Part shown: in pieces, positions 1 through 64,000 of the stretch
Layout: each line of letters begins with the position of its first letter
Position numbering within the stretch: position 1 is the stretch's first letter
Source: Stegostoma tigrinum
Taxonomy: Eukaryota
Length of the DNA stretch: 64,000 nt
Direction: 5' to 3'
NCBI RefSeq assembly: GCF_030684315.1
Contig: NC_081362.1
Span: forward strand, 14,502,589 to 14,566,588
Made by a program: the position numbers and the translations under genes
The notes under the pieces: model-generated
The model's input: the letters and a program-made list of their open reading frames with translations, nothing else
Databases searched by the model: none
What the model was told of the DNA's origin: nothing

Positions 1-444
1 TTAAACATTTAACTTCCATTTTGTATGGAATTCAAATTCCACCATCTATGATGTTGGTATTTGAACTCTGATCACCAGAATGTTCACTAATCCAGTTATA
101 ATACTTCTATGTTGTCACCTCCCCAACTGTTAAGTAACTTATGGATTCTAAAGAATGCTTGGATACATTAGTATTTTATGTACTGGAGACCACAGTATAT
201 GTTTGTTTAAAAATGCGTAATAAATCAGAAGATAAGTATCAATAGGTACACAGAGTGCGAGTTTCAGGATTTGGCTCTGTATTGTCAAAAACGGATTTGG
301 CTGATATAAAGTGAGGCTCACATAATACAAAAATAAATTGTCCCCAGAATTTTCCCCAAACTCATGCTCAACATTGTGAATTGGGCTTGAATTGAACTAA
401 TTGGTTAAGGTGAATTCAAATTCAATATTCTTTCAGACTGTATT

Positions 445-460
445 TAGTGCCCTCTACAGG
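445..460 (-). promoter_or_regulatory. Candidate CTCF-binding site in CFAP61 intron
   Basis: Minus strand reads CCTGTAGAGGGCACTA, close to the CTCF core consensus CC(A/T)(C/G)(C/T)AG(A/G)GGGC(A/G)C; motif only. Confidence 0.45.
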
Positions 461-2399
461 TGAGTATCAGAATAATCACAACAAGAACCCAAACTGAAGT
501 ACAGCACAGAATACTTTAAATACAAATGTTAACAATGGTCTTCTTATAAATTTACCTTTCCAGGAGTGTGGGTTCTAATCTTAGAATGTCAAACTACAAT
601 CACCACAACTCCTCAAATTTCTCTCTTTCCCTGCGTCTCCATAATTGTCCGCCAACACAAAACAGCAAAATAAAAGAAGGATCCTAATATACTTGTGGGA
701 GCATTCTCCCTTACATCATTATTAATAATCTGAAAATTCAGATCAAGCGAACTTCCTCAAACCTACTGTCTAATCTGCAGTTTTCCCATGATTATTTTAT
801 GAAACCTGAATGCATTGAAACATGCTTTCCACAACTACTACACAATCAAATTTCGCAATGGCTTCAGAAATATATATGTAAGACACACTTTTACAGAATG
901 GTCTTACTGTAAACTTTCATAAAATACACTGGCATTAAGGTGTGATGTAAGTTTAAAGATTAAAAACAAATTTAAAAACATTTTCAGAGTGTATGTGGCA
1001 GAAAGGAATGAAGATAACTCCTTCTTGAAAACCTTTAATATCTTGGCCTCCACCAATTTTCACGGCAGAGAAAGATATCAGGCAATGACAACAAAATGAC
1101 AACAAATAATAACAAGCAGAATACTGCTGGATGTGCAAATGATTTACCAGAGAACATTGAAAGAAGGGATACAGGAAAAATGAGGCTTTATCTGCTTGAA
1201 GAAACCTCAGAAATATCATTATACCTTGAATGAAGGCCAAAAACTAGAAAACAGCTTCTTCAACATTATAGAAACCTTCACACAGATTCAAGAAGGTAAT
1301 CTGATCAATTTAGGAAAAGACACAATTATTCAGGTTAAATTATTCAGGTCAGGCCATGAATAAAGATATTAGAAGACAGACCTGTTTAAATGAAGCCAGA
1401 TATATGAGCTTGACAATATCACAATCCAGCTTAATAATATCTGATAAGTAGTGAAGAAGGCAAGCTATCCCTCAGAATCTTGGCAGATTGTAATACAAAA
1501 AGCTGGATGAGGATCCTTAATTCTGTAGAATCATAAGTCCTGATTTTAACTCAATCAAAATACACTGACTTACACAGAGCTAAAATAAGATTGAGCAACA
1601 TGGTTTAATCTACTAATTTTTCATGCCCAAATTTCTTAGAAACATACAGTATGTGGGAAAGCAAAAAAGAATTGCGATCTGCCAATATCACAGACTACAG
1701 ATAAGATGACTGTAGACTGATGAGACTTGATGAAATTAATGAAAAGGAATTAAGATCAGTTTGATGATAATAAACTTTCAAGGAAGGCTAGTAATTTTAA
1801 TGATGAATAACACCTATCTGGTAGACCTGCTTGTTGTGATTATTGCTCCAAGTTGTAAGGACAACAATTTGAATGTATATAGCATGAATTTATATAGAAA
1901 TCGGAATTTATATAGGCAATAAAAGGACCAAAGACATTCCACATTATCATTGGAAATGCAGCTGGTGGAACATATGAGTTACAGGGTATTCCAATGGAAG
2001 CTGATAACCTTGTCAGTCCAACTGAGCTTGGGAAACCATGGCCACACTCAGGACACATCCTTAACACAGGGAGTCTTAAAAAGCCCACAGCAAAACCCCA
2101 AAACAAAGCCAAGTCTCAGCAAAATGGATAAAGTTTTCTTCAGGATCTGGGCCAGAAAGCCATTGTAGTTGCTGATGGATGTGGACTTGAGACAATAAAG
2201 GAGTCTTACTAGACCTGAACTGAGTAACAGAACTCACAGACCAGAACGCAGGAGGGTGCACACCCTTGCTACATTTGGTTTGGAACAGTTCATGACATTC
2301 AAATCAGAACCAATCAAACTGGTTAAACAGTCACCCAGTTCTAAACGCGGCCACTTCAGTGATCACAAAACCAGTCTTTAACAAAATTTCTTCTGAACA

Positions 2400-3520
2400 C
2401 CAAGCCTTAAGGTTGCAAGAGACCTCAGCTAGACTGAGAATTTACACTAGGGAAATCTTACAGATTAAAGGTACAACTTCGGCTCCGGTCTCTTATTAGA
2501 ATGAGCCGGTTCAGTTACCACTGCTTGTGGTAAAGTTCTCGGGTCCAAGCTTGGTTGAGAGAGATTCACCTAGATTGGCTCAACATTTTTAAGTTAGAAA
2601 ATGGCTGCCTCAGTGAAGCCCTACTTAAATACCTGGAAATCTTTTATGAAAGTTTAGGGACTATCAAAGGAGCCAAGCCCACCTTGCATGTTGACCAGGA
2701 AGCAATTCCATTATTTTGCAAGGCCCACCCAATGCCATTTGTCTTATGGGCAAAAGCAGAGGCAGAAATCAGAAGCCTGGAAAACGAAGGAGTCATTGAA
2801 CAAGTCAAGTTTGCAGAATGGGCAGCACTGGTTGTATCGGTTTTGAAGCCTGAAGGGTGGGTTTGCCTTTGTGGGAATTCGGAACAAATGATAAACTGCA
2901 TTTCACAGCTGAATAAATACACAATTCCTCACATAAAGGATTCATATGCTTAGCTGGGAGAGGACCCGTTTTTCGTAAACTTGTAATTGAGGTTAGGATT
3001 CCTAGAACTATGGTATAATTAATACCCATACAAGTTTGAAGCAATTGCCGTTTGGGGTATCATCAGCCTGTGCAATTTTTCAGCAGACAATGGAGAACAT
3101 TTTGCAAGATCTACCCCAAGTCACCATTTATCTGCATGCCATCATTACGGAGCACATAGAAAACTTGGACATAGTCCTTAAACATTTCTCCCAGGCGGGT
3201 ATAGACCTAAGAAAGGAAAAACGTGTGCACCAGGCACCCCAAGTGACCTACTTGGTCTACAGAGTCAATAAGACCACAGTTTACACCCTTTGGAAGAGAA
3301 ATCGAGGGCAATCAAAGGTGCCCTGGCTCCTACTTCTGTAATGGAGCTTTGGTCTTCTCGCGGGCTCATGAATTATTGATGAAAGTTCATGCATAAGCTG
3401 GTCTCCATCCTGGCACCTTTGCATCAACTCCTAAAAAAGGGTCGGCCTTAGAAACAGTCGCATAGCCAAGCCACAGCTTTCAGGCAAGTGAAGGAACATG
3501 GCTTTCAGGGTAACACATCT
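2400..3520 (+). mobile_element. Decayed Ty3/Gypsy LTR-retrotransposon pol fragment (protease end and RT)
   Basis: Translations LGTIKGAKPTLHVDQEAIPLFCKAHPMPF...LENEGVIEQVKFAEWAALVV and QLPFGVSSACAIFQQTMENILQDLPQVTIYL are typical Gypsy RT; catalytic YLDD is disrupted; stops and frameshifts. Confidence 0.85.
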
Positions 3521-3691
3521 AATGTATCCCCAAGACAATTCAAAAACAACATTCGCTTATGGAAAATCACTTTTCAATATGTAACATACAATAAGGTGAG
3601 AATATGCTACTCTTCTGTAACTTTTATATCAAAAATATATGGGCTGCCCTGAAGCTAATTGGGTCAAAAGTCTTTTCATAATGCATTGTGT

Positions 3692-3991
3692 GGCATGATG
3701 GATCAGCAGTTACCACTGCTGCCTCAGAGTGCCAGGAACCTGGGTTCAATCCCACCCTCAGGCAACTGCCTGTGTGGAATGCGCATGCTCTCCCCATGTC
3801 TGCAAGGACTCTTTCAGTTCTCTGGTTTTCTCCCACAGTCAAAAAATGTGCAGGTTAGGTGAATTGGCCATGGGAAGTACATGGATAGGGTAAGGGGTTG
3901 GTTCTGGGTGGGACACTCTTCAGAGGGACGGTGTGGACTTGATGTGCTGAAAGGCCGACTTCCACACTGTAGGGATTTAATGATTCTATGA
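3692..3991 (+). mobile_element. tRNA-derived V-SINE (HE1-like)
   Basis: tRNA-like head with B box GGGTTCAATCCC (~3742), V-domain TCTCCCCATGTCTGC...CTCCCACAGTC..GTGCAGGTTAGGT, CR1-like tail CCACACTGTAGGGATT..CTATGA; four more copies in the window. Confidence 0.85.
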
Positions 3992-4549
3992 ACGCTTACT
4001 AATTCCTAATTATGTACATTCTGCTTCACTCCAGCTTATCACTACCTGTTTTCAGTTCACTACTTCCCACTTCAGGTTCATCACTTTCTTTCGGCAAACC
4101 ATCTGCTCATCACTTTCACTGAACCTTCCACTTGCCAGATCAGTGCCTTAACTTGTCAGCTCACTGCATTTTCCCCATCCTGGCCCTCATTCCCACCAAG
4201 CCCTTCACTGTCCAGCATGTGACCTGCTCCCTACAACCTCCATCCTACCATTATTCACCTGTAGCCTGAGCGCTATACCTTTCCCTGAGTTTATTGTCAG
4301 TAGCTACTTCCAATACTGTCAGCACTGCCTATAATGGAAAGCTTCCAGCCTCTGATTGGCTGGCTGCTCTTGAGGGATGGTCGGATTTCTGCCCTCAGGT
4401 TTTTAATTTCTGAGGAACGCCATCCATTGGGCACTAAATTCTGGCAGTCTTACCCAACTGAGGCAATGTGGGAATTCTGCCAGTTCTCCAACTAGCTAGA
4501 CAGACCCTCTTCACCAACATTTTACTCCACCCAGAATCTAGGCTAACGC

Positions 4550-4900
4550 AGTCCAGTATGAAGTATGTGCTGCATCACCAGATATATTCTTTTTAGGAAG
4601 ATGAATGATACTGAGGCTCAGTTTTCTTTCTCACCTGGAAATAAAATGTCCCATGGAATAACTGAAAGGCTGGAGGGTTCACCCAAGGTCTGAGCCAACT
4701 TTTATCACTCTATCAACACCAGCACAACAGAATGATTAGTTACATAACAAATATATTTTTGCTCAGATTTTGCTGAGCAAAAATGGACTGGTTGGTGCCT
4801 GTGCAACAGGACACATCAAAAAAGACTTACTGAGGGTACATCACATTGTGATGGTTTGCAAATTTGAAACATATCATAAAATGTGAGTTCGTTATTTCCT
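4550..4900 (+). mobile_element. Old SINE remnant (Deu-domain/L2-tail type)
   Basis: Similar by eye to 12490-12610, 37225-37540 and, inverted, 11700-11930; heavily diverged. Confidence 0.4.
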
Positions 4901-5010
4901 ATACTTGCTGTTAGTTCAAATGTGAATAAATTCAAATCTTAATATCTTTCAGCACATCACTGGGAAAAGGCAATTCTGAGAAAGAAGATGTCCATCAGAG
5001 GATCCATTAC

Positions 5011-5134
5011 CTGGCCTTTCGAATATGTAGTACTGGAACATAGTCCTTTCTGTAGCAGATGAAAGCTGAATAGTGTACACCATCCACCTTCTTAAATTGT
5101 GGCATAGGTGCAAACAAGACAGACACGGCAGGAT
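5011..5134 (-). CDS. CFAP61: CFAP61 coding exon 5 (DPAVSVLFAPMPQFKKVDGVHYSAFICYRKDYVPVLHIRKAR); gene continues beyond the window start
   Basis: ctag| acceptor, AG|gtaatg donor, 124 nt, phase-compatible with the previous exon; LHIRKAR matches vertebrate CFAP61 LHVRKAR. Confidence 0.9.
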
Positions 5135-5252
5135 CTAGTATGGAATAAGACAGATTATTGATGAATTGATATGAATAAATAGTGTTCAAAGCTGACAAAA
5201 TATATGAAAATGAAAAATAAGTTCTGTGACAATTTCTAAAATAATCTTTTAC

Positions 5253-5320
5253 CTAAGGCGACTTTCTTTGGCACAGCAAGGATTATATAGTGCAGTTCTC
5301 GGAGGGCATTGAAGATAGTC
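5253..5320 (-). CDS. CFAP61: CFAP61 coding exon 4 (TIFNALRELHYIILAVPKKVAL)
   Basis: tatag| acceptor, G|gtaaaa donor, 68 nt, phases 2 and 1; similar to human TVYKAVPELHFIFLIVP. Confidence 0.9.
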
Positions 5321-5939
5321 CTATACCAGTGTTGGAAATAAATTAATATTTGTAATTGCACATTCTGACATTGGCCGATGAAGCTCAAGAGCTAGAACCT
5401 ATAAATGCCATTAACACAATGTAACATGGCATACAGTGCTCCTATTTCTGCAGGCATTGTCTCAATCATCTGCCAAACATTCAAAGCATAACCTGAAGAA
5501 ATGATAAACAATCTCAAAATTATACCCTGAACTTTTATTTAAATACGAAGAAGTGTTAATGAAACTCAAACTTGTACATCACAGGCACATAAAAACTAGC
5601 ATTGTATTTAAGATACCAATCAATTCAACTGAGAAAATGGGACTTAGTATATTTTTCTGCTAACCAAATCAGGGGTAAATTATTGTTTTGCTTATAGAAC
5701 ATTCCCCTGTGTCTATCAAAGACCCATTTTTCAAGTCTTCTTCCTGCTCTTTATGGAGACTCAGGAAAATCAACTATGTCTAGCAATAGTTCCATTCATT
5801 TCAAGTAGATCGTAATTTCAGCCTAACAGGAAGCTGAACTTAAGGGACCAAGCCCGTTGCAAAGCTTTCTAATATTTTGTTTTCTGCAGCTTAGATATTT
5901 TCAGTGCAACTCTCAGCCTGACTGAATTTTGCCAAGATA

Positions 5940-6357
5940 ATTAAACTCCCCCCACTGCATCACACAACCAGCCCAGCTCATCCCCTCCACCCACTGCATC
6001 CCAAAACCAGCCCAGCCTCTCTCTGCCTCCCTAACCTGTTCTTCCTCTCACCCATCCCTTCCTCCCACCTCAAGCCGCACCTCCATTTCCAACCTACTAA
6101 CCTCATCCCACCTCCTTGACCTGTCCGTCTTCCCTGGACTGACCTATCGCCTCCCTACCTCCTCACCTATACTCTCCTCTCCACCTATCTTCTTTTCTCT
6201 CCATCTTCGGTCCGCCTCTCCCTCTCTCCCTATTTATTCCAGAACCCTCTCCCCATCCCCTTCTCTGATGAAGGGTCTAGGCCCAAAACGTCAGCTTTTG
6301 TGCTCCTGAGATGCGGCTCGGCCTGCTGTGTTCATCCAGCTCCACACTTTGTTACCA
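5940..6357 (+). mobile_element. Penelope-like element terminal repeat with mutated hammerhead core
   Basis: Nearly identical to 17515-17927; pyrimidine-rich tract, then CTGATGAAGGGTCTAGGCCCAAAACGTC (6265-6292; GAAA changed to AAAA). Confidence 0.85.
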
Positions 6358-6390
6358 AGGATCGCAGTTTATTTTTCTCATTACTAAAAC

Positions 6391-6698
6391 AGAATCCCTA
6401 CAGTGTGGAAACAGGCCCTTCGGCCCAATGAGTCCACACCGAACCTCAGAGCATCCCACCTGGACCCATCCCCCTATAACCGACCTAATCTACCCCTCCC
6501 TGAACACTATGGGGAATCTTACATGGCCAATCCACCTACCCTGCACATCTTTGGACTATGGGAGGAAACCAGAGCACCCGGAGGAAACCCACGCAGACAC
6601 GGGGAGAATGTGCAAACTCCGCATAGATAGTCGCATGAGGTTGGAATCAAACCCAGGTCCCTGGTGCTGTGAGGCAACAGTGCTAACCACTGTGCCAC
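6391..6698 (-). mobile_element. HE1-like V-SINE
   Basis: Reverse complement of the 3692-3991 family; full length from tRNA head to tail. Confidence 0.85.
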
Positions 6699-6809
6699 TG
6701 TTTTCACCTGAACAACCCTTACAGGAAAAACAGATCAAAATTGGCAGGTCTCTATGCTGTAATGAATTCTAGGTGTTAATGAACATGGTGCAAAGATGAA
6801 GGCAAATTC

Positions 6810-7030
6810 AACACAGTGTGAAGCTGGAGGAACACAGCAGATCAGGCAGCATCAGAGAAGCAGAAAAGATGACGTTTCGAGTCAGGATCCTTCTTCAGCA
6901 ATGGGAAAGGGGAAGGGAGCTGGGAAATAAACAGAGGGAGGAGGGGTGGGGCTGCAGAAAGGTACGTGGATAGGGGGGATGATGATAGGTGGATGCAGGT
7001 AGGGAGGGGTGGAATTGGTCAGTGGGAAGC
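6810..7030 (-). mobile_element. Penelope-like terminal repeat with hammerhead-like core CTGAAGA..GAAACGTC
   Basis: Minus strand of 6871-6898 is CTGAAGAAGGATCCTGACTCGAAACGTC, followed by family sequence TGATGCTGCC..CTGCTGTGTTC. Confidence 0.75.
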
Positions 7031-7034
7031 AAAA

Positions 7035-7628
7035 TGTGAGGGAATAGTTTAAACAATAGATATTTTTTGAGACAAACTTTTCTCTTTTAAATAACCTGTT
7101 GTGATGATGCTGTGGTTTTAAGAAGTGTATTTTGTCCTGGTTTCTTTTAAGAAAGAGATTGAACGAGAGGCCCCAAGTTGTCTGCGGTAATATAAACAAC
7201 TTGTGACGCCTTGATTTTTTTAAAGTTGGAACAACAGAAGCATTCTGGATGGGCATGGTCAGCATGCACAGGATTTCTAGCCTTTTGTTTAGCTCTTATT
7301 GTGGTTATGTTAGAAAATCTGATTTCTGAATTTACCTTTTAGCCCAAGAGGTGTATTTGTGAAATGTTACTGTATTAGAACAGTTAATTATTAACAATTA
7401 CTGTATTTATTATTCAGTTAAGTTTTCCAATAGAGTTGACATTGTAAATTCCTCTTTCTTTTATTGTATTTTAACAATAGTGTTTGAATAAACTGTATTT
7501 TGCTTAATGACGAGTAGTTTGACCAGTTGTATTGCATCTGGAATATGGCACTTTACATTTGCCTTTAACAATAAGAAAAAGTTAGGGTCTTGGCTACGTT
7601 CTTAAAATGCCTAGTCTGGTCCTTAACA
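7035..7628 (+). mobile_element. Solo-LTR-like element
   Basis: TG...CA ends, internal AATAAA, 3' half similar to 10130-10350; no TSD recognised. Confidence 0.5.
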
Positions 7629-7955
7629 CGGCACAATGTTGTTTTATTCTTTTTAAGATATTTCACTGGCAGAATTGTTAAATGTCATTGTTTACTGCTA
7701 AATACCTTAGAAAAGATAAAATGACATGGCACAAATAGTTCCCCTACTTGCCCTTCACTTCTTCAAGTTATCTTTGTGATATTCTGCCTGCATCTCTGGC
7801 AATGACACCATCGTCCTAGGTAGGGCTAATCAACAAATCTAAAAGTAACTGATGATTCTACAGCTTTACAAAGATTTTCTTGCATAGTGCCTGAGTGTAT
7901 TCATACTGGAATGCATAATTTATCCATAGTCAGGAATTAGTAACACACAACCTAC

Positions 7956-8032
7956 CTGACAATCTCTTTGGCACAACCACTTGCAACTCCTGATTTTGCC
8001 ACAAGCAAATGTAAAAAAAGGGTGTTCAAAGG
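7956..8032 (-). CDS. CFAP61: CFAP61 coding exon 3 (PLNTLFLHLLVAKSGVASGCAKEIVR)
   Basis: gacag| acceptor, AG|gtagg donor, 77 nt; matches human PLNTLFMHLFVA...GCCKEILR. Confidence 0.93.
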
Positions 8033-8389
8033 CTGTCAAAATTTTAAAAAATATGCTTTATGTGAGCATAACTCATCCAGTGAAATATCAATAAAATTTA
8101 GTGATAGAAGTAAGTGATATTTTATAACATTTATCCAAAATCTGAAATGTAAACTATATAACATGTACATGCCAGAAACCGAGAACATATACATTTAATT
8201 GTTTTCTGTTAAAGAAAACACTCTCAACACAGTAACGGTTAGACAGTCTATGCAAAGCATCTAGACCATAACTTCCCCTACTCATATCTGGCTACATAAC
8301 TTGCAATTCACAATGTCTAGTCACACAGTACAGTGAAATTTACAGAATTCCCACTAAATAGTAATTGTTATATCATTGTGATGTAGAAG

Positions 8390-8850
8390 GCATGGGAGAA
8401 GGGAATAGGAAAATAGATTGGGATAATGAAAGACAGTAAAGATGAACAGGAAGGAGCGTAAGGTTAAATGTGAAAAGAAAGCAAAGGAGAAGGTGCAAGA
8501 AGACAAGAGTGGGTACAAGAATTATGCAGTGTTTAACTTAAGACAAAAAATGAGGGGCAGACATAGAATGGGAGGGAAAGTGGGAGTAAGGAGAAAAAGC
8601 AGGAAGAAAGTAATGTGGGGAAAACTGCATATTGGAGAAACAGGAGGAAGGCAAGAAGGAAGAGGAGGCAAGAAATGTGAAAGGAAGGGGCAAGAAAGAG
8701 GGAAAAGAAGGAAGGATAAAGCAGGTGGAAGTAAGTCAAAAGCAGGGCTGAGATAAAAAGGAAGGAATAGAGAAGAAAGGCATGTGAAGTCAGGAATAGG
8801 GGCAGAAGGAGAATTCAGGATTAGAAATTTCAGGAGGGAGAAAAAAGATT
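8390..8850. repeat. Purine-rich (GA) low-complexity tract
   Basis: Strongly A/G-biased plus strand; produces spurious K/R/E/G-rich and F/L/S/P-rich ORFs. Confidence 0.7.
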
Positions 8851-9499
8851 TGAATTTTGTGTAGATTTTCTTCTTAACAAGCATTTTTACATTGAAAATA
8901 CTTTGTTTTTATTATATTAATAAAGACTATAACTTGGAAATGGCTTGGTGCTGCACTAGGCAGCGGAGGGAGGGAAGTGGATAAAGATGATAAATATATG
9001 TGGTATGTGAAACATAACTCAGCCACAGAAAGAAGTAAAACATTCAGGGAAAGAAGCCGTAGAGGAAAATAACTCATTTGGGGTCTGGTTGAAAAATCAT
9101 TGGAGAGGGTAGTCAGAGGTAAAAACCTGGGAAGGAGGTATAGGTAATGGGGCTCCAAATTAAGTGAAACAACACGCAATTTTTATAAATAACTCTTAAA
9201 TTCTTTTGTTGATTGACAACAGTCTTAGCATGGCTGTATCAATCATACACATGAACAGTTGTGTGTTCATCAACAATGTTTGCATTAATACCTTCTTACA
9301 AATTATCTGACTTTGAGAATGTTGAATGCTTTGAAGTTCACAAAGTTCCTTGCCTCCCTACAATAGGATATTTCAAAACAGGGTCACCACAGACAGTATG
9401 TTATGGTCAGGTTTGACACAGGGGATGTAGATCCTATTGAGGGCTCCAATGATCAATATAGAGGGAAATAAAGCTAATTCTTAAAAGCATAAAAGTCTT

Positions 9500-9600
9500 T
9501 GGCTCTTGTGGTGCAGTGACAATGTCCCTACCTCTGACCAAAAGGTCTAAGTCAAGTCCCACCAGCCCCAGAGGTGTGTCATAACATGCCCAAACAGGTT
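9500..9600 (+). mobile_element. tRNA-derived SINE head fragment
   Basis: GGCTCTTGTGGTGCAGTG (A-box-like) ... GTCAAGTCCCA (B-box-like). Confidence 0.45.
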
Positions 9601-9731
9601 GAGTTGAAATGTATATAACAAAGGTTTAATTTCAGATTCATTGACATATGTTAGGCTTATTCCTAGAGCTAAGTACATACAAGTTTAAATGTGATGCTAG
9701 TACACCACTTACTGGTGTGATTATTATTAAT

Positions 9732-10355
9732 TGTGACTATACTCTGCCTTTTAAGAGATGATTTGTTTCTCTTGAAGAGGAGTGTTGACACCACGGTGTT
9801 AACATGTCTATTTTTGAAGCAGCAGTAAACAGCTTTGAGTTTCCTGAGTGTTTTCTTTGATTAGACAAAAGAAACATGGTGGGTGGAGTCAAGCTCACAT
9901 AGACCCAAGGTTTTGGCTGTCCTTTCAGTTGGGTTGTTTTGGAATCGACGCTGATAGATACAGCTCTCAGTCTGCTGTAGCAAAAAGCTTGAATTCTCTT
10001 TCTGCTGCTAGATTGTTTCTTTCAGTGTTCCTTTCTCCACAACTAGTAGAGCATGTGAGGAAAATCTGTTTTATGGAATTTGCTTTGGCTAAGAGTGTGT
10101 TTAGAGGATTCTATAATATTGAAACAGTTGATAGTTGAGTTAAATGATACATTACTTTGTTAAGTATTTCAGTAAAGTCAAACTGTGTACTTTTTTATGT
10201 TTGTATTTTAACTGTCTTGTAAGGATAAAGTGTGTTTTGCTTAAAGCCTAGTGATGGACCAATTGAATCACATCTGGAACACAGTAGCTTATACTTGCCT
10301 TTAAGGTCTAGGCTATCACTTTGATATACTTTGAGGGGGTTTGATCTCATCCATA
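9732..10355 (+). mobile_element. Solo-LTR-like element related to 7035-7628
   Basis: Shared blocks ATAAA.TGT.TTTTGCTTAA and GACCA.TTG.AT..CATCTGGAA; begins TGTGA. Confidence 0.5.
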
Positions 10356-11474
10356 GAGAAATGTAATCAGGTGTGGATCCAGTTAACATGGACTTTTCAT
10401 TGGAAATGTTCATAGGTGACAAGGTGTGCAAAAAAGTTAGATTATCTACATTACAGATTACTGCAATTATGTTCGGTCAATATTATTGGTATTATGACAG
10501 TGAGGACTTGAGGGTTTGAAAGTCATGACAGAACCAGGCCAATGTCCCAATAAAAATAAATGGGCTTTCTAGCCGGCCAACCTCTCCATCCGTCAGACTC
10601 TGATGCTGCACTGGGCCTGTTACATAAGTGGCTGGTCCAACTCAATCCCACCTCTGTTTCCCCAAAAAGAAAATGTGATGGTTAGGGAAATCCTTAATGG
10701 AGACAGGCAGAGCTGAGAACTTTTTTGACTCATGCTGCCTACCTCCTGCATGAAAATCCAGCCTTTGGAGTCTGCTAAATAACTTGGAAACCAAGAAATT
10801 GCTATTTGTTCCAAACCTTGAAAGCACCCAGTGAATGGAATCATTAAGAGTCACTTGAATCAGCATGAACTTCCACTCCTAAGCTGCTATGTTCACTGTA
10901 AAAATCCTTGAAAATGTTATTCTATGTTGAATAAGCAGGAACTGCATTTTGTAAACACATACTAACTTCATAATTACTGCTAAATACCATCAGTGGCCCT
11001 GAAATCGTCATCTGAATTTGTGGAATATTAAAAGTTTTCATATATGATTTTTTAAAAATTTAAGAACAATTCTGTTTTTATTTTTAAATATATTTATCCA
11101 TAGCTTCTATCTTAATCAAATCATTACATTTTATTTTACCATCAGTAAACATAAATCAAAAGATTTGAAGTTATCACACAGCAATGATGATTAATTGCTT
11201 ATCAGCTTGGGACAACAATGCCAAGATGTCTTGGCACCAAATTTAAACTACTAATAGGAAAGAAGAAAATCACACCACAGTAACTGCTAAATCTTTGTGG
11301 ACAGCTGTCTTTGTTTAGTCTGAGCAACTTTCCTTAGCTGCTCACTGCAAAATCCACACCAGTGAATACATTGGCAGAAAACATTTACCGTAGTCGTTAA
11401 GATATTTTGTCAATGCAGTACGTACTGTATTCCATATTCAGAAATATTATTTTTATTTTCAGGTTTCAACTCAC

Positions 11475-11625
11475 TGTGCATTTTGAACTGGGACCATATG
11501 TATGTAGCCAGGGTTCCCAGTTGTCTTTTTCAACAGCCTCAATGTTTGGGTAATCAAAAAAAGCAGCATGAGCTAAAACCTCTTTCTTCTCATTTTCCAC
11601 TGTCAAAGAAAGATTTGCCATTTCG
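11475..11625 (-). CDS. CFAP61: CFAP61 coding exon 2 (EMANLSLTVENEKKEVLAHAAFFDYPNIEAVEKDNWEPWLHTYGPSSKCT)
   Basis: ttcag| acceptor, |gtgagt donor, 151 nt; matches human EKANLAVTLCNDKEEIMAQATFLDYPN. Confidence 0.93.
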
Positions 11626-12699
11626 CTGAAGATGCAAGAAAATAACACATAACTCTTAAAGAAACTCTGGTCTTGCACTCATTCACTGACTAAAATACTT
11701 TTATGACCTCAGGTCATCTCAATACACTTTACTGTATATAAGACACTTCTGAAATGTAACCACTGCCTAATATACAAAAATCAGTTTGCACAAAACAAGG
11801 TCCTACACACAGCAATGATATGAAGTCCAGATAATTTCTTTTGCTCTTGTTGGCTAGGATTAGGTATTGGCTCAGACACTTTTGTTTTCAAGTATTGCCA
11901 TGGGGCCTTTTACATCAATTCCAACAATGCTTAAAATAGATTTGACTTCATGTCGTGTCGCTGGCACTTGCTAAGATAGGTAGTAAACCCAAAGTAATGA
12001 AGGGCCTAATGCCAAATTTTTATTTTAGAAATCTTTGTGGGCTGGTCTGTTATGAATAGGTGTGAGGTTTGTTCCACTTAGGATTTCTTACCGTAAATGT
12101 GGTCTAACGTGCAGCCACCAAGAAGCAGAAGTTCTCTCTGGCTCTAATGTACACTTGAGGGATGCTGCTGGCTGTTTTTAAAACTGTCCATTTAATCTGA
12201 AGAGGCTTAATTTTTATACCAAGGCACTTTATTCTAGCCTCGTTGCATCTGTTCTAACCTTGCTAGCTCCCACATTAGAGCTTATGATAAGTCTTCATTT
12301 TCTCGTCAAACAAAAATATACTTCACCATTGGCGATAGGGACCTTAACCACGTCCACTTATCTTGCACTTCTGTTGTCACCTCTTCACCTTGTTCCCAAA
12401 AACCACAGTAAAAACCTCAACAATGGATCATCCTCTGGCATCTGACTTGCTTCAATTTTAAGCATTATTGGGAATGATGTATAAGGCCCCACAGCAATAC
12501 TTAAGAGCAAGAGTCTTGGCCAATATTTATCCGAACCAATGATAGCAAAATAAATAATCTGGGCATTATATCATTGCTGTGTGTGGGATCTTGTTTTGAG
12601 CAAACTGGTGATGACACCACCAAACACATCCCCTTTCCCTCTGGTAGAATACTAAAAAGTCAAACCTTAAAGATCTTTATCTAAATAAATGCAGCATTT

Positions 12700-15418
12700 C
12701 TAACTAGATGAGTTGATAGCAAAAATTGAAATACAAGATTATGGATTGATAACAATTATAGAGTTGTAACCAATATTGCAAACTCGATGTCCAAAGGTAT
12801 TTGACGTTTTGGAAGAATAGGCAAAAGGAAAACAAGATAGAATAAAAGAGGGAATCAGTGCAGCGGTGTGTAGTGACATAGGCACAATGGATTGTGAAGT
12901 AGAATTTGGGTGGAAACAAGAAATAACGAGGGAATGAAATCATGGGTTGGAATTGTCTAAAGATGACAAAGAGTTGCCTCAATGTAGGTCAAAGTATAAA
13001 GTGGGAAGCAATGGAAGTGCAATACAATTATTATGCGTGATTTTAATCTGCTGTTAACTGGACAAATCAGATTGGCAAAGGTAACATGGAAGACAATTTT
13101 TAGAGTTCATCAGGGATATATTGGAGGAACTACTCAAGAACAGTCTGTTTTACATCCAGTAATATGTAAAGAGGTTAGATGATGAGGTCTGATGAGTCGC
13201 TGCGGGTAGCAGTCACAACATACAAGAATTGCAGATTCGGTTTGTGGATGAGCAACTCAGGTCTCAAAACAGTGCCCTTAATTTGAAAAAAGGTAGTTAC
13301 AGTGGTATGATAAAAAGTTGTTTAAAGCAACTGGGAAATAGACTAAAGGGAAGGTCAATGAATGAGCAGTGGCAGCTGTTCAAGCAGACATTTCATAACG
13401 CTAAGCAAAAATTTATTCCAGTCAAAAAGAAGGATTTGAGAACCATGAACCACCTATGGTTAACAGTGATAGTCAAGGAGAATATCCAATCATAAATTAG
13501 GTATACTAAACAAAGACTAGTTACAAGCCAGAGAATCAGGATTTTGTAGAAACCAATGGCGTATGACGAAAAAGCTATTAAAAAGGGGTGAAATTGAAAG
13601 TAAACTGACAAGAAATATGAGAATGAATGGCAAGAGCTTTTGTGCATATATAAGAAGAAAGAGAGTAGCTAAAAGATATTTGGGACACAGGAGGATACAA
13701 CTCGAGAATTAATAACAGGGAATAGGAAATTGGTACTTAAATTGAAATCAATGTTTTGCATCAGTCTTCATAGTGGTGGACACTATAAACACCCCCAAAA
13801 TATAACAGTTAAGCAAGGTGCTAATGGAAGGAAAAATATTCGCTCATAAGTGGAAAAGTATTTGAAAAACAAATGGGACTAACGGTACACAAATCACCAG
13901 GACCTGATCCAAGGATTTTAAAAGAAGTGGTTGCAGAGATGATGGAGGCATTGGCCAAATATTCTAGAGCTCATCTTGAGAGGTTTTCAGTAGATTGGAA
14001 ATCATGAATGTCATGTCTCTGTCCAAGGAGGAAGGGAGATAGAAAGCAGGAAACTACTTGGTAATTAGCTGAACGTCAGTTATTGGGAAAATGTTGGAGT
14101 CCATTATTAGCAGGATATTTAGAAAATTTTAATGCAATCAACCAGCGTCAACATGGTTTTGTGAAAGGGAAATCATGTTTAGCAAATTTGCTAGAATTTA
14201 TTGAGAATATAACAAATAAAATTGATAAAAGGGAGCTGGTAAATGTAGTGTGTTCGGATTTCCAGATAAGGTTCCAAATAAGATGTTATTGTAACAGATA
14301 GGAGCTCACTGTACTGTGAGTAATGTATTAATATGGATTGAGGATTGGTTTATATACAGAAGACAGACATTTGGCATTAATATGTCGTTTTCAGGTTGAA
14401 AATATGTAACTAGTAGAGTGCCATGAGAATTGGTCCTGGGGCCTCAATTATTTACCATCTGTATTAATAATTTTGAGGGGGTAAATGTTGGATGTATCCA
14501 AATTTGTTGATGATACACTAATAGGTAGGAGGGCATACTATGATGAGGATATTAAGAATTTGCAATGGGATAGCAATAGGTTGACTGAGTGAGTAAAAAA
14601 CTTGTCTGACAAAGTTTAATGTAGGAAATTGCAAGGTCATGTGCTTTGCCGGGAAGAACCAAAAGGTGAACTATTACTTATGTAGAGAAAAACTTCAAAA
14701 AATGCAGTACAAAGTGATCTGGGCGATCTTGTATACAAGGCATAAAAAGTAAGCTTGCAGACAAGTAGTTAAGAAGACAAATGGAATTTTGGCCTTCATA
14801 ACTATGTGGTAGAGTTTAAAAATAGGGAAGTCTTGTTACAACTGTAAAGGGTGTTGGTGAGGCGACACCCTGAAGTACTGTCTTGGTCCTCGTATTTCAG
14901 AAAGGATATACTGGTATTGAAAGCAGCTCAAAAAAGATTCACATGGCTGATTCCTGGGATGAAGGGATTGACTTTTCAAAAATGGCTGAAATGGTTAGGC
15001 CATTATTTATTACGGTTTAGAAGCAGGAGGGATAATCTTATTGAAGTGTACAAAATTCCGAGCATCTTGACTGGGTAGATATTGAAAATACAATTCCACT
15101 ACTGGGAGAATCTTAAACTTGGCAACATAGTTACATAAAAAGGGGATACTTATTTAAAACTATGATGTGAAGGGATTTATTCTCTCAGAGGATAGTGAAC
15201 GGCTGGAATTCTCTACCACAGAGTTGTAGAGGTTAGATCAAAGAAAATGTTTAAACAGAGAACAGATAGATTTTTGAACTATTAGGAATTGAGGGCTACA
15301 AGCAGATGCCACAAAAGAGGAGTTGAGGCCCGCACAGATCAGCCATAATCTTACTGAATGGCAAGGCAGGCGTGAGGGGCCAAATGTCTACTCCTGCTTC
15401 TACTTCTTATGATTTTAT
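12700..15418 (+). mobile_element. Decayed CR1 LINE (~2.7 kb, APE-RT remnants and 3' tail)
   Basis: QHGFVKGKSCLANLLEF, remnants of the GVPQG and FADD motifs, QKRFTWLIPGMKGL; CR1 tail ...CTCCTGCTTCTACTTCTTATG. Confidence 0.9.
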
Positions 15419-15929
15419 GCCTTTCAGAGAGATTCCTCCAGTTGCTTCGTATTTTCCCTAGCTTTTCATTTGCTCGTATGTTATTAAATCTCAAGCTTCT
15501 TCCAGATCTGCTGCAAGGTGACCGACATTAGATATTAATTCTGTTTATATCCCTGCAGAATATACTTGACTTGTTGGGTTTTTCCAGCAAGTTCTACTTA
15601 TATTTTGTAGCACATTGCCTTGAAGGTGCAGAATGGCACAGAAAATGGCAGTGTGACAGGGCAAAGTAAGCTCTGAAATAGGTGCATGTCTGTTAATCTC
15701 ACTGATTTAGATTGTAATAATTCATGAATCGTCTTTGTACATTAAAATAAAGATTAAAGGAAATTCTGATCCATCAATTTGAGCTGCAATTATTTGCACT
15801 AGGTAGCTTTTTATCCTCAGTTGTATTAGTGCACCTAATCACTATAAAACACATATATTAGTTCTGTAGGTTTCAATGAAAACTACTTTTCTAAGGCCTT
15901 ATTAATGGACATTCTTTACATATACATAC

Positions 15930-16072
15930 AGTAGATAGATGATATTAATTCTTCCAAACATGGCTGTTGTACTGAGGGTGAACAGTTTCATAATCTGCTG
16001 TGCATCTTGAGATTCTGACCGTCTGACATTTATTACTAGACTTCCTCCACCTGAAGCATATATTGTTGTCAT
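15930..16072 (-). CDS. CFAP61: CFAP61 first coding exon (MTTIYASGGGSLVINVRRSESQDAQQIMKLFTLSTTAMFGRINIIYLL)
   Basis: ATG at 16072, 7 nt after a ttccag| acceptor (exon starts 16079); CT|gtatgt donor; matches human RRTESQD...FGKLNIIYLL. Confidence 0.93.
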
Positions 16073-17065
16073 TGTTGTTCTGGAAGAGAATGTACAGATA
16101 AGGAACTGAAATTACAGCATGGCATGAGGTTTTGAAGATACTTACTCAAGGTCATAACAAGCATAATTAGAAAAAACAATATTTTCAGTCGCAGATATTC
16201 AACAGCATAAATTGAAAGAATATGATAATCTTGTATAAAAATCACCAGGCCAAATTTTGAGCTCCAATAACCACTATAGATTTAAGGAGCTAAATAAATG
16301 ACTAGGTATTGCAATTTAAAATTAAAATACAATGCAACTAAATGATATTACTGTATCATTAGAGGCCGAGATAATAGATAAGGTTACAAAAAGCACCTTA
16401 CAAATTTTGACTCCTATCCTGCTGGACATCCTGTGAACTATATTTTGACTCTTTAAAAAGTCATTAATGAAATGAAGTTAACAAGATATCCATGATCAAT
16501 ATAAATTGTCAAAGTTACTTAGGTTATTTTTATTTATTCTCAGAATATGATTGTCACCAGGAATTTTTGGGCATTCCTAGTTATCTTGTGATCACTGAGG
16601 GCCTTCTCTTTGAGACACTTCAATCCTTGAGATGATGATATTTCACCATGGAATTAGGTACTTTCTAGGATGTTGCCCAATCAATGAGGAAAAACAATGA
16701 TAACATGGATTTTCTTCACAACATAAGTTACACCACCACATCTCACAGATTTTGTCCCAAAGTCAAACTGTATCCAGCCATAAATTTGGAAAAAATATTG
16801 GAGGAAAAATATTAATGCATAAAGAAAATTACATATTGCACATAATAATTCTACTGGCTATAAATATCATTTCTTCAAGTTTGTTGGTAAACAACTTCAA
16901 ATGATACAGAATAAAAACTGAAGCTATCCCCAGGTCAGGCTCATCTGTGGAGACACAAGAACAGTTATTCATTTCCAGAAGGAATAAACAGTAAAAGCTG
17001 CAAAATGACACACCGTGGTCAGACTTGTCTTGTGTATTTCAAAATGAACATTCAGTAGGACCAGT

Positions 17066-17927
17066 GATAATGGGAACTGCAGATGCTGGAGAATTTCAGT
17101 GGGGGGAGGGGAAGAACTGGGCTGGTTTTGGGATGCAGTGGGGGAAGGGGGAGATTTTGAAGCTTGTGAAGTTCACATTGATACCATTAGGCTGCAGGGT
17201 TCTGCTGTTCTTGCAACCTTCCGGTGGCATCATTGTGCCACTGCAGGAGGCCCATGATGGACATGTCGTCTGAGGAATGGGAGGGGGAGTTAAAATGGTT
17301 CACGACTGGGAGGTGCAGTTGTTCGTTGCGAACCGAACGGAGGTGTTCGCTGCACCTCCCAGTCGTGAACCATTTTAACTACCCCTCCCATTCCTCAGAC
17401 GACATGTCCATCATGGACCTCCTGCAGTGCCACAAAGATGCTATCTGAAGGTTGCAAGTACAGCAAAACCCGGCAGCCCAATGGTATCAATGTGGACTTC
17501 ACAAGCTTCAAAATCTCCCCTTCCCCCACTGCATCACAAAACCAGCCCAGCTCGACCCCTTCCCCCACTGCATCCCAAAACCAGCCCAGCCTGTCTCTGC
17601 TTCCCTAACCTGTTCTTCCTCTCACCTATCCCTTCCTCCCACCTCAAGCCGCACCTCCATTTCCAACCTACTAACCTCATCCCACCTCCTTGATCTGTCC
17701 GTCTTCCCTGGACTGACCTATCCCCTCCCTAACTCCTCATCTATACTCTCCTCTCTACCTATCTTCTCTTCTCTCCATCTTAGGTCCGCCTCCCCCTCTC
17801 TCCCTATTTATTCCAGTTCCCTCTCCCCATCCCCCTCTCTGATGAAGGGTCTAGGCCCGAAACGTCAGCTTTTGTGCTCCTGAGATGCTGCTTGGTCTGC
17901 TGTGTTCATCCAGCTCCACACTTTGTT
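17066..17927 (+). mobile_element. Penelope-like insertion with 5' inversion, GIY-YIG C-terminal remnant, intact hammerhead core and 16-bp TSD
   Basis: TSD ATTCAGTAGGACCAGT at 17050-17065 and 17928-17943; LPVVNHFNYPSHS...QPNGINVDF; inverted arms 17114-17318 and 17350-17553. Confidence 0.9.
17839..17866 (+). ncRNA. Minimal type I hammerhead ribozyme core (PLE-associated)
   Basis: CTGATGA-A-GGGT(CTAG)GCCC-GAAA-CG-TC: all conserved core nucleotides, 4-bp stem II, palindromic ACGT in place of helix III; helix I only ~2 bp. Confidence 0.7.
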
Positions 17928-18144
17928 ATTCAGTAGGACCAGTACTTCCATTTCTGAGTGTTATCACTTTCTCTCACCACGGGTTAGAATATATTTCACA
18001 GGATCTGTAACATGTCTGACAAAATTCAGATTCTCTTCTCATATTTGTCTTACTCTATCCATCCTGGTGTAGTTAGAAAGCACTTCTACACACAAAAGTT
18101 AGTGGAGGTTTAGACTCTCTTCCACAAACAGCAGTTAAAATTCC

Positions 18145-18445
18145 TGTAGCACAGAAAGAAACCACTCAGCCTAAGTCTGGACAGACCCTCCAAACAGCAT
18201 CCCATCCAGACCAATCACCCAAGCTATCTCTATAACCCAACATTCGCCATGACTAATCCATCTAGCCTGCACATCCATGGGCATTATGAGGCAATTTAGC
18301 ATGGCCAATCCACCTAACTTACATAACTTTGAACTGTGGTGGGAAATCACAGACACAGGGAGAACATGCAAACTCATGGCTGGAATCAAAACAAAGTCCC
18401 TAGCCCAATGAGGTAGCATAGTTAACCAGCGGGCCACTGTGCCCT
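18145..18445 (-). mobile_element. HE1-like V-SINE (diverged)
   Basis: GCAATTTAGCATGGCCAATCCACCTAAC...ACAGACACAGGGAGAACATGCAAACTC shared with the other copies. Confidence 0.8.
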
Positions 18446-18707
18446 AAGTTCATTCTTTCATATGAATAAAGACATTAATTTAGCCAAGAAGGTCAGGCAA
18501 AGCCTGTGGAGATAAAATTTCAATTCAGTTAACGTGAGTCAAAACTGGTCACTAGAATTTCTGAAACATCAACTCTTCTCTTCATAAATGCTGCTAGATC
18601 TTGTTTCTCCTGCAATGTTTTTGTTATTGTATCAGATGTCCAGCACCTGCAACTCTTTGTTTTACCACTGAGTTTGACCAAGTCTAAGTTCAGTTTTATA
18701 ATAAATC

Positions 18708-18915
18708 AAAGAACTGAGAATGATGGAAATCTGAAACAAAAGCAGAAATTGCTGGAGGATCTCAACAGGTCTGACAGCATTTGTGGAGAGAGAAACAGAG
18801 TTAATAATTCAAGTCCAGAGACCCTTTTTCAGACCCTCGTGAAAAAGTCGCTGGTCTCTACACGGCAGCTAACAGACCTACTGAGTTTCTCCAGCAATTT
18901 CTGTTTTTGTTTTTG
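18708..18915. mobile_element. Fold-back pair of PLE family-B terminal repeats
   Basis: CAGAAATTGCTGGAG..CTCAACAGGTCTG (left) and CAGACCTACTGAGTTTCTCCAGCAATTTCTG (right) are inverted; the centre is a decayed hammerhead hairpin. Confidence 0.7.
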
Positions 18916-19017
18916 CATCAGATCTTCGCAATTCGCAATAATTTGATTTATTAATGAATTTAGGCAAGTCTGGGCACACCTTTATAATCTCTGTCTACAC
19001 CGAATATTAAGTTTTAC

Positions 19018-19120
19018 CCTATCCCAGACTTAAAAAGCCCGTCACCCAATTTTTTTTTGATTAAAAAAAGAAACAAAACCTCAGCCTCCGCCGCAGCCTT
19101 CGCGCCCAAGAAGCCACAAA
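19018..19120 (-). other. CFAP61: Putative non-coding first exon of CFAP61 (5' end uncertain)
   Basis: AGG|gtaaaa donor at 19017 just downstream (minus sense) of the X-box cluster; the first coding exon has an acceptor, so an upstream exon is required. Confidence 0.5.
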
Positions 19121-19330
19121 ATGTCTTAGCAACGCGGTGTACCGGTGCCATGGCAACTGCCGTTGCTAGCACGTGGTGCGCTGCCGGGTCGGAGGTTACG
19201 TCGCGGGGTACCCGGATGTTTCTCGGGATGTTACCGGAGTGGTAGTGACGGCGGCAGGGTCTTGTTTTATTTTTTTGATCCCGAATTAGCAAAAGAACGA
19301 TTAAGGGGGGGGGCTGAAATTACGACCCGA
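19080..19330. promoter_or_regulatory. Bidirectional CpG-island promoter for CFAP61/CRNKL1 with RFX X-boxes, E-box and ETS-like site
   Basis: CpG-dense; GGTGCCATGGCAAC 19144-19157 (13/14 match to GTTGCCATGGCAAC), GTCTTAGCAAC 19123-19133, GTTGCTAG 19162, CACGTG 19170-19175, CCGGATG 19212; YY1-like AAAATGGC over the CRNKL1 ATG. Confidence 0.8.
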
Positions 19331-19332
19331 AA

Positions 19333-19380
19333 ATGGCTTCAACCGCGGCTGGAAAACAGCGAATCCCCAAAGTGGCCAAG
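19333..19380 (+). CDS. CRNKL1: CRNKL1 (crooked neck pre-mRNA splicing factor) exon 1, MASTAAGKQRIPKVAK
   Basis: Matches the vertebrate CRNKL1 N-terminus; AAG|gtaacc donor; 14 exons total 2067 nt = 688 aa + stop. Confidence 0.97.
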
Positions 19381-19967
19381 GTAACCAGCACTTTGCTAGG
19401 ACTGTGTCGGGCCCTGTCAGGCTTTGCAGGAATTGACCAACACCGACGTTTATTCTCGACCGACAACAGCAGCAATCAATCTGTATGTCCTTGCGGTTAA
19501 AGTCAGGATGTTTAAAGTCTGGCGCAAGGACTGAGCGGTTCCTGTACTCCTCCGAACACATTTACATGCAATTTTCAACTCATGACAACCCCCGCCCCCC
19601 CGTTTGTTTCCTTTTAGAGGAAGGGCTTACATTTCCGTACCGCCTTAAGGGGATATCAAGACCATTTTAAAGTATAGTAAGTGAGGTTACAGTGAGTTAA
19701 ACCTTGTTACAGTTGGAACCAAAGACACACCATATGCAAGTTTAAACGATCAACTAGCCTTAAAGTTTCTGCTTAATGCGCCTACTAGTCCAGAAAAGTT
19801 ACTTGAATGTTTTGGGGCACTTCAAATGTCTCCAAAATAAATTACCCATTGTATACGTTTGTTTATATTTTGAACTTCTGTAATCATCCAATCGTAATTT
19901 TCACAAACAGAAATTGCTGGAAAAGCTCAGCGGGTCTGGCAGCTTCTGTGAAGAGAACTCGGAGTTA

Positions 19968-20254
19968 AGAATCATAGAATCCCTACAGTGTGGAAACAGA
20001 CCCAACAAGTCCTCGTCTGTTGACAGAGCATCCCACCCATCCCCTTATAACCCACCTAATGTACACATCCCTGAACACTGCAGGCAATTTAGCATGGCCA
20101 ATCCACCTAGCCTGCACATCTTTGGACTGTGGGAGGAAACCCATGCAGATACTGGGAGAATATGCAGACTTCGCACAGACAGTCACCCGAGGCTGGAATC
20201 GAACCCAGGTCCCTGGCTCTGTGAGGCAGCAGTCCTAGCCACTGTGCTACCCCG
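19968..20254 (-). mobile_element. HE1-like V-SINE nested in the PLE terminal repeat
   Basis: Full-length family copy splitting GAGTTA|ACGTTTC. Confidence 0.85.
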
Positions 20255-20256
20255 CT

Positions 20257-20286
20257 AACGTTTCAAGTCCAGTGACTCTTCCTCAG
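20257..20286 (-). ncRNA. Hammerhead core, PLE family B
   Basis: CTGAGGA-A-GAGTC(ACTG)GACTT-GAAACGTT; 5-bp stem II; the 3' strand of helix I is displaced by the SINE insertion. Confidence 0.6.
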
Positions 20287-20660
20287 AACATGCAGGCTGG
20301 GAACCAATGTTTTCTATGCAGAAGATAAGGTGGAGGGAGGGGTGGTTAAGGAATAAATGTTATGTGGGTTACCACCCAGGGAGAGAGAACAGTTGGGCAG
20401 ACAAAGGAGTGGGTAACGATCAGGCTAGGAGGGTGAACAGATGTTAATGGAGACTGTTAGTATGCCAATACACACTACCTACTGTTAGCCATTGTGTGTG
20501 GGTTTGGGGGCTAGGACATAGGAGAGTTTAGGCCCTAAAATAATTGAACTCAATATTGAGTCCGGAGGGCTGCAGGGTCCCCAAGTGGAAAATGAGCTGT
20601 TGTTCTTCCGGTTTGCTCTGAGCTTCATTAGAACACTGCCGCAAACCTGAGACAGATGTT

Positions 20661-21825
20661 AGAACATAGAAAAGTACAGCACAGTACAGGCCCTTCGGTC
20701 CACGATGTTATGCCGTGGAATAATCCTAATCCAAAAATAAAATAACCTAACCTACGTTCCCCTCAATTCACTGCTGGCCATGTGCATGTCCAGCAGTTGC
20801 TTAAATGTCACTAATGACTCTGCTTCCACGACTACCACTGGTAAACTATTCCATGCGCTCACAACTCTCTGAGTGAAGAACCTCCCTCTGACGTCTCCTC
20901 TATACCTTCCGCCTAACACCTCAAAACTATGACCCCTTGTGGCAGTCAATCCTGCCCTTGGGAAAAGTCTCTGGCTATCGACTCTATCCATGCCTCTCAT
21001 TACCTTGTACACCTTGATCAGGTCACCTCTCTTCCTCCTTCTCTCCAGAGAGAAAAGTCTGAGCTCAGTCAACCTCTCCTCGTAAGAAAAGCCCTCTAGT
21101 CCAGGCAGCATCCTGGTAAACCTCCTTTGCACCCTCTCCAAAGCCTCCACATCTTTCCTAAAATAGGGCGACCAGAACTGGACACAGTATTCCAAGTGTG
21201 GTCTCACTAGGGTTTTGTAGACCTGCAGCATAACCTCGCGGCTCTTAAACTCAATCCCCCTGTTAATGAAAGCCAAATCACCATATGCTTTCTTAACAAC
21301 CTTATCCACCTGGGTGGCAACTTTGAGGGAGCTATGCACTTGAACACCAAGATCCTGCTGTTCCTCCACACTGCCGAGAATCCTGCCTTTAATCCTATGT
21401 TCAGCATTTAAGTTCGACCTTCCAAAATGCATCACTTCGCATTTATCCAGGTTGAACTCCATCTGCCATTTCTCAGCCCAGCTCTGCATTCTGTCAATGT
21501 CTTGCTGAAGCCTGCAATAGCCCTCGATACTATCAATGGCACCTCCAACCTTTGTGTCATCAGCAAACATACTAACCCACCCCTCAACCTCCTCATCCAA
21601 GTCATTTATAAAAACTACAAAGAGCAGAAGCCCAAGAACAGAATCCTGCGGGACACCACTCAGCACTGACCTCCAGGCAGAATACTTACCATCTACAACC
21701 ACTCTCTGCCTCCTGTCAGCCAACCAATTCTGAATCCAGACAGCCAAATCACCCTGTATCCCATACCTCCTGACTTTATGAATGAGCCTGGGGAACCTTA
21801 TCAAATGCCTTGCTGAAGTCCATAA
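20661..21825 (-). mobile_element. Young 5'-truncated CR1 LINE with open RT C-terminal ORF (20752-21804, 350 aa)
   Basis: WIQNWLADRRQRVVV...SGVPQDSVLGLLLFVVFINDL...MFADDTKV...VRPHLEYCVQFWSP...RFFTQRVVSAWNSLP with no stops; CR1 tail. Confidence 0.95.
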
Positions 21826-23149
21826 ACCAGGAACAAGGTGATGGCAAGCAACTGGAAACTCAGGGTCTTTTTTGCGAGCAGACTGTATGTATTCTGTGAA
21901 GTAGTCACCCAGTCTATGCTTCGTTTCACCAATGTAGAGGAGACCACGTTAGCGGCAAATGCTGTAGACTAGATTATGAGAGGTGCAGGCAATGTGCTGC
22001 TTCACCTGGAAGATATGTTTGGGCCCCTGAATACTGACGAAAGAGGAGGCGAATGGGCAGGTGTTATACCTTCGGTTGCAGAGGAAGGTGCCATAGGGTT
22101 ATGAGGGTATGATGGGAGTGAAGAAGAGTGGACCAGGGTATCCCAGAGAGAACAATCCCTGTGGTAAGCGGCCAAGGGCAGGAAATACATGTCTGGCGGT
22201 GGCATCTTGCTGGAGGTGGCGGAAATGTCAACTAATTATCTTCTGGATGGTACATTTAAAAACAAGGGGAACCCTACTGCTGTTCTGCAAGGCAAGAGTG
22301 GGTGAGTGCAGAAGTGTGGGAGATGGATCGGACGCGGTTGAGGGCCCTGTCAACGACAGTAGCCCCCAATCCCACATACCAAGCCTTATCACGTAGTCTG
22401 CCATTATATATTACCTATTGTTAGCCACTAATAGTCTCCATTAACAGCCCAGAGAGAGAGAACAGTTCACCCTCCTAGCCAGTTCATTAACCACTCCTTT
22501 GTTCAACTGTTCTTCTCTCTCTTTTGGCTCTATCCTCACCTATTGTTTACTCTTTACTCTCTTCCCCCCCCACCCCCCATCTTCTGCCTATAAACTGAAA
22601 TTTTTCCAACTACCATCAGTTCTTAGGAAGGGTCATCTGATTTACAGCATCTGGAGTTTTCTCGGTTTTATTTATAACTTATTTCACTATCTGAGCATTT
22701 AAGTTTAAGGATAATAAGTGTCTTCAATTACCTGGTTTTCTGTAATTGAATGTGACTGGCTGCTTACCTGCAAGTAGCCACAACTGCTACATACCAAGAT
22801 ATCCCCTTGTCTCAGTGCCAGATTTTAAATTCCTGTTTAAAGAAGAGAAGACTGCAATACAAAGATAGCAAAACCTTGTGCACAGTTTTCTTCAGGGTCA
22901 GCAGCAAGCATTGTTATTTCATCAGTGATGACAAAGTCCAGGCCATAGTTTTGAATACAGATCCTTCAATCCATTTGAACACTTTTTTTTCCAGCATTAT
23001 TGGTACCACACGTATTTGTTTGTTTTTAAGTGACTTCAGATTCCTGATCTTGGAAAAAAATCTAGAAACCAATTCCCTTTCTTAATGTTAGTGTCATATT
23101 TGATCTCAAGCATGTCCTCCAACTATATATCTATACCAATATTAAGGCT

Positions 23150-24165
23150 ACCTATTTCCAACCCATAATATGGCTCAATTCTATCTGGCAAGATGTGGTT
23201 GTTGCTGATACCCTCATCTAAGTCTTTACCACTTCTCGACTCTTCCAGTACACTCCTGATCACCACTTTATTTTCTATCCTTCACGAGCTTGAGGTCATT
23301 CAAGACTCTGCTGCCCATTGTCCTTGTTCACACCCTGTTGCTCATTGACCTACACCAATTTCTGGTCTGTTTTTAAAGTTTTCATTTTTGCTTTGAAATC
23401 CTAAGCTTTACTTCTCCAGAACAGTATTAGCTGTTCCTACAACTTTCAGCTATGCAGAGGCTGGATAAGCTAGGGTTGTTTTCTTTGGAGCTGAGAAAGT
23501 CGAGGAAGACTTGTTCAAGGTGTATAAGATTATGAAGGGCATGGACAGGATAAATAGAAAGCAGCTCTTTCCTCAGTTGTATGGTCAGTAACGAGGGAAC
23601 ATAATTTTCATTTGAAGGGCAGGAGATTTAGAGGGGTTTTGAGGAAAAATGTTTTCAGCCACAGGGTGGTGGGTATCTGAAATGTATTGCCTGAGACGGT
23701 AGTTGAGGTGAGAAACCTCATAATCTTTAAAAAGTACTTGGATTAGCACTTGAAGTGTCATAATGTTCAAGGTTCTCAGCTTAGTGCAGGAAATTGAAAC
23801 TAGTGTAGGAAATAATGTATTTTTTGGCAGTACAGACACAGTGGACTGAAGGGCCTCCTCTGTATTGTATGATTCTGTACTCTAGAATCCTCCAAGATGT
23901 CTGTGTTCCTGTAATTTTCACCTGTTTAGAATCTGTGATTTCAAGTGCTGCACTATTAATGGCCTGTCTTCATTCCCAAAGCTGTAAGTTCTCACTAAAC
24001 CGCTCCATTTCTCAGTCCTCCTTTATGATGCTGCTTGACCAAATTTCTGGTCATCTGGTCTAAACTTCTTACATGGCTTAATGTCACAGTTTGCTTTAAT
24101 CTGCTGTGAAATGACTTATGCGATTTTATGATGTAATGGTGCCATAGAAATATAAATCGTTTACC
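23150..24165 (+). mobile_element. L2 LINE 3' remnant interrupted by a CR1 3' fragment (23452-23880)
   Basis: Degenerate L2 RT end and tail (GGTGCCATAGAAATATAAATCGTT); CR1 piece GATAAGCTAGGGTTGTTTTCTTTGGAGC...GTATGATTCTGT. Confidence 0.65.
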
Positions 24166-24769
24166 AAAGCAGCTGTTAGTCATATGGATGATATTATAAG
24201 GAAGTGGTGGACGTTAAATAGACTTTAAGTTTAGGATAAAACTTCAGCACAACATCGTGGGCCGAAGGCCCTGTACTGTTCTATGTCCTATGTTCCGTAT
24301 GCGCTAAAGGATATTTCTGACATCTAAACCTTTGATTTGCATCTATCAACTTACTACCTGTTGCGTTCTGCATGTAAAACATTGTTTGCTGTGTCTGTTC
24401 TGTTAAGTGTCTTCTCTAACTGCTTTAGGTCCTTGCCACAGCATCTCCTTTCACACTATAGAGCAATATTTTTGTAGTTGAATGCGCTACTGTTACAGCC
24501 TATCATAGTAATCTGAATCTTGGCAGTGCTTGAAGCGTGGCCTGATTGTGCAACCTTCACATAACCACTTAAGAATGTGCACCTAAGTTGGTTTAAAATT
24601 GCAACCCAACATTGATTGCTTTGATTATTGATACCGTACAATGGCCTCTTGCATTTATATAGTGCCTCAACATATTGAGCATCTCTAGGTGCATCATGGG
24701 AGTACTACCACATACATGCATGTGCATTGTTGCATACGGACATGGACTGCTTCAGTGTCGGTGGAGTCA

Positions 24770-26110
24770 CTGATGGTACTGAGCATTAGGCATTCATTAG
24801 TGGACATATCTGCTTTTCTAAGGTATAGAATTGTCGAATCAATTCAAGATGTTTGGACCAATGCTAGTTCCCTAAGGTACGCGTGCAGCAATGAGGTATA
24901 ACTAAGAGGATTGACCTCCACCTGCTACAACCACCTTCTTCTGTGTTTATGTCTCCAACCAGTTGAGAGATTGCTTCCTGATTCCCATTGACATCCAATT
25001 TTGCCAGGCATCCTTGTTGCCATATTCAATGAAACACTGCCCTGATGTTAGGGGAAGTCAGTCACGTTTCTTGTCTTGATTTTGATTCAGAGATAATGGG
25101 AACTGCAGATGCTGGAGAATTCCAAGATAATAAAATGTGAGGCTGGATGAACACAGCAGGCCAAGTAGCATCTCAGGAGCACAAAAGCTGACGTTTCTGG
25201 CCTGGACCCTTCATCAGAGAGATTTTGATTCATTTGCTTATGTTTAGACTAAATGTACAATGAGATCAGGAGCTAAATGGCCCTGTCAGAATCCAATCTG
25301 AGCATAAGTAAATGGATTATTGCTGATTGGTTACCACTTGATAGTATTGTTGAATAAATCTTCCAACATCTTATGATTCAAAGGAATGATGGCATTAATA
25401 GCCCATACAGTCATACAGCATGGACACAAATCCTTCAGTACAACCAGTCTGCGCCGAACATAATCCCAAACTAAACTAGTCCCACCTGCCTGCTCCTGGT
25501 CCATATCCCTCCACCTTTCCTACTCACGTACTTTTAAATATGGTAATTGTACCCACATCCACCACTTCCTCAGAAAATTCATTCCACATGTGAACTATCC
25601 CCTGTGTAAAAAATTGGTCCCTCGTGTTTTTTTATATTGTCTATTCTCATGTTAAAAATATGTCCCCTAGTCTTGAAATTCCCAATCCTGGGGAAAAGAC
25701 AACTGCCATTAATCCTAACTAGATCCCTTGTTATTTTATAAACTTCTGTAAGATTGCCTCTTCACATCCTATGCTCCAGTGGAAAAAGTCCCAGCCAATG
25801 CAACCTTTCTTTATAACTCAAACCTTCCATACCTGGCAACATCCTGGCTAATGTGTTCTGAATCCCCTCCAGTTTGAATTTGTCCTGCTTTTTGTGTACA
25901 AGACATATATGGGCAATTTTCCACATTTCTGAGTAGACGCCAGTGTTGAAGCTGTAGTGGAACAGCTTGATATCGGGTGCAGCTAGTACTGGAGCACGAG
26001 TCTTCATAACTGTTGCTGGGACGTTGTTAAGGCCTTTCAAGTTTCCAATGCCTTCAGCTATTTCGTAATGTCATGTTGATTAAATTGAATTGATAGAAGA
26101 CTGGTATTAG
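24770..26110 (-). mobile_element. Fragments of a CR1/L2-group LINE (same family as 45435-49085), with nested PLE mini-element and CR1 (25400-25872)
   Basis: LMKTRAPVLAAP..KLFHYSFNTGVYSEMWKIAHICLVHKKQDK; sequence parallels 47410-47590. Confidence 0.65.
25090..25220 (-). mobile_element. 131-bp hammerhead-containing PLE mini-element with 12-bp TSD
   Basis: TSD GATTTTGATTCA at 25078-25089 and 25221-25232; core CTGATGAAGGGTCCAGGCCAGAAACGTC (25190-25217); tail ...CAGCATCTGCAGTTCCCATTATCT. Confidence 0.9.
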
Positions 26111-26839
26111 ATGAACAGGATGTCGGGAAGACAAGTGGCTAGAAGCTTGGTCAAAGGTATGTTTTAAGGGTGTTTTTGATGGAGGAGAAAGTTACGTAGT
26201 GAGGTTTAGACAGGAATTCCTGCAGAATGGCATAAATCTGTTCTAAACTAAACAGGAACAGGGAAACAATAATGATTAATAATACTATGAAAATTGCTTA
26301 CAAAGAATGCAAGAGATATTGTCTGTCCGCCATATGTCTATTCTGAAAATTAGGTCTTGGTATCGATAGAGTATGTTTCAATGTTTTCTGTACTCAAATA
26401 AGTCTTTTACCATTCCTACTTTCTCTTCTCAAAAACACGAAGGAAATATACAGGAAAAGTACAACATAAACACAAAATCAGTACATTCATATATTTAGAA
26501 TGTTTCCTCATCTTCATACCATTCTGTACCATGTTGCAAAACAGATTATATTCTGTATTTTCCAAATTATACTTATGTTTAGTTTTCAATGGATAGTTTG
26601 CTTGACATTCACTCAGTTTTTAAATGTGGCCAGTACGCCAGTACTACTTCAATGTGCTCAAAGGTGTACTTTGTATTGGAGACCCCAAAACAGATCATAA
26701 AGCTCCTTGATGGATTTTAACATAAAGTTTTTTAAAACACAGTCACTCCCAGAAAATTTTACTTAATCTTTGCATGCATCATCAGATTTATCTATTGCTT
26801 AAATGACCCATTACTGACTCAGTTGGTTTTTGTTTATAG

Positions 26840-26992
26840 GTGAAAAATAAAGCACCTGCCGAATTGCAAATCACTGCTGAACAGCTCCTGAGAGAAGCAA
26901 AAGAGAGGGAACTTGAACTCCTTCCGCCACCTCCAACACAAAAAATCACTGATGAGGAGGAATTGAATGATTACAAATTAAGAAAAAGAAAA
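26840..26992 (+). CDS. CRNKL1: CRNKL1 exon 2 ([23 protein letters not shown]...KLRKRK)
   Basis: tatag| acceptor and |gtaagt donor; 153 nt. Confidence 0.97.
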
Positions 26993-27112
26993 GTAAGTGC
27001 TTTGTAACAGTTGCAATTTTTCTTTCCTTTTCAAAGTGGTGTAATAAATCAAGATTGTTGTCTGCTGTATATATATGTTGTATACTTTTTTATTGGCTCC
27101 ACGTTATTATAG

Positions 27113-27204
27113 ACATTTGAAGACAACATACGGAAAAATCGAACTGTTATTAGCAACTGGATCAAATACGCACAATGGGAGGAGAGCCTAAAAGAAATAC
27201 AAAG
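27113..27204 (+). CDS. CRNKL1: CRNKL1 exon 3 (TFEDNIRKNRTVISNWIKYAQWEESLKEIQR)
   Basis: tatag| acceptor and |gtaatt donor; 92 nt. Confidence 0.97.
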
Positions 27205-27305
27205 GTAATTATTTCAAGAAAATTTAATTGATATGGCGGAATCTTTTTATCAAGAAATAAATGAATGTTTCTTTTATTTTTACACATTTACACTTGTTGC
27301 TGCAG

Positions 27306-27464
27306 ATCTCGTTCAATTTATGAGAGAGCATTAGATGTTGATCACAGAAATGTAACCCTGTGGTTAAAATACGCAGAAATGGAGATGAAAAATCGACAGA
27401 TAAACCATGCTCGAAATATCTGGGATCGAGCAATAACCATCCTGCCCAGGGTCAACCAGTTTTG
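27306..27464 (+). CDS. CRNKL1: CRNKL1 exon 4 ([27 protein letters not shown]...VNQFW)
   Basis: tgcag| acceptor and |gtaagt donor; 159 nt; HAT repeat. Confidence 0.97.
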
Positions 27465-28368
27465 GTAAGTTGACTACTGGTAACTGTCTTTGCATTTCAG
27501 TTACATATAGTATGCTGTGAAGTTTTGTGTGGAATTAACATCAGTCAGAAATCCTGTCACCTTAAATGTTTTGTTGACCAAACCATGTATTTTCATTAAA
27601 GCATTATTGTAATGATGTCCTCCTAAACGTTTCTGGTTTTGAGTAGTTGATTTTGTAATCAACTTCTTGGTAGTTTGTTCTTAGTACATCCGCATAAAAT
27701 CCAACTTGAATGTTGATAGCAAGAACAAGAATTTTCTCTTCTATTGATTTAAGCCCTTTTTATATTTCACTTTCTTGTTGTACATTTTCAATATTTGCAT
27801 TTTAATTTAAATTACATTTCCAATATATATTTTAGACCCACTGTATTGGTCCTGATAATTTACTGTATAAGAAAATATTTAAGGTGAAGAAGTATTTGTT
27901 TTGCTTTTAAGAACAATGTTATATTTGGACTAAATTAATTACAGTCACTTCATGTCACAGCCTTCTCAGAGGGAGAGCCTATTTTTTGGTAAAGTCGAAA
28001 AATACCTGTTTAATCCAAGTAAGATCCATTTCATAGAATGAGATTTCAATCTCTTATGTTTTCTATCATTTGAGGAGTAAGCATCATTGCCCGCCTAAGC
28101 CCTAAACTCAGCTACAACCAAGATGCAGATGAAGTTTTCTATAGTTTGATCTATACATGAACCTGGATTGTTGATGATACTCTGTCAAGGCAGGGAGAAT
28201 CTGACTTGCATTGTGACTTGATTTGGAATTAGATTCAGTGTTCTGCAGTGCTTTTGCCATGATGGATATGACTTAAAGCCCATTGCTATATTTAATTAAT
28301 GTTTCCAGTGGATCTAATGGTATGCTTGTGTTAATATGCGCATGTTATATTGTATTTACTTTTGCTAG

Positions 28369-28535
28369 GTATAAATACACATACATGGAGGAGATGTTAG
28401 GAAATGTTGCAGGAGCACGACAAGTATTTGAGAGGTGGATGGAATGGCAGCCTGATGAACAAGCATGGCACTCCTATATCAACTTTGAACTCCGATACAA
28501 AGAAATTGAAAGAGCCAGGCTGGTTTATGAAAAGT
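28369..28535 (+). CDS. CRNKL1: CRNKL1 exon 5 ([23 protein letters not shown]...ARLVYEK)
   Basis: gctag| acceptor; followed by the U12 donor ATATCCTT; 167 nt. Confidence 0.95.
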
Positions 28536-30361
28536 ATATCCTTGTGGAATGTCACATAACATTAGTCATTTTGGAATGTTGCTTGCATGGATATCTCATG
28601 ATAAGGAAGGCAGAGACTTACTTATAAGCATCACTGACATTGTTCTAGCTCAAAAGCAGTGTAGTTAAATTTGGATAAAAATCTGATGATATCTGATTAC
28701 AATTGTGATTGCAAATTATTATAATTCAGATTATTTCAGTTGCTTTGTAGCATTCTCTTGAGCAAACAAAGAACTAAATAAATAGTGAGACAAAAGCACT
28801 AATATGGAGAAACAAACTTCTGTGAATTTTTTAGATCCCAGTTATTCAGGAATTGCACCAAAAATTACTAGTTCAGTGCCTCTTCCTAACAGGCACTTGC
28901 ACTGAAACTTGATGTAGAGCATATTAGGCCAGGCCAGAATTTTTCAAACTGGCGGTAACAAGTTCAAATGCAGCAGTATTTATTACTGCATTTTCTGTTA
29001 CAACGTACATGCTATTTTTAAAATGGCTTGTTCAATATTTTTCAAAACTTTACATTTGCCTATTGCTCTTTCCTAAAATCGTGTCATTTTATATATGGGA
29101 TGTGAAAGGGATACTGATACTTCACAGCAGTAGCAGTTGGTCTGTGACCTCCGTTAGGTGTGGGGTTTATGTCTAGTAGACCACTTGCCTAGAAATCTGT
29201 GACATTTTATGACCAACTGAACTTTTACCTGTTTAAATTTTTCATTTACAACTTCAACTGAAATGTCACAGATGTATTGTTCTGTCTTGGGGCAAAAAAA
29301 TATGCCCACAAATTCTCCATGTTGCCAATATGGGTTACACCCAACACCAGTGTCAAAAGCCGTTATCATGTTAAAGTTGAAGTGTTCAGAACTACTTTCT
29401 AGGGCTCATATTGTTAGCAGATATAGTTCACTTTTGAATGATGTTGATGGAAAATTTTGCGGAGTTTCTCCTGCTTTTCTGGTATTCCTCCCTAATTAAT
29501 GCTGCAGAAATCTCATTAGTGTTCCCAAATGGGACAACATAACACCGACAGAGTAAGGAAAGTCCTGTGCTGCTATTGTGTTGCAATGGAAATGATTTAA
29601 ATTTGTTGATGTCTTCTCATATGGTGCCTTGTTCTCCGTGCCTCTTGTTTTCCTTTCTTGTCTATTATAATGCAAAATCAAACTGTGCCCATTAGGTCAA
29701 AGTGGCTGCCGGTCCTTCTGTGCATGAGTCCCTAGTTACCCAAGAATTTTTGAGCACGCTGGGATTTAGACACCTTAGTTATCTTAATGTCATGCTCGTA
29801 AAAAAATGAAGTGAGAGGGATAGTATTTCAGAATAAGGTGTTATGCCACAAGAAAGCTGATGTCACTTTCAAGTAACAGGAAGCAGCTGCTGCAGGATAT
29901 AAAATAGCCTGCATGACGGTTTATTTCTTTCTACCATCAGTGCTTCTCTTGCTTTCACTCCCTCCCTTACTCCTCCAGTGGCCTCCCATTCACCATGCTT
30001 CCATGCTGGAAGGAGGCTGGCTCCCAGTGAGGTTCTTCCCTACACCTGGTATTTGTCCATTCCAGCTGGGGTCCAAGCTTCCACGTCCCCTCTCTGACCT
30101 CTTGTCAACAGTGATGCTGTGCTGTGATACCATCATCACACCACATGGAATGTAGTGATGTCATCAATATGTGTGCGGACACTTCCTGTAGCCCGACCTG
30201 TCACAGCAGTCGATGTCACTGGCCATATCAGCCCAAGCACGATAGCCATATTGTATTCAGGCTAATCGTTCTATTTCCTTGCAGAAAGCAGGCAGCGTTG
30301 TTTTTATGCCATAGTTACTCTGAAGCTTTTTGGTAAATTCCACAGTTCAGGCCTTTTTCAT

Positions 30362-30500
30362 GGAATCATAGAATCCCTCCAGTGCGGAAGCCGGCCATTC
30401 GGCCCATCAAATCCTCGCTGACTCTCCGAAAAGCATCCACACAGAACCTTGCCCCACCCTATCCCTGTAAACCTGCTATTCCACCAAGCCTGCACATCCC
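30362..30500 (-). mobile_element. Partial HE1-like SINE (3' part)
   Basis: GAATCATAGAATCCCTCCAGTGCGGAAGCCGGCCATTCGGCCCA...CCTGCACATC. Confidence 0.75.
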
Positions 30501-30554
30501 TTTCTATTTATTCAGTTGTGGGACGTGGGCTCCTATGGTTTTGTTTGAATTTTT

Positions 30555-30890
30555 AAAATTTGTTCATGAGATGTAGAATCACTGACTAGGCCAGCATTTT
30601 TTTTTGCCCATCCTCATTGCTCAGAAGGCAGTTAAGAGTCACCACATTGTTGTGGGTCTGTAGTTGCCTGTAGGCCTGACCAGGTAATTATAGCAGATTT
30701 CCTTCCTGAAATGAAATAAGTAAACCAGATAGGTTACATGATCATGATCACCTTTTGGCTAGCTTTTTATTCACTTATTTTTCTTTTATGAATTCAAATG
30801 TAACTGTCTGCCATGGTGGGATTTGAGTCCATCTCCCCAGAACATTAGCCTGGGGTTTAGATTTCTAGTCTAGTGGTATTATGCTTTTCC
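30555..30890 (-). mobile_element. tRNA-SINE, family of 47068-47372
   Basis: GGCCAGCATTT..TTGCCCATCC...GGCAGTTAAGAGTC...CTGCCATGGTGGGATTTGA shared with 47600-47937. Confidence 0.75.
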
Positions 30891-31208
30891 ATTGCCATCT
30901 GATGTACAGAGTTTCTTAAGTGCAGAAATATTGGACTGTATAATGCAAATTTTTCCTCATCACGCATATGATAAATGCCTGCTCTCAGTGATATTGTCAA
31001 CGTGTCTAAGGTTGGCTTTTCCATGGAGGAATTAATGAGCATACAGGCTAGTGACAAGGGGCATCCTTTGAATGCAGCTAATTATTATTCAAGGTGTATG
31101 AGGAGGTCTTTATTTTCACCATGGATAGTAACTTAAAAATGATTGGTTTATAGCCAAACGTGGGCAGGGTTCTTCTTTGCAGTTTTATTCTCCTTAATTC
31201 TTCTGCAC

Positions 31209-31387
31209 TTGTTTTAATTCATCCTGATGTGAAGAACTGGATTAAATATGCCCGGTTTGAAGAAAAACATGGTTATATTGGACATGCACGGAAAGTGTAT
31301 GAAAGAGGGGTGGAGTTTTATGGAGAAGACCACATGGATGAACAACTTTTTGTAGCATTTGCAAAGTTTGAAGAAAAGCAGAAAGAA
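31209..31387 (+). CDS. CRNKL1: CRNKL1 exon 6 (VLIHPDVKNWIKYARFEEKHG...FEEKQKE)
   Basis: Follows the AC acceptor; |gtaaga donor; 179 nt. Confidence 0.95.
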
Positions 31388-31817
31388 GTAAGAAGACCAC
31401 AATTTAGGTTTATTTGCTTCTTTTTCAAGATTGGGTCAATGTGTTGAATCACTTTTACTTTTGAATTCAAAACATTAGTGAAAAGAGTCCAAATAGTCTC
31501 AGTTTGGTTAAAGTAAATATTAATCAATAGTTCATTTTCAAAGCTTTATTCCTAGATGTTTTAAACAAAATATGCATCTCTTCTCTTTAAAACTGTTTCT
31601 GTGTCTCTTTTTATTTATATTCATTCTCTTTTTGCTTTATCTGTGTCTGATTCATTGTTTCTTTTGTTTTATTTCTGTTTCTTTCTGAATATTGTTTCTC
31701 TTTCTTTATGTCTTCTGGCTTGTCCTTATTTCTCTGTGCTTTCATCTATTTACCATATCTCTGTAGTTTATATTTTCAGTACCCATCTATACCTTTTTTT
31801 GCTATTCTTTATCTCAT

Positions 31818-32355
31818 GGAGTCATAGAAACCTATTGCACAGGGAAAAAAAACCTCAGCTTATCAAGTCTGCAGTAGTCAAAAACAACCAGCTAACTAGT
31901 CTAATCATATTTTCCAGCACTTGAACGTTGCTTGTATGCTTTGGCATTGCAAGTATACACCTAAATACTACTTAAATGTTGTGAGCGTTTCTGCCTCTAT
32001 CATTCAGTGAACTCATGATTCCCTCCACTGAGTGGAAAAAAAATTTTTCTCACATCCCCTCTGAGCCTCCTGCACCTTATCTTAAATCCATGCCTTCTGG
32101 CCAATTAACTCTCCAGTGGGGGAAACGTCCCTTACTACCTACCCTATCTGTGGCCCCTCACAATTTTATACATCTCAACTGTGATCCCACTGGGTCTCCT
32201 CTGCTCCAAGGAAAACAATCTCACTCTGTCCAATCTCTCGCAGTTACTAAAACTATGCAGCCCAGACAAATCCTGATAAGTCTCCTCTGCAACCTCTCTA
32301 GCAAGGATCTGATTGCACTGGAGAGAGTGGAGAGGAAACTTATCAGAATGTTTCC
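31818..32355 (-). mobile_element. CR1 3' fragment with short inverted piece
   Basis: ERLDRVRLFSLEQRRPSG..VEMYKIVRG on the minus strand; plus-strand piece KDLIALERVERKLIRM at 32300-32355. Confidence 0.75.
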
Positions 32356-33415
32356 TTCCTCTCACATTCCATTTTTCTCCATCAGAATTGCATAATTCTT
32401 CCATCCACCCACAGTTAGCAAAAGGGAATTATGAGGCACATATGACTTTCTATTGCATTTGCACAATAGAAAGGGAGCCACTGCTTGGGGTAGAGATTTG
32501 TAGTTGTCCAAGACCAGATTTAGGTATTGGCATAGGCAGTTGTTAACTACAGTGGAGTTTGGCTAGACTGAAAAATGTTACATGATTTTTAAATTACTGC
32601 AGTGAAAGGGAAAGCATTTCTCAAATGATGCTATTATGAAATAAATCCCTGCCCCTTGAGTCAAGGATTTAGCAGATCAGCCATGATCTCCTTAAATGGG
32701 TGAGGAGACTGAATGGGTTGAATGGTCTTATTCTACTCCTATGTCTTATAGTCTTGTGCTTCTATGATATTAAAATTTACAGTGTTGGCATTGTTTTAAA
32801 ATGTTCTGTCCAAAGCTTGAATAGTCTGAGTCCTGATGGAAGAGTGTGGCACTTCCTTATTTACTGTCATCCTTCAAACTTTTAAAGCTGTACTGAAATT
32901 GGTTTATTTGTTAATATTATTTTGGAAAGGGATTGCAGAGCTGATTACATGGTTGCTACTGAAATGCATACTATTTCTTATATTGTTCCAGATGATTTCT
33001 GACAGAAATTTGCTAATTTTCTTTAACAGAAGACATTTAGCCTCTAAATTATTCAAGAACTAGAAAATGTGATGTGTTGACATAAAGCTTAGTTTTGATT
33101 AATTTTATAATCAAATATAAATTCCTTACTAGTGAAGTGGATAAAACTGAGATTGAAAATAGAAATTGTAAGAATATATGTATTTCATCCTTTTGTGGTG
33201 TCAATTTCCATTAAATGTTCGAGATTTCAAACAACTTTTTCTTAATCCTGTTTTAATAAATTTATCCATGCAGTTTAATTGTTTGAATTTTCTTAATGTA
33301 CCCTGAAAGATCTGTGCACTCTATACTGAAAAATGCTATTCCTGCTTGTGCTGTTTTTGAATCAAATGTTTTATTAGCATTTCCACCTAATATCGTGACT
33401 TCATTCTGTTTCTAG

Positions 33416-33586
33416 TTTGATCGAGTGAGAGTTATCTACAAATATGCACTTGATAGAATTGCCAAACAGAAAGCTCAAGAGCTCTTCAAAAACTATACAG
33501 TTTTTGAGAAAAGGTTTGGGGACAGGAGAGGCATTGAAGATGTTATTGTCAGCAAAAGACGCTTCCAGTATGAAGAGGAAGTCAAG
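33416..33586 (+). CDS. CRNKL1: CRNKL1 exon 7 (FDRVRVIYKYALD...QYEEEVK)
   Basis: tctag| acceptor and |gtaaaa donor; 171 nt. Confidence 0.97.
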
Positions 33587-33729
33587 GTAAAATTTATTTT
33601 TTTTATTTCTAGATCTGTCTTGCAATAAAGAACTTGCCATTCCAAAATTTTAAACAAACACATCAGGCAGCATCTGTGAAGAGTCAAGGCACCTCAGCTG
33701 TTTTAAGTCTAGACCTGAAATATTAACTT

Positions 33730-33860
33730 CAGTGATAATGGGAACTGCAGATGCTGGAGAATCCAAGATAATGAAATGTGAGGCTGGATGAACACAGCAG
33801 GCCCAGCAGCATCTCAGGAGCACAAAAGCTGACGTTTCGGGCCTAGACCCTTCATCAGAG
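33730..33860 (-). mobile_element. 131-bp hammerhead-containing PLE mini-element (intact core)
   Basis: CTGATGAAGGGTCTAGGCCCGAAACGTC at 33831-33858; short TSD AACTT (33725-33729, 33861-33865); inserted in an older PLE remnant. Confidence 0.88.
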
Positions 33861-34299
33861 AACTTGACTGCTTTGCGCATGACTGTTACCTACATTTCAG
33901 ACATTTGGTATCATTTTAATTTTAAAGAAGTAGATATTGAACATGGGTTAGCTGTGCTGGGAGCAACTGTACCAAACGGTTATGGGGTACATAACTTAGA
34001 GGAGGTGTTCACATTTCTGAAATTGTAAAACTCAATGTTGTGTTCCAAAGGCTATAAGGTATCTAGGCAGAAGATGTGTTATTCCTCTAGCTTACGTTGA
34101 GCCTTGCTGGAGCACTGTAACATGCCCAAAACAGAAGCTGGAAGAACAACACCGCTTCTTAGTTTCCAACTATATTCCGGGGATTGCCCCCTAATCTTTA
34201 CTTTGTTTTCTATTAAACTATAAAAGTAAGCAACAAACCTGCATGTTACTCCCTTTTCTTTGGTCTGTGAGAAAGATTTTGGTCAAGAATAAGAAGGAA

Positions 34300-35305
34300 G
34301 CTTATGTCAAGTGTACATAACAGAGGTCGAGTGAATCCCTAGGAGAGTATAAAGGCAGTAGGAGTATACTTATGAGGGAAATCAGAAGGGCAAAATGGCA
34401 ACATGTGATAGCAACAAGATCAGCAAGGCCACCTATATGTGGAGTCATAGGAAATGGGGGAGATACTAAATGAGTATTTTGCATCAGTGTTAACTGTGGA
34501 GAAGGATATGGAAGATAGAGAACATGGGGAAATAAATCGCGACATCTTCAAAAATGTCTATATTACAGAAGTAGTGGTGCCGGATCTCTTGAAATGCAAA
34601 AAGGCGGATAAATCTCTGGGACCTGATGAGGTGTACCCTAGAATTCTGTTGGAAACTAGGGAAGTGATTACTAGGCCCCTTGCTGATTATTTGTATCGCC
34701 TATAGCCAAAGGTGAGATGCCAGGAGCCTGGAGGTTGGCTAACATGGTGCTACTATTACGAAGGGTGGTAAGGAAAACCAGGGACCAAAGACCAATGAGC
34801 CTGACATTGGTGGTGGGCAAGTTGTTGGAGGGTATCCTGAGGGACAGGATTTACATGTATTTGGAAAGGCAAGGTCTGATTAGGGATCGTTGAAATGGCT
34901 TTGTGCATGGGAAATCATGACTCATTAATTTGATTGAGTTTTTTGAAGAAGTAACAAAGAGGACTGATGAGAGCAGAGCAATAGACGTGATCTATATGGA
35001 CTCAGTAAGAAATTTAACAAAGTTCCGCGTAATAGACTGTTTAGCAAAGTTAGATCACACAGAATACAGGAAGTACTAGACATTTGGATACAGAACTATC
35101 TCGAAGGTAGAAAATAATGGTGGTGGAAGGTTGCTTTTCAGAGTGGAGGCCTGTGACTGCAGGTGTGCCACAACGATTGGTGCTGGATCCACTACTTTTT
35201 GTCATTTTCATAAATGATTTGGAAGTGAACATAGGAGGTATGGTTAGTAAATTTGTAGATGACTCAAAATTGAACGTGTAGTGTACAGCAAAGGAGGTAA
35301 CCTTG
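34300..35305 (+). mobile_element. Decayed CR1 LINE internal fragment
   Basis: MGEILNEYFASVLTVE...DKSLGPDEVYPRIL; HGFV/GKS and GVPQ remnants. Confidence 0.88.
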
Positions 35306-35779
35306 GTTTGATGAGCTTCACTGCAGAAGCCAGTGTTTTAATACAAAGAATCTTTGCATAATAACAGATTATTCCTTTTCTTAGCTATGCTACCCAAATG
35401 ATGTAGTGAATAATTTTTTCACGACTGTCACTGTCACATTTTAACATCTGACGAATGCCTACTGCTATGAATAGACTTGTGATCACACTTACTGGCTGTC
35501 TATACCACAGCAACTGTGATCAAGTGATCACATTCTGGAAGGGGACACATGCTGCCCTGGTTATAAACATTTTCTATTCTAAAAGGTGATCTTTTTATTG
35601 GGAGGGAAGTAGAAAAAAAAACCCCAGGTGACATCCAAATTATAACTGAAAATTAATGCATTCATTACAATGCTGTTTGTGAGGCTTGAGTGTGAGAAAA
35701 ATATGCTCTTTAAAATTTTAAAATAATCCACCATATTAATATATTTTGAATAAGTTAAGATCCTGTATATTTCTGAAAG

Positions 35780-35971
35780 GCAAATCCGCATAATTATGAT
35801 GCCTGGTTCGACTACCTTCGACTAGTTGAAAGTGATGGAGATCTTGATACTGTACATGAAGTGTATGAGCGTGCAATAGCCAATGTACCACCCATTCAGG
35901 AAAAGAGGCACTGGAGGAGATATATTTACTTATGGATCAACTATGCTTTGTTTGAAGAATTGGAGGCAAAG
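35780..35971 (+). CDS. CRNKL1: CRNKL1 exon 8 ([15 protein letters not shown]...LFEELEAK)
   Basis: gaaag| acceptor and |gtattg donor; 192 nt. Confidence 0.96.
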
Positions 35972-36858
35972 GTATTGATTTGACTTGAATATGTGGACAA
36001 ATTATATTATGTGGGGGTACTTTGCAGCTACGTTTTCCATGGGTGCATAGGTTCTGAAGATGAAAATGGGCAGACAATCTGCTTATCCAGCAATTTATCT
36101 GGCAAGTGTTTCTTGATATAATTGAAACTCTGATTTTTTTTTTATTTACTGTTCTTCACCTATTTCTAAAGCAAAAATGTGATCTGTTTTGATGAGCTGC
36201 AGTAGCAAAAATTATAGTGTTGTTGTGAATATTGCAATAACTGAACTACTACTTCAGACCAAAATTCTAAATGCTTATACACGTTGTAAAAAAAGGCTCA
36301 CAAACCTGGCTTCCAATATTTTTGTCATTACATTGAAGTTCACAGAATGATAGTTCACAATATTTTCTGGGCATTAGATTTCTTTGCCTTTTATTGCTTT
36401 TGCATGGTTTGAAGTTAAGAATCTTGGCAATGTTTTCCAAGTCAGTAGAAAATAAAAGTTTGCTCACTGTGTAACTGTCTGCCACTTTTCTACAAGCCTG
36501 TTTCATGTTCCTCACCTAGATCAATGAAATGCCCCTTATCCAGCAGGTTAGATTGAAGAGATTTTTGAGCTGAAATTAATTTGTAATTTCTCAGATATAT
36601 TTTGGATAGGCTATATGGAGAGCATAGGAATTGGCTCGTTAGCCACTCAAGTTTGCTCTGCCGTTGTGTCAGATCTTGATTGATCTGCACCCTAACTCCA
36701 TATATCTGCCTTTACCTGTATTCCTTGATATCTTTGGTATAAAAATCTATTCATTTTAGTTTTGAAATCACAATTGATCTGGTATTTGCAGAGAAATATT
36801 CTTGTTTGTGATAGTTATGAAAATATTTTCTATAACTTCAGTATCTCTTCCTGTACAG

Positions 36859-36918
36859 GATCCAGAGAAGACTAGACAAGTGTATCAAGCATGCTTGGAT
36901 CTCATCCCTCATAAGAAG
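36859..36918 (+). CDS. CRNKL1: CRNKL1 exon 9 (DPEKTRQVYQACLDLIPHKK)
   Basis: tacag| acceptor and |gtgtgc donor; 60 nt. Confidence 0.96.
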
Positions 36919-37224
36919 GTGTGCCTTTGCAGTCCTGAACTAATGTAATTCTGTGTCCTTTTCTAAATTGGACTTAAATGGATTTTGACAGAAGCATAAT
37001 ATCTGTTCAGCTGATTTCCTCCACATATCCAGAAGACATGCAGAATTAAGATAATTCTTCGCATTATTTTATCTCTGGAACCATACTAGCCCAGAAAAAT
37101 CCTACACTATCCTTAGTCCAGAAAGTACTTAATTAGCTTTTGCTCTGCGTAATTCTCTTGTCTGTGTAAGTAGGCCAGTCTCCAGGATGCCACCACGCAA
37201 TCCAGGCTGTGGCTTCTGTGTAGT

Positions 37225-37545
37225 ACCAAGGAGGTTATGAATGTAGGATATGCTATCTTTTAAATCAGAGGCTCAACCAAAGCCTGGAGACTTACAAGGT
37301 TAGCACAAAAAAAATCATAGCACTATTTAAAGAGAAGAGGAGCTCATCCTATGGCCTGGCCATCATTTATTCTTGAACCAGCAAAGTAAAAGAAAAATTA
37401 TTTTTTCTTATCAGATTCTTCCTTGCACAATTCATTACTGAATTTCCCTACAACAGCAAGTGCTCTTCAAAAATAGCTGTAAGGTGCACTACAGAGGTCT
37501 TAAAAGATGCTTGTATAAATGCAAACTTGTTTTCTTTTCTCCAAT
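37225..37545 (+). mobile_element. Old SINE remnant (Deu-domain/L2-tail type)
   Basis: GCACTATTTAAAGAGAAGAGGAG..CCTGGCCATCATTTATTC block and L2-like tail TATAAATGCAA. Confidence 0.5.
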
Positions 37546-38041
37546 AAAATTTACTGTAAGTGATCTGTCAGAATTACTCTGAAATAAGCCATTAAGATTG
37601 TATTTTGGCCTTCGGTTTAAATAAAATTTCCTTTCTAATTTGCAACTGGCAAAACAGTCCAATGTTATGTAAATTACACAAAATCTACAAGTATTTGGTA
37701 CCTTTGATCTTACTTTTCTTGGGTTCTTCCTTCTGAGGGAACTGATAAAATAAAGGTTCCTCTGCTTTCCACAAAAAATTTTTCGTAAAATAAAATAATG
37801 GCGAAGCTTACATATGTTTGAGATGTTCACAACTTTGAACTGTTTAATAATGTTCTGTTTCATACAAATTAAGGTTTGAATGTCATTGCACAATGGACTT
37901 CAGATCCAAAATGATTGTGTCTCCCTCACTCCAGTATATTATTACTTACTCCATTAAATTATTCTAATTTAATTTAAATAATTTAAAATATTGTTTCATG
38001 AAATCACTTTCACCTCTGATCTTAATGTCTTATACTTTCAG

Positions 38042-38122
38042 TTCACATTTGCTAAATTGTGGCTGCTATATGCACAATTTGAAGTTCGACAGAAGAACCT
38101 GTCTCTCGCCAGGAGGGCTTTA
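38042..38122 (+). CDS. CRNKL1: CRNKL1 exon 10 (FTFAKLWLLYAQFEVRQKNLSLARRAL)
   Basis: ttcag| acceptor and |gtaagt donor; 81 nt. Confidence 0.97.
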
Positions 38123-39327
38123 GTAAGTGATAAACACCTTCATTGTTTTTTTTTAACTTTACAAAAATGTATCTTTATTAGCTTATGGATATGCCAGTTA
38201 ATTTAGACAGTCATAAATTTCCTTATGACTTCATTGCAGCATCATGCTCCTTTTCTGAAACATTGGTTATCACAGTACACGTTTTAGCAAATGAGTGCAA
38301 AAAATAACAGAAAAAAACAGTTGCCAAGGCAATTGATTTGACTTTCTTTGCAAATGGATTATTTATTTTCATCTACTTAATCCATTGTTGTCTTCATTAC
38401 TTTTTGAGGTGCCAGATGTCCTTATATGAAATTAGTATCAATGGGGTGTTCACCAGAGGAGGTGATGAGCCTGCAACTGACTCTATCTTCAGCTAATATC
38501 TACGCACATAACATGGATTTATAACAGGCGTTAAGTGGATATCCAGCAGAGGAAGGGAAACTGGCTGATTTTTCCATTCCCATTGTGGCGACACTGAGGC
38601 TAAGTGCAGCAGCATCATTATCACCCAGACTGCAATAAGTTTAATTTAGTACAGATGATAATTGAATTTGAGATATTGCCCTGCAGGACTTGGCCTCTTA
38701 ATGGACTATGCTGCTGAATCATTGGGGAAGCAAAGTACAAGATTCTAGCAATACCAAACATAATGTTATACCCCCTCTGTATTAGAATGTTGGAATTAAA
38801 AATAGGTTCTTAAGATAGGAAAGTACACTTAAATATAAATTCTTAACATCAGATCCGAGGCATAAAAAATTTGAATTCCAGAATTGTTGACATGTGACTG
38901 GAAAAGTGCTGACATCAGAATTCACTAATTCAACTGTTAGTTTAGTTGGACGACATCCATGTTGAAACAAGTAACAGTTTTCAGCATCTAAAAGAAACAA
39001 ACATTTTATGTGTAATTCACCGTTAGAAGCCTTGTCATTTTCTCATTTTAGTCGTTACTCAATCTATTTACAGTATTTTTGTGTTTTAGTTGCTCAGAGT
39101 TTATAGAGTTGTTTATTTTTCTATTTCCAGTCAATTTTTTTTAAAAATTTCTAAAGGATGTTATTAAATTGCCTATTCTACCCCACCATGCCATGCCATA
39201 TTATGCTGCCTGCTTTTATTGTTGCAACTAACCTGTTAACTAAAGCAGATTTCTTATTCAGGATCAGGAAAAACTGTATATTAATTCATAATAATTTGTT
39301 AGAATGTTTCTTTCTGCACATGTTCAG

Positions 39328-39567
39328 GGTACTGGCATAGGAAAATGTCCAAAGAACAAGCTGTTCAAAGGGTACATTGAACTAGAGCTCCAGCTTCGTG
39401 AGTTTGATCGGTGTAGGAAGCTCTATGAAAAATACCTGGAGTTTTCACCAGAGAACTGCACTACTTGGATTAAGTTTGCTGAATTGGAGACCATTCTGGG
39501 TGATGTTGAACGTGCTCGTGCCATCTATGAACTGGCAATTGGCCAACCTAGACTAGATATGCCAGAG
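39328..39567 (+). CDS. CRNKL1: CRNKL1 exon 11 ([30 protein letters not shown]...LDMPE)
   Basis: ttcag| acceptor and |gtaaga donor; 240 nt. Confidence 0.97.
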
Positions 39568-41125
39568 GTAAGAGATTTGGTCAGTTCTTCAACGTCATTA
39601 GTAATTTTCACAATTGCACATGCATTGTGCAGCACATTTTGTAACAAGGCCATTACTTGCAACACCAAGTAGGTATTCAAAGACAACATGAATTTAAGAA
39701 TTAGATGATTTCTCACCGCTTGCAATAAATAGTGATTAACTTTTCAACCTATGGTTATAGCTGTGTTATTCTTAACTAATCCTTCATGGAAGAGGAGAAT
39801 TTACATTATGTACTTTGTCAAAGTAATAAACATTCATAGACAATGTAAAACCATGGTTTTCAATTGCACTCATTCATTGCTTAGAAATTGGTTACTTTTA
39901 AAACTGAATATGCTTACTGTCTTTTGTCTATTCTAAAATTGTCTGTTCACTCTGCCTTTGCTTCACTGTCATAGTAACTGTAAATCTCAACATAAATAGA
40001 ACCAGCTATTATCCTGTATGCTTAAGTTTCTATTCTCTAGCACTCACTCCTTTTCATATTTCGTATGACTTTTCTTCCTTCAACCCAGCCTCCTGTAAGA
40101 TTCAATGGAATGAGGAGGAATGTTAGATTTAGAAAAGCTGCGATTTAGTGACTTCATTGGTTCTGTATGAACCTGCCACAAAACTAATAGAAAATAAAAT
40201 TAAAATTTATTTTTGTATGCGATTTCTAACATTGTCCTTTTAAATTGTGCATTTAACCCATGGCATATATTAACTGCTCAAATACCAAATAATAATCCAA
40301 TAACAAAGGTTTCAAATATTGCAAATTTGTATTAATTATAATATTAAAGGGCACTTCTATTTTAAAAAATAAATAATTCCCTAGTATTTTGAGCATTTTA
40401 GTTTGTTTTTGCTTTTGTATTTCTTTTTCAAAAACTAACAGTTTTGTTAAAATAGGAGCTAAGAATGTTACGGTAAAAATTTGTAAAATGTCCTTTTTAG
40501 CTCAATCATACATGATTAGGAAAAAAGCTTTGTGACCGAGTTACTGAAGGAATTTTTTTTTCCCTAAAAGACAGGGTTGTGGTGTTTAAATATTTTCCTG
40601 TAAGGTAGTGAATACATCATTTAGACACTGATTTTGTAAAATCTCGAGAATCTTTATTAAAGCCCCTATGTTATGTCATGTGCATTACTTCAGATTATTA
40701 CTGCTAAAGAGTTATACATTTCACTGATCTGAAATTAGTGACAAGGTTTCATTTTTGGAAGCGGGGCATGGACAGAAGTCTTGTCTGTACTTTGAAAAAA
40801 TGGTGCAAAATACAGAAATAAGTTCTGATATCTGAATCTCATATTGTACCTCATTGTTTTGATTGTCAGTAACGGCCTTCATAAACCAAAGTCAAGTACA
40901 ATTCGGAGTACAATATGAAAAAGATCTGTACATCTCTTTCCAAGACTGGACAATTTAGAGTTGGCCTTGGATCAATTCAACCCCTTTTTCTTTTTAGACT
41001 CAAAGAATACAAGACACATTAACAGTCTACAATTTTGAAGGTCCAAAGGTCTTGAATGTTACCAGCTTCAAATGTTTTCTTAAAAATCTAAGTTAGGTAA
41101 TTTTGTTAAATAAATTACTTTTCAG

Positions 41126-41227
41126 GTTCTTTGGAAGTCTTATATAGACTTTGAAATTGAGCAGGAAGAATATGAAAGAACAAGAAACCTGTACAGGCGC
41201 CTACTTCAACGTACTCAGCACGTTAAG
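41126..41227 (+). CDS. CRNKL1: CRNKL1 exon 12 ([34 protein letters not shown])
   Basis: ttcag| acceptor and |gtatgc donor; 102 nt. Confidence 0.97.
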
Positions 41228-41281
41228 GTATGCTACTTTATAGTTAAGACCATTAAACTTACCTAAAATTGTGACACGTTA

Positions 41282-41720
41282 TAAAATCATTGGCATTGGA
41301 GATGAAGTAGGCCATACAGCTCCTAGAGTCTGCTCCAATGTTCATGAACATTGTGGCTGATTTTAGACTTCAGTTCCAATTTTTCACTGATTCCCAAATC
41401 CACTAATATCAAGCTTAGATTTCAAGAGTCTTAGTCTTGAGTGTGCTGAATGACTGAGCATCCATAGCCCTCTGTGGCTGAAGACTCTTTGAGTGAAGAA
41501 AGTTCACCTCAACACAGTCTAAAATGGCCACCCCTATTCTGAAACTGTACTGTCTACTTCAAGCTTCTACTTCAGGTTTTAGTAAAATAGCATCTTAGGA
41601 TTCAATGAGATGAGCTCTAATTCTTGAGATATGGATCCTTTGTACTCAACCTCATCTGATTGGACAACCTACTCATCCCAGGAATTGAACTGGTGAACAT
41701 GGATTGCACCACCTCTAGGT
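41282..41720 (-). mobile_element. Decayed CR1 3' fragment
   Basis: Reverse complement of the CR1 tail (GTAGGCCAT..AGCTCCTAGAGTCTGCTCC) and RT end. Confidence 0.7.
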
Positions 41721-42199
41721 TCAGAATGATAACTTGCTTTAATAAGTAAGAAATAAAGTATTACTTTGTTCAAAATGTTCATGTGCGTTAATATTAGTTA
41801 ATTTCCTAATAATCTGAAATGATGGCTATTAAAATCAATCAAAGAATCAAATTGATTGTATAAAAATGTTAGGGGCAGAGCAATAGTTGGGGGTGTCATC
41901 AATGCCAGATCAAAACCAGAAAATATTGCAGTTCCTGATGACAAGTGAATGAGTTGTAATCTAATTTTTCTGTTAAACCACTGGTATATACTTTGATGCT
42001 ATCTGAACCTGATTGTTAAGAAACTACTTTATCATTTTTTGCTATGTTACTGTCGACAGAGGCACCTTTATCACATTTGTTTTTGTAGCATGCGCCACTG
42101 TGGTATTGGAGGAAAATGGAAGGAACTTTTTACCCGTGCCCTTGTGTTTTTGTCCTGTAAATCTTCTGAAATTACAATGAATGTTTCTGTTTTCTGTAG

Positions 42200-42448
42200 G
42201 TATGGATCAGTTATGTTCAATTTGAACTTTCTGTGGATGTGCCAGAACGAATATCCAGATGCCGACAAATTTATGAGGATGCCAACAGATCTTTACGGAA
42301 CTGTGAAGAAAAAGAAGAGCGACTCATATTCTTGGAGTCCTGGAGGGACTTTGAAGCAGAATTTGGCACAGAATCTTCACAAGAAAGAGTGCGAAAACTC
42401 ATGCCAGGACGTGTCAAGAAGAGGAGAAAACTGCAGGCAGAAGATGGG
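42200..42448 (+). CDS. CRNKL1: CRNKL1 exon 13 (VWISYVQFELS...VKKRRKLQAEDG)
   Basis: tgtag| acceptor and |gtaagg donor; 249 nt. Confidence 0.97.
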
Positions 42449-42820
42449 GTAAGGCAAAGCATAAATAAAGTTGCTTCTGTTAGTGACAAAGTGGGGATCT
42501 CATTGCTGCTAAACTAATGGCCAACTATATAATTGTCTAAACCTGCTCAAGTATTGTAGAGAACTGCAAGACTGAAAAAATCATGCAATATTATTCTTTT
42601 CCTCCAATAAATGTCCCTCAAATATTGGCTTTTTTTTATTCTGCAACTGATATTAACCTATCCTGGGTTTTATGGAAACTTAGTGCTTGGGAAACTTGCC
42701 TCTTTTCAAGGAAATGTAAAAATAACATGGATTGATTATTTTAGAATCCTGAATGTGACGATATTAGACTTGATGAGATTTTACCAAATAATATTTTCCA
42801 ATAATTTTCTTAACTTGCAG

Positions 42821-42994
42821 ACAGATGCTGGTTGGGAAGAGTATTACGATTACATCTTCCCAGAAGATGCTGCCAATCAACCAAACCTCAAACTGCTTGC
42901 AATGGCCAAGCTTTGGAAGAAACAGCTGCGCGATGAGAAAGAACCAGAAGATAATCCTGACAAAGATACAGATGAAAATGAGACTGAATCATGA
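42821..42994 (+). CDS. CRNKL1: CRNKL1 exon 14 (TDAGWEEYYDYIFPEDAANQPNLKLLAMAKLWKKQ...ETES*)
   Basis: tgcag| acceptor; TGA at 42992-42994. Confidence 0.97.
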   Translation, partial: TDAGWEEYYDYIFPEDAANQPNLKLLAMAKLWKKQLRDEKEPEDNPDKDTDENETES

Positions 42995-43120
42995 TGTATG
43001 GACAATCTTTGCAGAAACTTTCTCCACTCAATTGCTGTTAATTTTTTCCACTTTTTTTCCAAAATATTTTCTAATTTTTTGTACAATATTTCAAAAGCTA
43101 GAACTGTCTTCGAAGTGCTT

Positions 43121-43126
43121 ATTAAA
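43121..43126 (+). terminator. Candidate CRNKL1 polyadenylation signal ATTAAA
   Basis: First hexamer noticed after the stop, followed by a GT/T-rich tract. Confidence 0.5.
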
Positions 43127-43687
43127 TGAGTTTTTGTACCCAGTGTTTATTTTTCAGTAATTCTCGTGCGATACTAAAATTTCCCGTTACATTATTCATA
43201 GCTGTGATCAGAACTTCCAAAGATACTTTCTACAGCCAATCCATACCTACCCATTGTTTGTCTGTACTTCACATTTGATCTCAAAGACTTTAAGGGTTTT
43301 AAACTTGGGGTATTCTATCAATACCTCTTGAACTGTGAGTACAGTAACATAACCACTGTGTTACCATGACTGTTGGTATAAAAGGCTTAATTGGTCATCT
43401 CTAACTCATTCTTTATCCCGTTCTTGTTGCTGGTGTATGGATGCTCTTTCCCTCGCTGTGCAGTTATGTTCAGCAGGAGCAGAGAAGATACAGTCAATAG
43501 CTGTGTCAGGGTTCAAGGTTTAGGAAAATATGAATTGTCCTTACACTTGTGAGAAACTGTTGTAAAGCCATAAGCAAACTTGATTTTTGTCAGTACGTGA
43601 GTTGCAAACTAATTATGTTTGAACAACTGCCCACTTTCATATTTGAAAAGCTGCAAAAAGATGGCTAACCAAGGATCACGACTTCTC

Positions 43688-43885
43688 AGAGATAATAGGA
43701 ACTGTTGATGCTGAAGTCTGAGATAACAAGGTGTAGAGCTGAATGAACACAGCAGGCCAGGCTGCAGCAGAGGAGCAGGAAAGCTGACATTTTGGGTCTG
43801 GATCCTTCAGACCTGAAATATCAGCTCCTGCTCCTCTGATGCTGTCTGGCCTGCTGTGTTCATCCAGCTCTACACCTTGTTATCA
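43688..43885. mobile_element. Fold-back (palindromic) PLE mini-element
   Basis: GATAACAAGGTGTAGAGCTG..AACACAGCAGGCCAG inverted to CTGGCCTGCTGTGTTCATCCAGCTCTACACCTTGTTATC; turns at the stem II hairpin; flanking GACTTCT direct repeat. Confidence 0.85.
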
Positions 43886-45304
43886 CTTGACTTCTGATCT
43901 CCTGCCTTCAAAGAAAACAAAAGAAACCAGAATTATGTCGATTTAGTTACCTTTCCTGAAACGTATTAAAAATGTCATTTAAAATTGCATGGGTGATTGA
44001 GATACAAAGATTCTCAAAGCATGTATTTTGCAACACAAATTATATACTTGACCTAACCATCCACCTTATTTGAAAAATTACTTTGAACTGATGATTACAT
44101 GATGAGATAGCTTCTGCTTGCTTTTAAAATTAAGCAATAAGTAGTTCAGACAATTCTGTCGGAAAGCCATAAAATGAGCTGCAGGTCAACTAAACAAAGA
44201 CTTTTACCCCAATCTCTTCCAACTTCACATTCATCTGAGAACCAACTTCCTGGAAATTCAGTTGCAGAAAACCTTACAACTTACTGAGGATCCTATACTT
44301 CACAAGACCTTCACTTCAGCTAAAGCATCAATTCAATTCAATGAAGAAACTACGTGCCTATCATCAAAAAGACTGAGAAATTGCACAATAATTTTTTGTC
44401 CATCTGCATCTACTGTGCATGCGTTGTAATTTGAGACATCATATTTTGTTTTAAACACTTAAAGTTTGCTGCAGTTGTTCAAATTGGAACGGTCACTCAG
44501 AGGGTAAAAATTACACCAAAAGGTGGGCAAGAAAACATTGCTAACATAGAACATGGTGAGGTTGCCAATTAACAATGATCTTGAGTAACTTGTAATGAGA
44601 TTGACTGTTTTCACAGTTGTCCACGAGCGAGTATGTTGTTGGATGATAAATTCCACCACTTCTTTTATACCTTGAGCTCCAAGTAATTGTATTTTTCAAG
44701 ACATACATTACTTGGTCAAATATTTCTTTCCCGCTTACTCGCAGATTAAAAGTTAGTTGTACTTAGAAGTCTATTATTCTGATTTTCTATGTTTGGAGAA
44801 ACCATGTCAATCAGGGCATTTCAATGTAGCTACTGTCCCAAATTGAACTTGGTCTCTGTGAAATGATGGTTCCATCTGAAAGAAATCTAGGATGTGGCTA
44901 GAACTCTAGATATCCTGTCTTCCTACCTATTGCTCACCTCTGATGGTGTGCACTGACCTTAATAGGCTTTGCATGTCAATTAATCATTGGAAAACACAGG
45001 TAATTTAATGGTGCCTAAGAGGTGAAAATTGCTGCAAACGATTTGGTAATGAGGGAAATGCCGTTCACTTGTGTATGACAGCAGTTCTGGATGCAAGGGA
45101 GCAGTATGGAATACTGGTTGTCATAAAAAGATTTTAGTTTGACTGACCAATCAGTAGACTACAGTTATTAATACTTCACTGCTCAATTCTAAGGCAGTGT
45201 GCAATAGAAAGCACAAACCCTGAATGACAGAAACGAGGATCAGGACAGGTCCCCTAAATAACTGGAGAGACTGTGTGGGGAGCTCGCTCTTTAGTCCACC
45301 ATTG

Positions 45305-45395
45305 GTGATAGAAGGGTCCTGACCCTAAACATCAACTTACCTGCTCCTCTGCTGCCTCGCCTGCTCTGTTCATCCAGCTCCACACTGTGTTATCA
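45305..45395 (+). mobile_element. Degenerate PLE terminal-repeat fragment
   Basis: GAAGGGTCCTGACCCTAAACATC...GTTCATCCAGCTCCACACTGTGTTATC. Confidence 0.7.
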
Positions 45396-46057
45396 GGCTT
45401 GTTGTTCCTTTTACTGCTGTGCTCACATTGGTACTTTTTTTTAAAGTTCTGTCATGGCACATGGGTATAGCTGTTTGGGACAGCATTTAATGCCCTTCCC
45501 CAGTTGCCATTCAGAAGGTGGTGATGAACTGCCTTCTCGAATTGCTGCAGTCCACATGCTGTAAGTTGACCCACATGTCTTTAGGGAGGGAATTCCAAGA
45601 TTTTGACCCAGCGGCAATGAAGTAGTGTTGATCTGTTTCTAAGTCAGGATGGTGAATGCTTGGAGGGGAAATTGCAGGTGTAATGTTTTTGTATATCTGT
45701 TGCTCTTGACCTTCTAGATGGAAATGGTTGTAGGTTTGGAAGCTGCTATCTAAGGTGTCTTGGTGAATTTCTGCATTGCATCTTGTTGATAGTACATACT
45801 GCTGCTACTGTCTTGGTGGTGGAAGGAGTGGCTGGTTGGAGATATGTTGCCAGTCAAGTGGATTGCTTTATCCTGGATGGTGTTAAGCTTCTTGAATGAT
45901 GTTGGAGCTGCACCTGTCCAGCCAAATGGTGAATATTCTTGAACTGTGCCTGATAGACAGTGAACAGGCTTGGGGGAGTCAGGAGGTGAGTTACTCACTG
46001 CAGTATTCCTAGCCTCGGAGCCACTGTATTTACATGATGAGTCCAGTTGAGTTTCCA

Positions 46058-46965
46058 TAAGATGATGGAGCAGAATTAAGCCATTTGGCCCATTGAGTCT
46101 GCTCTGCTATTGGATCACAGCTGATGTTTTTCTCAATCACACTCTCCTGCCTTCTCCCTGTATTGGTCCTCATCAATCAAAAGCCTATCTATCTCGATCT
46201 TAATTTTAACTGAATGACTTGGCCTCCACAGCCTCTGCAACAATGAGTTCCAAAGACTAATACCCTCTGCTGAAGAAATACCTCTGAAGGGCTACCCCTT
46301 TGCTCTGAGGCAGGCCCTAGTCTCTACTACTATTGGACATGGAAAAGATGTTTCCAATCTATCCAGGCTTCTCAGTATTCTGTAAGTTTCAATTTGACTC
46401 CCCAACCCACCTCCCCACTCTGTCCTTCAAAATTCCATTTAGTACAGGCCTAGAGTCCTTAACAGCTCCTCATACAACAAGTCCTTCATCCTCAGGATCA
46501 TTCTTGTAAACCTCCTCCAAGGCCAGCACATCCAACCTTAGGCATGGGATCCAAAACTGCTCAAGTCTGAATACAGCCTTATACAACCTTGGTAATACAT
46601 CTCTGCTCTTGTATTCTAGCCTGCTGAAATTAATGTTAACTTTTGCATTTGTCTTCCTAACCACCAACTGAACCTGCATGTTAACCTTAAGAGAATCCTG
46701 AACTTGGTCTTGCAAGTCTCTATGTGCTTCAGGTTTTTGAAGCCTTTCCACATTTGGAAGATAATTTATGCGTCTATTCTTCCTACCAAAGTACATACCC
46801 TCACAATTTCCCACAGTGTATTCCATCTGTCACTTCTTTACCCACTGTCTTAGCCTGTCCAAGTCCTTCTGCAGCCTTCCTCAACACTACCTGTCCCTCC
46901 AACTACCTTGGTGTCATCTGCAGACTTAGCAACAATGCCTTCAGGTTCTTTGTCCAGGTCATTGT
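46058..46965 (-). mobile_element. CR1 3' fragment
   Basis: MEYTVGNCEGMYFGRKN...VQDSLKVNMQVQ...LEYKSRDVLPRLYKA; CR1 tail. Confidence 0.88.
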
Positions 46966-47067
46966 AATGTGAATAGTCAATGGTAACCTCAAGGATGTTG
47001 ATTGTGGGGAATTCAGTGTGGTAACACCATTGAACAACAAGCAGCAGTGGTTAGATTGTCTCTTTTA

Positions 47068-47372
47068 TAATGGTATTATCGCTGGACTGTTAATCCAGAG
47101 ACCCAGATAACATTCTGGGGACCTGGGTTCGAATCTCACCATGGCAGATGGTGGAATTTGAATTCAATAAATATCTGGAATTAAGAACCTACTGATGACT
47201 GTGAATCCATTGTCAACGTTGGAAAAATACATCTGGTTCACTAATGTCCTTTAGGGAAGGAAATTACCATGTGACCCCTGACCCACAGACTCTTAACCGC
47301 CCTCTGGGCAATTAGAGATGGGCAATAAATGCTGCCTAGCCAGCGATGCCCTCAACACCTGAATGAATAAAG
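47068..47372 (+). mobile_element. tRNA-derived SINE (second family)
   Basis: B box GGTTCGAATC ~47126; tail GGGCAATTAGAGATGGGCAATAAATGCTG..GAATGAATAAA; other copies at 47600-47937(-), 30555-30890(-), 57740-58085(+), 1-120(-). Confidence 0.8.
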
Positions 47373-47599
47373 GTAATCACATGATCTAAATAAGCCTGAT
47401 GGGGCAGTAATTGACTGGGTTGGATCTGTCCTGTGCCAGGCCATACCTAGGAAATTTAACATTGTCAGGTAGATACCAGTGTTGTAGTGGAACAGCTTAC
47501 CTAGTGGAATGGCAAGTTCTGAAGCACATCTTCAGTGCTATTGCTGGATTGTTGTTAAGACCCATAGCCTCTCTAGTATCCAGTGTCTGTTTTAAAATT

Positions 47600-47937
47600 T
47601 GCTCAGAGGATGAGGGCATCACTGGCTAGGTCCAGCATTAATTGCCCATCCCCTAATTACCCAGAGGACAGTTAAGAGTCAACCACATTGCTGTGGGTCT
47701 GGAGTCACATGTAGGCCAGACCAGATAAGGATAGCTGATTTTCTTCCATAAAAGGAATGTGTGAACCAGATGGATTTTTCCTGACAATCAACAATGGATT
47801 CACGGTCATCACTAGACACTTAATTCCAGATTTTTAACTCAAATTCCACCATCTACCATGGTCGGATTTGAACTTATGTCCCCAGAATGTTACCTGGGTC
47901 TCTTGATTAATAGCACAATGATAATACCACTTGGCCA
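47600..47937 (-). mobile_element. tRNA-derived SINE (second family), inverted relative to 47068-47372
   Basis: Reverse-complement match along the whole length. Confidence 0.8.
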
Positions 47938-50394
47938 TTGTCTTCCATCTTGATAGCATGTGGAATAAATCAAATTGATTGGGGACTGGTATCTGTAAGG
48001 CTGGAGACCATAGAAGGGTGAGATGGATCTTCCACTCGACATTTCTGGCTGAAGATTGCACAAATGCTTCAGTATTGTCTTTTGCACTGATGTGCTGGGC
48101 TCTTCTGGTTATATTTGTCAAGCCTCTTCCTCTAGTGAATTGTTTAATTGCTCACAACCATTCATGATTGGACCGGTAAGAAAAGGATTTTGATAGGAAT
48201 GGATGGTTTGAGCTATGGGGAAGAGGCCAAGACTTTTTTTTTCTCCTGAAGCATCGTAGGCAGACAATTACCTTTACAGAAGTTATAAAATAATGAGAGA
48301 TGTGGATAGGGTGAATAGCTATGGTCTTTTTTTCTCCCCAGGGTAGGGGAAACCAACATCGCTGACTGCAAAGCTTGGAGCTGATCTGTTGGTCATGGGA
48401 GCACTCAGCTCTGTCTATTACTTGCTGCTTATGCTGTGTAGCATTCAAGTAGTCCTATTTGGTAGGTTCACAAAGTTGATATCTCATTTTTAGGCATGCC
48501 TGAAGCTGCTCCTAGACTGTCCATTGAACCAGGATTGATTTCCCTGGCTTGATTGTGAATGATTGAGGCTGGGATATGCTTGGCCATAAGGTAATAGATT
48601 ACGCTGAAGTACAATTCTGCAGCTGTTGATGGCCCACAGCACAGCTTGGATGCCCGATCTTTAGTTGCTAGATCTGTTTGAAGCCTGTCCTATTTATCAG
48701 TGATAATACCAGGCAACATGATGGAGGGTGTTCTAAATGCGAAAGCAGGACTTTGACTGAAAAAGGATTGAGGTAAAGTATGTTTTTCTCTCACCACGTG
48801 CCACAGACCCAGTCCAGCAGCTATGTCCTTTAGGACCCAACCAGCTTAATATGTAGTGCCGCTGCTGCTGAGTCACTGTTGGTGACAGAATGAAATCACT
48901 GGTATGAATGTCGTGATGGTGGGACAGGACACATCCAAAGATGATAATGGGTGGTGTCTTGAACATATGACTCCATGAGTATGACTATGTCAGAGTGTTG
49001 CTTGACTAGTTTTGAGAGTCTCCTGTCCCAATTTTGGCACTAATTCCCAAATGTTAGTAAGGAGACCTTTGCACGGTTGACATGGGTAGTCAAAAATTGA
49101 AAAAGTCACCTACTGTAGAAATCTTAAATAGACATCAAGAAGAGGTAGGTATCAGAACACTTATCTGAATCAGATTTTTTACACTTCACAGCTCTATGTC
49201 CTACATAATTCTGCATAACCAGTGAAAAGGTTTCAAATGTTCTCCTTTGTTGTTTTAATGTTAAGAGGGAAGCATAAGATGAAGCACCTATTTTGATTTA
49301 ATTACTCTGGTTGCCACGTGGGACAGTGGGCAGCAAGACACTGTAACCAACCCATTATAATGTCTTCACCTTACCCCTAGGAGTGTCTCATTTTTGAAGG
49401 CTCTCCTTTAAATTTACTTCACCAGGTCTTCTCTGGCCAGCTCCAAATTATTTGTCATATGGTGGTGTTAGTTCTACTGCCATTCCAGCATATCCCAGTA
49501 TCCAATATCTGTCCCTGAGACCCTGCGGACATTTTTAACCAGTCTCCTCTACTGACAAAGCGATCTCTTCTTACGACACTCTGAAAATACCCAATTTACA
49601 ATGACACCTTTGTCATATACCAACCACAGGATATGGATGGGAACAAGAGGACGTGTAGAATTGCACCTTCCTGCACAAGCTGATGGTTTTGGCCCAACCA
49701 GAGATTTGGGAGATTATCAGCCAGCGCTCCCTTATTCCCTTCTGGATATATTTACCTCTGTATCAGGTAATAAATGTGCTTGTAGGATGATAGACAGAGT
49801 AGGTGCTTTTGAGTGTGAGAAACATTTCTGCCAGAATCACACCTTCAGTGGACAGATGGAAGGAATACAGGAAATTCAAATGTTACATCACAAATAATCG
49901 ATCCATCTTCTCTCATGTTTTTATCTTTTCCATGCACTTTCTCTTTTCCTGCAACTGAGTTTATACATCTGTGAAACTGTCCCATTTAACTCCCCACATG
50001 TAATTTAAATTTAACCACCTTCATAACATACATATTTTGCCAACCATGAAACTCCCTCTTACTCCCCAGAAACTCTCACACCATCTGTTAGTTACCCCTA
50101 TGGGGATCACTCCCAATCAAGGAGCCATGTCCACCTTACTCAAGCTTCAGTTTGCATTTGGGGTGGTAACCTAGATGGTCTCCAGAGCATGCAACTACAA
50201 TGAAGACGCTCAGTGTGTCAAGGGCACTCCCTGACTGTATACACGATTACAGAAAATAACAATTACAAGTACAAGCAGAAATTATCAGGAGAGTGCCTAA
50301 ATAATAATGGCCTATAATTACTACCTCAATTGTTTCATTTCATTATCCTGATGAGCATGAGAAAATAAATGAATCACTGGACTTCTTTTCTACA

Positions 50395-51030
50395 AGCTTA
50401 AAAGGTGATAAAATATAACAAGGCACTTCACAGAAGCTTTTTAAAATAGAGCACTGAGGCATGAAAGGAGATAGTAGGGCAAATGCCAAAAGCTTGGTCA
50501 AAGAAAAACAAAGTAAAGAAATGGAAAGAAAGTTCCACAGCATACAGCCAAGGTACCAGTGGTACAGCAATTAAAATCAATGATGCTCAAAAAGGCCAGA
50601 TTCAGAAGAACACAGATCTTCTGTAGAGCTGGAGGGGTTCACAGAAGTAAGGAAGTGCAAGGCCATAGCGAGGTCTGAAAACAAGAATGAAATCACTGCG
50701 AGCCAATGTAAGTCAGCAAACACCGGGAGGTTGTGTGAACAGGAATGTTTGTATTAGGACATGGGCAGCACAGATACCTCATGCTGATGAAGGGTAGAAT
50801 AAGAGATAATAGGAACTGCAGATGCTGGAGAATCCGAGATAACAAGGTGTGGAGCTAGATGAACACAGCACGCCAAGCAGCATCTTAGGAGCAGGAAAGC
50901 TGACGTTTCGGGCCTAGACCCCTCAATAGGTCGGCCATACAGGAGTGCATTAAAACCTAACTGTAGATTACACAGAGTCATGAATGAGATTTTTTTAAAA
51001 AACTCCTTCCTTAAGGTTTGAGGCAGCATC
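50395..51030 (-). mobile_element. L2 LINE 3' fragment
   Basis: Parallels 54930-55460. Confidence 0.65.
50802..50924 (-). mobile_element. PLE mini-element truncated within the hammerhead core
   Basis: GGGTCTAGGCCCGAAACGTC...TTATCTCGGATTCTCCAGCATCTGCAGTTCCTATTATCTC; CTGATGA is missing. Confidence 0.85.
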
Positions 51031-52066
51031 AATCAAATTTCAAACACAAAGTGGTCATTTTTTTCCCCCTCTAGTTTGCACACATTCAAACAATGCAGTT
51101 TTCAAAAACAAATATAACAAAATATAAAATCTAATATTTGGCCTTAACTATTTTCTGCAAGTTTCACAACTGAGAACCTCAAGTAATGCAGTGATTTAGG
51201 ATTCTTTCATTATAAAACTGGAATTATTCTCGGGAAAAGCTACAACATGCTAACACTGAAGCAATGCAAATTCTGTACACATAGCAATTTTAATGTAAAC
51301 ATTTATGTTGGCAATTTATTACAGCACCTTGGTAATATTACATTAAAACTGAACAAATATGAACCTTTTTAAGAAACCCTTTTTCAGTTCATTACAAGAG
51401 ATCCTGTGACCCCTAATCAACCCTATCCCCACTGTTACCTGTCAAAAGGTGTTTCTATCTTCCCTTGCCCCCAGGTGAATTGGCTGTACGCTGGACAAAC
51501 ACAGCAAGTGAAAACTCAGTTGTTACCTTCTGTTAAGACAGATTGCTGCCCTGTCTAGATAATAGCAGAAAAAATAAGAAAAGGCCATAAAAGAACTAGA
51601 AGCCTTGAGAATGTGAAGTGCCAACATTATTGGTACAAATTCAGACAGTACCTTTTCTGTTGACAAAAAACATTGTAATTACACTACTCACAGCATTTTC
51701 AATCAATCAACACCAGTATTTAAAACTAAGCTCCGCTTTCAACATTCCCAAAAACATTGTTGATCGTCCTCAACAGGCAACTTGGGCACTTTTCCCTGCA
51801 AGTACTGAGACTCAACAGGAGCTGCCAATAGTATTAGAACATATCCTCTATATCACAAAAATGACAATTTAAATGATGCACAAACATTCATGAAGGACAC
51901 ACACAAGCTTTTTTTGTGTACATACTTAATGTATTTAAATGGGCTATTATCTGCTAGGGAGGAAATATGCTAAACTGAAACATTTTCCAGTAAAGCTGTG
52001 GCTCTTGGGGCTATAAACCAAACATGATACTAGGTCTCAGCCTTCTCTTTAAAATATAACTTAATG

Positions 52067-52072
52067 TTTATT
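52067..52072 (-). terminator. Candidate NAA20 polyadenylation signal AATAAA (a distal one lies at 51315-51320)
   Basis: TTTATT on the plus strand ~165 nt past the stop. Confidence 0.5.
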
Positions 52073-52235
52073 CAAAGTATTGAAACAGTGAGCACTATTT
52101 ACAGTCAAACAGCAAATGCTCTTATCTTTAATAAAATACCCAAACTTATCTTGAAGCACTTCTCTGTATTCTCTTATTAAAACAATAAAATTATAATTTT
52201 TGGTTTATACATTGCCCAACAGCCACAGCTTAAAG

Positions 52236-52321
52236 TTATTCAATATCTTCAGGCCTAACTGGATGAGGAAGGGGTATTATTGATTTCTTCTCCGTATCTC
52301 TTGATAAGGCTTTTCTCATAT
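52236..52321 (-). CDS. NAA20: NAA20 exon 6 (DMRKALSRDTEKKSIIPLPHPVRPEDIE*)
   Basis: aacag| acceptor; TAA stop; matches the vertebrate NAA20 C-terminus. Confidence 0.97.
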
Positions 52322-52728
52322 CTGTTACAGAAAAGAAGAGCACAGTTAGAGGGGTCTTATTAAAAATAGGTGACTTCATAGAAGTTGCTTAACACAACTC
52401 CTTCAAAATGCAACTCAAAAATAATTCTTCAACGACAAGGTGCCTTAAAACTGGCTGCCGCTCGCAGAACAGTTATAATCACTGGTAACTTCAACACTCA
52501 AGTGTTCTTCACATTTGTAACTTAGTGAGATAAATACCTACCACTAAAATTAAAAAAAGAACTTCACCAAAATGAAAAGCAATGGAGATAAACTCCGATA
52601 TATCCCAACTTTTCATACTCGATGCTAAACCAATACAGAAAGTAATCAACACAATTCTCACATTTAATCTTTCTCAGTTATCACTCAGTTTTACTTTAAA
52701 CATATTTGACAGAAATTCATAATCATAC

Positions 52729-52874
52729 CATAAGCGTCTTCATCTGGCTCTCCATTGCTAGCTGAGTAATACTCTATTACAGTCCGGTAAACACTGTAGC
52801 CAAGTTGTTTGTACATATTCACTGCCACTTGATTGGATACTCGTACAAATAGATCCACAAAGAATCCACCTTTT
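52729..52874 (-). CDS. NAA20: NAA20 exon 5 (KGGFFVDLFVRVSNQVAVNMYKQLGYSVYRTVIEYYSASNGEPDEDAY)
   Basis: tgtag| acceptor and |gtatga donor; 146 nt. Confidence 0.97.
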
Positions 52875-52967
52875 CTACACATAAAAAATGTACAAATTGT
52901 TCATCAGTTTCTGACTATTTAAAACGTATATTGGAATCAAGTTAATTATCAAAATAGATACACCAAC

Positions 52968-53103
52968 CTTTCAGATATTTCCTCGAGCAGTTCCATTAGT
53001 TTAGCTGCTAGTCCCAAGCGTCTAAATTCTGGGGCTACAGATAAGGCAGTTACATGTCCATGCCATTCCTCTCTTGCCACTGATCCTTCAGCTTTCCCCA
53101 TAA
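52968..53103 (-). CDS. NAA20: NAA20 exon 4 (MGKAEGSVAREEWHGHVTALSVAPEFRRLGLAAKLMELLEEISER)
   Basis: ttaag| acceptor and |gttggt donor; 136 nt; GNAT acetyl-CoA motif RRLGLA. Confidence 0.97.
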
Positions 53104-53203
53104 CTTAAAAAATAAACAATTAGACGGCTTTTTTAAAAAATCTCATCACACATTATCAATACAATTTACACTAGTTTCAGATCCCAACAAACTTTTCACT
53201 CTA

Positions 53204-53322
53204 GGAGATAGCAAGAACTGCAGATGCTGGAAGTCAGAGTCGATAAAACGTGGAGCTGGAGGAGCAGAGCAGGTCAGACACCATCCAAGGCTCAGGAAAG
53301 TTGACGTTGCCGATCGGGATCT
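53204..53322 (-). mobile_element. Diverged PLE mini-element
   Basis: GAGATAGCAAGAACTGCAGATGCTGGA...GTTGACGTTGC; flanking direct repeat TTCACTC. Confidence 0.75.
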
Positions 53323-54899
53323 TCACTCATTGTATTTAGTAAATGATTTGTAGTGTCTGATTGCTTTTACTGATTTCTTTATCCAATTTCTATATTTCAC
53401 AAACCGAATTAAAGTTTCAAGACCCCAAGTACTGTTTGTAGGATCTTACTGGCAGCAAAACGAGATTTTCAGCTATTATGCTTCCACACAATATGGTTTG
53501 GATTAGTTTCCAATTCCTCTTCAGAAATATTGATACATTTCAAATACTTCACTCGCAGCTTTGGGATTCATGATCTGCTTTGAAAACTGTGTGACAACCA
53601 TAGATTGGTGTGGGAATTTGAATTGTAAGTAGGAGATGCAACATTTTTAAACAGCATAACTTGGGTCCAGACAACAACATACTTTGGAAATACCTCCCTG
53701 CCAATTTAATTTCTTTGAATCAGCTAATCAAAATAGTAAGTCACCTATGCATGAAGACTTGAGTCCAGACTACAATGCTAAACTTCTTAATACTCAAATA
53801 TATGCGGAAATATTCACTGTATTCTCCTTTGATCTCGTTAAACACTGGAAAATGCTTTCATTAAATCAATTAAAACTATTTTATGAAATGCAACCCAAAA
53901 TTCTTACATCAAAACTAAAAACAATATGGAATCAAAACTAGTCGAGTGGAATACATAAATTTTGAAACTGACATTTGTAGGAGAGTTCAAACGATTAAAA
54001 CTAAATACTTCAATTAACTAGATAACTGAGAAATGCTTTGCATTAAGCGTAAGTTGATAAGGTCGAAGAGATCCTCTTCCTAAAAACTGCCAGCGAATCT
54101 CACTTGACACTTAACAGGTAGATACTTAGCTTCCATTTTTAATTTGCCATGCTAAATTCAAAGCATTTACATATACCAATAGATGTTTGCTATTAGATTA
54201 GAGGACATGCGATGTTATAAAGATCATGACAACTATATCACTTAGTTTTTAAAATTAAGATGTGTGCCTTTAAGGCTAAAAGTCTAATTACTGCTAAGAA
54301 CTGCTGTATGAAGTCAAGCATTTCAATGTTGTTCAGAGTGCAGGTCACATCAGGATTGCTTGTCTTTCGAGTAGAAGACTGCTACAGTCAAATTAAAAGT
54401 TCCAGATATTTTCACTCTTGAAACAGTGGGGAGCTTATCAAACATTCCAAATGACTACCTTTATTTGTACTTTGCCCTGAAAAATGTGCGCTGTCACTGG
54501 ACAGATCGTATAAAAATGAATATAATTGGCAAATTACTACTGACACCGCTGATGGTAATTTCAGATAATTCCACAAAGTAAGGAACATTATTCCATACGA
54601 AACATAGTTATTTATAACATGAAGGAGACCAAGACTGACTGCTGTTAGGTATGCACAAGGAGAATTTATGCATATATCATTCAACAAACAGCAGATATTC
54701 TTACTGGAGTATTTTCTGTTCTGGGAAAATTTCTAATTTCTTTACAGATTATTTTAAAGAATGTCAGGGAAAAGTAATGCAGTCAAAATGAGTGCTAGAT
54801 GCGTTAAATTTATCAAAATAAATTTGGCATTTCCAAACAATACAATGTATGATGAAACTGTAAAGTCACATTAATGTAACATTTCAATTCAACAATATC

Positions 54900-56760
54900 T
54901 TATATTTAAATAGCACAACTTACGGAGCCGCCAGCAGTTTCACAGGAATGCTATCAAACAAAATTAACATTAAGCCATAAACATAAAAGAAACACTAGGA
55001 CAGATTACCAAAGGTTTAGTCAAATTATTTTAAGCAGTATCTTAAAGGAGGACAAAGACAGAGAGAAAGATATGGAGCAAATTCCACAGTTAATAGCTTC
55101 TTGAGGGAGGGGTACAGCCACTATTGATAGGCAATTAACATTCAGGAATGCTCAAGAGTCTAGGTTTGGAGGAGATCTCGTTGAGTCACAGGCCGGACAA
55201 AGGCTAGACATGTAGGGAAGTCGTGGAGAGATTTTTAAATGAAAATTTTAAAACTGAGCCTGTAATTAACCAGGAACTAATGTCAGTCAGCAAGGTGACA
55301 GGTGTATCAGACTTGGTATGATTTCGGAGTTTAGACAGTAGGGTCCCATGTGACTACAGATTTGTGTAGCGTGCAAGTTGAAAAGCCAGCTAGGAGTATA
55401 CTGGAATAGTCCAGTCTAGGTAACAAAGCATGGTTGAGGCCTTTATCAGCTGATGAGCTGAGACAACAGTTTATTGTTATAGAGAAGGAAACTGGCAGTC
55501 TAAATGGTAGCACAGATGTGTGGCTAGAACCTCATCTTTTGGGCCAGATACAATCACAAGGTTGTGTATAGCCCTAAATAAAAACAGAAATCCTGGGAAT
55601 ATCAATAGGTCAGAATACACTCAGAGCTGAAAACAGAGTTAGTAATTCAGGTGGATGACTTTTCATCAGAACTGTAAATAGCCTAGAACAGCCTTACGCA
55701 GCTGCCAAGGAGAGGAATGGTGTCAAGAGTTAGGGAATAAGGCTTGTTTGGACACCAAAGACAATGGCCTTGGCCTTCCCAATATTTAGGAAGGTGAAAC
55801 GTCCTGTTTTCCAGTATCGAGTACTAGACAAGCAGTGTAACAACTTGAAGAGAGAAGTGCGGAAATAAAGGTTATCGTGAGGTATAGCTGGTGTCAGGTG
55901 TCTATGTGGAATCGGATACTGTGTTTTCAGATCACACCACTGAGGGGCAGCATGCACACAATAAATAGGAGTCAGATACTTAAGATGAAACTAGAGACAA
56001 CGCTATGGGCAGTGAGAAGCTAATGCAGACAACTGTCTAGACAGAAACGGATGGGAAGTGAAATGTAAACAGACAAGTGAAGTCCCACATAGCTGGACAA
56101 CAGCAGAGAGGTTAGGATGGTGGGTCAATCATGTCAATTGTCGCAGGCAGTTCAAGAAGAATGAAGCAGTAGAGTTCACTTTAATCAGTTCACATGGAAT
56201 GTCATTTCTGAACTAGATAAGAACCATGTCAGGACCATGGCAAGGTTGCAAATTTTATCAGAGGTTCAAACATGGAGTTCTGGGAAAGGTGGATATGGAT
56301 TGGCAGCAGCACATTCAAGGTCTTTAGAGAGAAAAGCAAGGCTGGAGATTAGACAAATAATTTGCAATGAGGGAGAGAGTTAAGGCTTTTTTAAAAAGGG
56401 TGATGATGGTAAATTTGAAGAGGAAGAGCCATTAATAATCTCACTTTATACAGGTCGGTGGTGGTGGTGATGGCGGGGGGGGGGGCGGGAGCGGAGCAGA
56501 ATGACAATCTGTCATTTGGTGGGAAAAAAGATACAAGTTCAAGAAACCTTACAGGAAACTCGGCCCAGTGGCCTAGGAAAGAAAGCAGTGAAGGCAGTTG
56601 CACACATGCTGATCATCTCAGTAACAATGAAACTTCTTGCCTAGGTAGTTAGGGTTAAGGGTGGAGAAGGCAGAGAACAGCTTGTAAAGAAGATTTGCAG
56701 TGGTGCCTTTGCATCTGAGGATGATTATAGAATAGCCAGGTAGCCAGTTTTGGCAAAGGA
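54900..56760 (-). mobile_element. Decayed L2 LINE
   Basis: HALLPRLDYSSILLAGF and LNIGKAKAIVFG are L2 RT C-terminal motifs; contains a PLE family-B fragment at 55578-55675. Confidence 0.8.
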
Positions 56761-56787
56761 GGACAGGAACTCCTCAAACTTTAAGTA

Positions 56788-57017
56788 GAGATAGTAGGAA
56801 CTGCCATTGCTGCAGAATCTGCAGATAACAAGGTGTAGAGCTGGATGAACACAGCAGGAGAGGCAGCTTCAGTCTGTAATAACATTAGGGATGCTATTCC
56901 TCAAAACCAGCCTTATCTAAAAACTTCTTCAGGGTCCAGATCCGAAACGTCAGCTTCCCTGCTCCTCTGATGCTGCTTGTCCTGCTGTGTTTATCCAGCT
57001 CTACACCTTGTTATCTC
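56788..57017. mobile_element. Fold-back PLE mini-element with unrelated ~55-nt spacer
   Basis: Inverted arms AGATAACAAGGTGTAGAGCTGGAT..ACACAGCAGGA and TCCTGCTGTGTTTATCCAGCTCTACACCTTGTTATCT; flanks ACTTTAAGTAG and ACTTTAAATAG. Confidence 0.8.
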
Positions 57018-57396
57018 TAATACTTTAAATAGTCTAGCCAGATTTGGCAGTGAATAGTCAAACCAGATATTTGCCAGGTCTATTTAACACTGGATCCTTT
57101 GGACTAAAGGGAATGAAGAGAAGGGCAGGACATATAGAAACGACCGGGGCGAGATAACTCTAATTGAAGTTAGTGGTTTAGATGAGGCTGGTTGAGGAAC
57201 AGCATCTGCAACATTATTACAGCACATAAATAATGCTCAAATTAGAACATATTAGGATTTAAATTTTTGAAACAAATGATAGTAAGTTTAAAATGTAATT
57301 AATCTATCTAGGGAAAAGGCACATTTGATATCAGAAAATACAAGTTTTATCTGACACGTGTACCACATATTAGTGAACATGATATTGGATCCTTAC

Positions 57397-57487
57397 TGTA
57401 ACCCATTAGCTCTCCTCCAGGTGCCTCTGCAACAATGAAATATTCTGGCCAATGAGCGAGATACTGCAGGTAAAAGGGTATTCCATA
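57397..57487 (-). CDS. NAA20: NAA20 exon 3 (YGIPFYLQYLAHWPEYFIVAEAPGGELMGY)
   Basis: tgtag| acceptor and |gtaagg donor; 91 nt. Confidence 0.97.
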
Positions 57488-58736
57488 CTACACACTTAAG
57501 AAAAATAACCACGAAGAAAAGCCTAATAAGAAACGTCAGATTTATAGTAAATCAACCATATAACAAAATACATTCCATAAATATAACTATTTGTTATAGC
57601 TTGCAGTTTTGTTTTGAACATGTCAAAGGAAGCTAATTAAATGCAATTTTTCACTGCACACTACTCCCTCCCATTTCTGATTTCTAAAATAGCAAATACT
57701 TCTGTTTTCCCACCTCAGATCAACATGCAAGAGATGGGGACATAGCAGAAGATCACTGACCTAATAATCCAGAGACCCTTGCCAATGCTATGGGGTCACT
57801 GCTTAAATTCCACAGGTAGAATTTCAATTAAATTGATAAATTTGGAATTGAAAACTAAACTCAGTAATGGTGACCATGAAGTTGTCAGCGATCATCAGAA
57901 AAATGATCTGCCTGGTTCACTAATATCCTTTAAAAGGAGGGCAGTGTGCCATCTTTACCAGTCTGACTTACATATGACTCTAGACCCATAGGTTGACTGC
58001 TAACTATGCTCTGAAATGATCTAGCAAGCTGCTCAATTCAAAGATCAAGGAATGGCTTCCAAACAGTACTAACAACGATGCTGATCAGTGTTTGTACTTT
58101 CAAGAGTTCGTAACCTAAAATGGTAAAATATCAAAGTTGTATGTAGTACACGTTCAATGCTGTCCCCAAATGGCTAGATGTCATTGGACCAACTCTACAC
58201 TGAGCAAAGAATCACAATGTCATACAAGTACAGTAACTCAACAACTAGAGTTTGAGTGAAATGCTTTTGTAAACTATGGCTCTAGAAGCGATTGCGTGAA
58301 TGCATCAAGTCAAATTAATTTAAAAATCTTCACTGCACCACAAGGAGAAAGGAACTATACCAGCCAAATTAAGATGGTATGTCCAATTCAGGTTAGGCCA
58401 AGGTAAATCCAATAATCAGGGCATGAGCTCATTGAATGGCAACATGTTATTTTATAGCACAACTTTTGAAGGTTGTGAGCACTTATGACATCAACTAAAG
58501 ATGACTTAACAAATTCAATTAATCATAAAGGACTAAAATATTCTGAATCCACCATGCAAATTATTTATGTTAAGAAACCAGAAATGAACTAAACGTGAAC
58601 AATAAAGCATTCTTAATAATGATTAACTAAAATAAAGGGCATATTAAAGCATATGAAACCCAATGGCATTGCATGTTACATTAAATCAAGATTCCCCACA
58701 AGAAATCAAAGTGGTAACAGATGGGCACAAGGATAC
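57488..58736 (-). other. NAA20: U12-type GT-AG intron of NAA20
   Basis: 5' GTATCCTT; branch-like TTTCTTAAG ~10 nt from the AG; no polypyrimidine tract between them. Confidence 0.9.
57740..58085 (+). mobile_element. tRNA-SINE (second family), diverged
   Basis: TAATCCAGAGACC...CTGGTTCACTAATATCCTTTA shared with 47068-47372. Confidence 0.7.
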
Positions 58737-58761
58737 GGTTTCCGTTAGTGGATCCAAATTT
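58737..58761 (-). CDS. NAA20: NAA20 exon 2, 25-nt micro-exon (NLDPLTET)
   Basis: tgcag| acceptor; followed by the U12 donor. Confidence 0.96.
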
Positions 58762-59159
58762 CTGCAATACAAAGGAAAGCAAATTACAACAGGTTCAATC
58801 TCCCATTTTAAATATTAAGTGGTATTAGATCACATAACAGGGGTTTCTTTGGAAAAGCTCTAAGTAAATCCACAAATCGCTTTCAGCACACAGGTATCAC
58901 TTTCAAAAAATACATTTTGAAATAAACAAAATTACTGCAGCACAAACTTTGCAAAACCCTTTGGTCAATAAACTCTTCAAGACAATTCAACTTAATAGGA
59001 TAAGATGTGTGAACATCATGCAATGAATGAATTGCGTTCAGCAATACCACAGAGTCACATATTTTGCCAGCCATTAGGCAGAGTTTACAAGTGGCTTTCA
59101 GCTGGGATTTACGATAACAAGTAGAAACACTTTAGTTTCCTTCCTTCCTGACTAGGCGC

Positions 59160-59575
59160 AGAGGAACAATGGACAGAGACAAAGGCTAGCATTCGGCCCT
59201 TCGAACCTGTCTCGCTATTGGATAAGATTATGGCTGGTCTGTCGTGGTCTCAAGTTCACTTTCTGTCTTTCCCCATGACCCTCAAACACCATCTATTAAA
59301 ACCTACCTAACTTAGCTTTTCATTAAAGCTAGGGAAAAGGATTCCACAGATGAATAATACTCTGAATTAGAAAGAAAACCCACTTCACTTATCCATAATC
59401 TCTTTGCAGACTCATCATCTATTTCTCTATCTACCTTTGTGTCTTCAGCAAATTTAGCGAACACGTATTTGATCTCTTCTTCGATTATAGAGATAGCAAA
59501 TGTTTGAGGCCCCAAAATTGATCTATGTGATGCTCTGCCAGTTATAGTTTACAACGTGAGCCCTCTCATTAGTGC
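59160..59575 (-). mobile_element. Decayed CR1 fragments
   Basis: LGPQTF...KFAEDTKV; CR1 tail at 59165-59240. Confidence 0.7.
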
Positions 59576-59612
59576 CTACTTTCACACATTGGGCCCATCA
59601 TCAAAAACATGC

Positions 59613-59768
59613 TACAGAGATAGTACGAACTGCCGATGCTGGAGAATCTGAGATAACACGGTGTGAAGAAGGTGGTCAAGAAGAAGGGTCGTAAACCGAA
59701 ATGTCAACTTTCCTTCTCCTCTGATGCTGCTTGGCCTGCTATGTTCATCCAGCTTCACACCATGTTAT
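59613..59768. mobile_element. Fold-back PLE mini-element with 13-bp TSD
   Basis: TSD ATCAAAAACATGC at 59600-59612 and 59769-59781; inverted tail on the left; decayed core GAAGAAGGGTCGTAAACCGAAATGTC. Confidence 0.85.
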
Positions 59769-61067
59769 ATCAAAAACATGCAGTTGATATTATAATTCCA
59801 AACATATCCAAGGAAGAAGCATGCTTCATGCCAACCATTATCTCTTGCTGGACACTCTGAACAGCTTTAGTGATTTCACCTTCCAAGAAAGTCAAACACA
59901 GAATCAAAGAGGGTTTGACTGTACACTGCAACAGGATTTTCCAACAGGGACACACAGTATATTTGCGAATACAATGGGAAGCTGTGTCAACAATACGCAA
60001 CTAATTCAATTGTCTGCCTCCTCTGCATAGATACAGTAGCATATTCTAGAGGTTCGTAGGTACTGCAATGGAAGAATTCTGTACTTATTCCCACGTTACC
60101 GTGTATCCAGGATAAAAGTGTTCTTGTGTATACAAATTTAAGGGTATGGCAATTAATTATGCAATTTCTGCAGGACAACAGCAGATTCATTTTTCTGAAA
60201 GAGAACAGTTCCCAACACAAGGGGTACAAATTTCCCAAGTGCCTCAAGGTATTTGATCTTTACAATGATGTTTCCATTGTAAATTTTTTTTTGAAATGTT
60301 TTGTTTAAAGGAGTGTACATATTGGCTTGCAATGACATTTAATGGACTGGATGAGGTATGGACCTGTGTTTTTTTTTTAAAATGGTTACTGAAAGGACAT
60401 TTGGGCCCTTTTTTCAAAAGATGCATTCTGGAAATCATGACTTAAGTTAATAGTTTGGACACGTTCACAAAAAAAATTACCATTCCCGACCTTAAGTTGT
60501 CAAAAACTGTGGCTACTGGGTATTGTCTGGAGCTCAGTTGGTAGGTAGCATACTGAAATTGGTCATCCAGCACATCCATCTATTTTGAAAATTCTTTGGA
60601 GAGAGGGTAAAACATGGTATAGCTGTTTTCCTAAGTTTCTGGAGAACTTCTTATCATCTCCTGAACAAACTGATTCTGAAAATATCCCAGTAACAACCAT
60701 GTGTGTTTTGTGACCTATCGACATGTGCTAGGATACCAGCATCTGGCTTGGTTCCAGTTACTTTTTTTTAAAATCCCCCACAGTTAACTATTATTTTTCC
60801 ATGCTTTTGTGTGCACTAGCTCTCTGTAGAGAAGGTTTCGTGCATTTTGCTTTAAACTGATGTGGAGATGAGTGCACATGTATTTTAGCCTATTTAGAAA
60901 GGTAGATACTGTCGTATTCAAAGCTGAGTTTTAATGACTTGTACTTTTATTGAATAAGTATTGTTTTATAATAAAATCAATAGTCATTATCAATTACAGA
61001 AACCCAGTTGAAGGATCTGTACTCAAATGGAAAGATTAGCATTTATACACATTTGACAATTTTGATA

Positions 61068-61166
61068 CAAAAACCAAAATTTCTGTAAAAGCTCAGCAGG
61101 TCTGGGCTCATCTGTGGACAGAAATCAGAGTTAACATGTTGGGTCCAGTGACCCTTCCTCAGAACT
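61068..61166 (-). mobile_element. PLE family-B terminal repeat fragment
   Basis: AGTT-CTGAGGA-A-GGGTC(ACTG)GACCC-AACATGTT-AACT; GAAAC is mutated, helices I and II are intact. Confidence 0.75.
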
Positions 61167-61864
61167 TGGCATATTGACTTGTTTTAAAAATTATATGTTG
61201 CATCCTAGCCAATTAGTAAAACTTCAGAACAACACTTTGCACATCCCCACCTTGGTTGAAACAAAATGGACTTGTTTCTGTACATTACTTTGAAACAAAC
61301 TCACATGTTGCTGTATCAGAAACCCTCTGTTCCAATCCTTTCAATTCAGTTATTGCACATGTTACTGCACTGACCAAAGTCCAGGAAAGACCTCCACTGT
61401 GACCAGCAGGCCATGCCTGCTTGTTTTGTTTTACCCTTCAACAGCACATAGCAGTTAATCATGCACTGCCACTCCAGTTGCCTCCCTAGAGTCCAGCTCT
61501 GAGAGATTAGCTTTGTGTGATGCACGAACCTCAGCTCCAGCAAATGTTTTTCATGCCCTGCCAACTGGTCAACTCAAGAGTCATCCTATAGTAGGGCCTT
61601 TTATGTTTTTTGCCACACGTTGGTCCTTGCCATTGTCCGTGTCTCTCACTCTGAGCAATATTGTGTAAAATCTTAAGGTCTGGCTCAATCACCAATACTG
61701 CAACATAACCAACCTTCTAAACCTACTTCACGAGCTTCTGTCATTTTACTCAAACTTCTCTCAACCATTCCAATTCACTTCTGATGTTTCTTCATCTAAT
61801 ATTACTGCATGTTATTCAATCTTCCGTTACAAGACTCTGCACTGCATAATGCATTAATGCCCAT

Positions 61865-62575
61865 GAGAAAACGGACTTATATTGTGGGGAACCAGAGGCC
61901 AAAAATTTAAGGTGATTCATAAAAAAATCCAGAGACAAAGCAAGGAAAACTACTTCATGCACAGTGTTATGGCAATCTGGAAATTGATACCGAGAAGATT
62001 AATGGAAACATATTCAACAGCATCTTTCACAGGGAAATGTTTGAAGATGTAACATTAATGTTAACAAAACTATAGGGAGAGAGAGTGGAACTTAATGGAT
62101 AAACATAGGAGTATAGATCTAATAGGCCATTGTACTCCTGCTTCACTGATCCATTGCAACCATTCAGCATGTTAACACAGTCTCACTGAACAGTTTGCTC
62201 TCCCTGTACAGCAGTCAGCACAGAGGGCTGTAGAAGCTAAGTAAGTATATCGAAGGCTGAGACAGACAGATTTGTGATCAATGTGGGAATCAAGGGACGC
62301 AGGGGAAAGGCAGGAAAGTGGAGTCGATTATTATCGAGTCAGTTGTTATCTCATCGAGTGACAGAGCAGGCTTACAGGGGGGAGTAGGCCAGAAAGCCTA
62401 CAATTACGCTTGTGGCCCTGGATATTTCACCCTATAGATCAAAAACATAGAAAATAGGAGCAAGGAGTCGGCCATTCGGCTCTTCTAGCCTACTCAGTCA
62501 TTCAATATAGCCAACCAAGTTAGATCCCTGTTCCCGCATTCTCCCTGCACAATTTAATCCCCTTTGCCTTTAGAA
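61865..62575. mobile_element. Cluster of short CR1 3' fragments
   Basis: 61865-62150(+), 62215-62415(+) and 62443-62575(-) resemble the CR1 RT end and tail. Confidence 0.6.
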
Positions 62576-62609
62576 GACCAACTTTCCTATCACAATGCAG
62601 TTTGCTCAC

Positions 62610-62662
62610 ATGTTGTTGAAGCGAAAAAGGTCGTCACAACAAAACGCACGTAAAGTGGTCAT
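62610..62662 (-). CDS. NAA20: NAA20 (NatB catalytic subunit) exon 1, MTTLRAFCCDDLFRFNNI
   Basis: ATG at 62662, AT|gtgagc donor; six exons total 537 nt = 178 aa + stop. Confidence 0.97.
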
Positions 62663-63325
62663 TTCAGTAGCGCACGTCCCAGACGACGACAATCTTTAGC
62701 CTTTCCCCTTTCACCCCAGATACGAGAGGAACTGACGCAGCTCACGAGCGACACAAAACACGTGCCTCTGTGCGTCGTAACCACGCCCCGTTAACGTCAC
62801 AATTCATTTCACATCACGGCCACGCCCCTCCGCGTTCCAGTCACCCCATCAGAATGACCCTGGCAACGTTCCGGCTTTGCTCCTACAAACATGCTGCCCA
62901 GCTCCTACCCACAGCGACTGTCGCCCCGCTTTATACCAATACCCCCATTTTACCAATCTCCTGCCCCGCTCCGCTGTTCTGCAGAATTGCCGCACCCGTA
63001 GACCCCGCCCCCGTCCCACACCAATCAGCAGCCTCGTCCCATCCCCAGCACCGCCCATTTGGCCGAGCGTCTCACGCAGCCCCGCCCCAGCACCGCGACG
63101 GACGCAAAACATAGCCCCGCCCACCCACGGCACTGTCGTCCTCTCGCCCCGCCCCGCCCGGACGCAAGCCGGCCCCAGCCCCGCCCCCAGAACGGCCTGG
63201 TCTCGCAGACGTAGCCCCGCCCACCCCGATCACTGCCGATTCTCCCTGCCTCTTGTGCCCCATATTTCTTGAACAGCGAACCTCGAGGAGATGTAGTCGA
63301 CTTCGATCAGTGATCGAGGGGTGGG
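62663..63325 (-). promoter_or_regulatory. NAA20 CpG-island promoter and 5' UTR
   Basis: CpG-dense; several GC boxes (CCCGCCC at ~63004, 63081, 63115, 63154, 63180, 63216); CCAAT boxes at ~62936, 62954, 63021; ACTACATCTCC (ZNF143/THAP11-like) on minus at ~63287-63297. Confidence 0.8.
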
Positions 63326-63404
63326 TGGTTGAGTTATTAGTTTGATTTTCTGTGTATGATTCTGTCCCTGGGGTAGGGTGCAAAGGCAGCTAAGTCGTGC
63401 ATTA

Positions 63405-63883
63405 TAACAAAGAGGCAGGCGTAGCTTGGGCCTATGCGGGTGCCCATGGGCACCCCCTTTGTCTGTAGGAAGTGGGAGGAATCGAAAGAGAAGTAGGTAC
63501 CCGCGCCCTCTACCTCCTCCAGAATTTCCAATTCCCTGGCCCCCAACACCTCACTTTCACCATGGACGTCCAGTCCCTGTACACCTGTATTCCACATGCA
63601 GATGGCCTCAAGGCCCTCCGCTGCTTCCTGTCCCGCAGGCCGGACCAGTCCCCGTCCACCGACACTCTCATCCGCCTAGCTGAACTCCTCCTCACCCTCA
63701 ACAACTTCTCTTTCGATTCCTCCCACTTCCTACAGACAAAGGGGGTGGCCATGGGTACCCGCATGGGCCCAAGCTATGCCTGCCTCTTTGTACGTTATGT
63801 GGAACAGTCCTTCTTCTGTACCTACACTGGCTTCACACTTTGTTATCTTGGATTCTCCAGCATCTGCAGTTCCCATTATCTCG
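63405..63883 (+). mobile_element. Internally deleted Penelope-like element with RT fragment, 5' inversion and 13-bp TSD
   Basis: FTMDVQSLYTCIPH...LTLNNFSFDSSHFLQTKGVAMGTRMGPSYACLF are PLE RT motifs; TSD AAGTCGTGCATTA at 63392-63404 and 63884-63896; ends in the family tail. Confidence 0.92.
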
Positions 63884-64000
63884 AAGTCGTGCATTAGTCA
63901 TCATCTCATTGAACAGTGGAACAGATTTGTGGGAATATATACCTCCTGACCTTTGTGTAATCACTTGCTTTTCTTGCACATACACACACTTTAAAAATTT

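Follow-up and report, generated by a model that had tools for sequence, protein, structure and literature searches.

Do the minimal hammerhead ribozymes of animal Penelope-like elements (PLEs) cut in living cells, and for what? These motifs are barely active in vitro, protein is needed in the sole purified system, and no corresponding RNA ends have been seen in Anolis. The window (the whole 64,000-nt stretch of Stegostoma tigrinum contig NC_081362.1 analysed here) carries many such motifs. With about 300,000 young copies in the genome, copy boundaries become a read-out of RNA templates. The motif, the elements and the insertion layout have been described before; what is new is that copy starts peak at the base where cutting is predicted.

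Hammerhead cores in the window

PLE copies and genes of the window are as follows, with copy starts counted from C3 of the core.

5013..16078, -: exons of CFAP61, 11406-11624 from a family match, 5013-5132 and 15932-16078 from exon-like frames alone
5946..6354, +: family A 3' piece with pyrimidine-rich 3' UTR, core 6265-6292 (G12 lost) and short 3' end; 91% to the full unit in L063
6810..7029, -: older copy of family A whose core (6871-6898) has a stem II mismatch and a disrupted helix I
17061..17929, both arms: single two-armed family A insertion, 16-bp target duplication
17061-17348, -: its inverted arm, tail and GIY-YIG piece
17350-17929, +: its second arm, GIY-YIG end, 3' UTR and core
17839..17866, +: family A minimal hammerhead core, intact, with cleavage predicted 3' of 17866
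18703..18915: decayed two-armed family B copy
19334..42995, +: CRNKL1, start codon to last coding exon (PDB match, Pfam HAT repeats, exon-like frames)
19902..20656, -: family B copy, GIY-YIG remnant 20507-20656, core 20257-20286; CRNKL1 intron 1, antisense
about 19969-20255: SINE-like insert interrupting that copy
21826-22113: remnant bearing the CX2-5CxxC linker
25087..25221, -: short family A copy, -4 to tail, 12-bp target duplication, core 25190-25217; CRNKL1 intron 1, antisense
33729..33861, -: short family A copy, -3 to tail, intact core 33831-33858; CRNKL1 intron, antisense
43686..43885: older two-armed family A copy, both arms starting inside the core
45306..45394, +: older family A copy starting in the core, G12 lost
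50799..50925, -: tailed family A copy starting within the 5' half of the core
52236..62662, -: NAA20, end approximate (PDB match, motif scan)
53202..53308, -: old family A copy starting near the core end; NAA20 intron, sense
55576..55674, -: decayed family B copy starting at -5; NAA20 intron, sense
56785..57016: family A copy with two arms, the tailed one on - and the short one on + (starting at +7); 7-bp duplication
59612..59770: two-armed family A copy, 13-bp target duplication
61064..61166, -: family B copy starting at -4, G12 and A14 lost; NAA20 intron, sense
63407..63882: RT fragment of family A (63499-63831, +) attached to the tail, with short inverted arm and 13-bp target duplication; without core

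A sequence-only reading of the window had named five complete cores and nine decayed or truncated ones. All five match CTGANGA-N9..22-GAAACGTH at the positions and on the strands given; 200 dinucleotide-preserving Markov shuffles yielded a mean of 0.01 matches and a maximum of 1. The label complete fits 17839(+) and 33831(-), which keep everything. It does not fit the other three: 25190(-) has lost C11.1 of the stem II closing pair, 20257(-) closes stem II with G.U and has had the 3' strand of helix I severed from it by the SINE-like insertion 1 base past the cut site, and 6871(-) has a stem II mismatch and lacks pair 2.1-1.1. The nine further copies are all present: G12 is lost in those at 6265, 45310 and 61133, those at 43790, 50902, 53303, 56931 and 59680 start inside the core, and that at 55645 is a decayed family B copy. 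The decayed family B copy at 18703-18915 is additional to that list.

Motif architecture and genome-wide census

The intact core (C3UGAN-G8A9, G12AAA, U16.1 H17) has 151,765 matches in the genome, as against 17, 22 and 37 for control patterns. This total of about 152,000, or about 47 per Mb on both gene strands, bears out the very large number that had been anticipated. The extra base 9.1 is A in 138,398 matches and Y in 12,269, versus 1,098 otherwise, and stem II reaches at least 4 bp in 75 of 81 sample matches. The palindrome ACGT, noted earlier in the window, replaces helix III in the majority of copies in each of the five groups, in a search that demanded ACGT up to CpG decay; the predicted duplex of this palindrome is worth only -3.1 to -4.1 kcal/mol. 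The motif departs from the canonical Rfam type I form, being without helix III and having a helix I of 2-4 bp, and no Rfam hammerhead family matched at E <= 1 in the 64-kb window.

Helix I has 2 bp in family A and 4 bp in family B, as first described, and 3 bp in family C, with compensatory changes. Pair 2.1-1.1 is U-A in families A and B and A-U in C, pair 2.2-1.2 takes the states C-G, U.G and U-A over the five groups, and pair 2.3-1.3 is U-A or G-C within family C. The two family A pairs are held in 73/77 (U-A) and 68/77 (C-G) copies, and the four family B pairs in 21, 19, 16 and 16 of 24. Among the stem II variants reported earlier, GGGT/GCCC and GGGTC/GACCC are true family states, but GAGTC/GACTT is uncommon, only 2/24 family B copies having A-T at that pair. 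The core is constant across families and helices I and II covary, so the outcome that would have spoken against a hammerhead, a core no better conserved between subfamily consensuses than the flanking repeat, did not arise. In the predicted fold of the family A monomer, a rod ending at +29, pair 2.1-1.1 has a probability of 0.0.

Parent elements and insertion layout

One locus, L063, holds a full PLE unit of 3,583 nt, comprising core, tail, RT and GIY-YIG frame, pyrimidine-rich 3' UTR and the next core. The core is thus found in both terminal repeats, 3,583 nt apart, in one such unit among 18 long-frame loci. RT and C-terminal GIY-YIG share one frame (921-1,059 aa), with Pfam matches to RVT_1 at E 3e-6 to 6e-5 and to GIY-YIG at E 0.006 in two of three frames, both below curated cut-offs. 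A CX2-5CxxC linker precedes the endonuclease in the family A frame and in the window remnant at 21826-22113; it is absent upstream of the family C endonuclease. The family A frame starts about 165 nt after C3, the family C frame ends inside the motif, and related GIY-YIG pieces precede the family B cores. Together with the PLE RT remnant (63499-63831, 92% identity to the family A protein) and the GIY-YIG remnants (17202-17584) recognised earlier in the window, this supports the original identification of minimal type I hammerheads in PLE terminal repeats joined to RT and GIY-YIG. The window copies probably belong to two Neptune-type PLE families, with a Poseidon-type family elsewhere in the genome.

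Inverted 5'-truncated copies, a one-sided tail of 30-40 bp and a target duplication make up the layout of endonuclease-bearing PLEs, and all three are seen here, the copies often being two-armed. Close inverted pairs consist of one short and one tailed arm in 51/52 cases for family A and 25/27 for family B, with two fixed 3' ends at +92 and +130 from C3. Target duplications of 7-17 bp are present in 38/65, compared with 1.6% of mismatched flanks. In a sample of 1.5 Mb inside 40 myosin and kinesin genes (two gene families), which also served for strand counts, 5' ends fall at -10..+12 in 134/307 family A and 69/154 family B copies, and only 18 and 14, respectively, fall in the 90 nt upstream. 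The motif 5' edge is the start of about 40% of family A copies, and this pile-up likely marks the start of the element RNA. Fold-backs at the edge number 4,277, with blunt -4/-4 joints in 13 of the 50 listed. Family C copies have no starts at the motif edge, so a step in which cDNAs run to an RNA 5' end at -4 is not general.

Copy starts at the predicted cleavage site

Family A copies start at +27, +28, +29 and +30 in 491, 3,244, 425 and 499 cases, a peak one base wide on the predicted cleavage bond. These cut-site starts, roughly 1% of young copies, likely derive from templates cut by the ribozyme. The peak is invisible in the 1.5-Mb sample, where 6/307 starts lie within 3 nt of +28. Fold-backs at AGCT(+28) gave 771 matches, 47 of the 50 listed being exact, i.e. 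about 725; other palindromes gave 38 (ACGT, +23), 54 (CTAG, +12) and 23 (GGCC, +55), and the entire +16..+20 interval gave 176. Twenty +28 fold-backs are separate insertions: 16 have a duplication, 19 pair a short with a tailed arm, and several sequence variants are represented; one of them (L283) additionally carries a tandem copy joined at +28. Among 100 listed +28 starts, 63 are fold-back arms using the AGCT palindrome, and a further 10 rely on a 3-nt match at +37.

Replication of the peak in families other than A is weak. Family C has 58 starts at the cut versus 31 and 34 beside it, a 1.8-fold excess (p 0.001; 0.015 without four blunt fold-backs whose arms both end exactly at the cut, joints that the neighbouring patterns could not reveal). 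The family B peak (86 versus 9) is confounded, because joints or deletions at a repeated GTT could account for 52 of the 86 starts and the comparison is without a -1 control.

Alternative explanations

The main rival for the +28 peak, unlikely but to be taken seriously, is a second transcription start within the terminal repeat, the ribozyme never cutting the copied RNA and the motif binding protein, folding or being a passenger. Base +28 in family A is the A of a C-A step, and C-A is a common polymerase II start dinucleotide, so that a second start site would give an identical peak. The step is C-A in family A and T-A in family B, where the peaks are largest, and C-T in family C, where the excess is smallest; the main pile-up, moreover, is at -4, away from the cut. 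Catalytic mutants leave insertion in vitro unchanged and no Anolis RNA ends were seen (PMC11167929), and Naiad PLEs thrive without the motif (PMC8557442). Nevertheless, the catalytic core, beyond the stem, stays constant in five groups while the helices change, the peak has single-base width on the predicted bond, the four blunt family C fold-backs end there on both arms, and the Anolis motif cleaves with protein and shows C3G/G8C rescue (PMC11167929). It is improbable that the +28 joints arose by DNA repair or later deletion, with long head-to-head palindromes collapsing or cDNA ends being trimmed to any 4-nt palindrome, or by RT stalling at the foot of the inactive hairpin. The use of AGCT or the +37 match by so many listed starts and the end of the predicted rod at +29 would suit such origins, but at the other three 4-nt palindromes, of which two lie closer to the main end, joints number 23-54, compared with about 725, and CpG decay (9% per site) accounts for about two-fold at most. 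Starts at +29 and +30 are at background, and without palindromic fold-back arms the +28 excess is still about 2.5-fold.

The density of intact cores, many of them within genes, and the 208/307 family A copies near a partner might suggest active ribozymes that cut host pre-mRNAs or are retained for a host role, as the sequence-only reading implied; we consider this very improbable. The partners are on the opposite strand, a same-strand core lying within 1 kb in only 6/104 cores, and the predicted monomer fold is inactive. Cores in the 40 genes are sense in 74 cases and antisense in 73, which lends no support to a special meaning of intronic location; intact solo copies divide 21/22 and 8/6, the family A strand fraction having a 95% interval of 0.33-0.65 that excludes only strong depletion. 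Of the window copies, the three with cores in CRNKL1 introns lie antisense, and every sense copy in NAA20 is broken. Within one subfamily, core divergence is 2.4% versus 1.4% in the flank (the latter figure anchor-biased), with 9% at CpG sites. Single copies thus decay neutrally which, with no intronic strand bias, makes it likely that they do not cut host pre-mRNA; dispersed copies are likely inert in place. Least probable of all, the short copies might form a non-autonomous retrozyme or SINE that propagates itself via small circular RNA. Short, defined units of 100-135 nt in very high number recall one, and a non-LTR retrozyme family is reported in one cartilaginous fish in a preprint (bioRxiv 10.64898/2026.07.22.740005). 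Yet the tandem monomers of non-LTR retrozymes are not seen (4/104 cores with a same-strand core within 500 nt), units are not bounded cut site to cut site, lengths form a continuum into the coding frame (84/307 family A copies reach >100 nt upstream), and helix I lacks the canonical 6-bp form.

Model

We propose, as the probable explanation, that the motifs are minimal type I PLE terminal-repeat hammerheads whose scattered copies are inert and whose ribozyme cuts a small share of the element's own RNA. Scattered end pieces would be copied by the element's enzyme from two fixed internal start points. Both cut target strands may prime reverse transcription, one per start point, and the two cDNAs would join head to head. 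Most short cDNAs would extend to the RNA 5' end, some 4 nt ahead of C3; transcription likely starts there, and helix I would thereby be limited to about 4 bp. Some 1% of templates may already be ribozyme-cut, cleavage probably being aided by the element's protein or a second copy; both cDNAs would then end in self-complementary AGCT and anneal there. A lone intronic motif would adopt the inactive rod fold, with no partner or protein, and hence not cut.

On balance, with rather less assurance, we favour reading the genome as a germ-line fossil record of PLE hammerhead catalysis, holding thousands of insertions from RNA cut at the exact predicted bond, most insertions deriving from uncut RNA starting four bases before the core. 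If correct, this would provide evidence of in vivo cleavage by a vertebrate PLE hammerhead whose helix I has 2 bp, give a first estimate of how frequently cutting occurs (about 1% of young copies) and chart a twin-priming mechanism of insertion, all within the densest hammerhead set found reported in the literature used. Two exact RNA 5' ends are named, -4 and +28, which a cap versus a hydroxyl would distinguish. A density of about 47 intact cores per Mb, on both gene strands, is evidently tolerable to a vertebrate.

Comparison with known systems

The minimal hammerheads of metazoan PLEs (Cervera and de la Pena 2014, PMC4209133), with no monomer and low dimer activity, share with ours the core boxes, the extra base between 9 and 10.1, G10.1-C11.1, the palindromic 15.2-16.2, the pLTR location, several covarying families per genome, mostly solo copies and opposite-strand pairs. 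The scale differs (about 152,000 here, about 9,000 in Xenopus and about 4,000 in coelacanth, with different descriptors), as do stem II and helix I, 4 bp and 2 bp in family A compared with 7-8 bp and 4-5 bp in schistosome examples; a 2-bp helix I is seen in D. virilis. Cartilaginous fish are not named in that text and supplement as searched.

Neptune-clade PLEs (Craig et al. 2021, PMC8557442; Arkhipova et al. 2013, PMC3846280) have in common with ours the single RT and C-terminal GIY-YIG frame, the CX4CX2C linker, partial tandems, inverted 5'-truncated copies, the 30-40 bp one-end tail and target duplications. Here, unlike in those described, the product most often seen is a very small end fragment, and two-armed copies nearly always carry the tail on one side alone (51/52). 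Arkhipova et al. attribute head-to-head palindromes to self-priming on an antisense template (PMC3846280), whereas our data would be compatible with sense RNA as the template and with both strands of the target acting as primers.

Animal non-LTR retrozymes (Cervera and de la Pena 2020, PMC7229834; Li et al. 2026 preprint) likewise carry PLE-related type I hammerheads at very high copy number, 126,247 in axolotl. They are tandem, non-coding monomers with canonical helices expressed as circles, whereas ours are dispersed end fragments of a coding element.

The closest mechanistic parallel is with the Anolis Poseidon element PAc (Frangieh et al. 2024, PMC11167929), whose cleavage is protein-assisted. 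There, as probably here, the tail is delimited by two internal sites of RT initiation, each strand of the target is extended, product length is set by the RNA 5' end and uncut RNA is the main template. The PAc frame starts inside the motif, unlike the family A and C frames. In Anolis, Frangieh et al. report, none of the RNA-seq reads terminated at the cut; in the genome examined here, by contrast, copy starts peak at the cut.

Cores in the window and across the genome

The genes and repeats that bear on the hammerhead copies of the window are as follows.

CFAP61, minus strand, gene
CRNKL1, from 19334, plus strand, gene
NAA20, from 62662, minus strand, gene
2534-3341, plus strand, decayed pol fragment of LTR type, close to where the window begins
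17202-17584 and 20507-20656, GIY-YIG remnants
18703-18915, decayed core copy
19969-20255, tRNA-like SINE, presumably HE1-like, which splits the family B core at 20257 from its downstream part and lies one base past that core's predicted cut
20752-21948, minus strand, CR1/L2-like reverse transcriptase (RT) frame of 398 aa, inserted in an older remnant of a Penelope-like element (PLE; 21826-22113 plus 20507-20656)
63499-63831, PLE RT remnant, 92% identity to the family A protein

Between 5013 and 62662 the gene order is CFAP61 (-), CRNKL1 (+), NAA20 (-), the first two genes being arranged head to head; the human arrangement is identical.

The five cores that the sequence-only reading called complete all matched the pattern where it had placed them; 200 shuffles yielded 0.01 matches on average. 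The word complete holds for two of them, 17839(+) and 33831(-), which retain core, stem II and helix I, whereas the other three have lost the closing pair or helix I. All nine decayed copies it named were found, the copy at 18703-18915 being additional, and the RT and GIY-YIG remnants it described are present. The copies form two related families, A and B, alignable over the entire 135-nt unit. An Rfam scan of the window returned no hammerhead family; the matches at the palindrome 43722-43884 were of microRNA-hairpin type and are attributed to chance only.

The expectation of a very large number of motifs was borne out in the 3.2-Gb genome (835 contigs). A single exact 31-mer occurs 89,060 times, and relaxed whole-core patterns gave 138,398, 12,269 and 1,098 matches, a total of 151,765 or 47 per Mb; their reversed controls gave 17, 22 and 37. 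Stem II has at least 4 bp in 75 of 81 whole-core matches from an unselected sample. Published surveys give about 9,000 minimal motifs in Xenopus (PMC4209133) and, for the axolotl with its 28-Gb genome, 126,247 motifs of type I (PMC7229834; bioRxiv 10.64898/2026.07.22.740005), but descriptors differ and both comparisons are rough. At G000:C1:2722793-2722882 two intact family A cores lie on the same strand, 59 nt apart, as a candidate natural tandem dimer.

Carrier elements and the making of copies

Element structure was taken from 18 loci with long open frames. One of them, L063, is a whole unit: core, tail, frame (first ATG about 165 nt past C3, the core base from which positions are counted), pyrimidine-rich 3' UTR and a second core, 3,583 nt from the first. 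The long frames match the Pfam RT (E 3e-6 to 6e-5) and GIY-YIG (E 0.006) models, both below curated cut-offs, and contain a CX4CX2C linker, which Craig et al. (PMC8557442) give as characteristic of the Neptune clade. In family B the cores are found some hundreds of bases 3' of related GIY-YIG pieces. Family C was not seen in the window and is without the linker (Poseidon type); it supplies most of the 12,269 matches and has a 6-bp stem II, with the reading frame stopping inside loop II (e.g. locus L241:3937-4446).

Head-to-head pairs account for 208 of the 307 family A copies. Where the two arms lie close together, the short one ends near +92 and the tailed one near +130, in 51/52 cases for family A and 25/27 for family B, and the same two ends are present in family C. 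A duplication of 7-17 bp accompanies 38 of 65 pairs, against 1.6% in mismatched flanks. This two-armed layout with duplication has already been described for PLEs (PMC8557442, PMC3846280). The two copy ends match the behaviour of an Anolis element in vitro, where RT starts at two internal sites and both strands are extended (PMC11167929). We infer that both target strands prime reverse transcription. Downstream of the core, families A and B both carry GATGCTG ... CAGCATC, an element that encloses a GCTG/CAGC hairpin and brackets the first RT start site (window 33729-33800, alignment), and both family A start sites come after ATTATCT. Together these are a candidate protein-binding and priming signal, for which the predicted folds are inconsistent.

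The 5' ends of 134/307 family A and 69/154 family B copies fall at -10 to +12, compared with only 18 and 14 in the adjoining 90 nt upstream. Fold-backs, the head-to-head joints of two inverted arms, that join arms ending at 0 to -4 number 4,277 genome-wide, blunt -4/-4 being the commonest (13 among the 50 matches listed). A transcription start at the motif edge would be the likely explanation of this pile-up, one that does not extend to family C. Throughout the Neptune-type groups, three in number, the bases around -4 appear initiator-like: young A has a TCT-like form, old A has CCA+1TTT and B has TCA+1GTT (17810-17838, 6899-6905, 61162-61168).

Copies that start at the predicted cut

The predicted cut lies between +27 and +28, and family A copy starts peak there on a single base (491 at +27, 3,244 at +28, 425 at +29 and 499 at +30). 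No cut-site pile-up was seen in a 1.5 Mb sample, whereas genome-wide patterns show one; with young copies estimated at 315,000, the +28 excess comes to about 1% of them. Genome-wide, 771 fold-backs have their centre in the four bases directly past the predicted cut, with the exact joint in 47 of the 50 listed, while other 4-nt palindromes gave 38 (+23), 54 (+12) and 23 (+55) and the whole interval +16 to +20 gave 176. Family B starts at the cut were counted but are confounded.

The simplest reading of these counts is that the ribozyme had cut the +28 templates. Its chief rival is a second transcription start at the C-A step, which would equally give a +28 peak. Family C has 58 starts at the cut versus 31 and 34, and its copies show no starts at the motif edge (4/33 begin at -37 to -45). 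Repair at AGCT, the palindrome directly after the predicted cut, would produce +28 joints, and fold-back arms make up 63 of the 100 +28 starts listed; the remainder still stands at about 2.5 times background, and we consider repair less likely. One amplified palindromic subfamily was rejected as the source of the AGCT joints on the first 20 exact cases: each is an insertion of its own, 16 have duplications, 19 are short plus tailed, and several variants occur, with variants common to both arms. RT stalling at the hairpin foot was rejected, with +29 and +30 starts at background. A 3' splice site fails for either start, as 30 family B loci have no common upstream exon; for the cut-site start, moreover, AG at +28/+29 would place starts at +30, where counts are at background. 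One arm at locus L283 (G000:C1:57606236-57606635) contains two end pieces in tandem, with the second one attached precisely at +28, resembling the result of a template jump from a 5' terminus at the cut.

Selection on the motif and copies in introns

Comparison of five groups (77, 24, 24, 8 and 7 copies) shows a fixed core between families. Pair 2.1-1.1 is U-A in A and B and A-U in C; pair 2.2-1.2 is C-G, U.G or U-A across groups, and 2.3-1.3 is U-A or G-C within C. Stem II has 4, 5 or 6 pairs, differing in sequence among groups. The weight of this covariation rests on the helices, because the search already demanded the core up to CpG decay. It argues that between families the motif is under selection. 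Between individual copies the sequences point to no such selection: in 91 young-subfamily copies divergence is 2.4% at non-CpG core sites, 9% at CpG sites and 1.4% in the downstream flank, the last biased low since the flank served as search anchor. An apparently better conserved core (2.9% vs 5.5% in the flank) disappeared once subfamily-diagnostic sites were removed, placing selection on source elements rather than copies.

Intronic copies were sampled in 155 stretches (1,504,098 nt) from 40 myosin and kinesin genes, each stretch lying between exons and oriented to gene sense. Of the 147 cores that a structural descriptor picked out (control 1), 74 are sense and 73 antisense. Among intact copies lacking an inverted partner the split is 21/22 for family A, with a 95% interval of 0.33-0.65, and 8/6 for family B; no strand depletion was found in these 1.5 Mb and 40 genes. 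A same-strand core lies within 1 kb of 6/104 cores, and for the family A monomer the predicted fold is a rod with the core self-paired. With no strand bias, few same-strand partners and a predicted rod fold, it is likely that scattered copies cut host RNA too little, if at all, for selection to see, although weak effects are possible.

Comparison with known systems

The observation as a whole is confirmed with corrections and its interpretation partly supported: PLE hammerheads in huge number stand, and a special role of their intronic site is not supported, given the 74/73 strand balance. Its significance lies in the cut-site footprint and two testable RNA ends, not in intronic location. Neither the motif count in this lineage nor the one-base cut-site peak turned up in the literature search. 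Lunse, Weinberg and Breaker (RNA Biol 14:1499) reportedly described very large motif numbers across many genomes and dimer cleavage, and cartilaginous-fish motifs may be among them.

That search returned no paper on shark PLE hammerheads nor on copy starts at the cut. In the accessible text of Frangieh et al. (PMC11167929), ends at the cut were looked for in Anolis RNA and none were seen, and Fig. S2 of that paper maps genomic copy ends. The cores do not form a retrozyme array, nor is the motif a canonical hammerhead, and in the window it matches no hammerhead family of Rfam. It agrees, in every feature testable here, with the min-HHR, the minimal type I hammerhead, as the available text of Cervera and de la Pena describes it (PMC4209133).

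What the first reader, a model, noticed from the sequence alone, without database searches (positions are those of the whole stretch)
25078..33865. Defined ~131-bp TSD-flanked mini-retroelement made of a ribozyme core plus tail
Two independent insertions (25090-25220 with a 12-bp TSD; 33730-33860 with a 5-bp TSD) have almost the same boundaries. They start 2-3 nt before CTGATGA and end at ...CATCTGCAGTTCCCATTATC. Copies at 50802-50924 and 53204-53322 also start within the core. Random 5' truncation would not give such coincident ends. This suggests either a non-autonomous SINE/retrozyme-like unit mobilised by PLE machinery or a fixed reverse-transcription stop at the ribozyme. I do not know whether this unit has been described in elasmobranchs.
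Basis: partly seen in the sequence, partly recalled or inferred. Interest (0 to 1): 0.8.

Follow-up and report, generated by a model that had tools for sequence, protein, structure and literature searches.

The report
Penelope stubs marking the transcript start
These 131-base insertions are stubs of a very common Penelope-type jumping gene rather than a separate mini-element, and thousands of them begin at one base, four letters before its ribozyme and often with an extra G, which likely records the capped start of the jumping gene's RNA.

Summary
The two insertions are real (minus strand; 12-bp TSD exact, 5-bp TSD weak). They are the terminal repeat (minimal hammerhead plus 35-nt tail) of an abundant Neptune-like Penelope element (RT, Cys linker, GIY-YIG), about 220 arms per Mb. 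The peak lies upstream of stem II and of the cleavage site (+28). Genome-wide, 12,119 copies break off just before C(-4), and 71 of 100 listed carry G there (16-36 of 100 at neighbouring positions). A TATA-like box lies 30 nt upstream. A second family shows the same -4 and G; a third ends at -17; the older subfamily lacks the G. Short and long copies share haplotypes and intermix on a tree, so a separate SINE or retrozyme lineage is not supported. The 131-mer is one of several forms: 95-mers and head-to-head pairs are commoner. Best reading: reverse transcriptase primes in the tail and runs off the capped 5' end of uncleaved RNA (inferred; no RNA data). This scan reached the same reading on other DNA of this genome.

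The parts
25090..25220 (-). Stub 1: terminal repeat of a Neptune-like PLE from -3/-4 to +127 (hammerhead plus tail). Its stem II closing pair G10.1-C11.1 is broken by a C-to-A change.
   Evidence: 98% identical to a long copy
25078..25089 (+). 12-bp TSD of stub 1, left copy
   Evidence: exact match
25221..25232 (+). 12-bp TSD of stub 1, right copy
   Evidence: exact match
25190..25217 (-). Minimal type I hammerhead core in stub 1 (C3 at 25217; predicted cut after 25190)
   Evidence: motif as defined in PMC4209133
33730..33860 (-). Stub 2: same terminal repeat, from -2/-3 to +127
33831..33858 (-). Intact minimal hammerhead core in stub 2 (4-bp stem II with a 4-nt loop, no helix III loop, 2-bp helix I; predicted cut after 33831)
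   Evidence: helix I read from the sequence
33731..33764 (-). About 35-nt optional tail between the two 3' end sites (about +93 and +127)
   Evidence: 3' end histogram
33725..33729 (+). 5-bp flank match of stub 2, left copy (weak TSD)
33861..33865 (+). 5-bp flank match of stub 2, right copy (weak TSD)
50802..50925 (-). Stub starting at +4, with tail; no TSD found
53204..53322 (-). Old diverged stub (75%); 5' end uncertain, alignment starts at +22
17350..17929 (+). Longer 5'-truncated copy of the parent PLE (end of the GIY-YIG region, pLTR, hammerhead, no tail), with an inverted piece and tail at about 17063-17318
17805..17811 (+). TATA-like box at -34 in the long copy; absent from the stubs
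   Evidence: sequence; present at -34/-35 in 54 of 63 long copies; function untested
17835..17835 (+). C(-4): inferred transcription start and genome-wide 5' boundary of the stubs
5946..6354 (+). Longer 5'-truncated copy of the parent PLE (-313 to +89)
43689..43884 (.). Head-to-head pair of stubs (older subfamily), one arm with tail and one without
59617..59772 (.). Head-to-head pair of stubs with a 13-bp TSD

Best explanation
The 131-bp units are copies of the terminal repeat of an abundant Neptune-like Penelope retrotransposon, likely made when its reverse transcriptase starts inside the tail and runs off the capped 5' end of uncleaved element RNA, which is predicted to begin four bases before the hammerhead core. 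Shown: the unit is both the 3' end of long copies and the leader in front of the ORF; there are two 3' ends about 35 nt apart; 5' ends pile up at -4 with an extra G; short copies are not a separate lineage. Inferred: (1) a TATA-like box at -34 in the upstream pLTR starts Pol II transcription at -4; (2) the element protein nicks target DNA and primes at +127 or about +93, as shown in vitro for the Anolis element; (3) priming on the 5' copy of the repeat, or on read-through RNA from a 3' pLTR, leaves only about 97 or 131 nt to copy; (4) the enzyme adds C opposite the cap, read as G; (5) end joining, often with a few bases lost, gives TSD-flanked singles, and use of both target strands gives head-to-head pairs. 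The stubs lack the TATA-like box and would be dead ends.
For: Parent element: long copies carry RT motifs, a Cys linker and GIY-YIG (Pfam RVT_1 E=0.004, GIY-YIG E=0.02-0.03). The unit precedes the ORF start in L341 and L328; 1,414 copies run on past the tail. End rate per nt is 0.061 at -8..-3 and 0.048 at -2..+5, against 0.0016 at -250..-61 and 0.004 at +36..+55; the same holds for unpaired arms and for arms at least 93% identical. Genome-wide first non-C base: 12,119 at -5 (G71 T23 A6 of 100 rows), 7,219 at -4 (G36), 5,703 at -6 (G28), 3,232 at -8 (G16); Fisher p at most 1e-6. In 80 loci read, non-inverted junctions have G in 18 of 24 (p=1e-6 against 27% background). Of the 11 with a TSD of 10 bp or more, 9 have G, and in 6 the G lies outside the TSD. 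Family B has an initiator-like motif with A at -4, a TATA-like box at -33 in one long copy, and G in 54 of 100 rows. In family C short arms end at -17 (7 of 72), not at the core (2 of 72 within -5..+5), about 30 nt below an AT-rich box. Two ORF-leading copies also start near -6 and -3 (L328, L352). 62 of 69 pairs have exactly one tailed arm, matching two RT start sites and extension of both strands in PMC11167929. An untemplated 5' G is linked to cap copying in L1 (PMC9341517, passages).
Against: No RNA evidence for a start site or a cap was obtained. The older subfamily shows no G excess at -5 (G27 A49 T24 of 100 rows; 3 of 13 non-inverted loci). Most G-junctions are inverted pairs (39 of 48 inverted loci have G), where the G can come from the opposite arm or a palindromic join; only the 24 non-inverted loci are free of this. 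Family B has no neighbouring-position control. Family C numbers are small, several -17 arms are two arms of one insertion, a palindrome lies there, and a second cluster sits at -40..-45 (8 of 72). Many ends scatter from -3 to +14, including both window copies, which show no extra G. An extra G marks a template end and does not prove a cap. D. virilis Penelope uses a TATA-less internal promoter with its start well upstream of the hammerhead (PMC2377424, PMC4209133). Pfam hits are below curated cut-offs. Paired arms show a bump at +26..+30, near the cut site (13 events).
Confidence: 0.65

Rival explanations
1. The RNA does end at -4, but because it was cut there by a nuclease or small-RNA pathway, not because transcription starts there; the G is a non-templated addition at any template end.
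For: It explains the sharp edge and the G equally well. The older subfamily lacks the G excess. No cap data exist.
Against: TATA-like boxes sit about 30 nt upstream and initiator-like motifs fall on -4 in families A and B, and the family C peak moves with its AT-rich box. G is specific to one position.
Confidence: 0.13
2. Reverse transcriptase stalls on the ribozyme fold or on the C-rich tract just upstream, on a longer RNA.
For: The peak spans the core (-8..+10), with a tail of ends to +14. A run of five C begins at -4. Palindromic junctions at stem II occur.
Against: An enzyme moving 3' to 5' on RNA would stall at the 3' foot of stem II (about +19); the rate at +15..+35 is 0.006 against 0.06 at -8..-3. 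The 131-mer folds no better than shuffles (z -0.06). Family C ends at -17, not at its core. A stall does not predict a position-specific G.
Confidence: 0.11
3. The unit is a self-propagating non-autonomous SINE or retrozyme-like element with its own master copies, whose transcript begins with G.
For: Very high copy number; clean TSD-flanked singles exist; non-autonomous PLE derivatives are known (MRC1 in PMC8557442; non-LTR retrozymes in 10.64898/2026.07.22.740005); a few short tandem arrays occur (L337-L339).
Against: No allele is private to short copies, haplotypes are shared, and the tree is intermixed. Two 3' ends and head-to-head pairs match the parent's insertion pattern. Unpaired 5' ends are not enriched at the cut site (2 events at +26..+30). 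The tree rests on only 83 nt, so its power is limited.
Confidence: 0.08
4. Ordinary random 5' truncation, with an apparent peak caused by alignments failing in the low-complexity pLTR.
For: The upstream region is C/T-rich and differs between subfamilies.
Against: Fifteen natural long references of young and old type were used. The peak persists in arms at least 93% identical. Exact-pattern counts need no alignment, and only 8 of 80 loci read were long pLTR copies.
Confidence: 0.03

Closest known systems
Endonuclease-positive Penelope-like elements, Neptune clade (PMC8557442, passages)
   Same: RT, Zn-finger-like Cys linker, C-terminal GIY-YIG; hammerhead in the pLTR; heavy 5' truncation; inverted 5' copy; one-sided 30-40 bp tail.
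   Different: Here 43% of sampled arms end at one narrow site, with a position-specific extra G; I did not see this in the passages read. Clade assignment rests on the linker motif, not on a tree.
Poseidon of Anolis carolinensis, PAc (PMC11167929, parts 1-2 of 4 read)
   Same: Two internal RT start sites that define the tail; both target strands extended; hammerhead cleavage not needed and uncleaved RNA is the main template.
   Different: In PAc the hammerhead and tail lie in the first codons of the ORF; here the long ORF starts about 42 nt after the tail. The parts read treat 3' ends, not a fixed 5' end.
Penelope insertions of Adineta vaga (PMC3846280, passages)
   Same: Inverted pLTR with a tail on one arm, 8-10 bp TSD, palindromes at the junction, putative TATA and Inr in the pLTR, solo pLTRs.
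   Different: That paper proposes self-priming on an antisense template; a cap-like G at the sense start would favour a sense template. Its solo pLTRs lack TSDs.
Minimal hammerheads of metazoan PLEs (PMC4209133, parts 1-2 of 4 read)
   Same: Conserved core, extra base between positions 9 and 10.1, G10.1-C11.1 pair, no helix III loop; mostly dispersed single motifs; opposite-strand pairs noted.
   Different: Stem II is only 4 bp and helix I only 2 bp here. Sharks were not among the species named in the parts read. The motifs were put down to truncated PLEs without mapping their ends.
Non-LTR retrozymes (PMC7761336, passages; 10.64898/2026.07.22.740005, parts 1-3 of 5 read)
   Same: PLE-related type I hammerhead, non-coding, dispersed monomers, one chondrichthyan genome positive.
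   Different: Retrozymes are head-to-tail tandem units of about 150-300 bp bounded by the cut site. These stubs are singles or head-to-head pairs bounded upstream of the cut site, with no lineage of their own.
Full-length L1 insertions with an untemplated 5' G (PMC9341517, passages); minus-strand strong-stop DNA of LTR elements (recalled, no call)
   Same: An extra G where reverse transcriptase reaches the RNA's 5' end; a short product made by priming close to the 5' end.
   Different: Analogy only: different enzyme class, and here the short product is itself integrated in very large numbers.

Membership tests
EN+ Penelope-like element (parent) | Single ORF with RT followed by C-terminal GIY-YIG endonuclease | tested here: met
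   Searches show the motifs in order; Pfam hits are weak and below cut-off; all copies seen are broken or partial.
EN+ Penelope-like element (parent) | Terminal repeat present at the 3' end and again before the ORF (pLTR, partial tandem) | tested here: met
   L341: pLTR from -284, unit, then ORF; long copies end in the same unit.
EN+ Penelope-like element (parent) | Optional 30-40 bp tail on one end, inverted 5' copy, TSD | tested here: met
   Two 3' ends about 35 nt apart; 62 of 69 pairs with one tailed arm; TSD 8-18 bp in 39 of 67 pairs.
Neptune clade | Zn-finger-like CX2-5CxxC linker between RT and endonuclease | tested here: met
   CX4CX2C motif upstream of the GIY-YIG in L027 and L038; definition from PMC8557442.
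Neptune clade | RT groups with named Neptune elements in a tree | not testable with these tools
   No Repbase or Dfam reference set is held.
Minimal type I hammerhead | Conserved core, stem II closed by G-C, palindromic 15.2-16.2, no helix III loop | tested here: met
   Stub 2 and 35 of 82 motif hits share the exact core; stub 1 has a broken closing pair.
Minimal type I hammerhead | Self-cleavage (as a dimer or protein-assisted) | not testable with these tools
   Needs a bench assay.
Non-LTR retrozyme | Head-to-tail tandem units, each with a hammerhead | tested here: not met
   The window copies are singles or head-to-head pairs; tandem cases are rare (2 of 80 loci; L337-L339).
Non-LTR retrozyme | Unit boundaries set by self-cleavage | tested here: not met
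   Unpaired 5' ends at +26..+30: 2 of 165, against 56 of 165 at -8..+10.
Non-LTR retrozyme | Abundant circular RNA | not testable with these tools
   No usable RNA run (see Tried and rejected).
SINE-like non-autonomous family | Own lineage: diagnostic variants or clades separate from the autonomous partner | tested here: not met
   limited power on 83 nt and 96 sequences.
SINE-like non-autonomous family | Internal promoter carried by each copy | not tested
   The TATA-like box lies outside the stub; an internal promoter was not searched for or assayed.

The most novel reading that the evidence does not exclude
Penelope elements make a strong-stop-like product: reverse transcriptase primes about 100-130 nt from the cap of uncleaved sense RNA, copies the cap, and integrates the stub on one or both target strands. 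Hundreds of thousands of genomic stubs would then map PLE transcription starts to the base, place the hammerhead 4 nt behind the cap where cutting would decap the RNA (a likely off-switch rather than a release step), and favour a sense over an antisense template.
Probability: 0.45. Interest if true: 0.7.

Novelty: new variant of a known kind. Interest (0 to 1): 0.5.

Why it matters
How Penelope-like elements copy themselves, and what their hammerhead does, are called open in the papers read (PMC11167929, PMC8557442, PMC7761336). If the stubs record the capped RNA start, one genome gives a base-level map of PLE promoters, evidence that the template is uncleaved sense RNA, and a direct test by CAGE or in vitro TPRT. 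It also warns annotators that such short TSD-flanked hammerhead repeats need not be SINEs or retrozymes. The element class and most of the insertion anatomy are already described.

Tried and rejected
Rfam at E up to 1 found no hammerhead family in the window, only microRNA models below their thresholds on the palindrome at 43722-43884. A DNA search of the own genome with the 131-mer returned nothing because common words are skipped; exact patterns were used instead. No PDB sequence match for the RT region. The protein atlas gave no result, and PMC5785218 is not held. Whole-unit folding gave no signal (z -0.06 and -0.19). A splice acceptor as the cause of the G was rejected: bases -6/-5 are CC, not AG; the upstream AG near -23 has only one 5' end at -23 and one at -22. 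Ribozyme cleavage as the main boundary was rejected. The idea that pairs combine one arm from the 5' repeat and one from the 3' repeat is not supported: 7 long-long pairs against 1 long-short, arm lengths correlated (rho 0.48). The subfamily label was mis-indexed (it labelled nothing); the pair-distance and tree steps were redone. Literature searches listed no paper describing this unit in cartilaginous fish or a fixed, G-marked 5' end in PLEs; these were judged from listings and the parts named, subscription journals, Repbase and Dfam are not held, and no supplements were opened.
Full report
Convention. Positions are relative to C3 of the hammerhead core CTGATGA (=0) on the element's sense strand, which is the window's minus strand for the two copies. 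An arm is one aligned stretch that reaches at least +55.

Observation. Both copies are present and 94.7% identical. Copy 1 (25090-25220) has an exact 12-bp TSD. Copy 2 (33730-33860) has only a 5-bp match, shorter than the 8-18 bp seen in 39 of 67 inverted pairs; matches of 5 bp or more arose in 16% of mismatched flanks under a loose search. The window holds 16 arms of this family, including two longer copies (5946-6354 and 17350-17929) in which the same sequence continues upstream.

Parent element. I sampled the window plus 134 stretches of 10 kb, 1.394 Mb of called bases. Positions were fixed in advance on large contigs, ten of them next to the window, so the sample is not strictly random. 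It gave 311 arms, 223 per Mb, roughly 700,000 if extrapolated. An exact 17-nt core pattern occurs 154,228 times, and 79,287 matches are intact to -8. Long copies encode RT motifs, a CX4CX2C linker and a GIY-YIG domain. Pfam hits are weak. By the linker this is a Neptune-like PLE (PMC8557442, passages). 1,414 copies run past the tail; in L341 and L328 the unit leads into the long ORF about 42 nt further on. The unit is therefore both the element's 3' end and its 5' leader.

3' ends. There are two: about +89..+95 and +125..+127 (the references end at +127). This is the PLE tail, which in the Anolis element lies between two RT start sites (PMC11167929, parts 1-2 of 4). 138 of 311 arms form 69 head-to-head pairs, and 62 of 69 have exactly one tailed arm. 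Unpaired arms split 85 tailed to 79 untailed. The finding's form (unpaired, start -8..+10, tailed) is 27 arms; 6 have an exact TSD of 8 bp or more.

5' ends. Using 15 natural long copies of young and old type as references, 131 of 303 arms not cut by a stretch edge end at -8..+10 (8 arms dropped as edge-cut). The end rate per nt is 0.061 at -8..-3, 0.048 at -2..+5, 0.013 at +6..+14, 0.006 at -20..-9, 0.0016 at -250..-61 and 0.004 at +36..+55. The pattern holds for 165 unpaired arms and for 116 arms at least 93% identical. The edge is sharp upstream and decays downstream, as expected for a template end with some loss. It lies upstream of stem II (+8..+19) and of the predicted cut (+27/+28). Unpaired arms show 2 ends at +26..+30. 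Paired arms show 13, seven at +28 from five insertions, where a self-complementary 4-mer also lies; a minor role for cleaved RNA is not excluded.

Extra G. The young subfamily has C from -8 to -4. Genome-wide counts of the first non-C base, with the make-up of the first 100 rows: -8, 3,232 (T61 A23 G16); -6, 5,703 (T47 G28 A25); -5, 12,119 (G71 T23 A6); -4, 7,219 (G36 A36 T28). Position -7 was not searched. A variant pattern gave G66 T19 A15. Row counts are mine, by eye; these counts mix true ends with point changes in long copies. I read 80 loci (the first 50 and the first 30): 8 long pLTR copies, 48 inverted (39 G), 24 non-inverted (18 G, 4 T, 2 A; p=1e-6 against 27%). In inverted cases the G may come from the other arm, so the non-inverted set is the real test. 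Of its 11 members with a TSD of 10 bp or more, 9 have G and 6 of these lie outside the TSD. Neither window copy shows the G. An untemplated 5' G is tied to cap copying in L1 (PMC9341517, passages).

Promoter-like context and other families. A TATA-like heptamer lies at -34/-35 in 54 of 63 long copies, 30 nt above -4; the spacing rule and initiator consensus are recalled, not from a call. A motif scan found further hammerhead families. Family B has an initiator-like motif with A at -4, a TATA-like box at -33 in one long copy, and G at -5 in 54 of 100 rows, without a neighbouring-position control. Family C (2,412 exact matches) has an AT-rich box near -46; of 72 arms from 70 loci, 7 end at -17 and 2 within -5..+5, with 8 more at -40..-45. 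This favours a start site over the ribozyme fold, but numbers are small and a palindrome lies at -17. Against the reading: the older A subfamily has G in only 27 of 100 rows and 3 of 13 non-inverted loci, some of them unrecognised long copies.

Not a separate lineage. Among 111 arms of the young type, the main haplotypes are shared between long and short copies (20/23, 12/11, 7/9). One site differed at p<0.01, near the 3' end, where short copies were merely more uniform. On a tree of 96 arms, one per insertion, the label changed 27 times against 28.6 +/- 2.3 in 500 shuffles; 83 nt gives limited power. The two arms of a pair are closer to each other than to other copies of their type (0.082 against 0.119, 26 pairs, p=0.001), and their lengths correlate (7 long-long, 1 long-short). 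Both arms thus seem to derive from one template; whether by copying the RNA twice or by fold-back on the cDNA is open.

Mechanism. Shown: parent, two 3' ends, fixed 5' boundary, position-specific G, shared lineage. Inferred: transcription from -4; internal priming at +127 or about +93; run-off at the cap; joining as singles or two-armed insertions. The template could be the 5' repeat of full-length RNA or read-through RNA from the 3' pLTR of truncated copies; these data do not separate them. Because the stubs contain an uncut hammerhead, their template was uncleaved, in line with PMC11167929.

What is known. Minimal hammerheads in pLTRs and as dispersed motifs (PMC4209133, parts 1-2 of 4), inverted pLTRs with one tail, TSDs, junction palindromes and putative TATA/Inr (PMC3846280, passages), and starts within the pLTR (PMC2377424, part 1 and passages; PMC8557442, passages) are all in print. 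Retrozymes are tandem and bounded by cleavage (PMC7761336, passages; 10.64898/2026.07.22.740005, parts 1-3 of 5), which this is not. Searches listed nothing on a fixed G-marked 5' end; Repbase, Dfam, subscription journals and supplements were not seen. Earlier agents of this scan reached the same reading on other pieces of this genome. I saw their notes after forming mine, and they are not independent support.

Verdict. A real pattern, half-rightly read: a fixed stop, yes, but most likely at the RNA's start rather than at the ribozyme, and a by-product rather than a new element. Interest 0.5.

Noticed in passing
L151, L156, L195, L218, L222, L229 (also L037, L061): Six of 72 family C arms begin at +20..+22, inside stem II of the hammerhead, right after the same A-rich 3' end of another repeat; this looks like a LINE that targets this spot.
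   Followed up: no
L015, L028, L044, L100, L131: Seven paired arms from five insertions start exactly at +28, the predicted hammerhead cut, which is also a self-complementary 4-mer; possible trace of cleaved RNA.
   Followed up: partly
L328 and L341, unit region: A 27-codon upstream ORF runs inside the unit and stops at the tail end, in frame with the long ORF that starts about 14 codons later; seen in several copies.
   Followed up: no
L337-L339 (G000:C1, about 38.42 Mb): Head-to-tail array of about 308-bp units, each with pLTR end, hammerhead, tail and ORF start: a retrozyme-like tandem derived from this PLE.
   Followed up: no
window 50784-50797: A 12-nt plus-strand piece of the hammerhead start sits tail-to-tail with the copy at 50802-50925.
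   Followed up: no
window 18737-18911, 19902-19968, 20256-20292, 61068-61168: Diverged copies of a second hammerhead-bearing family (family B); nearly all sampled copies are short stubs.
   Followed up: partly
window 63407-63882: RT-region fragment of the PLE with an inverted piece, joined directly to a tail fragment (+74..+127).
   Followed up: no
window, minus strand, about 20750-21950: Open frame of 398 residues that begins with a GIY-YIG-like motif, probably the end of an older PLE copy.
   Followed up: no
window 43722-43884: The head-to-head pair scores against Rfam microRNA models below their thresholds; such palindromic stubs could be mis-annotated as microRNA genes.
   Followed up: no
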